Shown here: positions 1 through 64,000 of the stretch, in pieces | How the letters are laid out: the number at the start of each line of letters is the position of its first letter | Numbering within the stretch: position 1 is the first letter of the stretch | Assembly (NCBI GenBank): GCA_040954595.2 | Contig: CM082586.2 | Coordinates: 8,215,337-8,279,336, forward strand | Source: Balanoglossus misakiensis | Lineage: Eukaryota > Animalia > Hemichordata | Direction of reading: 5' to 3' | DNA length: 64,000 bases | The notes under the pieces: model-generated | The model's input: only the letters and a program-made list of their open reading frames with translations | What the model was told of the DNA's origin: nothing | The model's database searches: none | Program-made: the position numbers and the translations under genes

Positions 1-752
1 GGTATATAGAGAAATTCGGAACAAGTTTTTAAAATGTATTTATTACGAAATAATGAAACCCACAGACTTGGAGCAAGTCTACCTGTCTATGGACGCCTCT
101 CATATTTTCGGTTCCCAGAGGTGTCCTTAATAGATAGGTTTCACATTTATTCTTATATTATTTGTTTATTTCATCATGACTTTGCAATTATTTGATTATT
201 TCCTTTTCTTTTAACATTAAACTAAATTTGAAACTTCAAACCAATCACTCAGGTGCGAGTGTTAGTTTAGCTTAAAGGATGCCGAAAATGCAAAGTGACA
301 AAATAAACCTGATAATCGCACTTCATATATGAACCATTACAGACGGGCCACGACATGCAATCATCTCAACGATGCTGCGGTGGGACACGTACATGCACAA
401 TCATGCCAGGTCGTGCATGTGAGCGCTAATGTCCGTGAAAAAATATTCTAGACTGACCAACTCCAGCAAAATTCGTCTGGTCTTATGGGTAAACGTGCAT
501 GGAGACACGTGTATTGGTCAGAACGTTTGACGTCAACGAATTCACTGACATTGACAAAGCCACGCAATCATAATATTGTATGTCCCAATGGCCCATAATG
601 GATGGGTTCAAGTACAAGCTGTGCTCTATGTAATGTATGCTGCCGTCCATGATGGGCCGTTGAGGCGTACCTTGTTGATTAATAAATATGCGTGTATCTC
701 ATACCATAATCTTCACTGTACATGTCTGGTACGAAGTCCAATAACTCTAACC

Positions 753-766
753 GGCCAAGATGGCGA
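753..766 (+). promoter_or_regulatory. YY1-like motif (CAAGATGGCG) just upstream of the start codon; duplicated at ~15161-15174
   Basis: ccaagatggcgagc in a CpG-containing stretch ~75 nt before ATG; motif match only. Confidence 0.3.
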
Positions 767-832
767 GCAGTTACGAGCGTATTTCGGTCGAGCTTAATGC
801 ATTTAGGTGATATTGTATGTTTAGATATAACC

Positions 833-1130
833 ATGGCAACCACTAGCACAGATATCCTTCCCCTCAGGGCTTTATTCCTCAGGTTACATAACGAACTGGG
901 AGAGGAAGAGGTAGCAATACTCAAATATTTACTGTCTGGAAGCCACATTGATGAAAGAGACGCGGAGAAGGCGAGGAATGCACTGGACTTATTCAGGCAG
1001 CTAGAAAAGCGTGGTCATGTGTCGAATACGAATGTGGAACTACTTGTAAACCTGATGAAACATTTAAAACTCGCACAGTTACAGGAAGAAGTGGAGGAGT
1101 TCCAGAGACAATCAACTTCAATGGTAGCAG
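833..1130 (+). CDS. Paralogue A exon 1: death effector domain (DED)
   Basis: LRALFLRLHNELGEEEVAILKYLL...ALDLFRQLEKRGHVSNTNVELLVNLMKHLKLAQLQEEVEEF matches the FADD/caspase-8-type DED pattern; donor CAG|gtaagg at 1130/1131. Confidence 0.85.
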
Positions 1131-4100
1131 GTAAGGCGTTTATAGACTGTACCACTACCAGTGTGTTTAACAGGCAACTACATGTACATGCCGCCATTGT
1201 TGCAGACTGTAACTTAGGGAATTAGGCCGCGTCGCACCGTCGACAGATTTTGGAACGTGTCGTTTGAGAGCCAATCCATTTTAAACGAAATATGTTAAAT
1301 GCGGAGCATATTCAAACACAATGGAAGTATTTTGATTATACATTGCTTTTATAATTTCGAATTAATCCGATTAGAAAAGGAAGTGCACGCAGACATTTGA
1401 AATCATGATTCTATTAAACTGAGTGCATACGTGTGTCAACATGAGACCAACCCCTGGCAATTAATCAAGTACTTGAATCGTGTCTCGCCATGAATAAATC
1501 GCTGGCATTATCGTGAATTCCACGGTGTCGATGCACAGGTATCAGGCCTGGGCGGCTACCCCGGGACATAATAGTCAATTGAGTTCTTCTCACCCATCAC
1601 TTAGCTTAGTGCCCGGTGGGTAAATGTTCAGGGGGTAACTGTCCTAAAACCGTTTGCACTACTTTTTGTCCCTACAATCATCAGGACTTTACCAATAATG
1701 TCAAAAAGTCACTAATACTTCGCTGCTGTCAGAATCGTACGCTGTTTCGTCATTCAATCGCAGCGGAAAATGCCAATTTAATGTAATGAACTCCGTCATA
1801 ACATACTTGAGTTATTCAGGACTCTACTATATATATATTTAAAACCAGTATTTATTGGTTTTTATCAGCAAATGGTGTATTCATATAAACAGTGACAGAG
1901 TGAAACGAGAGTGCCGTTAACTGCACGATTAGTCTGACTTTAAAACGGAAACTGCCATCTGGGGATTGAACGCCGTCACAGCGTATTTGGAGAACAAATC
2001 ACGGGTTATTCACGACTGTACTATGAGTGCAACCAAGATTTCCTGAATTTCTCTCTATCTTCTATAGTACATACATACAAATCGTTCATGACGTACACAA
2101 ATATGCATGGAAATTACACACATGATAATTTCATGTTCAGGAAAATGACAAAATGGTCGTCAAAGCAAATTTTAGTACGAATGCTAAGTAATCGTGAAAA
2201 TGCATGCTAGTCGGCTGAAGACATGGGGGGGGGGGGCTTATTTTTTTCAAATTATTGTAACTGTCACTGTATTTGGTACCGCGATGTATGAAATGTAACT
2301 CTTTTTAATCAAAGATGCCAAGTATTTTCTGCTTCACTTTCAAAGAATCCTCCAAATTAGCTTCTGTAGGGAACAGATCGCAAATTCTGTCATATTGTCA
2401 ACGCACATTTTTACATTTTAATTTTACAACAGGTAAAAGAAGAAGACGACACAGTCTCACTGACCTACAAGGACCGGAAATGCAACCCTGCGTTGGTGAG
2501 TACCATGAAATATTTTACTTAATTTTAGGTCTGGGTCAATAGTGATTATGCTATGGGTCCGTTCTTTAACATCACCAGTTACATTTGTCCCACATTTGAA
2601 TTCTGTATTTTAGTATTCATTCAAGGGACAATATTGTATGTCTTCTCAAAAAGTGACGGCAGTGTGACTGATTTTATAAAATTATATACTCAGAAACGCC
2701 ATTGCGACAATTTCGTCTGTGTTAACTACAATGACTCTTTAATCAAGTATGAAAATACGTCATCTACATGTTGTACATTTTACCCCCACAGATTTCACAG
2801 CTATGCTGACGTTGAAATGCGCAGAGTCAACTGTGGAGTACAAGCTTACCATAAAAGAAAAGTATGAAGAAAATGTCAGAGAATCACTAACCACAGCTAC
2901 AGAGATTTTTGAGAGGGAGTTCAGCCAAACAATTGACGGAAATAATCCCGAGAAAAACAGGTTGATAAAAGAAGCATTTAAACGATTTGAATTGGAATTG
3001 ATCAAGATGAAACGGTCCTCTGTTATACTTACTCTACGGTCATTCAAAATTCGTAGCATAGAACGTTTCCAAGACGGAATGGAAAGTGGTGATGTTGACA
3101 GACAACTGACTGACATATTTGTTACAAAGGCGATGAAAGCACTGATCAAAGACCAACCTTTAGAGTTCCGTGTGGAAGCTCACGTTGACCAATCACAATT
3201 GAAGATGGGAATACAGTACTATAAAGGTAAGAGTTCGCTGACAATACTTTGGTTTCTTTTCGTAGAACATTACGGGAGATTCATTTGATTTCTGGAGTGG
3301 ACGATACGGATAGGTCAGCAATTTTTTTTTTCATCCAGTGTTACAACATTATCTTCTTCAAGACAGTGCAGAGGAATTTGTTTTCTTCTCCACCATCTGC
3401 CAACATTTTTTTTTCTTCAAAAATTCCTTCACCCACCCCGAAGTAAAATGGTTCTCCCCTTAATTTCTAGCATGTGGTGATTTTTTTCAATGGCAGTTCA
3501 TGTTTGTTTATTTTGGCCAGGACAAATTAATACCATGTTCTTTGATATGGATCAGCCATAGTATGTGAATAGGGAATCTTGATCATACCACGAATATAAT
3601 GCATGGCATTATTTTCGGTCCGTTACATTATACATGTATTTGGTTTCTGGACTCTGGTGTGAGCGTTATTGTACAAATTCACTGTTTTGACGGCAGTGAA
3701 TAGTGATGTACATTATTTTGATAAAATTTGTGCAGTTTTCTAATATTTTGTTCCGTATATACTCACAGATTTGCACCAAGACAACCAGGTTTTTGCCGGA
3801 GCCAGGAGCAGAAAATTACAACAACCAAGCCTAGGTGAATTCCCAGGTGTAGATCAACTGAATTTGGTTTCAACAAAATGGCCGGCCAGAGAGGAAGCCG
3901 CGAAGATTGGTCTTGTTATGTTCGAGTGTAGTAATGGATTCCGGAAACGACTACAAGTGGTCACAGTACAACACGACATCGACCAGAGAAAGATCACATA
4001 TCTGGAGCAGACGAAATCTCTCCAACAAGAAGAAATCAAACGACTCCAGAGTGCCAAAGAACGAGCAGAAAAAATAGCTGTGCGTGAGAGGATAAAACGA

Positions 4101-6807
4101 AATGCTCCACCAGTGGTATGTAATGTACACGTGTAATAATGAGGCATTTCTTTCTTTTTGTTTTATAAACCAACTCTGAGTGAATTAATTGTTTGTAAAT
4201 TTGCAAACGCTGTAACTCCAGCTTTAGAGTTACACAATATCTAAGGCTGCAGCGCATGAGAAACTTTATGAGCAAAAAGTTATTCGAGGAATTTTGCTTA
4301 GTAATTTTCCTCTTGTGTGCGTCCGTCTTGAGTAATTTCTCTCACAAGGAAACATATCAAAGTCGTTGAATATTTTGATCCACAGCACAAAAGTATAAAA
4401 AGAAAATCATCAAAAATCGCCGGATATTTGATTAGCAAAATTCCTCGAATGATTTTTCGCACAGCTAAATTCTCTCTTGTGCGACAGCCTTCATACGCCG
4501 TATGCACTTGTCACCCTTCAATTCTCCACATTCATCCTCAATGAACATCGCTATAGCGTCTGTGAATTACTAAGTATTAATATCATTCCTTTTTGAAAAA
4601 CCTTAGCTCTGTTTAAATATGAATTTAGATGTTTTAGTAGCTTTGATGATTTCTTAATTAATACCTTTATCAAACTACATAAACAATAATATAATAATCG
4701 TAGTTGAGCTCTAGAGAGGCTAGGAAAATTCGACAATTTAAAAATGTGAATGTTTTTCTCATTGTATTACTTTCGATAGAAAAGGCCGCAAATGGTGGTG
4801 TTTTGTTTTATATAAAGAATTTTTTTGCACTATTTAAATTTCCAGGACGAAGTCTCCAAAATAAAGCACAAAACGGAAGACGTAGAAGAAGGTCAATGTG
4901 AAGGTTGCAAAGAAACTGAATCGCTACACAGATGCAAAGAATGCAGTGCGAAGTTTTGTTCTTCCTGTATAGTTGTCCATGAAGACACAGAAGCGGTCAA
5001 GGGGCAGAGTGACGTCACACTCGACAAATACTTAGAAGAAATAGCAAGTCAGAAATCACAGCAAAGTCAAGTATACTGCAGCTTTCACACACAGAATGAA
5101 GTACATCTTTTTTGTGATAGTTGTCAAGATTGCATCTGTCCTGAATGTATTGCCAAACATCCAATTCCTGACCATGTCCACAGAGAGATACAAGAAGCAG
5201 CTGATGATTACAGACAACAACTGAGCGAGATGGTGACGAAGTTGAGAAGAAATGAACAGGCCATCAAGTCACGTGACACTGGAAGTGAGACCATCAAAGA
5301 TGACCTGGAAGTACATCGCCAAGAAGCAGAGAAGAAAGTGAGAAATAAAGTAAAAGAGAGAATACAAATGGTGAAGAGGGAAGAGTTCAGACTGGTTGAA
5401 GAATTGAATCTTGGATACAAGGCGACCAGACAAACCATTGAAAGTGAAGTCGACGATTGGGAAGAAATACATGGAAATATTTCCAAGGCATGTGATTATA
5501 TTGACTCACTGGTGCATGATGGGAGTTCTGCTCAACTCATGACGTCCAAGAAACCTACGCTGCTTCGCATTCAAGAATTCGCTCATAAAGTGAATCAATT
5601 CATCAAATGTGAGTTGATCAAATTCAACCCTTCTGCAGACCCTCCAGAGCATGGAATGATGGGATTACTGACATTCGATATCAGTGCATCACAGTGTAGA
5701 GTAGAGGGCATTCCCAAAAGACTCGTCAGGGGTGAGTCTGCTGACGTCATTGTCAGAATCGAAGACAGAAGAGGGAAACCAGTCATATCATACAAAGCAA
5801 TCACAGCAAAGATCTGCAAAGAAGATGGGTCACAAGAGGACGTTGGAGTGGTTGACAACAGAGATGGTACACACAGTGTGAGAATTCATGCAGTTGTCGG
5901 TGGTAGACATGAAGTCAACATAACACTTGGTGATCAGCCGATACCAGGATCACCATTTGTAGTTTCTGTCAAGGGTTTGGTGAAGATAATAGGCAAAGGT
6001 CAGCTTGACACACCACTAGGGATAACTACTAATAAACACGGCGACTTTGTTACAGCTGACCTGGGTAACAATAGGGTACACATAGCCGACAGAGATGGAA
6101 ATCACAAATCAAGTTTAACATTCACACAGTTTGAAAAGCCATTCACACCATACGATGTGGCAATATCAGCTGATGATGAATACTTTGTGACAGATGCCAG
6201 CAACAAACAAGTAGTTGTAAGCGATGAGGATGGAGAAGTACTCAGGCCCTTTGGACAACCTGAACTGAAATATCCCTGTGGAATTGGTATCAGTCCTCTA
6301 GATGGCAGTGTGTATGTCACAGACTATGATGGAAAGGGTAATGACACAGACAAGGAAGGTAGTCACTGTGTCAGGAAATACACACAGCATGGTCAGCACA
6401 TCAAATCCTTTGGAAAGTATGGCACTGAAGAGGGAGAATTCAGAGGACCTGTATATGTGGATATCAACAGTCAAGGAGAAGCATTTGTATCAGATCACAA
6501 CAATAGACGAGTTCAGGTGTTCAGTGCAGACTGTGAGTTTTTATACTCATTTCACAACATCAGCACAGAAGACAGCCTGAAATGGCCATTGGGAATAGTG
6601 ACAGATAAAGACGGAAATGTGTATGTCTGTGACAGAGGACACACACGTGTGGTGAAGTTAGACAGCAGAGGGAGATTCATATCTCGCATTGACAGTGATG
6701 AGGATGGACTTGAGTGGCCAGATGGCATCAGACTGACCAATGATGTACCATGCAGAGTTGCTGTAGTTGACTGCTCCAATAACTGCATTAAAGTGTTTGC
6801 CCAATAA
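833..6807 (+). CDS. Paralogue A: spliced RING-less TRIM-NHL-like protein with N-terminal DED and TRADD-N-like domain (DED-NLS-TRADD-N-CC-Bbox1-Bbox2-CC-filamin-NHL), 1034 aa
   Basis: Exons 833-1130, 2433-2495, 2792-3226, 3769-4115 and 4846-6807 are all bounded by GT..AG, with intron phases 1,1,1,0. They join into one open 3105-nt frame from a Kozak-like aaccATGg to TAA 6805-6807. The same exon structure is conserved in paralogue B. Confidence 0.85.
2433..2495 (+). CDS. Paralogue A exon 2: 63-nt micro-exon with basic KRRRR patch
   Basis: T-rich tract followed by acag|; donor G|gtgagt; phase 1-1; encodes GKRRRRHSLTDLQGPEMQPCV; homologous in-frame exon in copy B. Confidence 0.75.
2792..3226 (+). 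CDS. Paralogue A exon 3: TRADD-N-like domain
   Basis: ccccacag| acceptor (an alternative in-frame AG at 2799-2800); AAAG|gtaaga donor; phase 1-1. ELIKMKRSSVILTLRS..SIERFQDGMESGDVDRQLTDIFVT..LEFRVEAHVDQ resembles the invertebrate TRADD-like N-terminal pattern, judged by eye. Confidence 0.65.
3272..3461. mobile_element. Old MITE in intron 3, also present in copy B (~17673-17852)
   Basis: Degenerate inverted ends (gggagattcatttga ... aaaatggttctcccct) with a T/C-rich interior; diverged homologue at the same site in copy B. Confidence 0.4.
3769..4115 (+). CDS. Paralogue A exon 4: linker and coiled coil
   Basis: ctcacag| acceptor; GTG|gtatgt donor; phase 1-0; heptad-like RKITYLEQTKSLQQEEIKRLQSAKERAEK. 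Confidence 0.75.
4273..4457. repeat. Inverted-repeat element in intron 4, also in copy B (~18644-18834)
   Basis: aaaaagttattcgaggaattttgct ... agcaaaattcctcgaatgattttt. Confidence 0.5.
4846..6807 (+). CDS. Paralogue A exon 5: B-box1, B-box2, coiled coil, filamin and six NHL repeats (TRIM2/3/71-like module)
   Basis: tttccag|GAC acceptor; CEGC..CKEC..FCSSC..H; CSFH..FCDSC..ICPEC..H..H; VVDNRDGTHSV..G.HEVNITL...IPGSPF (filamin); six P-x-G/D..V-x-D..N..V repeats. Confidence 0.92.
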   Translation, partial: DEVSKIKHKTEDVEEGQCEGCKETESLHRCKECSAKFCSSCIVVHEDTEAVKGQSDVTLDKYLEEIASQKSQQSQVYCSFHTQNEVHLFCDSCQDCICPECIAKHPIPDHVHREIQEAADDYRQQLSEMVTKLRRNEQAIKSRDTGSETIKDDLEVHRQEAEKKVRNKVKERIQMVKREEFRLVEELNLGYKATRQTIESEVDDWEEIHGNISKACDYIDSLVHDGSSAQLMTSKKPTLLRIQEFAHKVNQFIKCELIKFNPSADPPEHGMMGLLTFDISASQCRVEGIPKRLVRGESADVIVRIEDRRGKPVISYKAITAKICKEDGSQEDVGVVDNRDGTHSVRIHAVVGGRHEVNITLGDQPIPGSPFVVSVKGLVKIIGKGQLDTPLGITTNKHGDFVTADLGNNRVHIADRDGNHKSSLTFTQFEKPFTPYDVAISADDEYFVTDASNKQVVVSDEDGEVLRPFGQPELKYPCGIGISPLDGSVYVTDYDGKGNDTDKEGSHCVRKYTQHGQHIKSFGKYGTEEGEFRGPVYVDINSQGEAFVSDHNNRRVQVFSADCEFLYSFHNISTEDSLKWPLGIVTDKDGNVYVCDRGHTRVVKLDSRGRFISRIDSDEDGLEWPDGIRLTNDVPCRVAVVDCSNNCIKVFAQ

Positions 6808-9800
6808 ACACAGCAGCAAATGTTGTGTATCCTGGAAGGGAGAAAGAAAACAAAGAAACGGTGAGAATTTCACCAATACACGCAGAACAATAGTGTCACT
6901 GAGGATGAAGGGAAACATGAATAGAATTGGTGTACTATTGTTACTACTAGTATGTTCCACAATAACTTACAACAAAAAATATTGTAGAATACTAGTATTT
7001 TATATGTTGGATACGGTGGCTAGTCAGACTATGCTGCTAAATAAATATAAACTCACAATTATTCAAGGAATAAATTAAAAAGGATATTAAATTAACAGAG
7101 ATGTAAATTTAAAGTGTTGACAATGTGATGTGTGCAATTGCTGAATCCCTCAAAAGAAAGCTCTGATACCGTGTAAAGAAAATAACACAAATGTCAGATC
7201 TGAGGGTAAGCAATTTGCTTCAAAAACTCTGAGAGATTCCCAAAAGTTGATGAACTCAGTAAATAGTGAGCATCACATTTGGTAACTAACCAGACCACAG
7301 AAAGTAGTGCAGCAACCGGGAAGAATATTTGCACAGTGACAAATGAAAGCTTTTAGCAGAAGATTTTGCCGTTTAATAAGTATTTGTTTTATTGGAAAAG
7401 GAGGAACTCCTTGAATTGTGAATTTTTAAAATATACTTTATTCCTTTGGACGTAAAAGTATATAAACAGCGCTAAAATCGTGCGCACAATAAGACAGTTA
7501 TTTTGTAGAGATTTTGGTTTACTAGACTTCACATCATTTTGAGTTCTATCACAAATGACGTGTTTTCAAAAATTGAAAATATTGTAAATTTATTGGTTTT
7601 AATCAGCAAATTGGGTTTTCATAAATACCGGTTGAGTGAAACGAGATTGCCTTTAACAGTACTGTTAAAATATGAGTTAACATTGAGATACAAAGTATAC
7701 AAGGAAATGTTTTATTACCCAGAAAGATGAAGAATTTCAGAACTATTTTTATCTATAATGTGCTTCTTCAGTTTTGTTATCTTCTTTGGTTTTGTTTAAA
7801 TAGCCGATGTATTCTGAGATTTTAATAAAAAAGCAGATCACATTTGATGTTTGGATGTCCTTTTTCATTAAAAATGATACTAAGGAGTTACTACACTAAT
7901 GGAAAAAATGGATGATATTATAAAATCATATGATTTATAATTTGTGATGATAACATGATGCCAAAATTGAAATACATTTCCAATACATTTGCTGACATAA
8001 AATGTCACACCCCACTTGCTCCACCTGTATTCGAAAAATGTACAGCTGTGAATGAAAATAAAATATTGCCTGATATGTAGGGATGACGAATATCAAAAAC
8101 AAAGTTGACGGAAAGAAGATGAGACCTGAGACGCTGAGACCAAATAGAAAGGGAACCAAAAATGACATTTAATGATGTCATTATTTTGACCAGTTTCCTG
8201 CAGGACGACGCATTGTGTCCATGCGTGACCTAAGGTCAAGTTTCGATAGTATTTAAGACTTTGCGTGATAACGAAACACGTTTATTAGCACAGAGGGAGC
8301 TATATGTGTTCAACCCTGAGAGAAAATTTAGCCAAATATCCAGTAAGAACTGTTTAAACGTTAAAACACCGTTAAAACCAAAGAACGAAGTTACTACACG
8401 CCACAGATAAACTCATTTTAAATGGAGGGGTTTTTCGACGAAACCAAGGAATCCTCCTCACACATGTCGTTATCAAAATCACTTAAGCCCCCTCCATCAG
8501 AATATGACTGCTTCAAAGAAAGTTGCTAATAAATCCGGGTATAATTAACTGACAAAGTTTTAAAGTCATATCAACAAACTGTTATTGAAGTCTTTGTATC
8601 AGACGGCCAATATTTCTTGTCAACAAGCAATAAAATGAGGGTTGACATTTCAATGAGGTCATATAATGATTACTGTATTGCACGGGCATAGGGAATACAT
8701 GTACAAGGTAATTTAACCACCAGCTGCGATCTACATTGATATCCCTATTACTGTGTATGAATCTCTGATTCTAAATGCAATTCGGTTCAAAATTTGCCAG
8801 ATTTAATAATAATATGTACCAATAGAAACAATGGGCTTATTAAGTCTTGGCAGGTGGCTAGTTTTGACTTCAGAAGTGGGTCAATGATTGGCCTTCTCCT
8901 TGTCTTTATGGTAATCAATAAATGTTAGCAGACACAAGTGCGCGGTGCTTTATGTCTTTATCAGACATGTCTGTTGCGAAGAAGTACAAGGATGACACGG
9001 TCTTCTTTAATCGACGATTTATTCCATGGATGCGAACCAATACGAAAAACCAAACCTATAGACCCATTCAGACAAAAACTATTTACAAGTCTTGGGCCAA
9101 AACTTTAACTACAGTGGGACAACACTGTTAGGCCTTTCAAATATTCAAATAAAGTATTGACATGCAAAATAAAGAGTTAAAATGCAAATTAAGTATGACG
9201 GGAGTGGTTCTTCTTTTCTCCAATGTCCTTTACACAAACAAACATGCATAGCTGAACTGCCAGTCTGTCGTTTGACCACAGTGGAACTTGTATTAGTAGA
9301 ATATGTTGAACGGGTTCACAATCTGAAGGGGGTTGTGGCGCAGAATTGTCTGACAATGAGGTAACACAGTATGGTCATAGTATGGGGTAAATCCCAGCCA
9401 AAATACAATTATTTAATAATTTAGCTACAGTTACCATGGTAAATTTAGATCAAGTCAATCACAGATTTTCAGAGGGTGGCACTATATGTTCTTCAGAACA
9501 CTCAGAAACGCTATTTTTGCCATTTATGGACATATGTAAATTGGAGGTGGTCGTGTACCTTTAACTGAGGCTTCGGTCAAAATCGCATGCTCGAACGACA
9601 AAAGCGAGCTCGAGACACGGGTGAACCAATACAAGTTGTCTGCCACCAGGCATGAGTTGTCATCATTCCTCTGGGCCTGGTGTTTTCACAAGTGTAGAAC
9701 ACACAACATAGACACAGGTTGGGCCGTAACTTGTCAACCGAATTATGTTTAAAACGCCCATTGAGTTGACTGTTGGGACCAATACTGACAAAGAGGCAAT

Positions 9801-10075
9801 TACGCATGAATTATTGCCTGGTGTATATGAATAGACGTGACGAATTTCAAAAGCCAAGTTATACTATACGAAACAGTGACAGGTATTGTGTAAGTTTTTT
9901 TCCAAAGCGGTTTCTGTCTGGACACTGTGAGCAAGTAGGAAGGGAACCAAAACTGACATTTAATGATGTCATTACAATGACCAGTTACCCGCAGGATGAC
10001 GCATTGTGTCCATGCGTGACCTAAGGTCAAGTTTCAATAGTATTTAAGACTTTGCGTGATAACGAAACACGTTTA

Positions 10076-10875
10076 GGCTGCATTCACAAACACCTCTGGA
10101 GGGGGGGGCGGGAGAATTCAATTTTTTTTACCGTTAATTTTCACATGCCCCCCTCAACAACCCGAAATATTTTCAAATCCCCCCCTTCCGAACTGCTAAA
10201 ATTTTCAAATCCCCCCCCCCCCATTTTCTTTCACTCAGCAAAACACATCACCTATCTATCTTGTAAAAAAGAAAAACAGCGCTCCCATGAAAAGAATTTG
10301 AAACTGATGTTTCCCCTCATCAGTGGGTATTAAAACTGAACATTGTTTTTATTTTTTAAGTATCTGTATTCTGTGTTGGGAGACATTGTAAACCAAGAAT
10401 TGAAGGGGGTGGGTTTGGGAGGGGGTGTCCCCCTCCCACGTAAGAAAATTTTATAAAATACAGAGCTCAAAAGCTGCATTTTAATGAACCTGGCAAAAGC
10501 ACATTAACTCAACTACCGGTATGTAGGGGAGGACAAATTTAACCGCCGCCGCTCAAAGTTATCATGGGGTGGGGGCAAGTCCCCTGACCTGGGACACTAG
10601 ATAAACCAGTCAATGTTTGAAAGGTGTTGATAAATGGAGGGGGTGGGTGTGGGAGGGGGTGTCCCCCTCCCACATTAGAAAATTTTGTAAAATAAAGGGC
10701 GCGAAACTGCATTTTTGTGGACTCAAAATAAATATTTAGTCGTCAAAGTTTTCAAGTCCCCCCCTTTCAGTCCCTAAATTATTTCAAATCCCCCCCCTTG
10801 CATACCCTCAATTTTTTCAAATCCCCCCCCTCAATTCTCCTGCCCCCCCCTCCAGAGGTGTTTGTGAATGCAGCC
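10076..10875. mobile_element. PIF/Harbinger-type (Tourist-like) MITE, 800 bp
   Basis: Perfect 34-bp TIR ggctgcattcacaaacacctctggaggggggggc; TTA TSD (10073-10075 and 10876-10878). The empty site acacgtTTAttagcac is visible in sister repeat units at ~8276 and ~13097. Confidence 0.9.
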
Positions 10876-12068
10876 TTATTAGCACAGAGGGAGCTATATG
10901 TGTTCCACCCTGAGAGAAAATTCAGCCAACTATCCCGTAAGAACTGTTTAAACGTTAAAACACCGAAGTTACTACACGCCATAGATCAACTCATTTAAAA
11001 TGGAGGTGGTTTCCGACGAAACCATAGAATCCTACTCACACATGTCATTATCAAAATCACTTAAGCTCCCCTTCCTCAGAATATGGCTGCTTCAAAGAAA
11101 ATTGCTAATAAATCTGGGTATAATTAACAGCCAAAGTTCTAAAGTCATATCTACAAACTTTTATTGAAGTCTTTGTATCAGACGGCCCATATTTCTTGTC
11201 AACAAGCCGTAAAATGTGGGTTGACATTTCAATGAGGTCATATAAAGATTACTGTATAGCACGGGCATAGGGAATAGACGTACAAGGTAATTAAACCACC
11301 AGCCGCGATCTACATTGATTTCCTTATTCCTGTATGTAAGTCTCTGATTCTAAATGCACATCGGTTCGAAATTCGCCAGATTTAATAATAATAATATGTA
11401 CCAATAGAAACAATCCTGTGCGCTTCTTAAGTCTTGGCAGGTCGCCAGTTTTGGCTTCAGAAGTCGGTCAATGATTGGCCTTCTCCTTATCTCTATGGTA
11501 ATTAATAAATGTTAGCAGACACAAGTGCGCGTTGCTTTATGTTTTTATCAGACATGTCCTTAACACAAACAAACATGCATAGCTGAACTGCCAGTCTGCC
11601 GTTTGACTACAGTGGAACTTGTTTTAGTAGAATATGTTGAACGGGTCCACACTCTGAAGGGGGTGTGGCGCAGAATTGTCTGACAATGAGGTAACACAGA
11701 ATGGTCATAGTATGGGGTGAGATCCCAGCTAAAATGCATTTATTTATTAATTTAATCGCTACAGTTACCATGGTAAATTGAGATCAAGCCAATCACAGAT
11801 TTCAGTGGTTGGCACCATATGTTCTTCAGAACACTCAGAAACGCTATTTTTGCCATTTATGGACATATGTAAATTGGAGGAGGCCGTGTACCTTTAACTG
11901 AGGCTTCAGTCAAAATCGCATGCTCGAACGACAAAAGCGAGCTCGAGACACGGGTGAACCAATACAAGTTGTCTGCCACCAGGCATGAGTTGTCATCATT
12001 CCTCTGGGCCTGGTGTTTTCACAAGTGTAGAACACACAACATAGACACAGGTTGGGCCGTAACTTGTC

Positions 12069-12790
12069 TTATCATATGCCTATATTCACGTGCCCATGTA
12101 AAGTCTATGGGGAAAAGCGCCCTCACATCCGTGCAGTTTTTTTGCTTATCACGCCCCGGCCCGGTGACCATATTTGGAAGACGCGTTCACTATCCGGATC
12201 TAGTTTTGTGTTTATTGCGCGAGATTCGAAAGTTGTCGTTGCTACGTTCTGAATTAATTTTTTTCTGCTGCGGTGTCAGTGACTAGTGCGCCGCTACCGA
12301 ATCCCATCCTCTTCCATAATCGCTGCATGTTGTAGAGCCTTATTTGGAAATATGAATAGTAAAATTGATGATTTGATCTGATTAATGTGTGACTGTCGGC
12401 GTCGATCGTCGCGAAGAAAAAATAATGTTTTGCTCGCGCTCGGCTGTGTGAGTTCGAGCGCGTCTACATCTCACGTGCAATAGAATGTAAACAAATGACA
12501 TCGTGCATATCAATCCGCAAGAACTGGAGGAATGCGGCTCTATGCTACGCGATTGATCATTTCAAAACGATAGATAAAAGCGTAATATTTACATTCCAAA
12601 ATATTACAGAATGTGTATTTTATTAATTTCTTGTTGATTATTATTCAATAAGGCATATGATAAAACCTTTACGGCCCTGATACGGGTTTTGCGGCCCTCG
12701 GTCGTACGGCGATCCGCGCCCTCCCTGCGGTCGGGCGCTTCCGCCGTACGACCTCGGGCCACAAAACCCGTATCAGGGCCGTAAAGATTA
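12069..12790. mobile_element. 722-bp non-autonomous element with asymmetric subterminal inverted repeat and a ~120-bp terminal hairpin, no TSD (HINE/Helentron-like or Crypton-like)
   Basis: Absent from the sister unit (aacttgtc|aaccgaatt at ~9735). ttatcatatgcct (12069-12081) is inverted as aggcatatgataa (12651-12663). Hairpin 12667-12786 has perfect 25-bp outer arms. Confidence 0.7.
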
Positions 12791-14063
12791 AACCGAATTA
12801 TGTTTAAAACGCCCATTGAGTTGACTGTTGGGACCAATACTGACAATGAGGCAATTACGCATGAATTATTGCCTGATTATAGGGATAGATGTGACGAATT
12901 TCAAAAGCCAAGTTGTACTATACGAAACAGTGACAGGCATTGTGTCAGTTTTTTTCCAAAGCGGTTTCTATCATGACACTGTGAGCAAGTAGGAAGGGAA
13001 CCAAAACTGACCAGTTTCCTGCAGGACGACGCATTGTGTCCATGCGTGGCCTAAGGTCAAGTTTCAATAGTATTTAAGACTTTGCGTGATAACGAAACAC
13101 GTTTATTAGCACATAGGGATAGATGAGACGATTTTTTTGTCATTTGATGTCATTGACCAGTTACCTGCAGGAAGGTCAGGTTTCACTAGTAGACTTTGGC
13201 ACAGAGGGAGCTGTATGGTTCGACCCTGAGACTACAACATTCAGCCAACTATCTTGTAAGAACTGTTTAAACACCGTTATAATTAAACTGAAGAACGAAG
13301 TTTGTACAACTCACAGATTAGTCAATTGGAAATGGATGTGATCATCGGCGAAACCATTGAAGGAATCGTCACACACATGTATGTCGTTATCAAAATCACT
13401 TATGTTCCCTCCCTAGAATATGAATGATTCAAAGAAAGTTGCCAATAAATCCTGTGTTAATTTATAACAGCCAGAGTTTTAAATTCATATCTCCAAACTT
13501 GTATTGCAACAGAAGACCCATAGTTCTTGTCAACAAGCCAGAAAATAATTATTCACATTCCAATGAGTTCATATAGATATTACTGTATAGTCGGACAAGG
13601 GGTCATACAAGGGAATTAAACCAACAGCCGCGATCTACATTGATTTCCCTATTCCTGAGTATGAGTCTCTGATTCTAAATCCACGTCGGGTCAAAATTCA
13701 CCAGATTTAGTAATAATGTCTATCGATAGAAAAAATTGTGCGCTCTTATTAACTTTTTGGCGTACCAGGCAGTTCGCAGTTTGGGCCAATAAAGTCGGTC
13801 AATTATTGGCCCTCTCCTTATCTCCATGGTTATCAATAAATGTCAGCCAGTCAGACATGTCTTAACACAAACATGCATAGCTGCAAAAACTGACAGCCCG
13901 CCCTTTGACCACAGTGGAACTTGTATTAATAGAATATGTCGTAGGGGTTTACAATTTGTAATACGGGGGTGGGGTGGGGTGGGGTGCAGACTTGTCTTAC
14001 ATTGAGAAAACCCAGAATAGTCATAGTTTGTGAAGGGGGGGGGGGGTGAGATCCCAGCCAAAA

Positions 14064-14553
14064 TACAGTGCACGTGAAACCTGTCATTACGGACGGACAC
14101 CTCTCTATTAAGGACAGATTTTTCAAGACAAATGTCACTGTTGGAATAGAATTTTACCTGTCTATAAGACTAGCCCACTAGTCGCTTGGTGATTTTTGAA
14201 TCTCAATACTTTTTGTGTTCGCGGGTTTTTTATCTTAATAAATAATTTCAAAACTTTTTTGCGTGCATGCTTGCTTTGAGCGTGTTTCTAGTAGTGAGTT
14301 TAGTTTCGAGTTTTGGACTGAGCTCACGGTTTCGGTTAGCGTCGACCAAGCCTACGCGTTCCCTTGACGTACATACGCGCTCACACTCGGTGACTTTTAC
14401 TCCACACACGGTACATAGAGAAATTCGGAACAAATTTTTAAAATGTATTTATTACGAAATAATGAAACCCACAGACTTGGAGCAAGTCTACCTGTCTATG
14501 GACGCCTCTCATATTTTCGGTTCCCAGAGGTGTCCTTAATAGATAAGTTTCAC
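14064..14553. mobile_element. Degenerate tacagtgaaacctg..gtttcac-type MITE with a nested ~325-bp insert (14166-14490); right part also at 1-143
   Basis: Ends tacagtg(cac)gtgaaacctgtc ... gtgtccttaatagataagtttcac. The inner segment aagact...agtcta is flanked by the 9-bp direct repeat cctgtctat. Confidence 0.4.
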
Positions 14554-15240
14554 ATTTATTCTTATATTATTTGTTTATTTCATCATGACTTTGCAATTAT
14601 TTGATTATTTCCTTTTCTTTTAACATTAAACTAAATTTGAAACTTCAAACCAATCACTCAGGTGCGAGTGTTAGTTTAGCTTAAAGGATGCCGAAAATGC
14701 AAAGTGACAAAATAAACCTGATAATCGCACTTCATATATGAACCATTACAGACGGGCCACGACATGCAATCATCTCAACGATGCTGCGGTGGGACACGTA
14801 CATGCACAATCATGCCAGGTCGTGCATGTGAGCGCTAATGTCCGTGAAAAAATATTCAAGACTGACAAACTCCAGCAACATTCGTCTGGTCTTATAGGTA
14901 ACGTGCATGGAGACACGTGTATTGGTCAGAACGTTTGACGTCAACGAATTCACTGACATTGACAAAGCCACGCAATCATAATATTGTATGTCCCAATGGC
15001 CCATAATGGATGGGTTCAAGTACAATCTGTGCTCTATGTAATGTATGCTGCCGTCCATGATGGGCCGTTGAGGCGTACCTTGTTGATTAATAAATATGCG
15101 TGTATCGCATACCATAATCTTCACTGAACATGTCTGGTCTGAAGTCCAATAACTCTAACCGGCCAAGATGGCGAGCAGTTACGAGCGTATTTCGGTCGAG
15201 CTTAATGCATTTAGGTGATATTGTATGTTTAAATATAACC

Positions 15241-15538
15241 ATGGCAACCACTAGCACAGATATCCTTCCCCTCAGGGCTTTATTCCTCAGGTTACATAAC
15301 GAACTGGGTGAGGAAGAGGTAGCAATACTCAAATATTTACTGTCTGGAAGCCACATTGATGAAAGAGACGCGGAGAAGGCGAGGAATGCACTGGACTTAT
15401 TCAGGCAGCTAGAAAAGCGTGGTCATGTGTCTGATACGAATGTGGAACTACTTGTAAACCTGATGAAACATTTAAAACTCGCACAGTTACAGGAAGAAGT
15501 GGAGGAGTTCCAGAGACAATCAAAATCGGTTGCAGCAG
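15241..15538 (+). CDS. Paralogue B exon 1: DED
   Basis: Nearly identical to 833-1130, with one N/D change in the DED core; donor CAG|gtaagg. Confidence 0.85.
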
Positions 15539-18500
15539 GTAAGGCGTTAACAGACTGTAGCACTACCAATGTGTGTTTAGCAGGCTACTACGTGCCGCCA
15601 TTGTTGCAGACTGTAACCGTCGGGGAAATTGGCCATGTCGCACGACATATTTTGGAACGTGTCGTTTGAGAGCGAATCCAAATTAAAAGAAATATGGAGC
15701 ATATTCAAACATAATGGAAGTATTTGGGTTGTATACTTTATTTGGTAATTTCGAATCAATCCGATCAGAAAAGGGAGTTCAAACATTTGAATTCATGATT
15801 CGGTTGAACTGAGTGTAAGAGTGTTAACATGAAACCTCTGGCAATAAATAACGAAGTACTTGAATCGTGTCTCGTCATAAATAAATTGCTGGCATTATCG
15901 TGAATGTACATTCCACGGTATTGATACAATGGTATCAAGGCGATCACCCCGGGACATTTACCAATTGAGTACTTGTTACCCACCACTTAGCTGAGTGCCC
16001 GGTTGGTAATTGTTCAGGTGGTACCTGTCCTACTGCACTACTTGTTGTTCATACAATGGTCGGGGAATTACCAAGGATATCAAAACGTCACAAATACTTC
16101 ACTGCTGTCAGAATCGTAAGCTGTTCCATCGATATCATTCAAATCGCAGCGGAAAGGCCAATTTCTTGTATTGAATGAACTCCGTCAAAACATAATCGGA
16201 GAATAAAACCGCACATGAATCATGACTCTAATATGAGTATAACTATAATTTCCCGAAGTTCAGCCTCACTTCTACAAGCACAGTATCGATCAAGACGTAC
16301 ATAAATACTGTACATATGAAAATAACACGCTTGATAAGTATATGTTCAGAAATTACACATTGTTCCAAAATGGAAAATGTGTCTAAATGTTGGCCATCAT
16401 GTTAAGTTTTTTTTTTATAAAAGTTTATCGTGAATGCTACAAACTAATCGTAAAAATACATGCTGTTAATAATATCGTCCAAACAAATTGTTTTGGGAAT
16501 GTTGTGTATTATTACTTTAATTTTGGAGTGCAGCACTGATGTAGACAAAGCCTTTCTTTCAGCTCTACGGTCATGGACACTGTAGACTTTATCAGATAAA
16601 CAGATTGTGTGCCGTCGTTTATCTGGATCCGCAACTGTCGTCTGTAAAAATGGAGTGACTTTAAAAAAGATAATAGTATCTGTCACTGCAGTTGGGAACC
16701 CCGATATACAACCCCCGTGTTTTTATCAAATATGTCCTGTATTTCAGAAAATTTTGCTACACTTTCCAAGAATGCTTCAAATTTCTCATTAAAGCTTCTG
16801 TAGGGAACAGATCGTATATTGAAATTCTGTCATACTATCAACGCATTTTTATTTTACAAGGGGAAAGAAGAAGAAGGCGAGGCAGTGTCACTGGACCAGA
16901 AATGCAGCCGTGCGTTGGTGAGTATCATGATATATTTTACTTGATTTGAGGTAGTCATTTCTTTACCATCACCTAGTTATGTTTGTCCCAAATATCAGTT
17001 AATGCACGTTGAATTCTGTGTTTTAGTATTCATTCAAGGGACAATGTATGCCTACTGTAAATGTGTATTTCAATGCAGTGGGAATGATTTTTTAATAATG
17101 TACTCAGAAATGACATGGGGCAATTTCGTCTGTGTTAATTAACTATTTTTTAATCAAAAGTATATAAATACATCACTTATACATTTGTACTTTATCTCCC
17201 ACAGATTTCATAGTAATGTTGTCGTTGGTCTTGACATTCATGAAGTCAACTGTGGAGTATATGATGCAAGAAATGATCAAGCAATTACTGAGCACATCCA
17301 CAGAGATTTTTGAGAGGGAGTTCAGCGAAACAATTGGTGGAAATAATCCAGAGATGAAGAGATTGATAAGAGAAGTATTTAAACGATTGGGATTGGAACC
17401 GAATAAAATGGAACGGTCCTCTGTTAAACTGACTCTACGGTCATTGAACATTCGAAGCATAGAACGTTTCCAAGACGGAATGGACAGTGGTGATGTTGAC
17501 AGACAACTGACTGACATATTTGTTACAAAGGCGATGAAAGCACTGATCAAAGACCAACCTTTAGAGTTCCGTGTGGAAGCTCACGTTGACCAATCACAAT
17601 TGAAGATGGGGATACAGTACTTTAAAGGTAAGAGTTCGCTGGCAATACAGGGGTTTTTCTTTTGTAGAATATTATGGAGAACTATTTGATTTGGAGGGGG
17701 TTAGGTATGTTAGCAAAATATCATTTAGGCACTGTTACAGCAAATTTCTTATTCAATTGTCAGTCCACCATTTTCTTCAAGGCATTACAGAAGAATAGTT
17801 TTACGTCCCAACCATCTGCTAGTTGCCCCTGGAAATCAAATTGTTCTCGCCTAAATATCTAGCATTTCGTGATTTCTTTCATTGGCAGTTAACGTTTTTT
17901 GTATTTTGGCCAGGACAAATGAATACCATGTTCTTTGATATGGATCAGCCATAGTATCTGAAAAGAGAATCTTGATCATACCACGAATATAATACAACTG
18001 TAAATGTACCGGTACATCTTGACTCTGGTGTGAGCGTTATTGTAGAAATTCACTGGTTTGACGGCAGTGTATAGTGATGTACATTATTTTGATACGTTTT
18101 GTGCAGTTTTCTAATATTTTGTTCTGTATATGCTTACAGATTTGCACCAAGAAAACAAGGTATTTGCCGGAGCCAGGAGCCGAAAATTACAGCAACCGAG
18201 CCTAGATCAATTCCCCTGTGTAAATCAACTGAATTTGATTTTAACAAAATGGCCGGCCAGACAGGACGTGGCAAAGTTTGGTTTAGTTATGTTAAAGTGT
18301 AGTAAACGACTAAAAGTGGTCACACAACAACACGACATCGCACAGAGAAAGATCACATATCTGGAGCAGACGAAATCTCTCCAACAAGAAGAAATCAATC
18401 GGCTCCAGAGTGACAAAGAACGAGCAGAAACAATAGCTGTGCGTGAGAGGACAAAACGAATTGCTCCACCAGTGGTATGTCAAAATTAAAAATTCACGTC

Positions 18501-21350
18501 TAGTAATGAGGTATTTCTACGCTGAAAAAATGTTTTATAAACTCTGAGTGAAATAGTGTTTGTAAAATTGCAGACGCTGTGACGTCAGCTTTAGAGTACA
18601 ATCATATCTTATGTCTGCAGCGCATAAGAGAAATTTCCTGAGCAAAAAGTCATTCAAGGAATTTTGCTCAGTAATTTTCCTCTTGTGTGCGTCAGTCTTA
18701 AGTAATTTCTCTCACAAGGAAAAATATCAAACACGTCGAATATTTTGATCCACAGCACAAAAGTAATAAAAATCACAAAAAATCGCCCGAACACGAGTGG
18801 AAATTTGTTTAGCAAAATTCCTTGAATGACTTTTCGCACAACTAAATTCTCTCGTGTGAGGCAGCTTTTATAGGCCGTATACACTTGCCACCCTGCAATA
18901 CTACACATTCTTCCTCAATGAACATCACTAGCTTCTTTTAACTAATAATACAAATCCTTTCTCAGAATCTTAGCCCTGTTTCAATAATGTATTTATATGT
19001 TTTACTAGTTTTGATGATTTCTTAATTAATACCTGAACACTAATATCACAATTGTAGGTGAGCTCTGGAGGCTAAGAAAAGTCGCTAATTGAAAATGTGA
19101 ATGTTTTTCTGAGTGCATGACTTCGAGATAGTAAAAGCCACAGATACACTATCAATTGAGAAAACACACTAGCATACATGAACATTTTAAGGCAAGACTG
19201 ATCTAGCTCAGTCATAATGAAAACGGAATCATTATATAACATAGAGACCTGTACGAAATTTGATGAAAACAGAGTGCCCTGCACCCGGGGCCTTGCTAAA
19301 TTATCACAGGATGAATTTAGTCAACGTTTGTTCATCACTGCAAAATAAAACTTTACTCACCAATTTTGATTTTCGCACTTATTTCCAGGACGAAGTTCCT
19401 CATAAAAAGCACAGAACAGAAGACGTAGAAGAAGGTCAATGTGAAGGTTGCAAAGAAACTGAATCGCTACAGAGATGCAAAGAATGCAGTGCGAAGTTTT
19501 GTTCTTCCTGTATAGTTGTCCATGAAGACACAGAAGCGGTCAAAGGTCAGAGTGACGTCACACTCGACAAATACTTAGAAGAAATATCAAGTCAGAAATC
19601 ACAGCAAAGTCAAGTATACTGCAGCTTTCACACACAGAATGAAGTACATCTGTTTTGTGATAGTTGTCAAGTATGCATCTGTCCTGAATGTACTGCCAAA
19701 CATCCAATTCCTGACCATGTCCACAGAGAGATACACAAAGCAGCTGATGATTACAGACAACAACTGGGCGAGATGGTGACGAAGTTGAGAAGAAATGAAC
19801 AGGCCTTCAAGTCACGTGACCCTGGAGACGAGACCATCAAAGATGACCTGGAAGTGCATCGTCAAGAGGAAGAGGAGAAAGTGAGAAATAAAGCAAAAAA
19901 GAGAATAAAAATGGTGAAGAGGGAAGAGTTCAGACTGGTTGAAGAGATGAATCTTGGATACAAGGCGACCAGACAAACCATTGAAAGTGAAGTCGATGAC
20001 TGGGAAGAAATACATGGAAATATTTCCAAGGCATGCCGTTATATTGACGCACTGGTGCATGATGGGAGTTCTGCTCAACTCATGACGTCCAAGAAACCGA
20101 CTATGCTTCGCATTCAAGAATTCGCTCATAAAGTGAATCAATTCATCAAATGTGAGTTGATCAAATTCAACCCTTCTGCAGACCCTCCAGAGCATGGAAT
20201 GCTGGGATTACTGACATTAGATATCAGTGCATCACAGTGTAGAGTAGAGGGCATTCCCAAAAGACTCGTCAGGGGTGAGTCTGCTGACGTCATTGTCAGA
20301 ATCGAAGACAGAAAAGGAAAACCAGTCACACCATACAAAGCAATCACAGCAAAGATCTGCAAAGAAGATGGGTCACAAGAGGACGTTGGAGTGGTTGACA
20401 ACAGAGATGGTACACACAGTGTGAGAATTCATGCAGATGTCGGTGGTAGACATGAAGTCAACATAACACTTGGTGATCAGCCGATACCAGGATCACCATT
20501 TGTAATTTCTGTTAAGGGTTTGGTGAAGATAATAGGCAAAGGTCAGCTTGACAATCCAGTAGGGATAACTACTAATAAACACGGTGACTTTGTTACAGCT
20601 GACCTGGTTAACCATAGGGTACACATAACCGACAGAGATGGAAATCACAAATCAAGTTTGTCGTTCACACAGTTTGAAAAACCATTTCAACCACTGGATG
20701 TGGCAGTATCAGCTGGTGATGAATACTTCATGACAGATAAAAGCAACAAACAAGTAGTTGTAAGCGATGAGGATGGAGAAGTACTCAGGCACTTTGGACA
20801 ACCTGAACTGATATATCCCTGTGGAATTGGTATCAGTCCTTTAGATGGCAGTGTGTATGTCACAGACTGGGATGGAGTGGGTGTTGACACAGACAAGGAA
20901 GGTAGTCACTGTGTCAGGAAATACACACAGCATGGTCAGCACATCACATCCTTTGGAAAGCACGGCACTGAAGAGGGAGAATTCAGAGGACCTGCATATG
21001 TGGATATCAACAGTGAAGGAGAAGCATTTGTATCAGATACGAACAATAACCGAGTTCAGGTGTTCAGTGCAGACTGTGAGTTTTTATACTCATTTCACAA
21101 CATCAGCACAGAAGACAGCCTGCAATGGCCCAATGGAATAGTGACAGATAAAGACGGAAATGTGTATGTCTGTGATGAGGGAAACAAACGTGTGGTAAAG
21201 TTAGATAGCAGAGGGAGATTCATATCTCGCATTGACAGTGATGAGGATGGACTTGAGTCGCCAGCTGGTATCACACTGACCAATGATGTGCCATGCAGAG
21301 TGGCTGTAGTTGACCATGGAAATGACTGCATTAAAGTATTTGCCCAATAA
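15241..21350 (+). CDS. Paralogue B: DED-NLS-TRADD-N-like-CC-Bbox1-Bbox2-CC-filamin-NHL protein, 1024 aa
   Basis: Exons 15241-15538, 16861-16917, 17205-17627, 18140-18474 and 19389-21350; GT..AG introns, phases 1,1,1,0; open 3075-nt frame; all exon length differences from A are multiples of 3. Confidence 0.85.
16861..16917 (+). CDS. Paralogue B exon 2: 57-nt basic micro-exon
   Basis: ttttacaag| and G|gtgagt; encodes GERRRRRGSVTGPEMQPCV. Confidence 0.7.
17205..17627 (+). CDS. Paralogue B exon 3: TRADD-N-like domain
   Basis: cccacag| and AAAG|gtaaga; 423 nt, phase 1-1; 3' half nearly identical to copy A. Confidence 0.65.
18140..18474 (+). CDS. Paralogue B exon 4: linker and coiled coil
   Basis: cttacag| and GTG|gtatgt; phase 1-0. 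Confidence 0.75.
19389..21350 (+). CDS. Paralogue B exon 5: B-boxes, coiled coil, filamin, NHL repeats
   Basis: tttccag|GAC acceptor; 1962 nt, same length as copy A; same domain motifs. Confidence 0.92.
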   Translation, partial: DEVPHKKHRTEDVEEGQCEGCKETESLQRCKECSAKFCSSCIVVHEDTEAVKGQSDVTLDKYLEEISSQKSQQSQVYCSFHTQNEVHLFCDSCQVCICPECTAKHPIPDHVHREIHKAADDYRQQLGEMVTKLRRNEQAFKSRDPGDETIKDDLEVHRQEEEEKVRNKAKKRIKMVKREEFRLVEEMNLGYKATRQTIESEVDDWEEIHGNISKACRYIDALVHDGSSAQLMTSKKPTMLRIQEFAHKVNQFIKCELIKFNPSADPPEHGMLGLLTLDISASQCRVEGIPKRLVRGESADVIVRIEDRKGKPVTPYKAITAKICKEDGSQEDVGVVDNRDGTHSVRIHADVGGRHEVNITLGDQPIPGSPFVISVKGLVKIIGKGQLDNPVGITTNKHGDFVTADLVNHRVHITDRDGNHKSSLSFTQFEKPFQPLDVAVSAGDEYFMTDKSNKQVVVSDEDGEVLRHFGQPELIYPCGIGISPLDGSVYVTDWDGVGVDTDKEGSHCVRKYTQHGQHITSFGKHGTEEGEFRGPAYVDINSEGEAFVSDTNNNRVQVFSADCEFLYSFHNISTEDSLQWPNGIVTDKDGNVYVCDEGNKRVVKLDSRGRFISRIDSDEDGLESPAGITLTNDVPCRVAVVDHGNDCIKVFAQ

Positions 21351-23599
21351 ACACAGCAGTAAACGTTATGTATCTTGGAAGTGACAAAGAAAACAAAGAA
21401 ACGGTGAGAATTTCACCAATACACACGGAACAATAGTGTCACTGAGGATGAAGGGAAACATGAACACAATTGGTGTACTATTGTGAATACTAGTATGTTC
21501 CACAATAACTTACAACATTAAATATTGTAGAATACTAGTATTTTATATGTTGGATACGGTGGCTAGTCAGACTATGCTGCCAAATGAATATAAACTCACA
21601 ATTATTCTTGGAATAAATTAAAATGGATATTAAATCAACAGAGATGTAAATTTAAATTGTTGACAATGTGCTGTGTGCAATTGCACAATCCCTCAAAAGA
21701 AAGCACTGATACCGTGTAATGAAAATAACACAGATCCGAGGGTAAGCAATTTGCTTCAGAAACTCTGAGAGATTCCCAAAAGTTGACAAACTCAGTAAAT
21801 AGTGAGCATCACATTTGGTAACTAACCAGACCACAGAAAGTAGTGCAACGACCTGGAAGAATATTTGCACAGTGACAAATGAAAGCTTTTTGCAGAAGAT
21901 TTTGCCGTGTAATAAGTATTTGTTTTACTGGAAAAGGAGGAACTCCTTGAATCGTGAATTTTTTAATATACTTTATTCTTTTGTACATAAAGTACATACA
22001 CTGCGCTAAAATCGTGCGCATAATAAGACAGTTATTTTTTTATAGAGATTTTGGTTTATTAGACTTTCACATCATTTTCAGTTGTATCACAAATGACGTG
22101 TTTTCAAAAAAATCAAATTGGGTTTTCATACATACCGGTTGAGTGAAACAAGCGTGCCTTTAACTGTACTGTTAAAATATGAGGTAACATTGAGATACAA
22201 AGTATACAAGGAAATATTTCAATACCCAGAAAGATGAAGAATTTCAGAACTACTTGTATCTATAATGTGCTTCTTCAGTTTTGTTATCTTTTTTGGCTTT
22301 GTTTAAATTAGCCGATGTATTGTGAGATTTTAATTAAAAAAACATCACATTTGATGTTTGGATGTCCTTTTTTATTTAAAAAACTGATACTAAGGAGTTA
22401 CTACATTAATGGAAAAAATGGATAAAATCATATGATTTATAATTTGTGATGATAACATGATGCCAAAATTGAAATACATTTGTAATACTGACATAAATCG
22501 TTACACCCCACTTGCTCCACCTATATTCGAAAAATTTACAGCTGTGAATGAAAATAAAATATTGCCTGATATGTAGGGATGACGAATATCAAAAGCAAAG
22601 TTGACGGAAAGAAGATGAGACCTGAGACGATGAGACCAAATAGAAAAGGAACCAAAACTGACATTTAATGATGTCATTATATTGACCAGTTACCTGCAGG
22701 ACGACGCATTGTGTCCATGTCTGACCTAAGGTCAAGTTTCGATAGTATTTAAAGACTTTGCGTGATAACGAAACACGTTTATTAGCACAGAGGGAGCTAT
22801 ATGTGTCCAACCCTGAGAGAACATTTAGCCAAATACCCCGTAAAAATTGTTTAATAGACGTTAAAACACCGTTAAAACCATCTTGAAAACTTGGTCGATG
22901 ATTGATAGCTGCAATGATTGTAGCGGGTGCTGCTAGGTTGACTGGTGTGTTCGCAGCCCTACTATGTTCATCTAATTTCTGCCTACCACACTACCAGACC
23001 AATTTATTTACCCAAAGATATCTTTACTCACCCCAGTGTATGCAAGTTTCAGCGTTTATTACGTTCCTCTGATGGTACGTGTTGTACGGAACCTGTGTAT
23101 TTTTCTTTTTAAAGCTTTTCAAATGCGAAAAGAAATTATTTGTAATTTAAATGATGGCAATCCTGTTCAGTAATTACAGATTAGTTATTGGATACTGTAC
23201 TGTTAATTTATTTGTAATTTTTGACGCGTAACTCCATTGCAAATTGGCGGAGGCCTTGAAATGCAAATAAACAATTCCACTAAATGATACTCTGTGTTAC
23301 GTACGTGTTTCAGTCCTTGTTATGTGTGACTTATATGCAGATGACAGAGCTGGTTAGCCTGAGCATATAGTACCGGTATAGCTCAAAGTACAACACAACA
23401 CGCATGCGCAAATATCAACCAAACACTCTGACGAATGTCACGTGTTCGTTATCAACAGTACTTCAGTCTATATTGTTACATCTGCATGTCAAATCTCAAA
23501 GACAACTATTGTACAGTGGTTAATTATCGAATAGATATGGCTCTTTATATACAGATGTTTTCTTCGGCAGTAATGTGCTTTCACTTCCTGCACTGACAA

Positions 23600-24370
23600 T
23601 ATACTCGACTGCTATCAACGAATGACGAGACAAGGTTATCTGTGCCATGAAGACTTTAAGAGCTGCTTCTGGTGTGGTTGAACTTCATCAGAACGGAGCG
23701 GATGGAATCTTGTTTGCAGGTGTGCAAAGAGAGGCAGACATGATTGTTTCAGCTGGTGAAAAAGTACACGCAAAATCTATTTATTCTCAACACCAAATAC
23801 AAGAAAAGATGGCAGTGAAAGGCCACCAGATGACTATCATCCTAGAGCAAGGATCAAACAGCTATTCCAGGAATCATCCATTTCCATTAAAGATGTTAAT
23901 GAACTGTTTGAACTGAGCAGGTCACTGTATGTGGAGATGGACATCTTTAAGGCAGCAGTTGTGTGCATCTGAAACAACAGAAAAGACAAGCAACCGTGAG
24001 GGACAGAGGACGTGAAGAGGAAAGACAGAAGCATGTTGAGAACACCTTTGAACAGTTTGACTGGGAAGAACTTGTAAAAATTGGAGGAATTGCCAAATTA
24101 AAGGTGCCAGAATTAGAAAAGTACCAGCCAAAACATGCCATATCAATTGTTCCTGGAATGCTTAAAAAAGACAAAGTTGAAGCAACCAGATGCCATTATT
24201 ATCAGGCCAAAGACAGCACAGCTGAGACAGAAAGCAGCAGTGATGAGAGTGACAGTGACAGCAGTTCTGATTCTAAGATGGTAGAAGCAGAGTTTGGTTC
24301 AGAGGAAAGTGGGACACAGACTGTGTCTGTGTATTTCAAGAGTACACGTTCAGGACCAAGGGCTACATAG
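23600..24370 (+). pseudogene. Degraded transposon-type ORF remnant with SAP-like C-terminus and acidic tail
   Basis: FDWEELVKIGGIAKLKVPELEKY..KH....KKDKVEA resembles a Ku70-type SAP motif; stops and frameshifts upstream; family uncertain. Confidence 0.35.
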
Positions 24371-24469
24371 AGGAAGACAAAGAGGGCCAGATGTTGACAT
24401 TTTAAAGTCATTGGAAGAGACAGTGTAGATGTATTTGGTTGCTTTAACCCAAGTAATATCGATAAAGTC

Positions 24470-24655
24470 CATATCTGGACGAGAGGGAAGAAAATTTGTT
24501 GGTACGTACAGACATGGAAGATAGCTCTTCAAACAAAATGTCAGACATGAAAAGTTATGGCAAAATATTGTTTCAGAAATGAATAAATCTGATGTGTATG
24601 TGTCTGTTGTACAGGCACGAGATAAGTGGAAAAATCTAAGAAGTTTATACATTGA
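24470..24655 (+). pseudogene. Myb/SANT-like (trihelix) DNA-binding remnant, Harbinger accessory-protein type
   Basis: Frameshifted HIWTRE...LWQNIVSEMNKSDVYVSVVQARDKWKNLRSLY. Confidence 0.55.
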
Positions 24656-24899
24656 AGTCGTCGACATTTATTTATGCTGAATTTGACAATCTCTATGGCA
24701 CAAAAGAATCCACATAACCTACGGTACATGCACAGTTGATTCACACGACATCAACGACAAGACTATTTAAAAGACGTCGACAAAACGACAGCGACAGACA
24801 TGACAAGACATGACTACCGTACCCGGTACAGAAAAAAATTGATCAAAAAAGGCAAATATTGCTCCAAAATTATAAACATGCAAATTTTCCAACAATTTA

Positions 24900-25170
24900 A
24901 ACAAAACTATGGCATCTCAGCCATGCAGTTTTCAGACAAAGGGTCGTGGAGCTACTGATAGAAAGTGCTGTTCCTGCTCCGACGCCAGAGGAAAATCCCA
25001 GGGCAAGGCGTTCCACTGGATTCAATCTTCATCGGCTCACTGAGCGACACTTCCCCTCAAAGATCCCGCCGAAAGAGGGAGCAACAAATCCATCTCCGTT
25101 GAGAGAATGTACCGTTTGTAAAGAAAGACTGAAGGGTACTGATTACCATTATCAGGATGTACCGGTAATA
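24900..25170 (+). mobile_element. piggyBac transposase C-terminal fragment
   Basis: HAVFRQRVVELLI...RLTERHFPSKIPP....PLRECTVC matches the PGBD4-like C-terminal cysteine-rich region. Confidence 0.75.
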
Positions 25171-25429
25171 GTCTTTGCAGACAGAGAATATATTATCGGA
25201 AGCTTTGTCTGCTGGCACAACCACATACTTATACATGTAATGTAATGCTTCTGGGCAGTCACGCACAGTTTGATCATCAAAAGTAGAATGTCCTCTGAAA
25301 CTAATTGAGAACTGGAATGAATCGTCCTACGACAGCAAAATAAGTATATCATCTATGGGAAACTTTTTTTGCAAGATGTACCATCTTGTCAACTTAAAAA
25401 CTGACTGTAATAAAACACTTAGAAGGCAT

Positions 25430-25920
25430 TTGAGAAAGTGGCATTAAATCAAGAAAGCTCTGAAAAGACACATACACTTCAAACAAGTGAGCCTTGAGCG
25501 GCAAGACACATGCGCAATGTGGTTATCTACGTGGGGGTAAGGAAGCTCGACAGGCTGTCTCTCATTTCCAAGCATATTTGGATGGTAAGTGCTATAATAT
25601 GAGGCTAGTTTCTTACTGGAGCAACAGATTCAACATCTTGCATAATATGATAGTGCAGTGTTATAAAACTACCATAGCCGACACCACTTTCTCAACTTTT
25701 TAAAAAAGAAATCGCTAAATCCAAACCAACTGCCCCTAGCAGTAACATAAAAGAAGACCTGTTACAGAAGGTTCCCCTATTGCGGGTGCACTTGGGATCA
25801 TTGACAAACTCATTACTAGTCCCCTTTGGGAGATTTTGGAGACGACCACAGCATCCTGTATGTCAATGATCAACTGCTACAGCTGAAACTTGGTCTTGTG
25901 CAATCCTCCAATCTTCATTG
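25430..25920 (+). mobile_element. Degraded DNA-transposase fragment (hAT-like; family uncertain)
   Basis: Frameshifted FQAYL..SNRFNIL, PNQLPLAV, ALGIIDKLITSPLW..LE, VNDQLLQLK motifs. Confidence 0.4.
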
Positions 25921-26319
25921 CTCAGGTTCTATTATGGGTATACAACCAAGCAGTTGTCTCTGATGAAATTGTTGATTCCATGGCAGAGGTTCTGTCAAAC
26001 ATGTGTCTCTTCTTTGTGATGAAACAACAGACATATCTGTACAGAAAAAGCTGGTAATGTAAAGTAAATAATGTTTCATTTCAACCAGAAACTCGCTATT
26101 ATGACAGTGTTGAATCACTTGGTGGTAAACCAATAACAATTATAGCAGGAATAAAAATATGTTACTATAGATTGGCCAGGCCCCAGCTTGGGTCTGATAT
26201 GGGGCATTGGTGTGATGGGCAAGTATGGTGGGGGTGAAAAACAAGTCTCTTACAAAAGGAAAATCCTAGATTAGTAAACATTCACTGAGTGCATAGCCAA
26301 CAGGTCAGCTTTTATTTAT

Positions 26320-27435
26320 TACAGACGTCTCAATGCCAAAACCATTAAGGACGCTTATGCATTACCCCGGGTACTAAGATACGCTTGACAACCTTAGTGA
26401 AGCGAAGTGGTTTTCATCGCTTGATCTACAGTCTGGATATTTCTACCAAGTAGAGATGGCTGAAGAAGACAAAGCAAAGAGAGCTTTCACTGTGGGCAAC
26501 TTTGGATTATTTGAATTCAACAGTATGTCTATGGGTCTGACCAACGCCCCTGCAACTTTCCAGTGTCTCATGGAGAAGTGTTTTGGAGAATTGGCATTCA
26601 GAGAATGTTGTGTGTATTTAGATGAAATAATAGTTTTTTCCAAGACATTTGAAGACCACCTTTAAAGTTAATAGATTGGAGCGGGTTTTTCAGAGTTTGG
26701 CTTTACATTGATTAAAGTTGAAGGCAACTAACTTGTTCTATTCCAGAAGAAGGTAACATATCTTGGACATGTGGTATCAGCAGATGGAATTGCATCGGAC
26801 CCAGACCAGGTAGCAGACCTGAGGGAATGGCCTGTACCAACAACTTTAACAGAACTGAGAAGATTTATGGGATTTGCAGGATATTACAGAAGAGTTATCC
26901 AAAACTACAGTAATATTGCTAATCAAGCCACTGAACGACTTGCTGTGTGGACGTCAGTCAAGAAATAAGGCGGGGAAATTTGAAAAACTCCAGTGGAGAC
27001 AACAGGAACAACAAGCTTTCGACACTCTGAGGGAGACCCTGGTGTCGTCACCAATACTAGCCTTTGCTGACTACTCACTTCCATTTGAAATACATACTGA
27101 TGCAAGTTCCACAGGTCTGGGAGCAGTGCTGTATCAATGGAAGAGAAAAGGTTACCTCCGGGTAATTGCCTATGCAAGTAGAGGACTCACAAAGTCTGAA
27201 AGTAATTATCCAGCTCACAAATTAGAATTTTTGGCAATTGAAAATCAGTATGAAACAAAATGTACTTTTGCACTGTGAGTTGTAACAAATCTTACTTTTT
27301 CTATCTTTGTAAGCGATAATCTTTACTGACCTCGCTTGTTGTTTTGTGTTTTGTGTTGTATTTGTTGTTTCATTTGTTTCCAATAAAAAAAGAAAGATTT
27401 TTGGCAATGAAATGGGCAGTCACCAAGAAGTTCGG
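26320..27435 (+). mobile_element. Ty3/Gypsy pol remnant (RT-RNase H), frameshifted, no LTRs
   Basis: YRRLNAKTIKDAYALP, FSSLDLQSGY, MGLTNAPATFQ, VYLDEIIVFS (YLDD decayed), LRRFMGFAGYYRR, HTDASSTGLGAVL, IAYASRGL..E.NYPAHKLEFLA, resuming MKWAVT after an insertion. Confidence 0.92.
27239..27396 (+). mobile_element. 158-bp retroposed 3' end (LINE/SINE tail) inserted in the Gypsy RNase H region
   Basis: AATAAA plus A-rich end; 12-bp TSD atttttggcaat at 27227-27238 and 27397-27408; the Gypsy frame resumes after it. Confidence 0.75.
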
Positions 27436-27449
27436 AAACAACCGTGATA

Positions 27450-30400
27450 AGTTTGACATGCATCAAATTTCTTAAATTCATAGTCAGTGAAATGGCAGAG
27501 AAGTTGATGCTAAAACAAAGCAAAGATGAGTTTGACATCAGTGACTTTGTTTCACAAAATATTGACCCGTATCTGTGGAATTTTATTTTAAGCTGACGAT
27601 GAATAACACTGAGCAAGCTGATTTCTGTCAAACTGAAATCGACATGTTTGACTCTAAGAAATGTTACACTAAAAAAATTAATGACAAACCAGAGAACTAT
27701 CTAATCTTGGCTGTTTTATGAAGCGCTTGTACCGTATATTGTGTCAAGTATTATGTTATTGACTATAAATTCAGCAAATGTTAAAATAATTTGCACAGAT
27801 TTGGTGCAGTTTCATCCAAAGACAGCCTACAGAGACGTAAAGTTGACATATGTGAAAAAAACAATGCTGGAAGGACCTAAGATTAGCAATGAATGTTTCA
27901 TTGCTGTCTCTATTGACAATGTTGACAAGCCAAGTTCATATACCGTTACAACAGTACATACTAAATGATGACCATGCTAGGTACATTTCAATGAAAGAAA
28001 GAATGTCAATGTTCACAACAGAAGCGACTGAAGTTTCAAATGTTGTTTATTTGGATGTGCTTGACCTGTCAGCTGACAATATAGAAACCATATGAAAGCT
28101 GTTCTGAAGAAACTATATACCCATATACAGGTATAGCAGATGCGTCTTGTCAAATTCTTTTCACACCTCATGAATATATTAATATCTACAAGCACCAGCT
28201 GCAAATTCCACAGATGGACTGTGGTTGGACTGACCCACTTGATATTCATCACTATAATTAACACCTATTTGGCAAAGTCCCCAGCATCCATACCAATGGA
28301 TCCCACAGCAGCATTTACAACCAGCCTTCAACAAGACACAGTGGTCTTTCTACAACAAGCTACAATGGCTGAACCAAAAGTTAATTCATTTGAAACATCA
28401 TGTAAAGTCACTCTAGCAGGTGGGTCTTGTCAAATACTTTTCACACCTCATATATCATGTATATACCCAGTTTGGTGTTGGCAAGTATATTAATTATCTG
28501 GTGGTAGTCCAAGATGGCAAAACATACGACTACTTAAAATTAAAGAAACAATAATGGCTTAGATTTGGCATGGTTATTACCTTACCCTGGAGACTGGCAC
28601 ATTGTTAAAACATTTCAAGGAATAATGAAAATATATCTAGATGCTGGGTTGAAAGAACTTGTCACTCTTTTCCATTTTGGAAAAACTGCTACATCACTAA
28701 TGCAAGCTACCAACTTTGACAGAACCCACCGATTTTTACTGCAAGTATGGGAAGCAATATACAGAGTGGAAATCGATAAATTCATGAAATACAGGTGTGG
28801 TGATCAGCAATCATGCATGCTATCTGAAAAAGAAATATATGAAGCATGCATTGAAAACTTGCAAAGAGAGCCTGATCATTTTGATTTGCTGGATGATACA
28901 GCAGGCTGAGCAGAAATTAGAGTACTTCACTCAAAGAAAATGTATCTGGCTTTGAGGCAGAGTTTGACAGCTTTACACAGAACTGCATGGCAAAAAACAG
29001 CACCTGGAAATTTGGGCATGATTTCATACACAGGGACATGATGACATATATTGCATTGTTCATATCTCTTAGAAATAAAAATTTCAATTTGCGTAATGCA
29101 GCTCTCAAGGAAATGGCACCACTGTTTCACAGTTTTGACAGGTTGAATTGCCTGAGGCTTGTATGTGCTTGAGGGAATGGAGGAAATTTTAGCTCTTCCA
29201 TAAACTTTGAAAATGTTGTGCTTGCCAGTTTGGATAATTTTGATATTGGTCAGCCATATGCTGGTGTGTCTGCATCGTTTATCTGAGAAAAGAGCTGACA
29301 TTTCTGTCAGTAATCATCTGGAGGGAATCGGTAAAAAATAACCATCTGGAAGACATAGAAAGTTTATTGGATACACACACCTATGCTCTCAGCATCTAGC
29401 GGATTGAAAATGCTTCCCTCCATCTGTTGTCAAGTATATCTACAGTGGGGGTTTTGCTGTCAGTCTGTCAGGTAGAAAATGGAAATGTGTTGCCCTGGAC
29501 GAATGCCATGAAATGTGCATTAATAAAGATGTGAAAGAAGCCATGCGCTCCACACAAAGAGAAGCACTTTCCAGGCTCACATTCTATCTTCCCCACAGGG
29601 CATTGCTTCACAAAAACATCAAAAAAAGCAAATATTTAATGATGCAAGTATGTCATCATCCCATGAGTCACTCTCTGAAATGAAGCATACAGAAATGAAT
29701 ATCAGATCATATATTGACAATTAGTATGATCAAATAAACTTTTTGATTCTTCATCTTGTGGCACTGACTGTCTTAGTCATGTTTTTAAATAAAACACTCA
29801 ATGGTCAGGATGCACATGATTTATTAACATTCAGGACTGTGGGTGCATGGAGCACCTTTTCTTTCCTTTAACACCTCTTGGGAAAGGCAGATCAGAAGTT
29901 CTGCCTAAATTCTACTACTACTACTACTAATACTAATAATAACAATAACAATAATAATAATCTAAATTTTTAAATGAGTGGGCTGGATTCAAAACTAAGA
30001 TGAGGAGTCTTTTCGAGCACATGTTCAGAGCAAAGTGAAAAGATGGCGGCGAGATGTGTGAATTGTGGCGACATTTTTGAAACAAAGTCAAGGGGATTTA
30101 AAAAACATTTTCTTGGGAAAAATATCACAAGTGCTGAGAGTGTTGGTGATGCCCTGGAGCACCTTTTCTCCCCTTTACCACGTCCTGTTTGTGAAAAGAA
30201 GATCAGAAGTTCTGTCTAGACATTTGTACCAGGTTTGCTTCCTCCTACTACAAAGAGCAAGAAACAAGCAGTTCCACATTCGGAATGCAGAAGGGACTTT
30301 TTTATATGCAAAGAGGAAAATAAACACACCAACACGAACACCAAGATCACGAAAGAGGAACCAATCAGATGAGGCAAAAACAGAAGGAAGGAAGGTTAGT

Positions 30401-30950
30401 GGAGAAAGCAATTTTATCTTCAATATTATGAAGTAATTTTGTCAGTGGTTATTTTTGAATGGTTATATCACTCTAAATACATTATAGGAAAGTGATAAAT
30501 TTGCTCAAACATGATAGTCCCGTAAAAGACTTTGAATATTGTATTCAGTGACCTTAACATTAAACAAACTTGCTAAAGATGAGAAGGCTGCCCAAAGGGA
30601 AGATAGGATCAAAACAGACAATGCCTCTCTAAAGACAATGAAGGAGCTGGGTTTCTGCAATGTTAGGTGTGATGTACCGGTATACAGATGACTGTTTGCT
30701 CTTTTAAGGATAACATTGACACAAGTGTGTATATTTTTCACTTGGTTTAAATGCAGTAAATCTCACCACAACATTTTCTATATTGCCTGTTTTGTGATGA
30801 TGAAGGAGATCAGGGTGAATATGACACCTCAATGAATGCTGACGTTTCAGGTTTTGGATTGTCTCCAATGGACAGTGATTCTGACATCAGTGATAGTGAC
30901 ATCTGTGAAATGGCTGGAGGGATTCAACCTGTACCATCTACATCTACCCC
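27450..30950 (+). mobile_element. Degraded Academ-like (DUF6589-type) DNA transposase with Cys-rich, acidic C-terminus
   Basis: WLLPYPGDWH, IMKIYLDAGLKEL, THRFLLQVWEA, WKF..DFI..D...YIALF.S.R..NF.LR.AALKEMAPLF..FDR, GGFAVSLSG..W..VALDECHEMCINKDVK; many stops, frameshifts and internal duplications. Confidence 0.6.
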
Positions 30951-31049
30951 CTTTCAGATTTAGTACACATATTTCTATGGCTTTATATACAAACATTGTC
31001 TCCATCCTTTGTTCATATATACCAGTCATTTGCTGGAAGAGAGTTCAAA

Positions 31050-31500
31050 TTATGGGCCCAGGTGGTGTTGTGTATTCTTGCTGGACACATACCCACCCAA
31101 TATTTGACACTATGGCATCGTATTGGTGAGGTACGACTGTCATGACAATGACTGACATAATATCATCCAATAACCCCAGTAACACCAAGCTGGGCAAGAC
31201 TATGTTTGACCTCTACCAGTCCACCTTAGACAAGATGCAATGTTTACACACCCTTTGGGTTCAGGGTAGTGAGAATGTGATTTTAAGAAAGAAGTAGAGA
31301 ACCATACGCAGACTAGTTAGTGTATTGGGATGATCCCAGAAAACTCTTTGGTAAATCAGTCCTCCAACGTTAACAGTGTTTTGATGATGACCATGCATGT
31401 CCCCAGTGGTAGGTATACGAAGCCAAAGTTATATAATTTCTTTAAATTCCTTAGCAACTACCCGTAAATATCAAATTAAACACCGTATGTTGATACACCA
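31050..31500 (+). mobile_element. Polinton/Maverick DNA polymerase B remnant
   Basis: KLGKTMFDLYQSTLDKMQ.L..LGFRVV..ECDFKKEVE...DPRNSL across frameshifts resembles the Polinton polB segment TM.ELY..T..K..L..G..V...WECDF..PRD. Confidence 0.5.
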
Positions 31501-31629
31501 GATGACATTTATGAATTTGATTTGTTATCTAATTTCAAGAAGGGGGACTTAATAATTAAAGAGTAAAGGGGCTAGTGCAATGTATTTAAAACCAGACAAT
31601 GTATACAAAAGTGCTGAGATTCATGACAG

Positions 31630-32250
31630 TTAAATTTCTCATTTTATTTGATTTCCGCATTTGCCAGAATCCATATGACTCCGTCTGACTTGTAAATTGT
31701 AATAAATGTACAAATTTCTGACATGAGTTGCATATATAATATAGTGATATTCAATTTTATACACAGGATGGAAGACCAAAAGAGTAATCTGACCTTTAAC
31801 CTGCTGGCATTCAAATGCAACAAAATTGTATGAAAAAAGATATGAAAACATTAACATTTACCACTTCTTTACCACATACCGGTAATTGGACTGCGGAGTT
31901 GGTTTTATTAGAGAGAATGTTTACTTTTTATTTAGTCAGCATTTATAAGAAGTCATCATTTCAAAATGAAGGACTACATCATGTATCTCATTAGGCATTG
32001 GTCCATATGTAATTTTTGTGAAGGCAGCAATTCTGTGCATCTTTTATTTGATGATCCCCATTCGCCCACTCCAAAGGATCTTGAACATGGCCGTAGAGAC
32101 ACTTAAAAAAAAGACTAAGTGTAAAAATATATGAACATCTAAGTCTTAATTCAGACATTCCAAAAGAAAAGTGGATATTATTCCTGGCTGAACATGCAAA
32201 CAAACGATATCTAGCAAAACTTCTCCCCATGGAGTTAAATTTATTACAAC
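31630..32250 (-). mobile_element. Possible highly decayed LINE (Tx1/L1-like) ORF2 3' region
   Basis: Weak, frameshifted similarity to LINE C-terminal regions on the minus strand; no diagnostic motif intact. Confidence 0.2.
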
Positions 32251-32835
32251 AATTTCCTGCTCATACATACATTTTTTTCACTGTAATCTGTTGATGGACT
32301 TGATTGATTGCAATATGAGAGGAAAGACAATTTGTGAGTTAGAGCTATGCACCTCCATAGTTAGGGTTATACTCCATCATGTTGATTTATCTCTGTACAC
32401 GTGTTGTCACTTATGCTCTACAATATCCATTTTTCAGACCGATCAGCATAGAACACCACAACAAAATTGGGAAGTTGGAAGAAAGGTTTCCGGTGGCTAC
32501 AAAGGAGTTAAAGCCGAGTTCATGGAAAATAGAGAACAGAGGCAAACTTTCCAGTATACGCAGAAATGTGCATTGAAGAAAAAAGTAGGTTTATTTTTTC
32601 AAATCGGAAAACGTACTTTTCAAATTATATGCCCGCCCTCACATGAAATGCCCACAGAAAATAATAAAGATGGTCGTTGAGGTCACACTTGCACAAATGG
32701 AGGCCATTGGGAATCTCAGTTGCCATAGGGCAAATGCTTGTTTATATTATTCATCCCTGACTGTCATCCCTGATGGAGCTATCGTTTGTTCACTCGTACA
32801 GGTATTTGGGCGTCTTAATAACCAGCTCTTTTGTT

Positions 32836-33350
32836 GATGATGGCGACATTAAGAGACAAATGCGTTTACTGTATATTCATGGCAACTTTCTGTTTCAGTT
32901 TAGAAGATGGCGCACTGTTCCACACAGGTGAAAACCAGACTATTTAAGTCATTTTGCACAAATTTATACTGCTGTCAGCTCTGGACAAACTTCACTAAGT
33001 ACTCCCTTCACAAAAATTTGTGTGGCCTACAATAATTGTTTCAGGCGATGTAGTATTAGTACCATGTTTGTCGTTCACAACGTACTGTCTTTTGGTGAGC
33101 AATTGCGTAAAGGTGTATTTAATTTTATGAACAAAATCAAGAACTCTGAGAATCTATATATTAAGAATATTTATGCTTGTACATATATTGATTCACTACA
33201 GTGCAGACACTGGTGGAAAATGTTATACTTATTATTGTACTTATTAACTTTGTGTGTATCTGTGACATTTATTTTTATATGTATATATATACATATATAT
33301 CATTTTTTTTTCTATGGGCCTGGAGCCTGATTCAAATAAATAAATAAATA
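32836..33350 (+). mobile_element. LINE 3' fragment (RTE-X/Proto2-like) with (TAAA)n tail
   Basis: DDGDIKRQMR.LY..GN, VK.RLFKSFCTNLYCCQLW, VAYNNCFR..SISTMFV..N...F...RK; ends in aaataaataaataaat. Confidence 0.7.
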
Positions 33351-33529
33351 TATATATATAATAAATGCCTCAGACAGGATGACTGAAACCGGTGAAAATC
33401 ACCTATACAATGTGTCACCCAAAAATGAAAAATTTACATGGGAAAGAAAACAAACACAAATGTTACAATAAAAAGAAACAAAAATACAGCATAAAAAAGA
33501 GCTTATAAAAACAGATAAACATCTATATT

Positions 33530-33790
33530 GGTCTACACCTGCTAATCAGTGGGATAAAGAATGTATCTTGATGCAGCTCTTTAGATTTTTTAAATTTTAA
33601 CTAAGTTACAACTAGACTGGGCTGCCCAAACAACTCTTGCATACACCACAGGGCTACACAGTAGAGACAGATAAATAGTGTTTTGGTGTGACATTTGTAG
33701 CCACAAGTGTATTTTATCATGCCAAGTAATCTATTAGATTTCATGCAAATACTGACAATACGAGCGTTCCAATTCAGATCGATAGTGAGA
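33530..33790 (-). mobile_element. CR1/L2-type LINE RT fragment
   Basis: Minus-strand DLNWNARIVSICMKSNRLLGMIK.TC, then degenerate LY.SL..P..YA..VW.P and IQRAA.RYIL. Confidence 0.55.
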
Positions 33791-35025
33791 TCAAAACAAA
33801 ATCAAAGTCATTTTTAATTGGAAACTAGCCGATAAAAATGAACGACACAGCGCAAAGACGTGTGAAAGTCTCCCAAGTCTGCAAATGAGGCCGCACCTTT
33901 CGTACGGGGGAACCCTCACTACAAACTGCCTCCAAGTTGGCCATGGCGGAGAGACCTAAACACACACGTCCCGGAATGTGCAGGACCCAACACTCACTCG
34001 GAAAATTCACTCAATACATTCTCAGGCGAGTATGAACCCAGACGGACCGGACCCAAACGTCACACTAAAATCCCGACACATTTTTGTCACAAAACCTCTG
34101 GCCGAACGGGCCACCAAGTACCGACCGGCCTCACCCAGAGAAAATCCTGTCTGTGGCAGAGCTGTGACGCGGCTCGTCGCGGACACAGCCATCCCATTCC
34201 CAGTGCCATCCGACTTCACGCCAACCCCAACCTCTAGACACGACGCCAAGGGACTCGTGACCAAGACCTCGGCTCGATCTAGTTCAACCGTCAGAGTGAA
34301 TCTTTACAAGAACGACACAGGCGAGCGAGCGGCTCTCCTTCAGCTGTTCCTCCATCGAGAATCTCCCCAGCATGCAGCAGCCTCTCCCCGCCACGTGCTG
34401 CACTATCGTCATAGCAACACAACCTCGTTCGACGACAATATGATAGAGGTACATGGGCCGACCCTGAGCTAATGCTGAATCAGATTCATTCTGATCACAA
34501 AGCAAACGGCGTTTTTCAGGGCAACCACCTCCTGTAAAAATAGTTCATCCGTTGAATAAAATTCACATGTTTTCGATCTTACATGACGGTCACTCAGAAA
34601 GCTGTGCATGTTCATGTATCCTCTGGCGCCCGCTGTACGTGTTCAACTCTTTCATGTCACAAACTTTCTACGACAGGTTCGGATAATCGGCGTTCGACTG
34701 TATACAGCACTATCATACTGGAACAATTAGTCTTGCTACTGCTCGTCCTTTCGTGAAATACCTATGTTCACGCTGATTTCTGTCCTAGGTATATCTAAAA
34801 CAACAGAAAAGCTGTGGTATAAATGTAATAGTAAAGTCACGTAGCGTTGTTGTTTGAAGGCCCAACAATAAATCAAACTGCCTGGCTGTATTGTTTATAG
34901 TCGGGTAGATTTGTCAATCTGGCCGAAGCGATTCTGATCAACTCGATTGAAGCAGGAAGACACGCGCACTCCAACACGTATTAAGCTAAGTTGAAAACAC
35001 CACTCTGCTGGAACTACTGTGAAGG

Positions 35026-35112
35026 TAGTCTGGTCCCCTGCCCCAATCCCACCGCTGGGTGCGCTACGCTAAAGGGCAGCCAGCGGTGGGATTAGGGCAG
35101 GGGACCAGACTA
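35026..35112. mobile_element. 87-bp palindromic MITE with 9-bp TSD and TAG..CTA ends (AcademH/MULE-type target signature)
   Basis: tagtctggtcccctgccc.aatcccaccgctgg ... ccagcggtgggatt.gggcaggggaccagacta flanked by ctgtgaagg at 35017-35025 and 35113-35121. Confidence 0.85.
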
Positions 35113-38100
35113 CTGTGAAGGTCCAATAGCAGGAATAGTAAACAGTGCGTATCAAGTACATGTACGCACTTAGCGACCATCCATGGCGGTGATTTGATTC
35201 ACAGCAGGGCTAGCTGCTGAGGATGTCGGTATACAAGTCACGTCGATTGTAATATCCGATTTCCCAACACTTTACCAAGATTATTTGATTGTTCACACGT
35301 TAGTCTAGAGACCATTTTAATAATGCGAACCTTGTATTTTGCAATCCACCATTATTCGTCTCACGTTCAGTGAAGTAGCCGCACAGTACAGCGGTCCATA
35401 TTCTCTAAGTAACTCAATCTAAACCCTTCCTGTTGTAGGCCTACCGTGTTTGCTTTCCTTTCTGTAAGTGTTTTTTTCAGTGCAAGTACGGTCAGTTCCG
35501 ATTCAATCTCAAAATAACCTGTTGAGTTTGATGATGATCGTGCCAAACGCAGAAGAGGCCTGCGCCATTCTAACTTCAGTTCGGAGTACTTATACTGTAT
35601 AAGGGACGAAGAATGGAAAGTCTGAATAAATTTGCCGTGGGTAAACGTTGACTTGTTTATCGAAAGACCGATTATAAGTTGCGGAAAATCTTAAAAACAT
35701 AAGTTGTTGCCTCTCCACCTCTGCATTTATATTACGTTTTATATGTGAACTGTCGTGTAGTTAAGGTCGGACGAGGATATTGGTGTACATTCCCACAACA
35801 ACAACAACAACAATCAAAACTCAACATGATGCCAATTTTCGTTTTAAAAAAATGCAAACTCTAATGCACCTTTCTCACTGCAGCATCCGTGCTGGCATCT
35901 CATTTGAATTTATCAAAAATAGAGCTGCCAAGATATGTGTTAGAGCGACAAGATATCCCTTACATTTTAGTTTATGATTTCAGTTATCTTTCGAATGATC
36001 TGTCAAAACATAGCGTCAGAGAACACACATTTCCCTGCTGTATGCCATTATATCGCAAAATTACTGACGAAAGAGTTCGAAATCATCGAAAAATGATGAT
36101 CAAAGGAAGTTGCAGTGTCTGAAAAGATGAAAATACCCTGAACACAAATTTCCTCACTTTCACATCAAAGAGCCAACAGTTATTCCCACATTGTATTTCT
36201 GCCATCAACACTTGTATTACTGAAATCACAAGCGTGGCCACCATTGTGCAGTCTGTGTTATATATTATTAATCCGTTGTTTAAGTTATGTCTTGATTATA
36301 AATTGTTTACGTGTAAGCATGGTGAGTTCAAGAGAGCATCTGTCGATCACACTCTACATTAGCTGGCTCTATAATGACTGAACCGAGAAGTGTTTCGAAC
36401 TTGAGTCCATTCTCCAGAATGAATTTCAAAATACACAAATGTTCATGTACACGCACGAACCTGTGTAAAATACAAACCCACCGAAATGACAAAGTATATA
36501 CATTCTCATTTGGTCAATAAACCGACGTGAGGCGGCATATGGTTATCTATTTACCTAGTTGCTGAATACGAATAAGCGTTTCATTTGAATAGTCAAGGAA
36601 ACCTTTCTCTAATTATTTCAGAAATCGACCTATTTAGGCCTACGTGCTTCATATCCTGAACCATGTATAAAGTATGGAGCGGTCGAGAATTTGATGTGGT
36701 AACGCTGATTCGATACAACTTATGGTGTCTCCGTCTTTGTTAGAGTGTGTTACAAACCTGTATTTCTCATTGCTCGTTAGTGAAGAAATAGTTTCACTGA
36801 TATTGCCACATTCCTGCTTAACGTTGACCCTGAGTTATGGGCGCTTGTAGGCATGGCATGCAACACGATTCGCGATCATGATCGGTTGATCTTTTTCACA
36901 TTCATGTACGTGATAGTAGAGACAGATTGTATATCCAGGTTTAAATTGCTAAAGTCTTGTACAATGGTGTCAGATGTACGCCCCGTGGGATTGTTGATAG
37001 AATATTCCATATCTGATAATATGTATATCTGAACAACCCATTTGAAGAGTTGACAATGTGAACGCCAAATTGCGGTTTATGTACTTTTGGAAAATGATTT
37101 TGAATAGCCTTTTATCGGTTCAGACAATCACGTGGTTTGAAAACAGCAGCGTGCATTTACGTCATATTTCAAAGGTGGACAGTGTCGAGTGTACGTGGCA
37201 AAGACCGTGACTGCATATACAGACTATGGCCATTTAAGTTATATCGGTAATAAATGTCTGTAGAAATATGTCGTTTTATTTATCATTAACAGAAACTCCC
37301 AGCCATCTCATCTGATCTTTACGTTGTCACCTTGTCACTCGGGCTGGTAACATTTGACTTTTAGAATTGTAGTCATTCCTGGCGCGTTGCTGAAATTACT
37401 GTCTTGTAAGTTACGACTTATTTGGTGCAAATGTCGTCGACATGTATGTAAAACTACTCAATTGAGAGTTTGGAATTTGTTGAAGAAAATTGTTGGCGAC
37501 GGAAGAGAATTTTTCTTTAGTACACGTTTAAAGATTGCCCATGTCTCTTCATTCCTATACAATAAAACACGTAAATGCACGGACACCACATGGTGATGGT
37601 CTGTCGAACACGAAGGAAAGCGCTGTGCCATAGATAGTAAATAAACAGATGTGTTGATTTGATGAAAGCCTTGTGGCGTAGTTAGTAATTGAGAGGTGTC
37701 AAGAAAATGCTATCACAGGGTGCCTGACAAGGAATTTATTTTTTTAAAACCCGAAAAGAAAATGCCGCGATATCATCGATTGCACACCCTCTACATTATG
37801 TCGAATACAAGTTTCTGTAGATAAAAATTAGAAGACCTGCTAAGCGAATGAATTCCGTGCATTTCAATGTCAAATTTAATGAAACGACATATTAAGACAA
37901 GTGTATACCCCACAGCTACGAGGTAAAGTTTAATGCCACTCACGCCGTGTGAAGGTTATATTATATTACATGTAACTCTTTGGTGATTGAAGGAACTTAT
38001 TAAAAACAAGAATCTTGTTTCTTGCTGTTTTAGACCGACACTTTCCACATGATCAGTGCTGTACGAATGTAACAAAATTTGCCTTAAATTTATTGGATAA

Positions 38101-39499
38101 ATCTCGTTCGACCCATGATTTGAAACGACCACAAACTCCGGCCATTATGTCACAGCATTTTGTTTAATATTTCTGATTTGTATACTGCTTTCCATTTTGC
38201 TCTCCTTTGAACCAATTATGGGAAAAAATCCGGCGTACCCTGACACGGAAGAATGTTTTAGCCCAGGGAGTGGATTGCTGTAGAAGAGAAAACATAAAAC
38301 GAACATCTGCTGCAATTCGTAAAGAGCTCAGCGTTATTTGAATGACCATATTATGCTGGGAACTGTGTCGTGTCTTACAATCTATTAAAACTGCTGCGGT
38401 ATTTACTGGCGTGTGGTGAATCGGAAGGCCGCTAATCAGGCTCTGTACATCACCTTACAGTAAGCCTTTATGATCTGCCCTGTTTTAAGCCAGTTTTTGA
38501 CATGTCAGGTTTTTCCACGCAATCAAACCATGAACGAGAGGGCAAGAATGGGAATATCGCATTGACTAAGAATTTCATCAACATCAATGACAACGATGAG
38601 ATCAAAAAATTAAAAATTGCTTACTTCTGTAATGTGCACTCAGTTTTGGTCCTGATAAAACGCTAAAACTCTATGAAGCGATGATATAACAAGATCATTT
38701 AGACTCGCAATGGCGATACCGCGGTGCGCCCTAGGTTTCGGTACCAACACGCAATTACACAGATGGAAAAAAACTAATATCTCACACTCGAAGAAATTCT
38801 ATGGTAAACTTAAACAGCTGTTGAGATTACAATCCCCAAACAGTGGAGTTTAACATCCTTTATGCAAGACTCTACGCCCATGAGTGAACATTTTATCGGT
38901 ATCGTGTCCTGTATAGCCTGTTTCTGATACACTTCTTGGCTGGAAGGCTGAAAATACCTTTTCAATGAATGGTTATAATCAAATATAGTTTTACACACAT
39001 CACACGTGTATCCAAAGCGATAATAATGAACATTGGGTAATCTTTCAAAACCTCACCATGGATCAAAATTACTCGCCATACGCAATTTGTGAATCCATGC
39101 AGGCGAGAAATTTGTCTAATATTACATCCATTTTCTTCTTTATAACTATGTTCAAATATAAAAGTACATTGTATTTAAAAATGAACTCTGCAAATAACAT
39201 CCAGTTCTATAAACATTGTACCGTATAGGTCTGCAATAGCATTTCTTTGGTAGTATTTAGGATCATTGCGTTTATAGTTAAGAGTACACGTGGGTCAACG
39301 CGCTCGCAGAATTACACATAGATGTGTTTTTTACCAGGGTGCGTCCGACGCTTTCGAATCTCACTTTTTTATTGTATAGATGATGCAGTACTTGGAAGCT
39401 TAATGGCTTTAATATATCGTATAACATTAACGGTGTCGTCATAAAACAACCCGAATGTAGTAAAACAGATGAAATGACCAGAGAGCAGATAGGCAGACA

Positions 39500-39572
39500 T
39501 AGAGAGAGGAGAGAGAGAGAGAGAGAGAGTTGAAGAGACAGAGAGGGGGGGGGGGAGAGAGAGGGGAGGGAG
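39500..39572. repeat. (GA)n/G-rich microsatellite
   Basis: Visible directly in the sequence. Confidence 0.9.
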
Positions 39573-42500
39573 ACATAGACACACTCGACAGTTATTTTGG
39601 GACTGTGAACAGAATAAAAGTTATAGACGTATAAAATGACATGCGTGATCAGCAGATTGTCTATTTTTATCATTTAAAAGCCGTCGGTATAGAAAAGACT
39701 GTAGCCGATCACTTCCCATGATTGTGTGACTAAAGAAGGCCGCCGGAAGCACCGAAATGACTTGTCTGTAATAAACACAGAATCTTCATTAATATAAACA
39801 GACTTTAATAGACTCGCAATTTATTTATTGATTTGAAATCTTCAGACAAAGACACATTCGTATCAGAACTTAAAAAGACGATAATGTTATATTGAATATG
39901 CCGGAAAATACAACTTCGAATGAATACAAGCGCAGCCTATGAAGTGAATAGAGAACTGTCATATTGTCGGCTTCTCTGAGTATTGAAACATCTATCTTCA
40001 TATATTGCGGTACATCTAACCAATTCGATGCGAATAATATTGGTATTCAAGTGAACATTAGCAAATTCAACAATAGATTTTGCAAGCCTTTATGTCCAAC
40101 ACCTTGCTCCATTTTAACTCTTGTTTGTGATTTGAATTCACATATTTTGTGAGTAAATATCAGAAGAATCTAATGTCCATGCACTTAATGTGGGCATACG
40201 CAAGAATGTTACACGTTGCGGCCGCAATAAAAGGGGGGTAAGCTGATATATGTCTATATTTGTGATTGTTTGTACCACAAACCTCAAAAAGTGTGGTCTT
40301 GTTAATGCTTTCGCATCCTGTGGCTGGCAACTATGCATCACTTAATCGTGATCACTTTCTTAGACATCGAAATCACGTGTTGCCATAGTAAATTTTTATT
40401 TATGATTCGTGAACCAAAGACTACTGGAAACGTGATTTCTAGGCAACATCTTCCTAAGTTGAAAGATCTTGAGTGACTCATACCGTATGTGCTCGCACAA
40501 ATTTGAATATACATGTACCTCTTTCACCCTGCAAGGGGCTTTTCCTTTCTGAACACCTACTGCACATGCGCACACCAATACTTTGAAATACTCCTTTTTA
40601 TCGCGAACTTAGACACTTTTAACTCAATATGCAACGGGAGTAATATAGATATATTGATAACCCTAATGATTTCCAGTCTGCACTACATAATTTTCTCATG
40701 ATTGATTCAAATGATGTTTTTTGTTCATTAACTTTTGTTCGTTTCCAATACTTTTATGAAGTGTTTTATTTTAACGAACACGGGGCAAACTGTTGGTAAC
40801 TAATAAAACATATAAATAAATAAAGTTGCAATTAGTATTTCGCGTGTAACAAAGTGTGGGCAACACTCAAATCACAGTTAAGAATCACGCTACAACTCCG
40901 ATTTCAAACAACAAAAAACAGCTTCAGTTTTGCATCTGCGCATCGGGTATATAGACGCTACGACAAATCTAAATTCTCACGTCGCTACAACTCAGTCAAA
41001 ATGATAAGGAAAAGGTTGCATGTGTACTTTCAGTGAAAGCACTTTGTTGACAATTGCAGTACTTTGAACGGCCCAATTTTATATCTGCATTCCTGACTCA
41101 ACTTTGCTAGGATTATAATCATTTTTCTTTCCCAATTTGTTTACCATTATAATCGTGAATCATCTAATCAATTTCATCATAAATGCCATGAAAAGAACGT
41201 GATTTCCGCGTGTTTCTGATAACTCCTGCTTTCAGAAGCCTTATCAAGGCCAATTGATATTGCCATGTTTGTATACATGTAAAAAAATTCTACCTGTTTT
41301 TAGTTACAATAAGAACTCGTGAACATAGTTGTTGGAAATATTGATTTATTGAAATGCTGATTTGTCTTGAAATAAAGCATCATTAAAATCACGGATATCA
41401 TAATACTAATTGTTGTTCATGTTGACTTCAACATATTTCCTTTCAGCATGATCATTCTGATCACAAAGAGAATACAGCTGTAGTCACGATATCATAATAC
41501 AGAACGTCAGTGCGTATTCGTATTAACACTACAAAACGTGAACAAGAAAATTAATATTCGAGACGTATACAAGTACCTCTACCTGGCAACTTGGCATGTA
41601 TTGGAGGGTTGCCATGGCAACACATGGGGATTAAAATTAGTTTTAAGGCTTGAATAGGGGCACAATATACTATAGCTGAAGGGTGGTCAGTGATAAGAGA
41701 TGATTGACAGCTCCGACGTTCTTCTGATCCTGATGATTTCATAAATAGTCCATCATAAAGTGGGAAATGAAAAGTTTCCCGGCAAGGCAAATGTGTCATC
41801 AAGCGCCGGGGTGATTGACAGGAGACAGCAAAATAGCGGTGCATTAATACCACCATCAGTGTGAATTAAACATCGCTTTATTGTGTGTGACACTAATTAC
41901 CCCCGTGACTACATGCACAATTACTGGCACTTTGATTGCCTGCAGTAAAAAGCCACATTGTGAATTCTACGCGGATTCCCAAGTAGCGTCTGGCCATTGT
42001 CTGCCATTGTACAATGGTTACATTGGATAGAGCATTCAGGTTCTACTCAACTGACAGTGTGTGCTTACAAGATAACAAAGTTACCCGGTCGGCTTTGACA
42101 ACGGACAACCCTTGAACTTTTTGGTTAAAATCTTTGTGCAAGATCACTGCAGGTAAATTGGATATTTAAATTGATCAATGGCACTCAATGAACCTTTGCA
42201 TTTAGAGTTATTCGTCAGCTTCAAGTACTGCGAAGTTCGCCACGGAGATTTGTGACACGGTTTGGCGACGCTTGGTTACCAAGGCAACCCTCGGTGGTTT
42301 CTAACATCAGGCTGCGTGTGGACTGACTGTACTTCACCTGTTGATACGCATGTGTCGCAGAATCTCTCACTCAGAGAACCAGAGATGCAGTACATGTGAT
42401 CGCATATTATTCTTGAAAGCAAATGGTGAACGACAGGGTAGTGTTACTGAAATTACCATAAAGTATAGGTATATATTTTAGTTGTCATTGAGCTGTATTA

Positions 42501-42687
42501 CAGCTATTCTCGTTTCCCTGAATTTTTGAGTTGAGACTGAGAGGCAAATGACGAATCTGATGTCGAATGATGGTAGTGTGATCAAATGGCAAAACTGATG
42601 TGTGACTGTACAGCTATACTGATCTCTATACAATCGACCGTCACGGTTGCCAGTCGGTATGAAGGGATAATAACGCAATTGATTTGG

Positions 42688-42698
42688 CAGAGAGAGAA

Positions 42699-42734
<36 letters not shown>

Positions 42735-42756
42735 CTAAAGACAGAGGGAGAGAGAG
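42688..42756. repeat. (GA)n/(GACA)n microsatellite in the putative promoter region of the GPCR gene
   Basis: Visible directly; a CCAAT follows at ~42800. Confidence 0.85.
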
Positions 42757-43484
42757 TGTACAAATTCTAGATGTTGAGAGCAAACTGCTGTCACGCTGTC
42801 CAATCAACGCAAAGACCCAGTGATCAGTTACAGTGGACGAGTCCAACGTGTGTCTCCAACGTTCCATGCATTGAAACCTCTGCTGTACACTTTGGTAGCG
42901 CTATAGTTACAGCACTCCGGGTTATTTGGAAAGATCTCTAGGCTACACAGAACGATGCATTGGGTGGTCAATGCATGGATACAATTTGACAAGGACATCA
43001 TTTTAGGAGATATCGTGTGAGTGTGCTTGTGACAACCTGTGGGTGCGGACAATTCTGAAATGAAAGCAGTTCAACGTACTGCTGCTCCTAGTATACCACT
43101 TACACCGACGCAGTGTGCCATCAAACTAAAGATTTCTTGAGGATCGGATTTTGCTCGACCCGAACTTTAGGAAGGTATGTGGTATTTTCGGCTGATGCGT
43201 ACAGGACATCCGGTGAACGATTTGGACAATGTGTTCTAATAGCGCAATCGATTTTCCCCAAGTTGATTATAGATGTGCGAAGGTCGTAGCACCAGTACTC
43301 AAGTGATCGGTGTATATTATGCATTCTGTATAGAGAGACAGACAGTTGCAGCAGATGTTAACGAGAGCGGCAAGCGTGCAGCTGTAACGCTCGTCCATCA
43401 TCCTTTCAACGGACCAAGTATAGGCCCTACTCTACCTCTAAAGCTCCTTCGTGACATTTCAGAAAACACACCACAACAGACATC

Positions 43485-43730
43485 ATGAGACGGCACTCAA
43501 ACTGCCACTCAAGTGTTTTAATTCTCGTGGCCGTGTTGGCGAACATCGTCGTTTCGGAAAAGGATTTGCATATTTTGGGACTGTTCCCCATGACCGGCTC
43601 CTGGCCTGGCGGACAGGGACAGCGACCCGCCATCGAAATAGGCATTCAACACGTCAATCTAAACCCAACAATTTTACCCAACTATACATTGGTACTGGAT
43701 CCTTCCAATCCCGCCGACGCTGATACGTGG
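43485..43730 (+). CDS. First coding exon of a GABA-B receptor-like class C GPCR (signal peptide plus start of the Venus-flytrap/ANF-receptor domain); remainder outside the window
   Basis: Signal peptide VLILVAVLANIVVS, then LHILGLFPMTGSWPGGQGQRPAIEIGIQHVN....ILPNYTL (cf. GABA-B1 [29 protein letters not shown]...ILPDYEL); phase-0 donor TGG|gtaagt. Confidence 0.8.
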
Positions 43731-46700
43731 GTAAGTGAGACGTTCCACGTTTAGATTTGATCTGAATTAATGCTATTTGATATGTTGCATGTTGTGTTAA
43801 GTATTCTCACAATGGATTAATAATATTAGTTTTATAGTATTTAATGTAGACACGCAAATGTCCAACAAGAAACCGACCTACACCATAACCCCTGGCTGCC
43901 ACTATGACGAATCTAAACCAAAATACAGTATACTAAAGTTTGAAACATTCTTTTTAGCGTCTGGAGATACAAGGCAATACCAGTAATGTCCTTCTATATT
44001 CCAAATAATAGCTTTTGATTAAGTAATGGTATGGACGGCATTTGAATATGCGGTATTTGATCTGTTTATTAGCAATTTTGTTTATTACTGTTCAAAAAGA
44101 CAAGACAATGTATCGATCTAATAATTCTTAATTTTGATAATAGTGTGTATCGTCTATGTTGAATGTGAATGAAAGGGGGAGGCGAAGAAATTGTTGCAGT
44201 CTGATTGCTTTGGAAAATTAGCTTTTACGCTTAGCCTTGAGGCTTTTAATAATTAAAAATACATATCATATAAATGGACCTTTTGTCATCGTACCTTTTT
44301 TTTAATTTCATAAACATCATGTATGATTATTACTTTTAACAATGTGTATTGTGCAGTTGAAAAAAAAACGACTTATTAAATTGTAGCTAATAAAAAAGAC
44401 CCTATAATCACTACGTTTAAGGGCATTATATAAATATCTGAACGCTTTAATGACCTTACACCTGGCCTTAATTTATGAGGCGTTCCTGGGACTACTATGT
44501 CGATTTTAATTGAATTCTATTCTAAGTTTTAAGAATACGTTGAATGTCGGATAAGAAGTTAATCCGAGATAACGCTGCAAATTGATGAAACAGCCAGGAA
44601 TTTAATCCGGTTTAAAGATTGGCTTCATTACGATGATTTCTCTAGCGTTTGAAATCCGGAAGAAAGGTAATGGGCCCTTACAGACCTCGGATTTAATCGA
44701 ACTCAGTCGGAAACGAGTCGGACTGATCGGAAATTACGGACGGTGTAAGCGAATGTGACGTTAATGCCGCTGGTATTGCCTGTTATTACCGCACACCATT
44801 TATTACTTGATGACAATCTGACGGACATACATGTATAGGGTCATAGAAGGGGCATTAAATGAATCATTTGTCCTGTCAAACGACACAGAATGTTAGAAAA
44901 ATATCTTGACAAGTTGGAGTACTCGGTATGCACGACAGTTAACTACGCATTGCATATATTTTCCTGCGGCTTGCGTTCCATTGCTAAAAGAATCACGTTA
45001 TGGTTCAAATTACAGTTAGTCATGTGACGAGAATGTGTTAGGACAAGGGTTCTATAGTCGCTTACCGTCGTGTTCAGCAAGTACCACTCGACTAATTTGT
45101 TTATCCGAGGATAGATTCTTGCCCAAACAACATTCTCACGTAAACACTTATTTCGATTTACCACTCACAACATATGAAAACCCAACACGTCTCGCGAGGC
45201 AAGGTTGTATACGGGACGAATGACGTGTTTATGACTTCGCATCACTAACGTTATTTTAACGACGTTACAGATTGTATGTCGCATCTGTCAAGTACCTGTT
45301 AAATGATTACTTCACTGACATTTCAATTGAAAGTATAATGAATTAAAACAATATGCATGTAGTATAAATACGCCAATGTCTTTGATGTAAATGCGAAGGT
45401 GTGCCACTATGTTTTGTACTGGGCAACATTGTAAATTCCGAAACGACCATGATGCTATCTGTCGTCTGGATTCTTTTAGCCTGTACGAATGATTATTATA
45501 CAGAAATGTCACATTATTAATTATAATAGACCGCTAACACATACCAAGATAATAACAAAAGTAATTTGTGATCACCATAGCTGGGTGTGCAAAATATTAC
45601 ATATGAAGGCACTATGTCATGTTCTGCACACCCAGTGCTGTTTTTACTCATTTGCGAGAGGGGGAAAGAAATGGGGGAGGGGCATTTTAAGGAAGGTAGT
45701 CACCTTGTCGGAAAACAACGCACCCCGGTCAATTAAAATTACCGGTCCCTTAAAACACATGTGCTTAAAACGAAGCAGGAGTTTTCTTTTGTTTTGTATT
45801 AAAACAGATTATTGTTTATTGGTTTTTGCTTTCTTTAGCTGGGCAATGTTTTGGGATGTACCGCCAGTCTAGATATTGTCTGGATGTGATTCATAAACCG
45901 ACGATTAAACTACCTATGTAAGAAATTTAACGACGAATGACTTGTTTGTACAGTAGCTCCATGGGTTTTCTCAATCTAAACCGATATTGAGCCAGCCAAC
46001 TCCAAAATACATGATTGAATACTAAGAAACTAGCGACCAAACATTCACATCAAGAACACGGTTTGTGGCACTATACCAACACTCCAAATCCGGTTGGCCA
46101 AGGAATGATTGATAAAAATAGTAATTTTGCTAATTTTGGAATAAATGCGTCATATTTGTCCGCCCAATTTGAGATCTGAAATTCAAAGTCAAATTACCAT
46201 TGCTGCCATGGAAACAAGCTCTCCTTATCATCAGAATCCCGGACTTTTTTGTAAGATGAATGTATTTTATGAAGGGTAAATGTAGAAGGTCAAATACAAT
46301 GGGCCCCACCACCAGCGCCATACACAAAAACTAATCGCCCCATCTGTCGATATCAATACGTTCTCCTAATGAGTGCGCTGCCAAATATTAGATTAAATCA
46401 CAATGTAATTATTTGACACAGTCGTTTATTATTGTATAAACAGGCGTCACTTGGGTCTGTCCTGCAGCTATTTGTACCAATCAGCTATCGCTACTGAGTG
46501 AACGTTGCTGGCTGTGTAATGATTCAAATAGAAATGTAAATGATTGACAATGTCCCTCCTGTATGTATAGAAAAACGTGCATGACTTATTACTAAGATTG
46601 TAATCAAAGAACCCATATAACCACCTTGCTATACTATTTTCGCAGTCGATAATTACAGTGGAGTAATTATTATCATCACAACAAATCACTTAACTGGCAT

Positions 46701-49460
46701 CAGTTTAGGATAGACACTATCACTTGCATGTCTTCTGCATGAGTTGCTTCTAATCACAGATACTATTTCTAACACAGTGCCCACAGGGTCCCTGGAGGTT
46801 AATGATAATTACATGTTGATGTGACATTTACAAGTGTGTGCCGCGAAAGTGGTGGTTCTACTACATGTCCAATATACAAATGTACTCTCTACTCTATACA
46901 CATTCTGGATGTTGTTTTAATGCCACCGTGAATAAAGTCAGCGACCTGCTCACTTTTAAGATTTATGAGTTATTTTTAAGTTGATGATATATGGGCAATG
47001 ATAGGACTATTCTAATACTGTTGTGTGTCCAATACATGTGTAATTCATACTGGGTCCATACTGTGTAAAACTAGAAACGTTTCAGAGACACTTTTTGTCA
47101 TTTTGTAAATACAGAGAGTTCATCCTTTGTGTCGCTTTGTGACCACGCACAAAGTTGAAGCATCGGCCCGATCGGCCCCCGTATTGCAGTATAGTGCGGA
47201 CGCGGCCAAAATCTCTTCCCCAAACGACAGTTACTTTTTGTCACCCTAAATTTCAATCGGGTTGACGAATTTAATATGAACAACATACAGCCAAAAACGT
47301 CACTTTGGCTCTGTAATCTCCATCGTCGATGAATGTTCAATATAAACTGAATTGTGATGATGTTGTCAATCATCTCCGTGCGGTAACTTTGTGAAAGTCG
47401 TCGACTTACCGATCATTCAATAAAACCTAGCGAATACCATATCTATTAATGGATGCGTTGACGACAGAAATCAGAATCCTCTACCGCACGATCTTTTCCA
47501 GTTCATCAATTTAGTTTTGTGCACGATGTTCCTTTTAAACGCAGTGTTCATTTTTGAACGCCACAATATCAAGTGCTCAATAGTACATTAAAATGGAAAA
47601 TATTTTAAAATGTGCCGTGAATAACAAATTGCTGTCATGACCTTAGTCTCGCTTACGAGTGCGAGTCGCTGAGTAGAAACGCAAAAAGTGTAACAATGGC
47701 ATCTACTGTAATGAGCAACCAATCCAATTGCACAGAAAGAGAAAAAAGTAAGAAAGTTAGGAGGAATGTCGATCAAGTACCATTCAAGTACCAATCTACT
47801 TAAACGTTGTGACTACTTCTGTATATACATGTAATATTTATTTATTTATTTATTTATTTATTTATTTGTCGGTATGGATTTATAAAGACGTACCTCAGTT
47901 TTTAATAAATCCAATCTCATACATTAAAGGTTATTTCTGTGTACGCGTTTCGCAAATACCGATTCGGGCACATCGAACGGCGTTTTATGACTAACCCCCA
48001 ACTAAATTCCTTTTGGAAGTTTGAACTTGACACCAGCACCTGGCCGTTGTCAAATGACATGGGTCGTACGAGTATGGTACAGTTCGAACGTTCTGTGCAT
48101 CAGTGTATGTAACATCCATCAAAGAGTACAGCAGGCGTTGGCACCGGTCAATCAATGCCCGCAAAGACTAGACCACCATTTGGCCGCATGCAGTACTCGA
48201 AGATCGGATGACCTTGACTTTGAACTATTTGCCTGGATAACAAACTGGTGTTTTTTCATGTTCGCGCTCTCTTGCAAGTGACTCGGTGGAGGAGGGGTTA
48301 GGGATCATTGGACCCCATAATAATATGTAATTTAGCAAATTGGAAACGCCACTTTAATTAAACATCGGCTATCGTCCAATTTAAATTCCTCGTCCTCTTT
48401 AAATTTAAAATGTTTTAAAAGTAATACTTTTGTTCCTGTCAAAACTGCTCGCTTTTATAGATAGTCTCATGAAAACTTGCCCTTGCTAACTTTCCCATGA
48501 ATCGTTTTTCTTTTGTAGTCAGTCCATGCAGTAGCATATCATTAGATATTATAGCACAGAATAGCACAGTATGATATAGTGTCACATAATTGTCGAAGTA
48601 TTACCATATGTACCTTTCAGTGTGACTATACATGTCATATCACACGGCACAAAGTGTGTTGAAGTCGATTCTTATGTACAACCAAACTACTAATTCTGTC
48701 AGAACCAACCACACATTAACGCAAAAGAGCTATTTCTGCAGAAGTGTGTTGAACTCTGATCGAAAAAAAATCGATGCGTTCCCACAAGACGGCTCCTGGG
48801 GCTACGACAACAGTAGGCAGTAATGACTGTGCCATGTTTCAATACGCTCAACTCATATTGCGAACCCCTTATGGTCAAATACTAAAATGTAGCAAAAGAG
48901 AATAAGATAAATATAACAGACCCCCTAACAATACAACCAAACGTCAAAACCAACGTTATTGTGTAGTGACATAGCAAATTACTCTCCACAAAAAACATTG
49001 TCATGTGTAGAATAGAACGGATGGAGAGATTGTTTGTAAGTAAGTGGTGAATGTCATTGAGAAAGATTGACAGCTTCAAGGAGAAACACACGGTGAAGAC
49101 TCACTTGTGTCCTTTCCTATTCACTTGTAATTACACTTTTATAATGTACGCTCTGTTCGAGTCGCAACCTGTAAGTGTTGACTTCCATGTTTTTTTTAAT
49201 CCTAAATATTCCTATTGAGACATGAAGGCGTGGGTGTTTCCAGACCTATCCAGGGGCGTAGGAAGCAATTCATGGTGGGGGGGGGGGGGCAAATGTAACC
49301 TACATTATGGCGGCGAACGACTGACAATGGAAATTTGCAAATATGAATAAATTAAAATAATTACAGTAATATATGAATACATTAAAATGACAAGTCATTT
49401 CAGACCTATCGACAGTTGAGTTCACTGACGTTGTATTTTAGGATTTCAGTGTAACAATAT

Positions 49461-51643
49461 TTTTATTATTATTATTATTTATTCACATACTGTAGGCCAC
49501 CGGCCCATAGGTATACATCATATAATAAAGTTACATCACTGAAGACGCTGTTTACATGTAGTTATTTACACAACATTTGCAGGTGTTGAACCTGGTATTG
49601 CATTATGACGTTTCCTTGTGGAAAACAATATAAACTTTGATAGATTCTGTATAATGGAAGCATTTTCAGATTGCAAAAGTTTGACAAATTTATCAATGGA
49701 CGGTAATGTATAGAAATATTTTGGAATATATTTGGCTCTCAAATCTGTATAAAATGGACATATCAGGCAAAAATGAAATTCATCTTCTATATTATTTGTG
49801 TTACAATAGAGACAAATTCTCTCAGCACGTTGGTTATGTAGATGTCTGTCTGATTCTATTCTCAAGGTATGTGCAGAAACACGAAAGCGACACAAGGCAT
49901 TCCGAAATTTCTCTTCCTGTAAGACTGAAAAATATTTCTCTCTACCAAATGAACTCTTAAATTTACAATAGGTATCCAATTTGGGGAAAGCACTCATGTT
50001 GGCGTACCATTCTTGAATGAATATATCTTGACAACGCTGCTTAAACAAACTCAAAAATACATTAACATTCCCAACCCCTTGGCTCAGCCAAGCTTCACCC
50101 ATTCCAAGAGAAAAAAGTAACTGTTTCACTCCAAAAGCCCAGCAGCCTTTACTCTTTTCGGCTTCACAAAATTGAAATTTGTAACAGGTGTGCACAATGC
50201 GACAATGAGGGAGAGACAATAATCTAAGCCAATATTTAACAACTCTGGCCAGTCTGACAGTACGGATTGAAAAACGACCCAATTCACCCTTTACAGCCAA
50301 GTTTGGAGCATTATGATAAAGCTTCAATATAAAGCGACAAAATTTGTTTTGAACTATTTCAATCTGCTCTCCCGCATGTAGACCCCAAACTTCACTACCA
50401 TACATCATAATTGGTAGTATTTTAGTGTCAAAAATTTTAAAAGCCAAGCTGACATCAAGAAGTCTAAACTTGCATAGTGATTTTTTAACATTAAATAAAG
50501 CTTTTGTAGCTTGAATTGCTAATTGACTCTGTGCTTTGTTCCATAAACCAGAGCTAGAAAACAGTACACCAAGGTAGTTATAGACTGGGACAACTTCAAT
50601 TCTGTTACCATTTATAAACCACTTTTCACTAGCTTTTAGCCGACCACCCTTTCTAAAAACAATAATTTTTGATTTGTCAATATTAACTCTCAGTTTCCAC
50701 TTACTAGCGTAAACTGATAAGTTATTCAATAATCTTTGCAAACCAATTTTCGTTGAGCTGAAAAGGGTCAAATCATCAGCGAAAAGCAAGAAGAAAAGTT
50801 TGATAGTTGCTATGTGTACTCCTGCAAAATCATGATCAAGTGCTTCTCTCATATCATTGATAAATAAAGTAAATAAGAGTGGGGACAGGATACTACCTTG
50901 TTGTACACCTAGCTCACATTTGAAAAAATCAGACATTCCTGCACTAGTTCGAACACATGCGGTTACATTAGCATACATAGAGCGCAGTACAGAAAAAACT
51001 TTGCCTTTCAAACCTGCTTTGAACAATTTGTAAAATAAAAGGCAATGGTTTACACGATCAAATGCCTTTTCAAAGTCTATAAAGGCACAGTAAAATCTGC
51101 CTTTTAGGTCTAAATATCTCGTAACAATGGTATGTAAAATAAAAATGTTATCAGCAGTTGAGTATTTCTTTCGGAAACCACCTTGCTCTTCTATAAGTGG
51201 AATATATGTATCTGACCAAGCCAGAAGCCTTTGATAAACAATGTCACTAAAAACCTTATTTATGGTGGGTAAAAGAGTTATTCCCCTGTAATTATTCACA
51301 ATATCTTTTGGACCTTTCTTATGCAAAGGTACAATTAGCCCTTGGGCCCACTGTTCTGGGAAGTTACCAGTATTTAATATTTTATTGAAAACACACAAAA
51401 TCAGTCTCTTCAGGTGTAAAGGAGAATTTTTAAGAATTTCAGGAGAGATCCCATCAAACCCAGGGGCTTTACCTCCTTTAAGGCGACAGAGAGCATTATC
51501 AAATTCCCCCATTGTAATATCAGTATCAAGCTCTCCAGTTTCATACACAGTGTCATTTAAATTCTCATGGTAATTTACCTGGTCCATAAATGTTTTAATT
51601 TCCTCATAAAATTCTGTATCTGAAGTATGCACCTGTGTTAACG
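49461..51643 (-). mobile_element. Young 5'-truncated LINE (RTE-X-like), 2183 bp, antisense within the GPCR intron
   Basis: 13-bp TSD agtgtaacaatat (49448-49460 and 51644-51656); (AAT)n tail at ~49461-49483; endonuclease and ORF1 absent. Confidence 0.9.
49566..51643 (-). CDS. LINE ORF2 reverse transcriptase plus C-terminal CCHC finger (uninterrupted, N-truncated)
   Basis: KAPGFDGI, NNYRGITLL, EQGGFR, FIDFEKAFDRV, GVQQGSILSPLLF, LLFADDL, YLG, RICLYC....EDEFHFCLICPFY. Confidence 0.92.
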
Positions 51644-52128
51644 AGTGTAACAATATCGTGCATCGTGTGCATGGTTCGTATAACATTTGACTGCTATAAT
51701 TTCATTTTTATGGATATGGAAATATTTATTTAATCCCACAATGAAATCACTTCAGCAGCGAAGTGCATCTTGCGCGCTAAGCAATGAGTGAATGCTTCTT
51801 GGTCCGCGAACTGTCAAACGAAATGGTTACCAGGGCAACGCGTACACATGAAAGGGATCACTGGACGTCAGTTTAATTACCATCGCCCCCGCTTTACCTT
51901 AAACATTAACCTTTGGTACCTCAACATGCCAATCACGTGGCCCGACACAAAATCTAGCAAAACCAACTCACGAGATGTTTACAATAGAATCCTATACATA
52001 CACATCTAGTTCTTTGTGAACATAAAACACCAACTCTACAAAAAGATTACCGTAGCTTATCACAACTCTTCTCGTAGTTTTGTCAAACTTGGATTATGAT
52101 AAAAAGTCATTCAAATCTCCATTAGCTG

Positions 52129-52273
52129 CAATCTGATTAAAATCAGATGTAGGGAATGGCGACGTCCTTTACTTACGCGGTACGAGGGTTTTTTATGCGG
52201 TCGCCTCACACTAGAAAAAGTACAAGTAAGTAAAAGACGTCGCCGTACCCTACATCTGATTTTAATCAGATTG
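52129..52273. repeat. 145-bp fold-back (palindromic MITE-like) element
   Basis: caatctgattaaaatcagatgtaggg ... ccctacatctgattttaatcagattg, 26-bp perfect arms extended by ggcgacgtc/gacgtcgcc; no clear TSD. Confidence 0.75.
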
Positions 52274-53848
52274 ATTGTAGACGCGACACGGTCAATCACC
52301 GAGAACAAGTTTGTTATACGCAGGCCCGAAGCAGCCTTTGTGTACCACTATCCTAAGTTACCGACTCCTGATTACATGTATTTGTCTGCTTAACGTTATA
52401 ACTAGAATCAAAACATTCCCAAGAAGCGCCAAATATTTATCCAGGAAATTAAATGAAAGTCTGGCGGATGCCCACGGCGTATTAAATTCCACAGTTCCCA
52501 ACGTCAATAAAATACAGATCGTAACCTCAATATATTCACTATCTTGCATTCTCCTTTTTATTTCTACGTGAGGCATTGTATGACATGATCGTTTAAGCAA
52601 TAAATCATTATAATTGTTATCGGCTGTAAATACAGTATGTTTTGAGATTGTTTATATAAATAAATAAACTGCTTTTATTAGATATGTCATCAACTGTACG
52701 GGCAATATTTCAATGCCATGTAATGTGTTTTTTGTTAAAATAGATGAAGATAGAAACATTCATCATGCTGATTACGTTTTTGATAATATACAGACAGTGT
52801 ATTCAACACAACGCAATATTTACCTTCCTTTCTAGCTATACCTACTTGTTTGCCTGCCAGTTTATAGCCAACTATATTACCTATCCACGGCTTCCCCTTC
52901 CTACCCCCCCCCCCGTTACCCCCCTCTACTACCCCCAATTGCTTCGCCCCTTCTAACTCAATAATGCTAATTAGCCCTTTATTCACTCAGAGATAACCTG
53001 AACAATCCCAGAAATAGAGTGATTCCTTCGACTTCTAAAATGGAAAGTAAGGCGTTATTTTTTGGCTTAGAAGAGTTTCTTTTGTCCAAATACATTTTGC
53101 TTGGATTCAGTGGACTTTTAAAAAAGTTTAAGCAGAACACCCACAATGTTATAGGAGTCAGTAGGGCAGATACTACATTCAGACACGTGATATTTGATCT
53201 CTATAAATATTTTATGACTTTGACCCTAGTTACACTCGCATTTTTCACTGAAAACAAACATTTGGCCACTTTAGGAACGCCACATATGTTACTTTATATT
53301 TAAGTTTTCACTATTTTGAGCTCCAAAACTCTGGACGACGTTTTCTCTTGTATGAGACTGAACCCGTCCCCCATTTTTTTCTGAAACGACTAAACATGCC
53401 ATCCTAACATCCTTTGAAATAAAATAGCGCCATCAACGACGAATACGCACGTGAAATTGACATCGTACATTTTCGTTATTTGGATTAGAGCATGGAAGGT
53501 ATTATGTTCTTCAGTGTATTGCAGTCGTCGGTAGACGCAGTCTTACAAGTCATTGCACGCTACTCCAGCAACAGCAGTCTTTTTCCAAAACGCATCGTTC
53601 TAACAAAACGCCGCACCACAAGTAGAGGGACCGTTGTTTAATTATTGAACGCAAAAATAGAATGGGCCTAGTGATGTAGCATTGGCTCATTTAGTAGACT
53701 TTATATTATCAAAGCTTGTCAACCTCCATTGCAAGCAACATTTTGGACAATCCAAAAACATAACAACCCCTTACAGACTTCTTGTAACATTGTTCCTCCA
53801 CACATGCTGTCAAAATCACTTCTGAGTCAGCTTAGTCGCCGGACTTAT

Positions 53849-54050
53849 GACTGATGTTATAAATGTTTATAATTTTATTTACACAGCACTCAATGAAATT
53901 TTAGATTATGCAACTCACTTTTTATTTTCCACTGTTATTTCGCTCTTTTTACATCCCTGATGAAGATCCTCTGTGACGGATCAAAACGTTGGTCATTCAA
54001 GTTATTAGTACTAAAGCTATCTGTAAAACCTGACGCTGGTTTTTCCTCCT
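53849..54050 (+). mobile_element. Penelope-like terminal fragment with degenerate minimal hammerhead ribozyme (53957-53994)
   Basis: CTGATGA-a-gatcc..ggatc-AAAAC-gttg-GTC; 9-bp direct repeat cggacttat at 53840-53848 and 54051-54059. Confidence 0.55.
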
Positions 54051-55520
54051 CGGACTTATTTTTTTACTAATGTGTGTTTTATCTCGAGAATTCGATATTA
54101 AGTTGCTTACATTTAAAAACTCGAGTTGATTGTATCGTCCGTGTGACCATGCTAATCTATCATACAATCCATTTACATCCTAATCTTTATGATCAACATC
54201 CATTCTGATGCCATCAACAACCCAATTCGTCGCCAGAAACTCCCTGGCGAAAAGAAAATCCCAGCCTTCTTATCAAAACGCTGATTTCATCGTTAAATAG
54301 AAGAATTAATCGTGTGCGTTCTGAATGCCGCTGTGAAGTCAAGGCCAGGCTGCCTGGTCGTCCGTTAGAAATATACGATTCCAATTTTTTAAGTAAGATT
54401 TATCTTTTCGCCTCACGCTTCATTGAAACCTTGCAAGTCGTTTAGCGACGAAGCTTTATTGACGAGAACGTTAATCAAAAGAATCCACGCACGCAACTTT
54501 TTGTCGCAAACTGCAGTGCTAATGTATTGGCCTTCTTGCCTCGTGTCAAAGGTCAATGTTCGACAATATTGCAACGCAGATGTCGTGGTGAGTAGATTAA
54601 CAGAGTCCGTTCGCCAACGCATTCAACGACACATAACTGGCATTCATAGAAAGACCGTGGTTTGCATACAAGGCGGTTTCTTTAATTGATGTTTGATGGA
54701 TTAGATGTCGTATGCCGTGCGACATTTATTTCTGAGGCGAAGCTGACGTCCACCATGTGTGTGATGTCATTCTCTCAATAGAACGACTGTTCAAAGAAAG
54801 ACACTTCTTCATTTAAGGTCACGACCTCTAGTTCTGAATTATGAAATGACCGAAGAGTTCACTAAGAACAGACACGCCTTTGCAGTTCGAACGAAACCAG
54901 CCCCCAGCATTTGTTAAGAATTCGCAGCATAGCACGAGCTTAATTGAGCATTTGCCTCAAAGATATCTGTACATAGGTTGCTTTGTCTCAAACAAATGAC
55001 GAATCACCAGACAGCTTTCCTATAAACCGGTCTGGACGTGTCCATTTTGGCACTTTTAATTCACACTTGATTCTAGACATCATGTTGTCGGATTGAAGAA
55101 TTGTGTTTGTCTATGAAACACCCATAGGAATAAACTTAAATTGAATTAGGCACAACATGATTTTAAATTGCGTTTTAAAAGCCCGCTGTGTGAAGCGCTC
55201 TCCAAGAAGCAGCACTTGCCTCCAACAAGATATTAACTGTTAGAAAGCGACATCCACTGTAAACTTGAAATAAAATTCTCTTGAATATCATAAAACTAAT
55301 TACAACGTTTTTGAATTAAAAAAATGTCGAACATTCGGTTTATATAGGAGATTTCCATTTTGACCTTGATGGGTAAATAGGCATTGACAAAAGTCGTCAC
55401 GGAAACATGTAGAACTATCATAGTTTACTTGGCACTTTGTATATGATTTCTCTATTTCGTTCAGTTACATTTGAAATATTGAACAGGAAAGACCATTAAC
55501 AACAGGAGTGAAGCGTTTAA

Positions 55521-55809
55521 GGTATAGTATGCGCCTTTGGGGACACAATTTCAGAAAATGGTAGTCCTTATGAAACCTTGGAAACAAAGAAGAAAACAGG
55601 TGTTAACCGTCATGTTTCTTTATTTCATAATATAATAATTTTCTCCGTAGACTTAGCACCGAGATTGGTGGCCACCATTCAAACATTTTGCACGTGCCCC
55701 CCCCCCCCCCCCATTTTTATTATCTGCTTTAAGATAGAATAATCTAAAGTTGCCTTGAGCAAAATATAAGACAACGTTTAAAACTTTGATTTCCGTGCCG
55801 CAGTCTACC
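55521..55809. mobile_element. Kolobok-like non-autonomous element (TTAA TSD)
   Basis: ttaa|ggta(ta)gtatgcg ... cgcagtctacc|ttaa. Confidence 0.55.
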
Positions 55810-56530
55810 TTAAAAGTCAATTCTAAAGCTAGTTTGACGTATCCATCGTATCACATGACGTGTGCCCTTACTTCTCATATACACATCAATCTTATAATAA
55901 CAAATAACCCCTCCGGCTCTCCAAAGGTATAGCAAAGTTGATAGCGCTGTTTCTTCGCCCAATCTTGGAATGAGGCGATAAGATCTGATAATCACCATGG
56001 AAACGTTGGTTTCCCCAAGCTCTACGATTTCAACATTGATACCTGACGTGACATTGAAGATTCTTGACCTCTGTTTAGCTTAGTGACTTGACCTTGAATC
56101 GACATTACACAGGCTTAGCAGTTATATGTTCGATACTTGGTCACATACGAGGGACACAAAACGGAGAGTGTACATTTTAAACGCTTTGTTCCAGAACAGA
56201 AGTGTACTCTTCTGTGACGTGCAGTGAAGCAATACAAAAACTCGTAATACATAGTTCGTTTGAAGAAATGTTAGAAGATATCGAATATTATTTTTGTTCC
56301 CTCTTCCAAGAAATAAATGTCACGCTTTAATTCCTTCTATATGGTTTATTTTGTCTGATAAGGTAAATGAAATAAGAGGCGAATTCTGAGAAACGTAACC
56401 AAAACCAGGATAGGAAAACCTATTTAATCATCTTGCCTTTTATAACACATGGATACACAACATGTGTATTGAAAGAAATAATCTTAAATTTTAATATTGC
56501 TTAAATTTTAATATTATTGTTAACCTTTAA

Positions 56531-56723
56531 AGGTATACTGTCACCTATGCAAATATAGCTACAGTTACCATGGCACATTGAGATCTAGCCAATCACAGAT
56601 TTTCAGTGTGGTGGCACACACGAAAAAAAGAGCGCCACCATATGTTCTTTTACAACACTCAAATACGCCATTTCTTCCATATATGGGCGTATGTAGATTG
56701 GAGGTGACTGTATACATGTACCT
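56531..56723. mobile_element. Kolobok-like MITE; right portion also present at ~9420-9563 and ~11757-11896
   Basis: ttaa|aggtatactgtcacc ... ggtgactgtata(catgta)cct; shared interior gctacagttaccatgg..agatc.agccaatcacagattt. Confidence 0.6.
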
Positions 56724-59700
56724 TTGAAATAGATGTGTGATTTTAACACAAAAAGTGACATACATGTGTATATGCTTTGTCACAGGGTAATACATTTGAT
56801 ACGCGAAGTATACATGTTTACCTATTGTGAACACAGGCTAGGAGAAACCTAAACATCCGGGCATTTTTGCCTTTCTCGTATCAGCACCTGCAGTGTAGCA
56901 ACAAGGTCAAGCCTAGTTAGATTGCTACGCCAAAACCTTTTGGAAAACGAAAACAAGGCAATTACAATTTCCAGCACAACATTGATTATTTTGCCTTGGA
57001 GGGGTATACATGCACAAATGCCATGTAATAATTATTAATATCTCCCGGCAAGAACAATTTTTGTCGCAGAGTATTTGTTGAAAATCTAATGCAAGACTTA
57101 TCCCGGGTTTTCAGTGCGAAACGCCTTGTTTCTGAATATTTCGGTGTCAAATTAATTGAGTTGCTCGTTGAGCAGCTACAGACGTGCTACCAGTAATCCG
57201 ATGAACATCCGCGACAGCAAATCCTGCGTTTATGGCTCCTGTTTTTTCCGATCTTAAGTTTTTTCAATGCATCCACTTCAGATTGCAAATCGTCTAGTTT
57301 GACAGTTGACTGTCGGCTGGAGATATCGCATCTTTCAAGTTCGACACCCCGAAACTAAAACAACGCATGCATTTCCTTCAGCATCAATGATATGTTAATC
57401 GGTGGCAATTTTACAAATGTTGGCTCCGAAGCATGACATTATCAATTAGATGTCAGGACTAGAATATTATGGATATTCTAGCTGAAAAAAAGAAACTTCG
57501 ATGTGAACCGCATCTCGACATTACTTTGTTAATGAAATGCATCATTCTGGAAAAAGTCTTGATAAGATATCTTTCCACAACAGATGTGATAACTTGCGTA
57601 CAACAGATCCACAATCCCACCTAAAGGTCACGCTTCATTTTATTTTAATCCACTTGTCATAATTAGTTTTGTTTATGTTTTTAATATCAGGCTTTGGCGA
57701 CAACGTGGGTGACGCAGATTACTTTATTCAACTTTCCATGATAAGTATACAATGTACTGAATATTTAAAAATACACATTGCCACACCCAATGGGAAAATG
57801 AGATATATTATCGACAAAAAGAAAAAGGGATTGATAAAAATACTGCATTTAAAAGGAGACTCAATGAAAGTACATGAACTGTCTGTATGTCGATTATAAC
57901 TACAACGCGGGGGTCGTTTCCGTCAATTAAAGGTTCGGACCGATCTTGTCAATTTGACCACCTGTTGCGTACTGACTAAAATCCCATTTGTCGCAGTAAT
58001 AAACTCAATTAGGTGTTAGCGAGGAAATCCCACACGAGTTTGTCATGTGCCCATTCATGTCACAGTAAACTGCATCGCCTTTCTAAAGCGGGACAGCGAG
58101 CCCAGATCAAGTTATTCAATTATAACCAGCATGCGTGTCTGCGTCCATCCTCGTTATGTGTAACCATGGTAATATATCAGATATATATTGCACGGGGGAA
58201 TTTATATCGGGCCATATCAACTGTGACGATTAATGCATTTTCATACAATAGCCATGCTGATCATCTCAGTAAAGAACGTATTTGAGGAACAGTAGCACGG
58301 ATAAGCATTTTGTTCACAAGTGAGATATGGGGATCCATCGAAAAATAAAATATAAGTCGACTATATATATATATTATTCATAAGTTAATTAAAAACGACA
58401 GGTCTGCTCAACGTGTTTCAACAACCTGGATTGTCAGTTCTTGGATCAGTATTTTCTATCCCCAATATTTAATCAGCGACATCGGTGTGAGCAGATAATA
58501 ACTAGGCAAACTTCCACTACATGCAATGTATACGTCTAGAGTTCAATGGTTTGCCGTGCAGCTGAAGACACGGTCGCAAGGGGGAACGGGAATCCAATTT
58601 CATTGCATTTGCTGGTTTGAAACACTTAGTACACAATGGAAGATAATGAAATTCACCAGAACAACATGTATGGACCTCTCTGCCAGATAAAATAACCCTG
58701 ACCGTTGTCGTTTACTTTTCAATCCAGAAACGTGCGCGCGCATTTTTCAGGTATTTTGTTTATAGCCAGTTTGACACGCTGTATAGGTCCTATACACTTT
58801 TCGCAAGGTTCATGGTCGTGATATTAGTTCAGAGCTTTCAAAGACATTTACTGAAGCGAAAGATTTGTTTTGAACGAAAAGTGGTATGGGGGTAATTACA
58901 AACAAGACACATTTGTCTTTTTTTCTTTCAAATCCACTTCGGATGTGGAGGCGAACACGTAAAACCCTTCCTCCCACAAGGGAACTTTTGCTAACACGTT
59001 TTATCTCAAGGGATAACTACTTCAGAAGTACATTTCCGCTTTTCACTCGGTGCAGCGTCATTTGAAGCCATATATAGCACAATATGCCCAGGAAAAGTTT
59101 CATTCGACTGTGAATGGTGGGTTTTGAAGTATAAATGTTCCACGTGTTCAGTTGTATAATTCAGTACCCGCGGGACACATTTAAATGTCGTTCTACCCAG
59201 ATGCATGTTTTTAAAATGAGATTTCTCAATACCTCAGACCCACCCTTGTGATACATGTAATACAAAACTCGTCATGGGGTTATTATTATAATCATTGCGG
59301 TGAGAGGCCCATAGACAATGGCAGAATATTTTGTGACTTCCGACGCACTTTCATGTATCTTAGATATTATTGTACGTTGTTTGGACTTGGTGCAAAACAA
59401 CCATGCTGATCATCTCAGTACAGAACGTATTTGAGGAACTGCCAACTGATGATAGAGAGCTAGTAAGAAATGGCCGCAATGATTGCATTGCATTACATTA
59501 CGTGTTACGTGAACATTAAATCACTGTCATATTTCTCCCATAATCGGCAAGTTCCGCCGTAATTCGTTTTGCTCTAACACAGGGCTAACAGCTTGCCATG
59601 AACAGCAGTTTTGCACGTGGGATTTCACGAAAACAACATCACACGCACATACATTTGTACTGAGTAACACGTTATACATTTGTAGGTAAGTGCATTAAGG

Positions 59701-62700
59701 AAATCACCACTGATTTTGCTACATGTAAATGCTTCCCTCAATTGAATGATGAATATCAGCAGACAGTTTTCTAATACTGTAGATGACGAATCACTTCCCC
59801 ATTCCTACCTCATTACCTTATTTCTGACATTGAATTTACCCAGTTATATTTTACCATAGCAACAACAAAACATTAGCATTGCTATAGAAGGGCAAAGGGG
59901 ATTTTCAATGTCTCACTGGCGATTACACAGAAATCTTTCAGCATAAACAACTTTCAGGCTAAGCCAGATACGCAAGTAAAAACGTGAGTTGACATTCATT
60001 TCAAACACATCAGTAGACTAGCTTACGTCATAGTTTAATTTTAATCATTTCCCAAAGCTCATATATGTATGGCCTCTAAAACATCGAATGTTTTACCATG
60101 TTCATAGTGAGTAAAGCTATAGAACGTTTTAGATACTCTATTTGCTATTTGATATTCCTTGGAGTCGCTCTGCATACACCCCCCAACACACATAGTTAAA
60201 GCATGGACCATGGCGCTCCACACCATAGAAAATAGGTTGCGGAGAGGTGTATGTGCGTGTGTTTGTGTGTGTGTGTGTTTGAGGACACAAAGCGACTCAA
60301 ACGATTTCGTCTCCTGATGAGTGAGTCCAGTGACTCAACTATGAAAATACACATCCTTGACTTATAGGTTACGTTAGGATCAGATAGAGTCGATAAGACT
60401 CAGACCTCATTACTTTGTCGTCAAAGTTCGACTACAGGGTCGTTCCTTAAATGTTCTCAGGGGAAGCCGTATTTTTCTCCGCAAAGATGAGGGCAGCTGA
60501 GATGTCATGTCTCTGCAGACAACCCCAGATTCATTTACAAACACAACATATTGTAATAATAACTGGGAAATCTGTTTCTGATAAATTTCTGGCCATGCAG
60601 AGTATATAACAGCGATTTTACCATGTGGAAGAACATATCGGCAATGGAGACACATATCCCTGATTTCGGCTATTAGGCCTATGTTTGACTCATTCACATT
60701 TCATATATCACCATGATAATTCATTACTATTGTCTGTTTGTAGATTTTGTACTTTGTATAGAAAACTGACATCAGCAATCATGTGACTCATTGCTGTTTC
60801 AACATGTTCAGCATGCAGTCCCAAAATGATCAGATTTTCTGTTCTTCGTCATCCTCAGTGTTGGGCAATGAGGAGGCACAAACTTCTACCGCTAAAGTAT
60901 CCTTTGTTTGGTCAAAGTTTGATGTTAAAAAAGCAAAGGTGATCCATTAGCTTTTCCTCGTCTCATTGATTTCTTTGCCATAAAACACGTAATCTTTAAC
61001 AGCATCAAAAATAATTGACTTCTATACAACACACTCAATACTTTATCTAAGCTCATGAATCACACATTTAACGAGAAAACCATCGCAAAAGAGAAGTGCG
61101 ATGGTCCTAGAATGCATCTTGTGCGTTCTCAACCGCTTACTACTGTCAACCACTATGACCCAACACAACTGGGAACTATTGCTTTCTGAAGCAACACCGA
61201 CATTTTTTTTTCAAAAGAAAGCACTTCCACTGACGCTTTGTAGCAAATTTGCTGACATCTGACCGAATTAGCTCTATCAAAGTCTGTACGAAAGATTATA
61301 AGGTTACATAGTAATACTCGCCATTTCGACATGGTCGACTCATCAGTCAATTTCCTGCTGTTTGTACATGTAAGATGTAAGCGCAGTGAGTATACCACGT
61401 GCATAGTGTCGACCACGTGTATCAGTGGTCTTCGTGTTACATTTGATTTGAAGATGAATGTCCTTCATGAGCCAGTGTGTTATCAAACTGATTGGATGTG
61501 ACATTTCATTTATTGACTCACTTGATGCCGTTCGACTAGAACGCTGCAGATCTGCGTACTTGGGAAAGAGGTTTCCCGTCCATGCATTAAGTATATGCTA
61601 TTTCGGTTGCCATGGTCATCCGCAGCAAAAACAAATCCGTCTTAGATTGGAAGAGAATTTCTGATGATGAGAGTGTGAGCATGCGCAGTGTTATGTTCTG
61701 TGCCAGTCTTTTGCAGTCCGTTCTTGGAATTGAATCGATCGTTTGCAGTTTACCGTAAAAAATTTCAAAAAATTTATGTCTCGGAGTCCCTAAACTTTTC
61801 TAGAATTATAACACCTATACCACACATAAAGACTTGCCCTAAATGTAGGGTAAGGGATTTTGCAACTGCGGTCAACAAGTGATATAGACAAATATGTTTG
61901 GAAGCACGGTCACTATAGTCTTCTTTGTAACCATGGAAATACCAACTAAACAATGTTGAACCAATGTAGCCTATGTTTTCAGCTCGAATGCTGCTTGTAG
62001 ATAAAGTATGTGTGTTGTTAGAGGAAATGGAGAATTGACAAATTATTTTTTCTAGTTTTCATCTGTAATTAATTCAACCAATAAATATTGATTGTTTGAC
62101 CTATGACAACACAATATTTGATGGGGAAAACTGGATAGGATACTTGAAAGAAGCACGTTTTGAAAAAGCTTTGTGTTCCTAATGGACAACATTTGGTAAA
62201 TTCTGTGTGTCGTTTGTCAAATCTGAGAAAACTGTTTTCAGGTGAAATGTTTGCATCTTATGTAAGAATAAATGAAGCAAAACCTTACTGACATCATTTA
62301 CGGTACAAATAATAGACTTCTCGGCAGAAGGTTGCTACGTCCCCCATGCCCGGTAGCCATGTCCCCCATAATTGACGTTTAGCTTTAACGCGGTTCGATG
62401 AACACCAGATAATTATGTTACACACTTAAGCCGCTCCGCTTTTCTGACGGTTGCGAGTTGACTTCTTAATGGGCATTAACTTCAAGACGTTCAGACGGGA
62501 TTCTTGCGACACACATTCACAAAACTGCAGAGCTGTCATTTTATGAATGTGTGTACGAGCTTGCTGCAGCGACAGTAATGAGCTTGCCTTGTGTGCGTGT
62601 CACGCCTAGCGTAATTCCGTCCGACGGACGCAAAGAATTTGTCGCTTGACAAACCTTTATAAGGATCGCCGTATTCGCCCATCAACAAGTTGACTAATTC

Positions 62701-64000
62701 TGTTTCTACATTTATGATAGATTAGCGTCGGTGGTAAAGGCTCTTAGCTTGACGAAATTACCATGGCAGGAACTGAAGATTTTCCCGGTAACTAAAGACT
62801 GTAGTCGATTTGTAGCATCGTCAATCGTGACATGTATTGCAGGCTACCCGTATGAAATGTTTCTTGTGTGTATGCCACAAAATTAGCAGAAAAATCATTA
62901 TAGATGACGGTATTCAACTTTCTGGATTTATGAGCAAATATAATCCACGAGCAGTCATCTACTATTAAACTGAGTAGCTGCTTAAAAACTTGCCTGTGGA
63001 AAATTGTTGTAAAGCATGAAATAAACTGTCTTTCAACGGAATACACAATGGGTATTTTGCCTCCAAAATACAATTGTGGTATTCTGTCGTATGGGACAAT
63101 ACTTCCATAAACGGGATTTTTATTGCTGTGTGTCTAATGTCTTTCGTGCCCACGCGGTTTGCACTGTGTCTAATGCATTACCGACCGTAACGAAGCCTGT
63201 CATATTGTATTTTGATTTCGGAAATACCCAAAATAATCACTCCAGCTGAATTCCATATGACAGAATACTTTGATGGGCCAAGTAACGAATCCCTTCATAA
63301 ATATTCGTGTAAATAGTTCAAAATTATCAAAGGAACACTTTTCCTAAACTCAAGCGACAGAGAGACTGTCAATCTTTTGATTGGATTAAAAGCGACAGAA
63401 GACTTAATGATGCCGGGATGGTCATCACCGTTTTCATCATGGCGGGATTAATTTCATAATGCTGACAGTAATGTAATTTACAGCCATACAAATACTGATG
63501 TTACCGCAAATTGAATAGAAATGCTTGGCGACCATTTTCTGCGTTTGTTGCTTAAATAAGCATACGGTGACCCTGGTGGCAAATCCTCTATAATTATGTT
63601 TGGCACTCGGCATGCAGACATTATGAGGTCAGATGCGATAGCTGAATGTAGTATGGCAAATGTTTACATGAAACCCGAGGATATATAAGAAGAGTCCCTA
63701 CGCACGAGTTGACGCTGTTCTAAATTATGAGTTACCCGAGTCCTGTCATCCCGGCGATAAAGTCGGTATTATACCCAGACAATTCTGGCTGCCTTAAATA
63801 GGTTTTTACTTTCTGCTAGGGGGTCAAATCGCATTATAATAATTGCATTCTGGGTAAAAAAAGTCGACAACTCACTGTAATAAGAGATGGAAGAAATTAA
63901 TGATATGTTTACTGTATTTTGTGACTTCATTTGGTCAAACATTTCTACCTTTGTAGTCGACATATTAAAGTTCGAATATCACTTTAGCTTAGGAACTCCA

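Follow-up and report, generated by a model that had tools for sequence, protein, structure and literature searches.

We describe two intact neighbouring gene copies of Balanoglossus misakiensis, each with five predicted exons, which encode stop-free proteins of 1034 and 1024 aa. In both copies the domain order is DED, TRADD-N-like domain, coiled coil, two B-boxes, coiled coil, filamin and six-bladed NHL propeller, and a RING is absent. Between the copies, change on the ligand face of the propeller outpaces intron divergence and is concentrated there, which is the new finding of this work. We lean slightly towards the reading that these RING-less TRIM-NHL proteins with a DED and TRADD-N-like head are cytosolic immune sensors, which would gather on a foreign ligand and then bring in DED-bearing, caspase-8/FADD-like partners. 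An intracellular immune sensor appears likely because a death-signalling head stands in place of the RING and the copies differ mostly on the binding face of the propeller.

Gene organization and duplication

The window, i.e. the whole stretch of 64 kb that was analyzed, contains two copies only, as observed by self-BLAST and by tblastn with six relatives. Copy 1 lies on the forward strand and begins with exon 1 (833–1130), which holds the start codon and the DED (Pfam match at about 866–1111). It continues with exon 2 (2433–2495; GT-AG, phase 1-1), a linker of 21 codons whose basic run ends in an RRxS motif, with exon 3 (2792–3226), the TRADD-N-like domain of the DEDD2 clade with its turn motif of a tiny residue plus Ser at 3016–3021, and with exon 4 (3769–4115), a conserved post-TRADD-N segment and the first long helix (predicted coiled coil). 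Exon 5 (4846–6807) contains B-box1 from 4897, B-box2 (5068–5175), a coiled coil, filamin (5683–5961), the NHL propeller (5971–6804), placed by Pfam and with a ligand face found hypervariable in the copy comparison, and the stop codon. The junctions 1130/2433, 2495/2792, 3226/3769 and 4115/4846 are all GT-AG, with phases 1, 1, 1 and 0. Copy 2 has the same strand and phases and is composed of exon 1 (15241–15538; DED, Pfam 58.7 bits), exon 2 (16861–16917; basic linker of 19 codons, GT-AG, phase 1-1), exon 3 (17205–17627; TRADD-N-like domain), exon 4 (18140–18474; post-TRADD-N segment and predicted coiled coil, 80% identity to copy 1) and exon 5 (19389–21350; two B-boxes, coiled coil, filamin at 20226–20504, NHL at 20514–21347, stop). 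The two proteins are 87% identical over 1022 aligned residues, and their exon 5 products align without gaps over 653 aa with 90% identity.

An earlier note on this DNA had proposed two spliced proteins of about 1030 aa belonging to a tandem gene family. The proteins are borne out by GT-AG at the four junctions that it named, by consistent phases and by the lengths given above, while the family is a pair within the window, since only two copies occur there. As read from the sequence, each copy is one gene from the head through the NHL propeller, because the same GT-AG phases recur in two diverged stop-free copies, because the P. flava RefSeq protein XP_070539273.1 is colinear with copy 1 end to end in one HSP, and because exon 5 of copy 1 offers no Met ahead of its B-boxes (the first in-frame Met is exon residue 129, downstream of both). 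The duplicated unit covers about 1–8380 versus 14410–22880. Within it, the upstream region and most of exon 1 (1–1100) are near-identical to 14410–15510: the upstream tract shows 13 differences in 831 aligned bases (1.6%) compared to 14–18% in introns, and the differences climb sharply past position 1100. This pattern in the sequence likely reflects recent gene conversion.

The DED and the basic linker

The DED of copy 1 scores 58.9 bits (Pfam cut-off 35.9), and its best PDB sequence matches are caspase-8 and FADD. It is the most conserved region between the copies (dN/dS 0.35; 96% identity), and in alignment its Tyr32-Leu33 falls on the Phe-Leu of caspase-8 DED2. The RxDL motif of DEDs is absent from the DED of both copies and from the aligned caspase-8 DED2. 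Behind the DED both copies carry a polybasic run. The RRx[S/T] of the linker is common to copy 1, copy 2 and the P. flava relative P0003, but of the longer run only RR is left in P0003. Of the KRRRR pointed out earlier, the basic run thus stands in both copies but is not conserved in the relative, and we rejected KRRRR as a conserved NLS for this reason.

DEDD/DEDD2 (FLAME-3) share with the two copies a DED, then a basic linker, then a TRADD-like N domain. We therefore weighed, as an improbable but not negligible alternative, a DEDD/DEDD2-like scaffold or decoy that sends effector caspases to the propeller target or dampens DED filaments in the manner of cFLIP, possibly in the nucleus by way of the basic linker. 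Human DEDD, the characterised DED plus TRADD-like protein, has NLSs, is partly nucleolar, showed no colocalisation with caspase-8 during apoptosis and instead serves caspase-3 as a scaffold on keratins; this behaviour and the missing RxDL count against caspase-8-type DED recruitment here. The basic run after the DED in both copies fits such a role as well, and the nearest Atlas clusters for residues 1–400 of P0003 are DED plus TRADD-like_N proteins of 307–354 aa (score 0.77, a lead only). However, these clusters hold nothing more, whereas here the dyad heads a TRIM-NHL body of 650 aa; the polybasic run is cut short in P0003; and a decoy or housekeeping role would not explain why the propeller face changes fast.

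Exon 3 is predicted to adopt a TRADD-N fold

The AF2 model of exon 3 (pLDDT 83) has strands at 2–11, 68–73, 78–82 and 123–131 and split helices, i.e. the two-layer alpha+beta sandwich with four strands and kinked helices of the TRADD-N fold. In two fold searches the top VIA matches were the TRADD-N structures 1f3v (Z 8.3, rmsd 3.0, 108 aligned residues, 15% identity to TRADD) and 1f2h (Z 6.7), with the next fold at 5.8–5.9. Foldseek with the model was not significant (E 0.18, with nothing at E ≤ 0.001), Pfam gave nothing on exon 3 at E ≤ 0.1, TRADD_N and TRADD-like_N scoring neither on it nor on three Saccoglossus/Ptychodera homologues, and a PDB sequence search with the exon 3 profile found only a weak unrelated match (E 0.07). 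A word-index search with exon 3 alone returned 0 of 242 candidates among longer proteins, although P0003 is 43% identical in this exon, and the six-row profile recovered only its own four source proteins among 7993 scored. With phmmer we obtained four matches, two of which, LOC102809883 and LOC102805649 (E 1.3e-6 and 1.2e-5), are Saccoglossus proteins classed as TRADDN-DEDD2 by Kaur et al. 2021; a third carries a GT4-conflict domain. The turn motif is Ser-Ser or Gly-Ser, with the second Ser invariant in 6/6 aligned domains, and sits between model strands 68–73 and 78–82 (the beta2–beta3 turn), in agreement with the motif given by Kaur et al.

From the model, the fold search and the homology to listed clade members, we assign exon 3 as a predicted TRADD-N-like domain of the DEDD2 clade and not as vertebrate TRADD. 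The fold suspected in the earlier note is thereby confirmed at the level of structure prediction. According to Kaur et al. 2021, the classic TRADD-N clade is confined to vertebrates, and Pfam finds no Death domain in the scanned exons, unlike the C-terminal Death domain of vertebrate TRADD. These results bear on an alternative that we regard as unlikely, in which a TRAF E3 ligase, brought in by the TRADD-N-like domain, stands in for the RING in trans and the DED recruits FADD/caspase-8, so that the protein would be a soluble mimic of the TNFR complex. The structure closest to exon 3 (1f3v) is the TRAF2-bound TRADD-N, and the invariant Ser of the uS-turn is the motif equivalent of the TRAF2-contacting Ser67. 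Against this, identity to TRADD is low and the homologues belong to the DEDD2 clade, Kaur et al. report no MATH expansion beside TRADD-N expansions and regard MATH as no universal partner, and exon 3 diverges faster (76% identity between the copies) than the DED, unlike a conserved host-partner interface. The wiring to TRAF claimed earlier is not supported, as exon 3 is of the DEDD2 clade and MATH/TRAF is no universal partner of such domains in that source.

The TRIM body lacks a RING

Filamin and NHL, like the DED, score above the Pfam curated cut-offs in both copies, while zf-B_box (23.4 and 21.6 bits) falls just under its cut-off of 24.1. Both B-boxes are recognisable by their Cys/His spacing, and Pfam finds the B-box of P0003 in two stretches (34.6 bits). 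B-box1 is without the final His that three RING-bearing relatives have. On exon 4 of copy 1 Pfam gave nothing at E ≤ 0.1; 53 of 114 aligned residues are identical to P0003, whose model has a helix at 318–394 in the equivalent of exon 4 (pLDDT about 40–60). The same model shows long helices at 502–603 after the B-boxes and 24 propeller strands, but its full-length pLDDT of 64.5 and pTM of 0.41, together with the weakly modelled DED, B-boxes and coiled coils, restrict its use to local folds. Foldseek with this model placed the LIN41 filamin-NHL on top (E 2e-27) and matched the TRIM2 NHL with a TM of 0.87, and the PDB sequence matches of exon 5 are Thin, TRIM3, TRIM2 and TRIM71. TRIM2, TRIM3, TRIM71/LIN-41 and the hemichordate TRIM2-like/TRIM71-like expansions have B-box1, B-box2, coiled coil, filamin and six-bladed NHL in common with the two copies, but not the N-terminal RING. 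We observed no RING motif in either protein and none by Pfam, and no remnant in the six frames of the window (RING-head HMM, tblastn), the region upstream of exon 5 included. Replacement of the RING by a DED and a TRADD-N-fold domain, as proposed earlier, is supported.

The ligand face of the propeller is hypervariable

Of 30 sites assigned to the ligand face, 17 differ between the copies, against 17 among the 248 remaining NHL sites (p 2e-10) and 2 among 44 loop sites on the opposite face (p 5e-7). The ligand-face set was first drawn after the alignment had been seen and was checked against LIN41 later. It consists of five blade-position classes, which between them take in every one of the 14 RNA-contacting residues that Kumari et al. 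name for LIN41. At the DNA level, 25 of 60 first and second codon positions of the ligand face differ; the figure is 14–18% for the four introns (p ≤ 7e-5) and 17 of 218 for four-fold sites. Codons for an unchanged residue show no excess of silent change on the ligand face (1/13 versus 13/231), and in 7 of its 17 amino acid differences all three codon bases are altered. For a wider set of 42 sites the Nei-Gojobori method gave a local dS of 0.33 and a dN of 0.49, a ratio of about 1.5, or about 4.7 against the exon-wide dS, in a selection test on two DNA sequences. Ligand-face sites vary 3.2–5.2 times more than the remainder in all five clades tested. Since RING-bearing relatives vary at the same sites, this variation is uninformative on the DED output specifically. 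It is known that NHL top faces differ among paralogue subfamilies, developmental TRIM-NHLs included. Kaur et al. 2021 note high propeller variability in amphioxus NCOA6-clade proteins, and selection on the ligand face was not found described in the accessible parts of that work.

A Brat-like RING-less post-transcriptional regulator, with an NHL domain that binds host or viral RNA and the head as an accessory, has little probability in our judgement. The nearest solved structures are TRIM-NHL propellers, several of them RNA-binding, NHL faces can evolve differing RNA-binding solutions, and acidic patches as in Mei-P26/Wech are compatible with RNA binding (Kumari et al.); moreover, Kaur et al. 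stress RNA-virus targets for the DED plus TRADD-N class. However, the basic pocket of LIN41/TRIM71 is missing: of the eight Arg/Lys ring positions of the upper propeller face, 0 are basic in copy 1 and 1 in copy 2, and we rejected a LIN41-type RNA pocket on these counts. The NHL domain is net acidic in both copies (K+R 31 and 26 versus D+E 44 and 45), and over half of the ligand face differs between copies that are 87% identical.

Relatives and origin

XP_070539273.1 has the same layout and aligns over residues 10–1034 with 50% identity, and identity to many RING-bearing hemichordate TRIM-NHL members is 40–48%. In each of two trees, seven RING-less rows group together as one clade (support 100) among RING-bearing relatives (P0033 being RING-bearing by Pfam). 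The trees are a quick IQ-TREE run of 52 rows, 5 of 55 fetched rows having been dropped for short coverage, and a FastTree run of 40 rows after removal of 12 long-branch or outlying ones; their root is unresolved, so that loss rather than gain of the RING is argued from parsimony and from knowledge of the TRIM family. A spliced head of DED, TRADD-N and coiled coil may have displaced the RING in one member of a diversifying hemichordate TRIM-NHL expansion, and with this swap the output would change from ubiquitin tagging to death-fold signalling, in parallel to the PYD of pyrin.

The whole head is present in only one model among the five P. flava clade members. That the exons of the head belong to another gene than the TRIM-NHL exon, or to an alternative transcript, is very improbable: the gene models are predictions from sequence, P0001, P0002 and P0098 are modelled headless or with a partial head, P0012 as a DED joined directly to filamin, and in copy 2 hexamers resembling poly(A) signals occur in intron 4, along with two in-frame Met codons upstream, but intron 4 of copy 1 has no such hexamer, its exon 5 has no usable Met, both copies have the same splice phases and the independent P. 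flava RefSeq model is colinear across every junction.

Discussion

The earlier note knew of no characterised protein with this exact combination, and the novelty so implied is overstated. DED plus TRADD-N heads on variable C-termini, among them filamin plus propeller (coral) and B-box plus propeller (oyster), are catalogued by Kaur et al. 2021, and since the supplement lists a coral protein with DED, DED, TRADD-N, coiled coil, filamin and propeller, the overall design was already recorded. Both copies share with DEDD2-clade proteins the N-terminal DED, the internal uS-turn TRADD-N, the coiled coil, the variable C-terminal module and lineage-specific duplication, and differ from those listed in having one DED, two B-boxes and a complete TRIM body. 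The predicted immune class is known by computation; the one-DED, two-B-box hemichordate version was not found in the supplement, where 0 of 24 Saccoglossus rows have a B-box or filamin and all eight filamin rows are cnidarian. Literature searches found no functional study of DED plus TRADD-N-headed marine invertebrate proteins.

The sensor–oligomeriser–effector design suggested in the earlier note gains new evidence from the hypervariable ligand face, but its likeness to NLRs is weaker than that to pyrin. NLRs share the logic of effector, oligomeriser and repeat sensor and the lineage-specific expansion, but they use an NTPase and LRR. Pfam matched neither NACHT/NB-ARC nor LRR in the scanned exons, nor NACHT/NB-ARC in P0003, and oligomerisation here would depend on coiled coil and B-box. 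With no NTPase, pyrin/TRIM20 (PYD-B-box-coiled coil-B30.2) is the closer analogue: there too a death-fold domain takes the place of the RING, the scaffold is that of a TRIM protein and the C-terminus holds a recognition domain. It has PYD instead of DED, no TRADD-N-like domain or its coiled coil, and B30.2 instead of filamin-NHL, whereas two B-boxes are present here; we observed no sign of shared origin and regard it as an analogue only.

For the cytosolic sensor we propose that the ligand of the NHL top face is variable, probably repetitive and derived from an invader, a protein or glycan being likelier than a LIN41-type RNA hairpin. The TRIM coiled coil would form the usual antiparallel dimer and B-box2 would aid higher-order assembly, through which a multivalent ligand would cluster the heads. 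The TRADD-N-like domain may act as a conformational switch that holds the DED off until ligand binding, following the proposal of Kaur et al. 2021 (sections 11–13) of TRADD-N as a switch contacting flanking domains. Clustered DEDs could then start a DED filament together with an adaptor or an initiator caspase, leading to cell death or inflammatory signalling. More tentatively, marine-invertebrate TRIM-NHL expansions might be unrecognised, diversified cytosolic pattern receptors with a TRIM dimer, a hypervariable top face and swappable outputs, RING for tagging with ubiquitin or DED-TRADD-N for death signalling; these genes would represent an acorn worm ‘pyrin’ with a DED output, in which gene conversion keeps promoter and DED alike while the ligand face is driven apart.

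If this is true, invertebrate deuterostomes would have a further receptor scaffold for immunity in addition to TLRs and NLRs. The switch model of Kaur et al. would become testable on paralogues that are near-identical in the DED head and differ in the ligand face, aided by RING-headed relatives that share the same body. Many hemichordate genes automatically named ‘TRIM2-like/TRIM71-like E3 ligase’ would then be diversifying recognition proteins, some of them free of a ligase domain.

Results

Two tandem copies encode RING-less TRIM-NHL proteins with a DED head

We observed two five-exon genes in the window. Copy 1 consists of exons at 833–1130, 2433–2495, 2792–3226, 3769–4115 and 4846–6807, with GT-AG borders and phases 1, 1, 1 and 0, and translation of the spliced exons gave 1034 aa with zero internal stops, so that the exons are present as an earlier sequence-only note had claimed. 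Copy 2 (15241–21350) has the same structure and encodes 1024 aa that are 87% identical to copy 1. Only these two copies were found within the window by self-comparison and tblastn with six relatives. The nearest named relatives come from Ptychodera flava, reaching at most 68% across exon 5, and next from Glandiceps and Saccoglossus. DED, filamin and NHL domains passed the Pfam cut-off and the B-box lay slightly below it, while a RING was found in neither protein, in line with the RING-less domain set described in the note; a RING remnant sought throughout the window was not found either. B-box1 (4897–5010; 19440–19555) lacks the last His that three RING-bearing relatives have, and the P. flava protein XP_070539273.1 (1046 aa) has likewise lost it.

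The view that the head exons and the TRIM-NHL exon are not one gene could draw on the remaining P. flava members of the clade, whose gene models have a partial head or none, and on intron 4 of copy 2, which contains in-frame Met codons and poly(A)-like hexamers. We infer that each copy is spliced into a single gene, because the splice phases are conserved across two diverged copies, because XP_070539273.1, with its DED, two B-boxes, filamin and NHL, aligns across the whole protein in a single HSP (residues 10–1034, 50% identity), and because exon 5 of copy 1 has no in-frame Met before the B-boxes, the first one lying only downstream of both. A 467-aa P. flava model, XP_070554797.1, has filamin-NHL immediately after a DED that shares 45% identity with exon 1; either the protein is a minimal form or the model was wrongly joined.

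Both copies and five P. flava proteins formed one clade with support 100 (quick IQ-TREE of 52 rows; FastTree of 40 rows). None of these seven proteins has a RING, 4 of 7 have a DED and one begins inside the TRADD-N domain. The adjoining clades are mostly RING-bearing, and with the root of the tree unresolved the simplest reading would be that the head was exchanged once, in the lineage from which P. flava and B. misakiensis descend. Our searches, of limited sensitivity, retrieved no Saccoglossus or Glandiceps members.

The upstream region and DED exon (1–1100 compared to 14410–15510) are about 98% identical between the copies and intron 1 is 86% identical, from which a recent homogenization of promoter and DED by gene conversion appears likely. 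The spacer between the copies (8130–14067) contains several mutually similar repeats of 100–900 bases in self-comparison, probably transposon remnants, one of which recurs near 56550. LTR-retrotransposon reverse transcriptase and RNase H fragments in different frames lie about 5 kb 3' of copy 2 (26378–27275, plus strand), and a non-LTR reverse transcriptase, LINE-type by appearance, is located at 49569–51701 on the minus strand (711-codon open frame, Pfam RVT_1 113 bits). Retrotransposons near DEDD2-clade genes were remarked by Kaur et al. (PMC8195603). At 43488–43730 on the plus strand lies the initial coding exon of a gene resembling GABA-B receptor subunit 1 (E 1e-9 to GABA-B R1), and it appears to encode a signal peptide.

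Exon 3 encodes a predicted TRADD-N-like domain

Exon 3 gave no Pfam match. In Atlas it fell among TRADD-like_N clusters (0.94, 222 of 256 features), a placement in which the family is on 23–54% of members and the recognition value is under the tool threshold. The structural model (7-row alignment, pLDDT 83) has four strands and split helices, and its best match among 48,161 structural representatives was TRADD-N (Z 6.7, rmsd 4.2, 107 aligned), with a runner-up at Z 5.9 inside the tie margin of the tool. TRADD-N also came first among 662 chains ranked by Foldseek, at Z 8.3 (rmsd 3.0, 108 aligned) against 5.8 for the next different fold; Foldseek by itself gave no significant match for the model. 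Using phmmer we found four matches in 1.84 billion representatives: XP_070539273.1, a protein carrying a GT4-conflict domain, and Saccoglossus LOC102809883 and LOC102805649, which Kaur et al. (PMC8195603) enter as TRADDN-DEDD2+Coiled-coil and DED+TRADDN-DEDD2+Coiled-coil, respectively. The TRADD-N-like domain proposed in the note is borne out by this top fold match and by these homologues, and homology is the decisive line for the predicted assignment. The turn Ser, a motif defined by Kaur et al. (PMC8195603), is invariant in 6 of 6 aligned rows. In BLAST the similarity to LOC102805649 continues past exon 3 into exon 4 (residues 156–304), which suggests that TRADD-N and the following segment may have arrived as a unit; the same BLAST gave no match between the DED of LOC102805649 and that of exon 1. 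The GT4-conflict match, P. flava XP_070568941.1, has its glycosyltransferase ahead of a coiled coil and of a TRADD-N-like domain that is a homologue of exon 3.

In the linker between DED and TRADD-N an RRx[S/T] motif, which we take to be a PKA-type consensus, is kept in copy 1 (2433–2495), copy 2 (16861–16917) and XP_070539273.1 (109–112), unlike the longer basic run, and is a possible candidate for phospho-control. Such control would resemble the linker regulation of pyrin.

Sequence differences concentrate on the ligand face of the propeller

The exon 5 alignment of the copies is gap-free, and differences cluster round the blade-opening Pro and after the Asp closing strand b. The 30 ligand-face sites (classes P-2, P-1, P+1, D+1 and D+2) were first spotted in this alignment and afterwards compared with structure; in the 6fpt alignment all 14 LIN41 RNA-contact residues named by Kumari et al. 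fall in these classes. The copies differ at 17 of 30 ligand-face sites compared to 17 of 248 other NHL sites (p 2e-10), and at 2 of 44 sites in the opposite-face loops (p 5e-7). At first and second positions of the 30 codons 25 of 60 differ, exceeding all four introns (14–18%), the 3' flank (7%) and four-fold sites (17/218), and silent change is not elevated in same-residue codons of the ligand face; this selection test rests on two sequences with many whole-codon changes, and for a wider 42-site set local dN/dS is about 1.5. Ligand-face sites were 3.2–5.2 times more variable than the rest in all five clades tested, which include three hemichordate clades that carry a RING and another made up of ENA proteins. 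For the RING-bearing TRIM-NHL expansions of three hemichordates and the ENA clade (relatives P0007–P0045 and P0050–P0058) the variability was 3.3–5.2 fold. The LIN41 basic ring is absent from both propellers and the NHL domain is net acidic. We regard the ligand-face divergence as real evidence for a putative diversifying sensor.

Discussion

Architecture, clade and ligand-face divergence form the established part of our reading. [quoted passage not shown] Pyrin carries a death-fold domain in place of the RING. DEDs assemble with caspase-8/FADD, which are among the PDB matches of the DED. A fast-changing foreign ligand could cluster TRIM dimers, the TRADD-N-like domain would then free the DED according to the switch model proposed by Kaur et al. 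(PMC8195603), and freed DEDs would recruit DED partners; we give this whole chain an even chance of being right. A DEDD-like scaffold or decoy role, or a Brat-like RNA role, remain as alternative functions. The TRAF wiring suggested in the note, with TRAF recruited by the TRADD-N-like domain, is possible yet unsupported, as Kaur et al. (PMC8195603) argue that MATH is not a universal TRADD-N partner and, between the copies, exon 3 has changed more rapidly than the DED.

Constant DED+TRADD-N heads with variable C-termini were described by Kaur et al. 2021 (PMC8195603) in marine invertebrates including hemichordates; they also mention fusions with TRIM ligase domains and suggest that propellers sense invaders. 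The design was thus already catalogued; the exact layout was not seen among the matches listed in their supplement 4. There, 8 of 8 filamin places among the matches listed are cnidarian, the 26 BBOX places seen of 30 are coral or oyster, and 0 of 24 Saccoglossus rows have BBOX or filamin. Listings from a mainly open-access literature showed no work on these genes and none addressing selection on the NHL faces of invertebrates. Taken together, the observation is confirmed and its interpretation partly supported: the genes appear to be a variant of a design known computationally, with a predicted function, and the divergence of the ligand face between the copies offers a clean test system.
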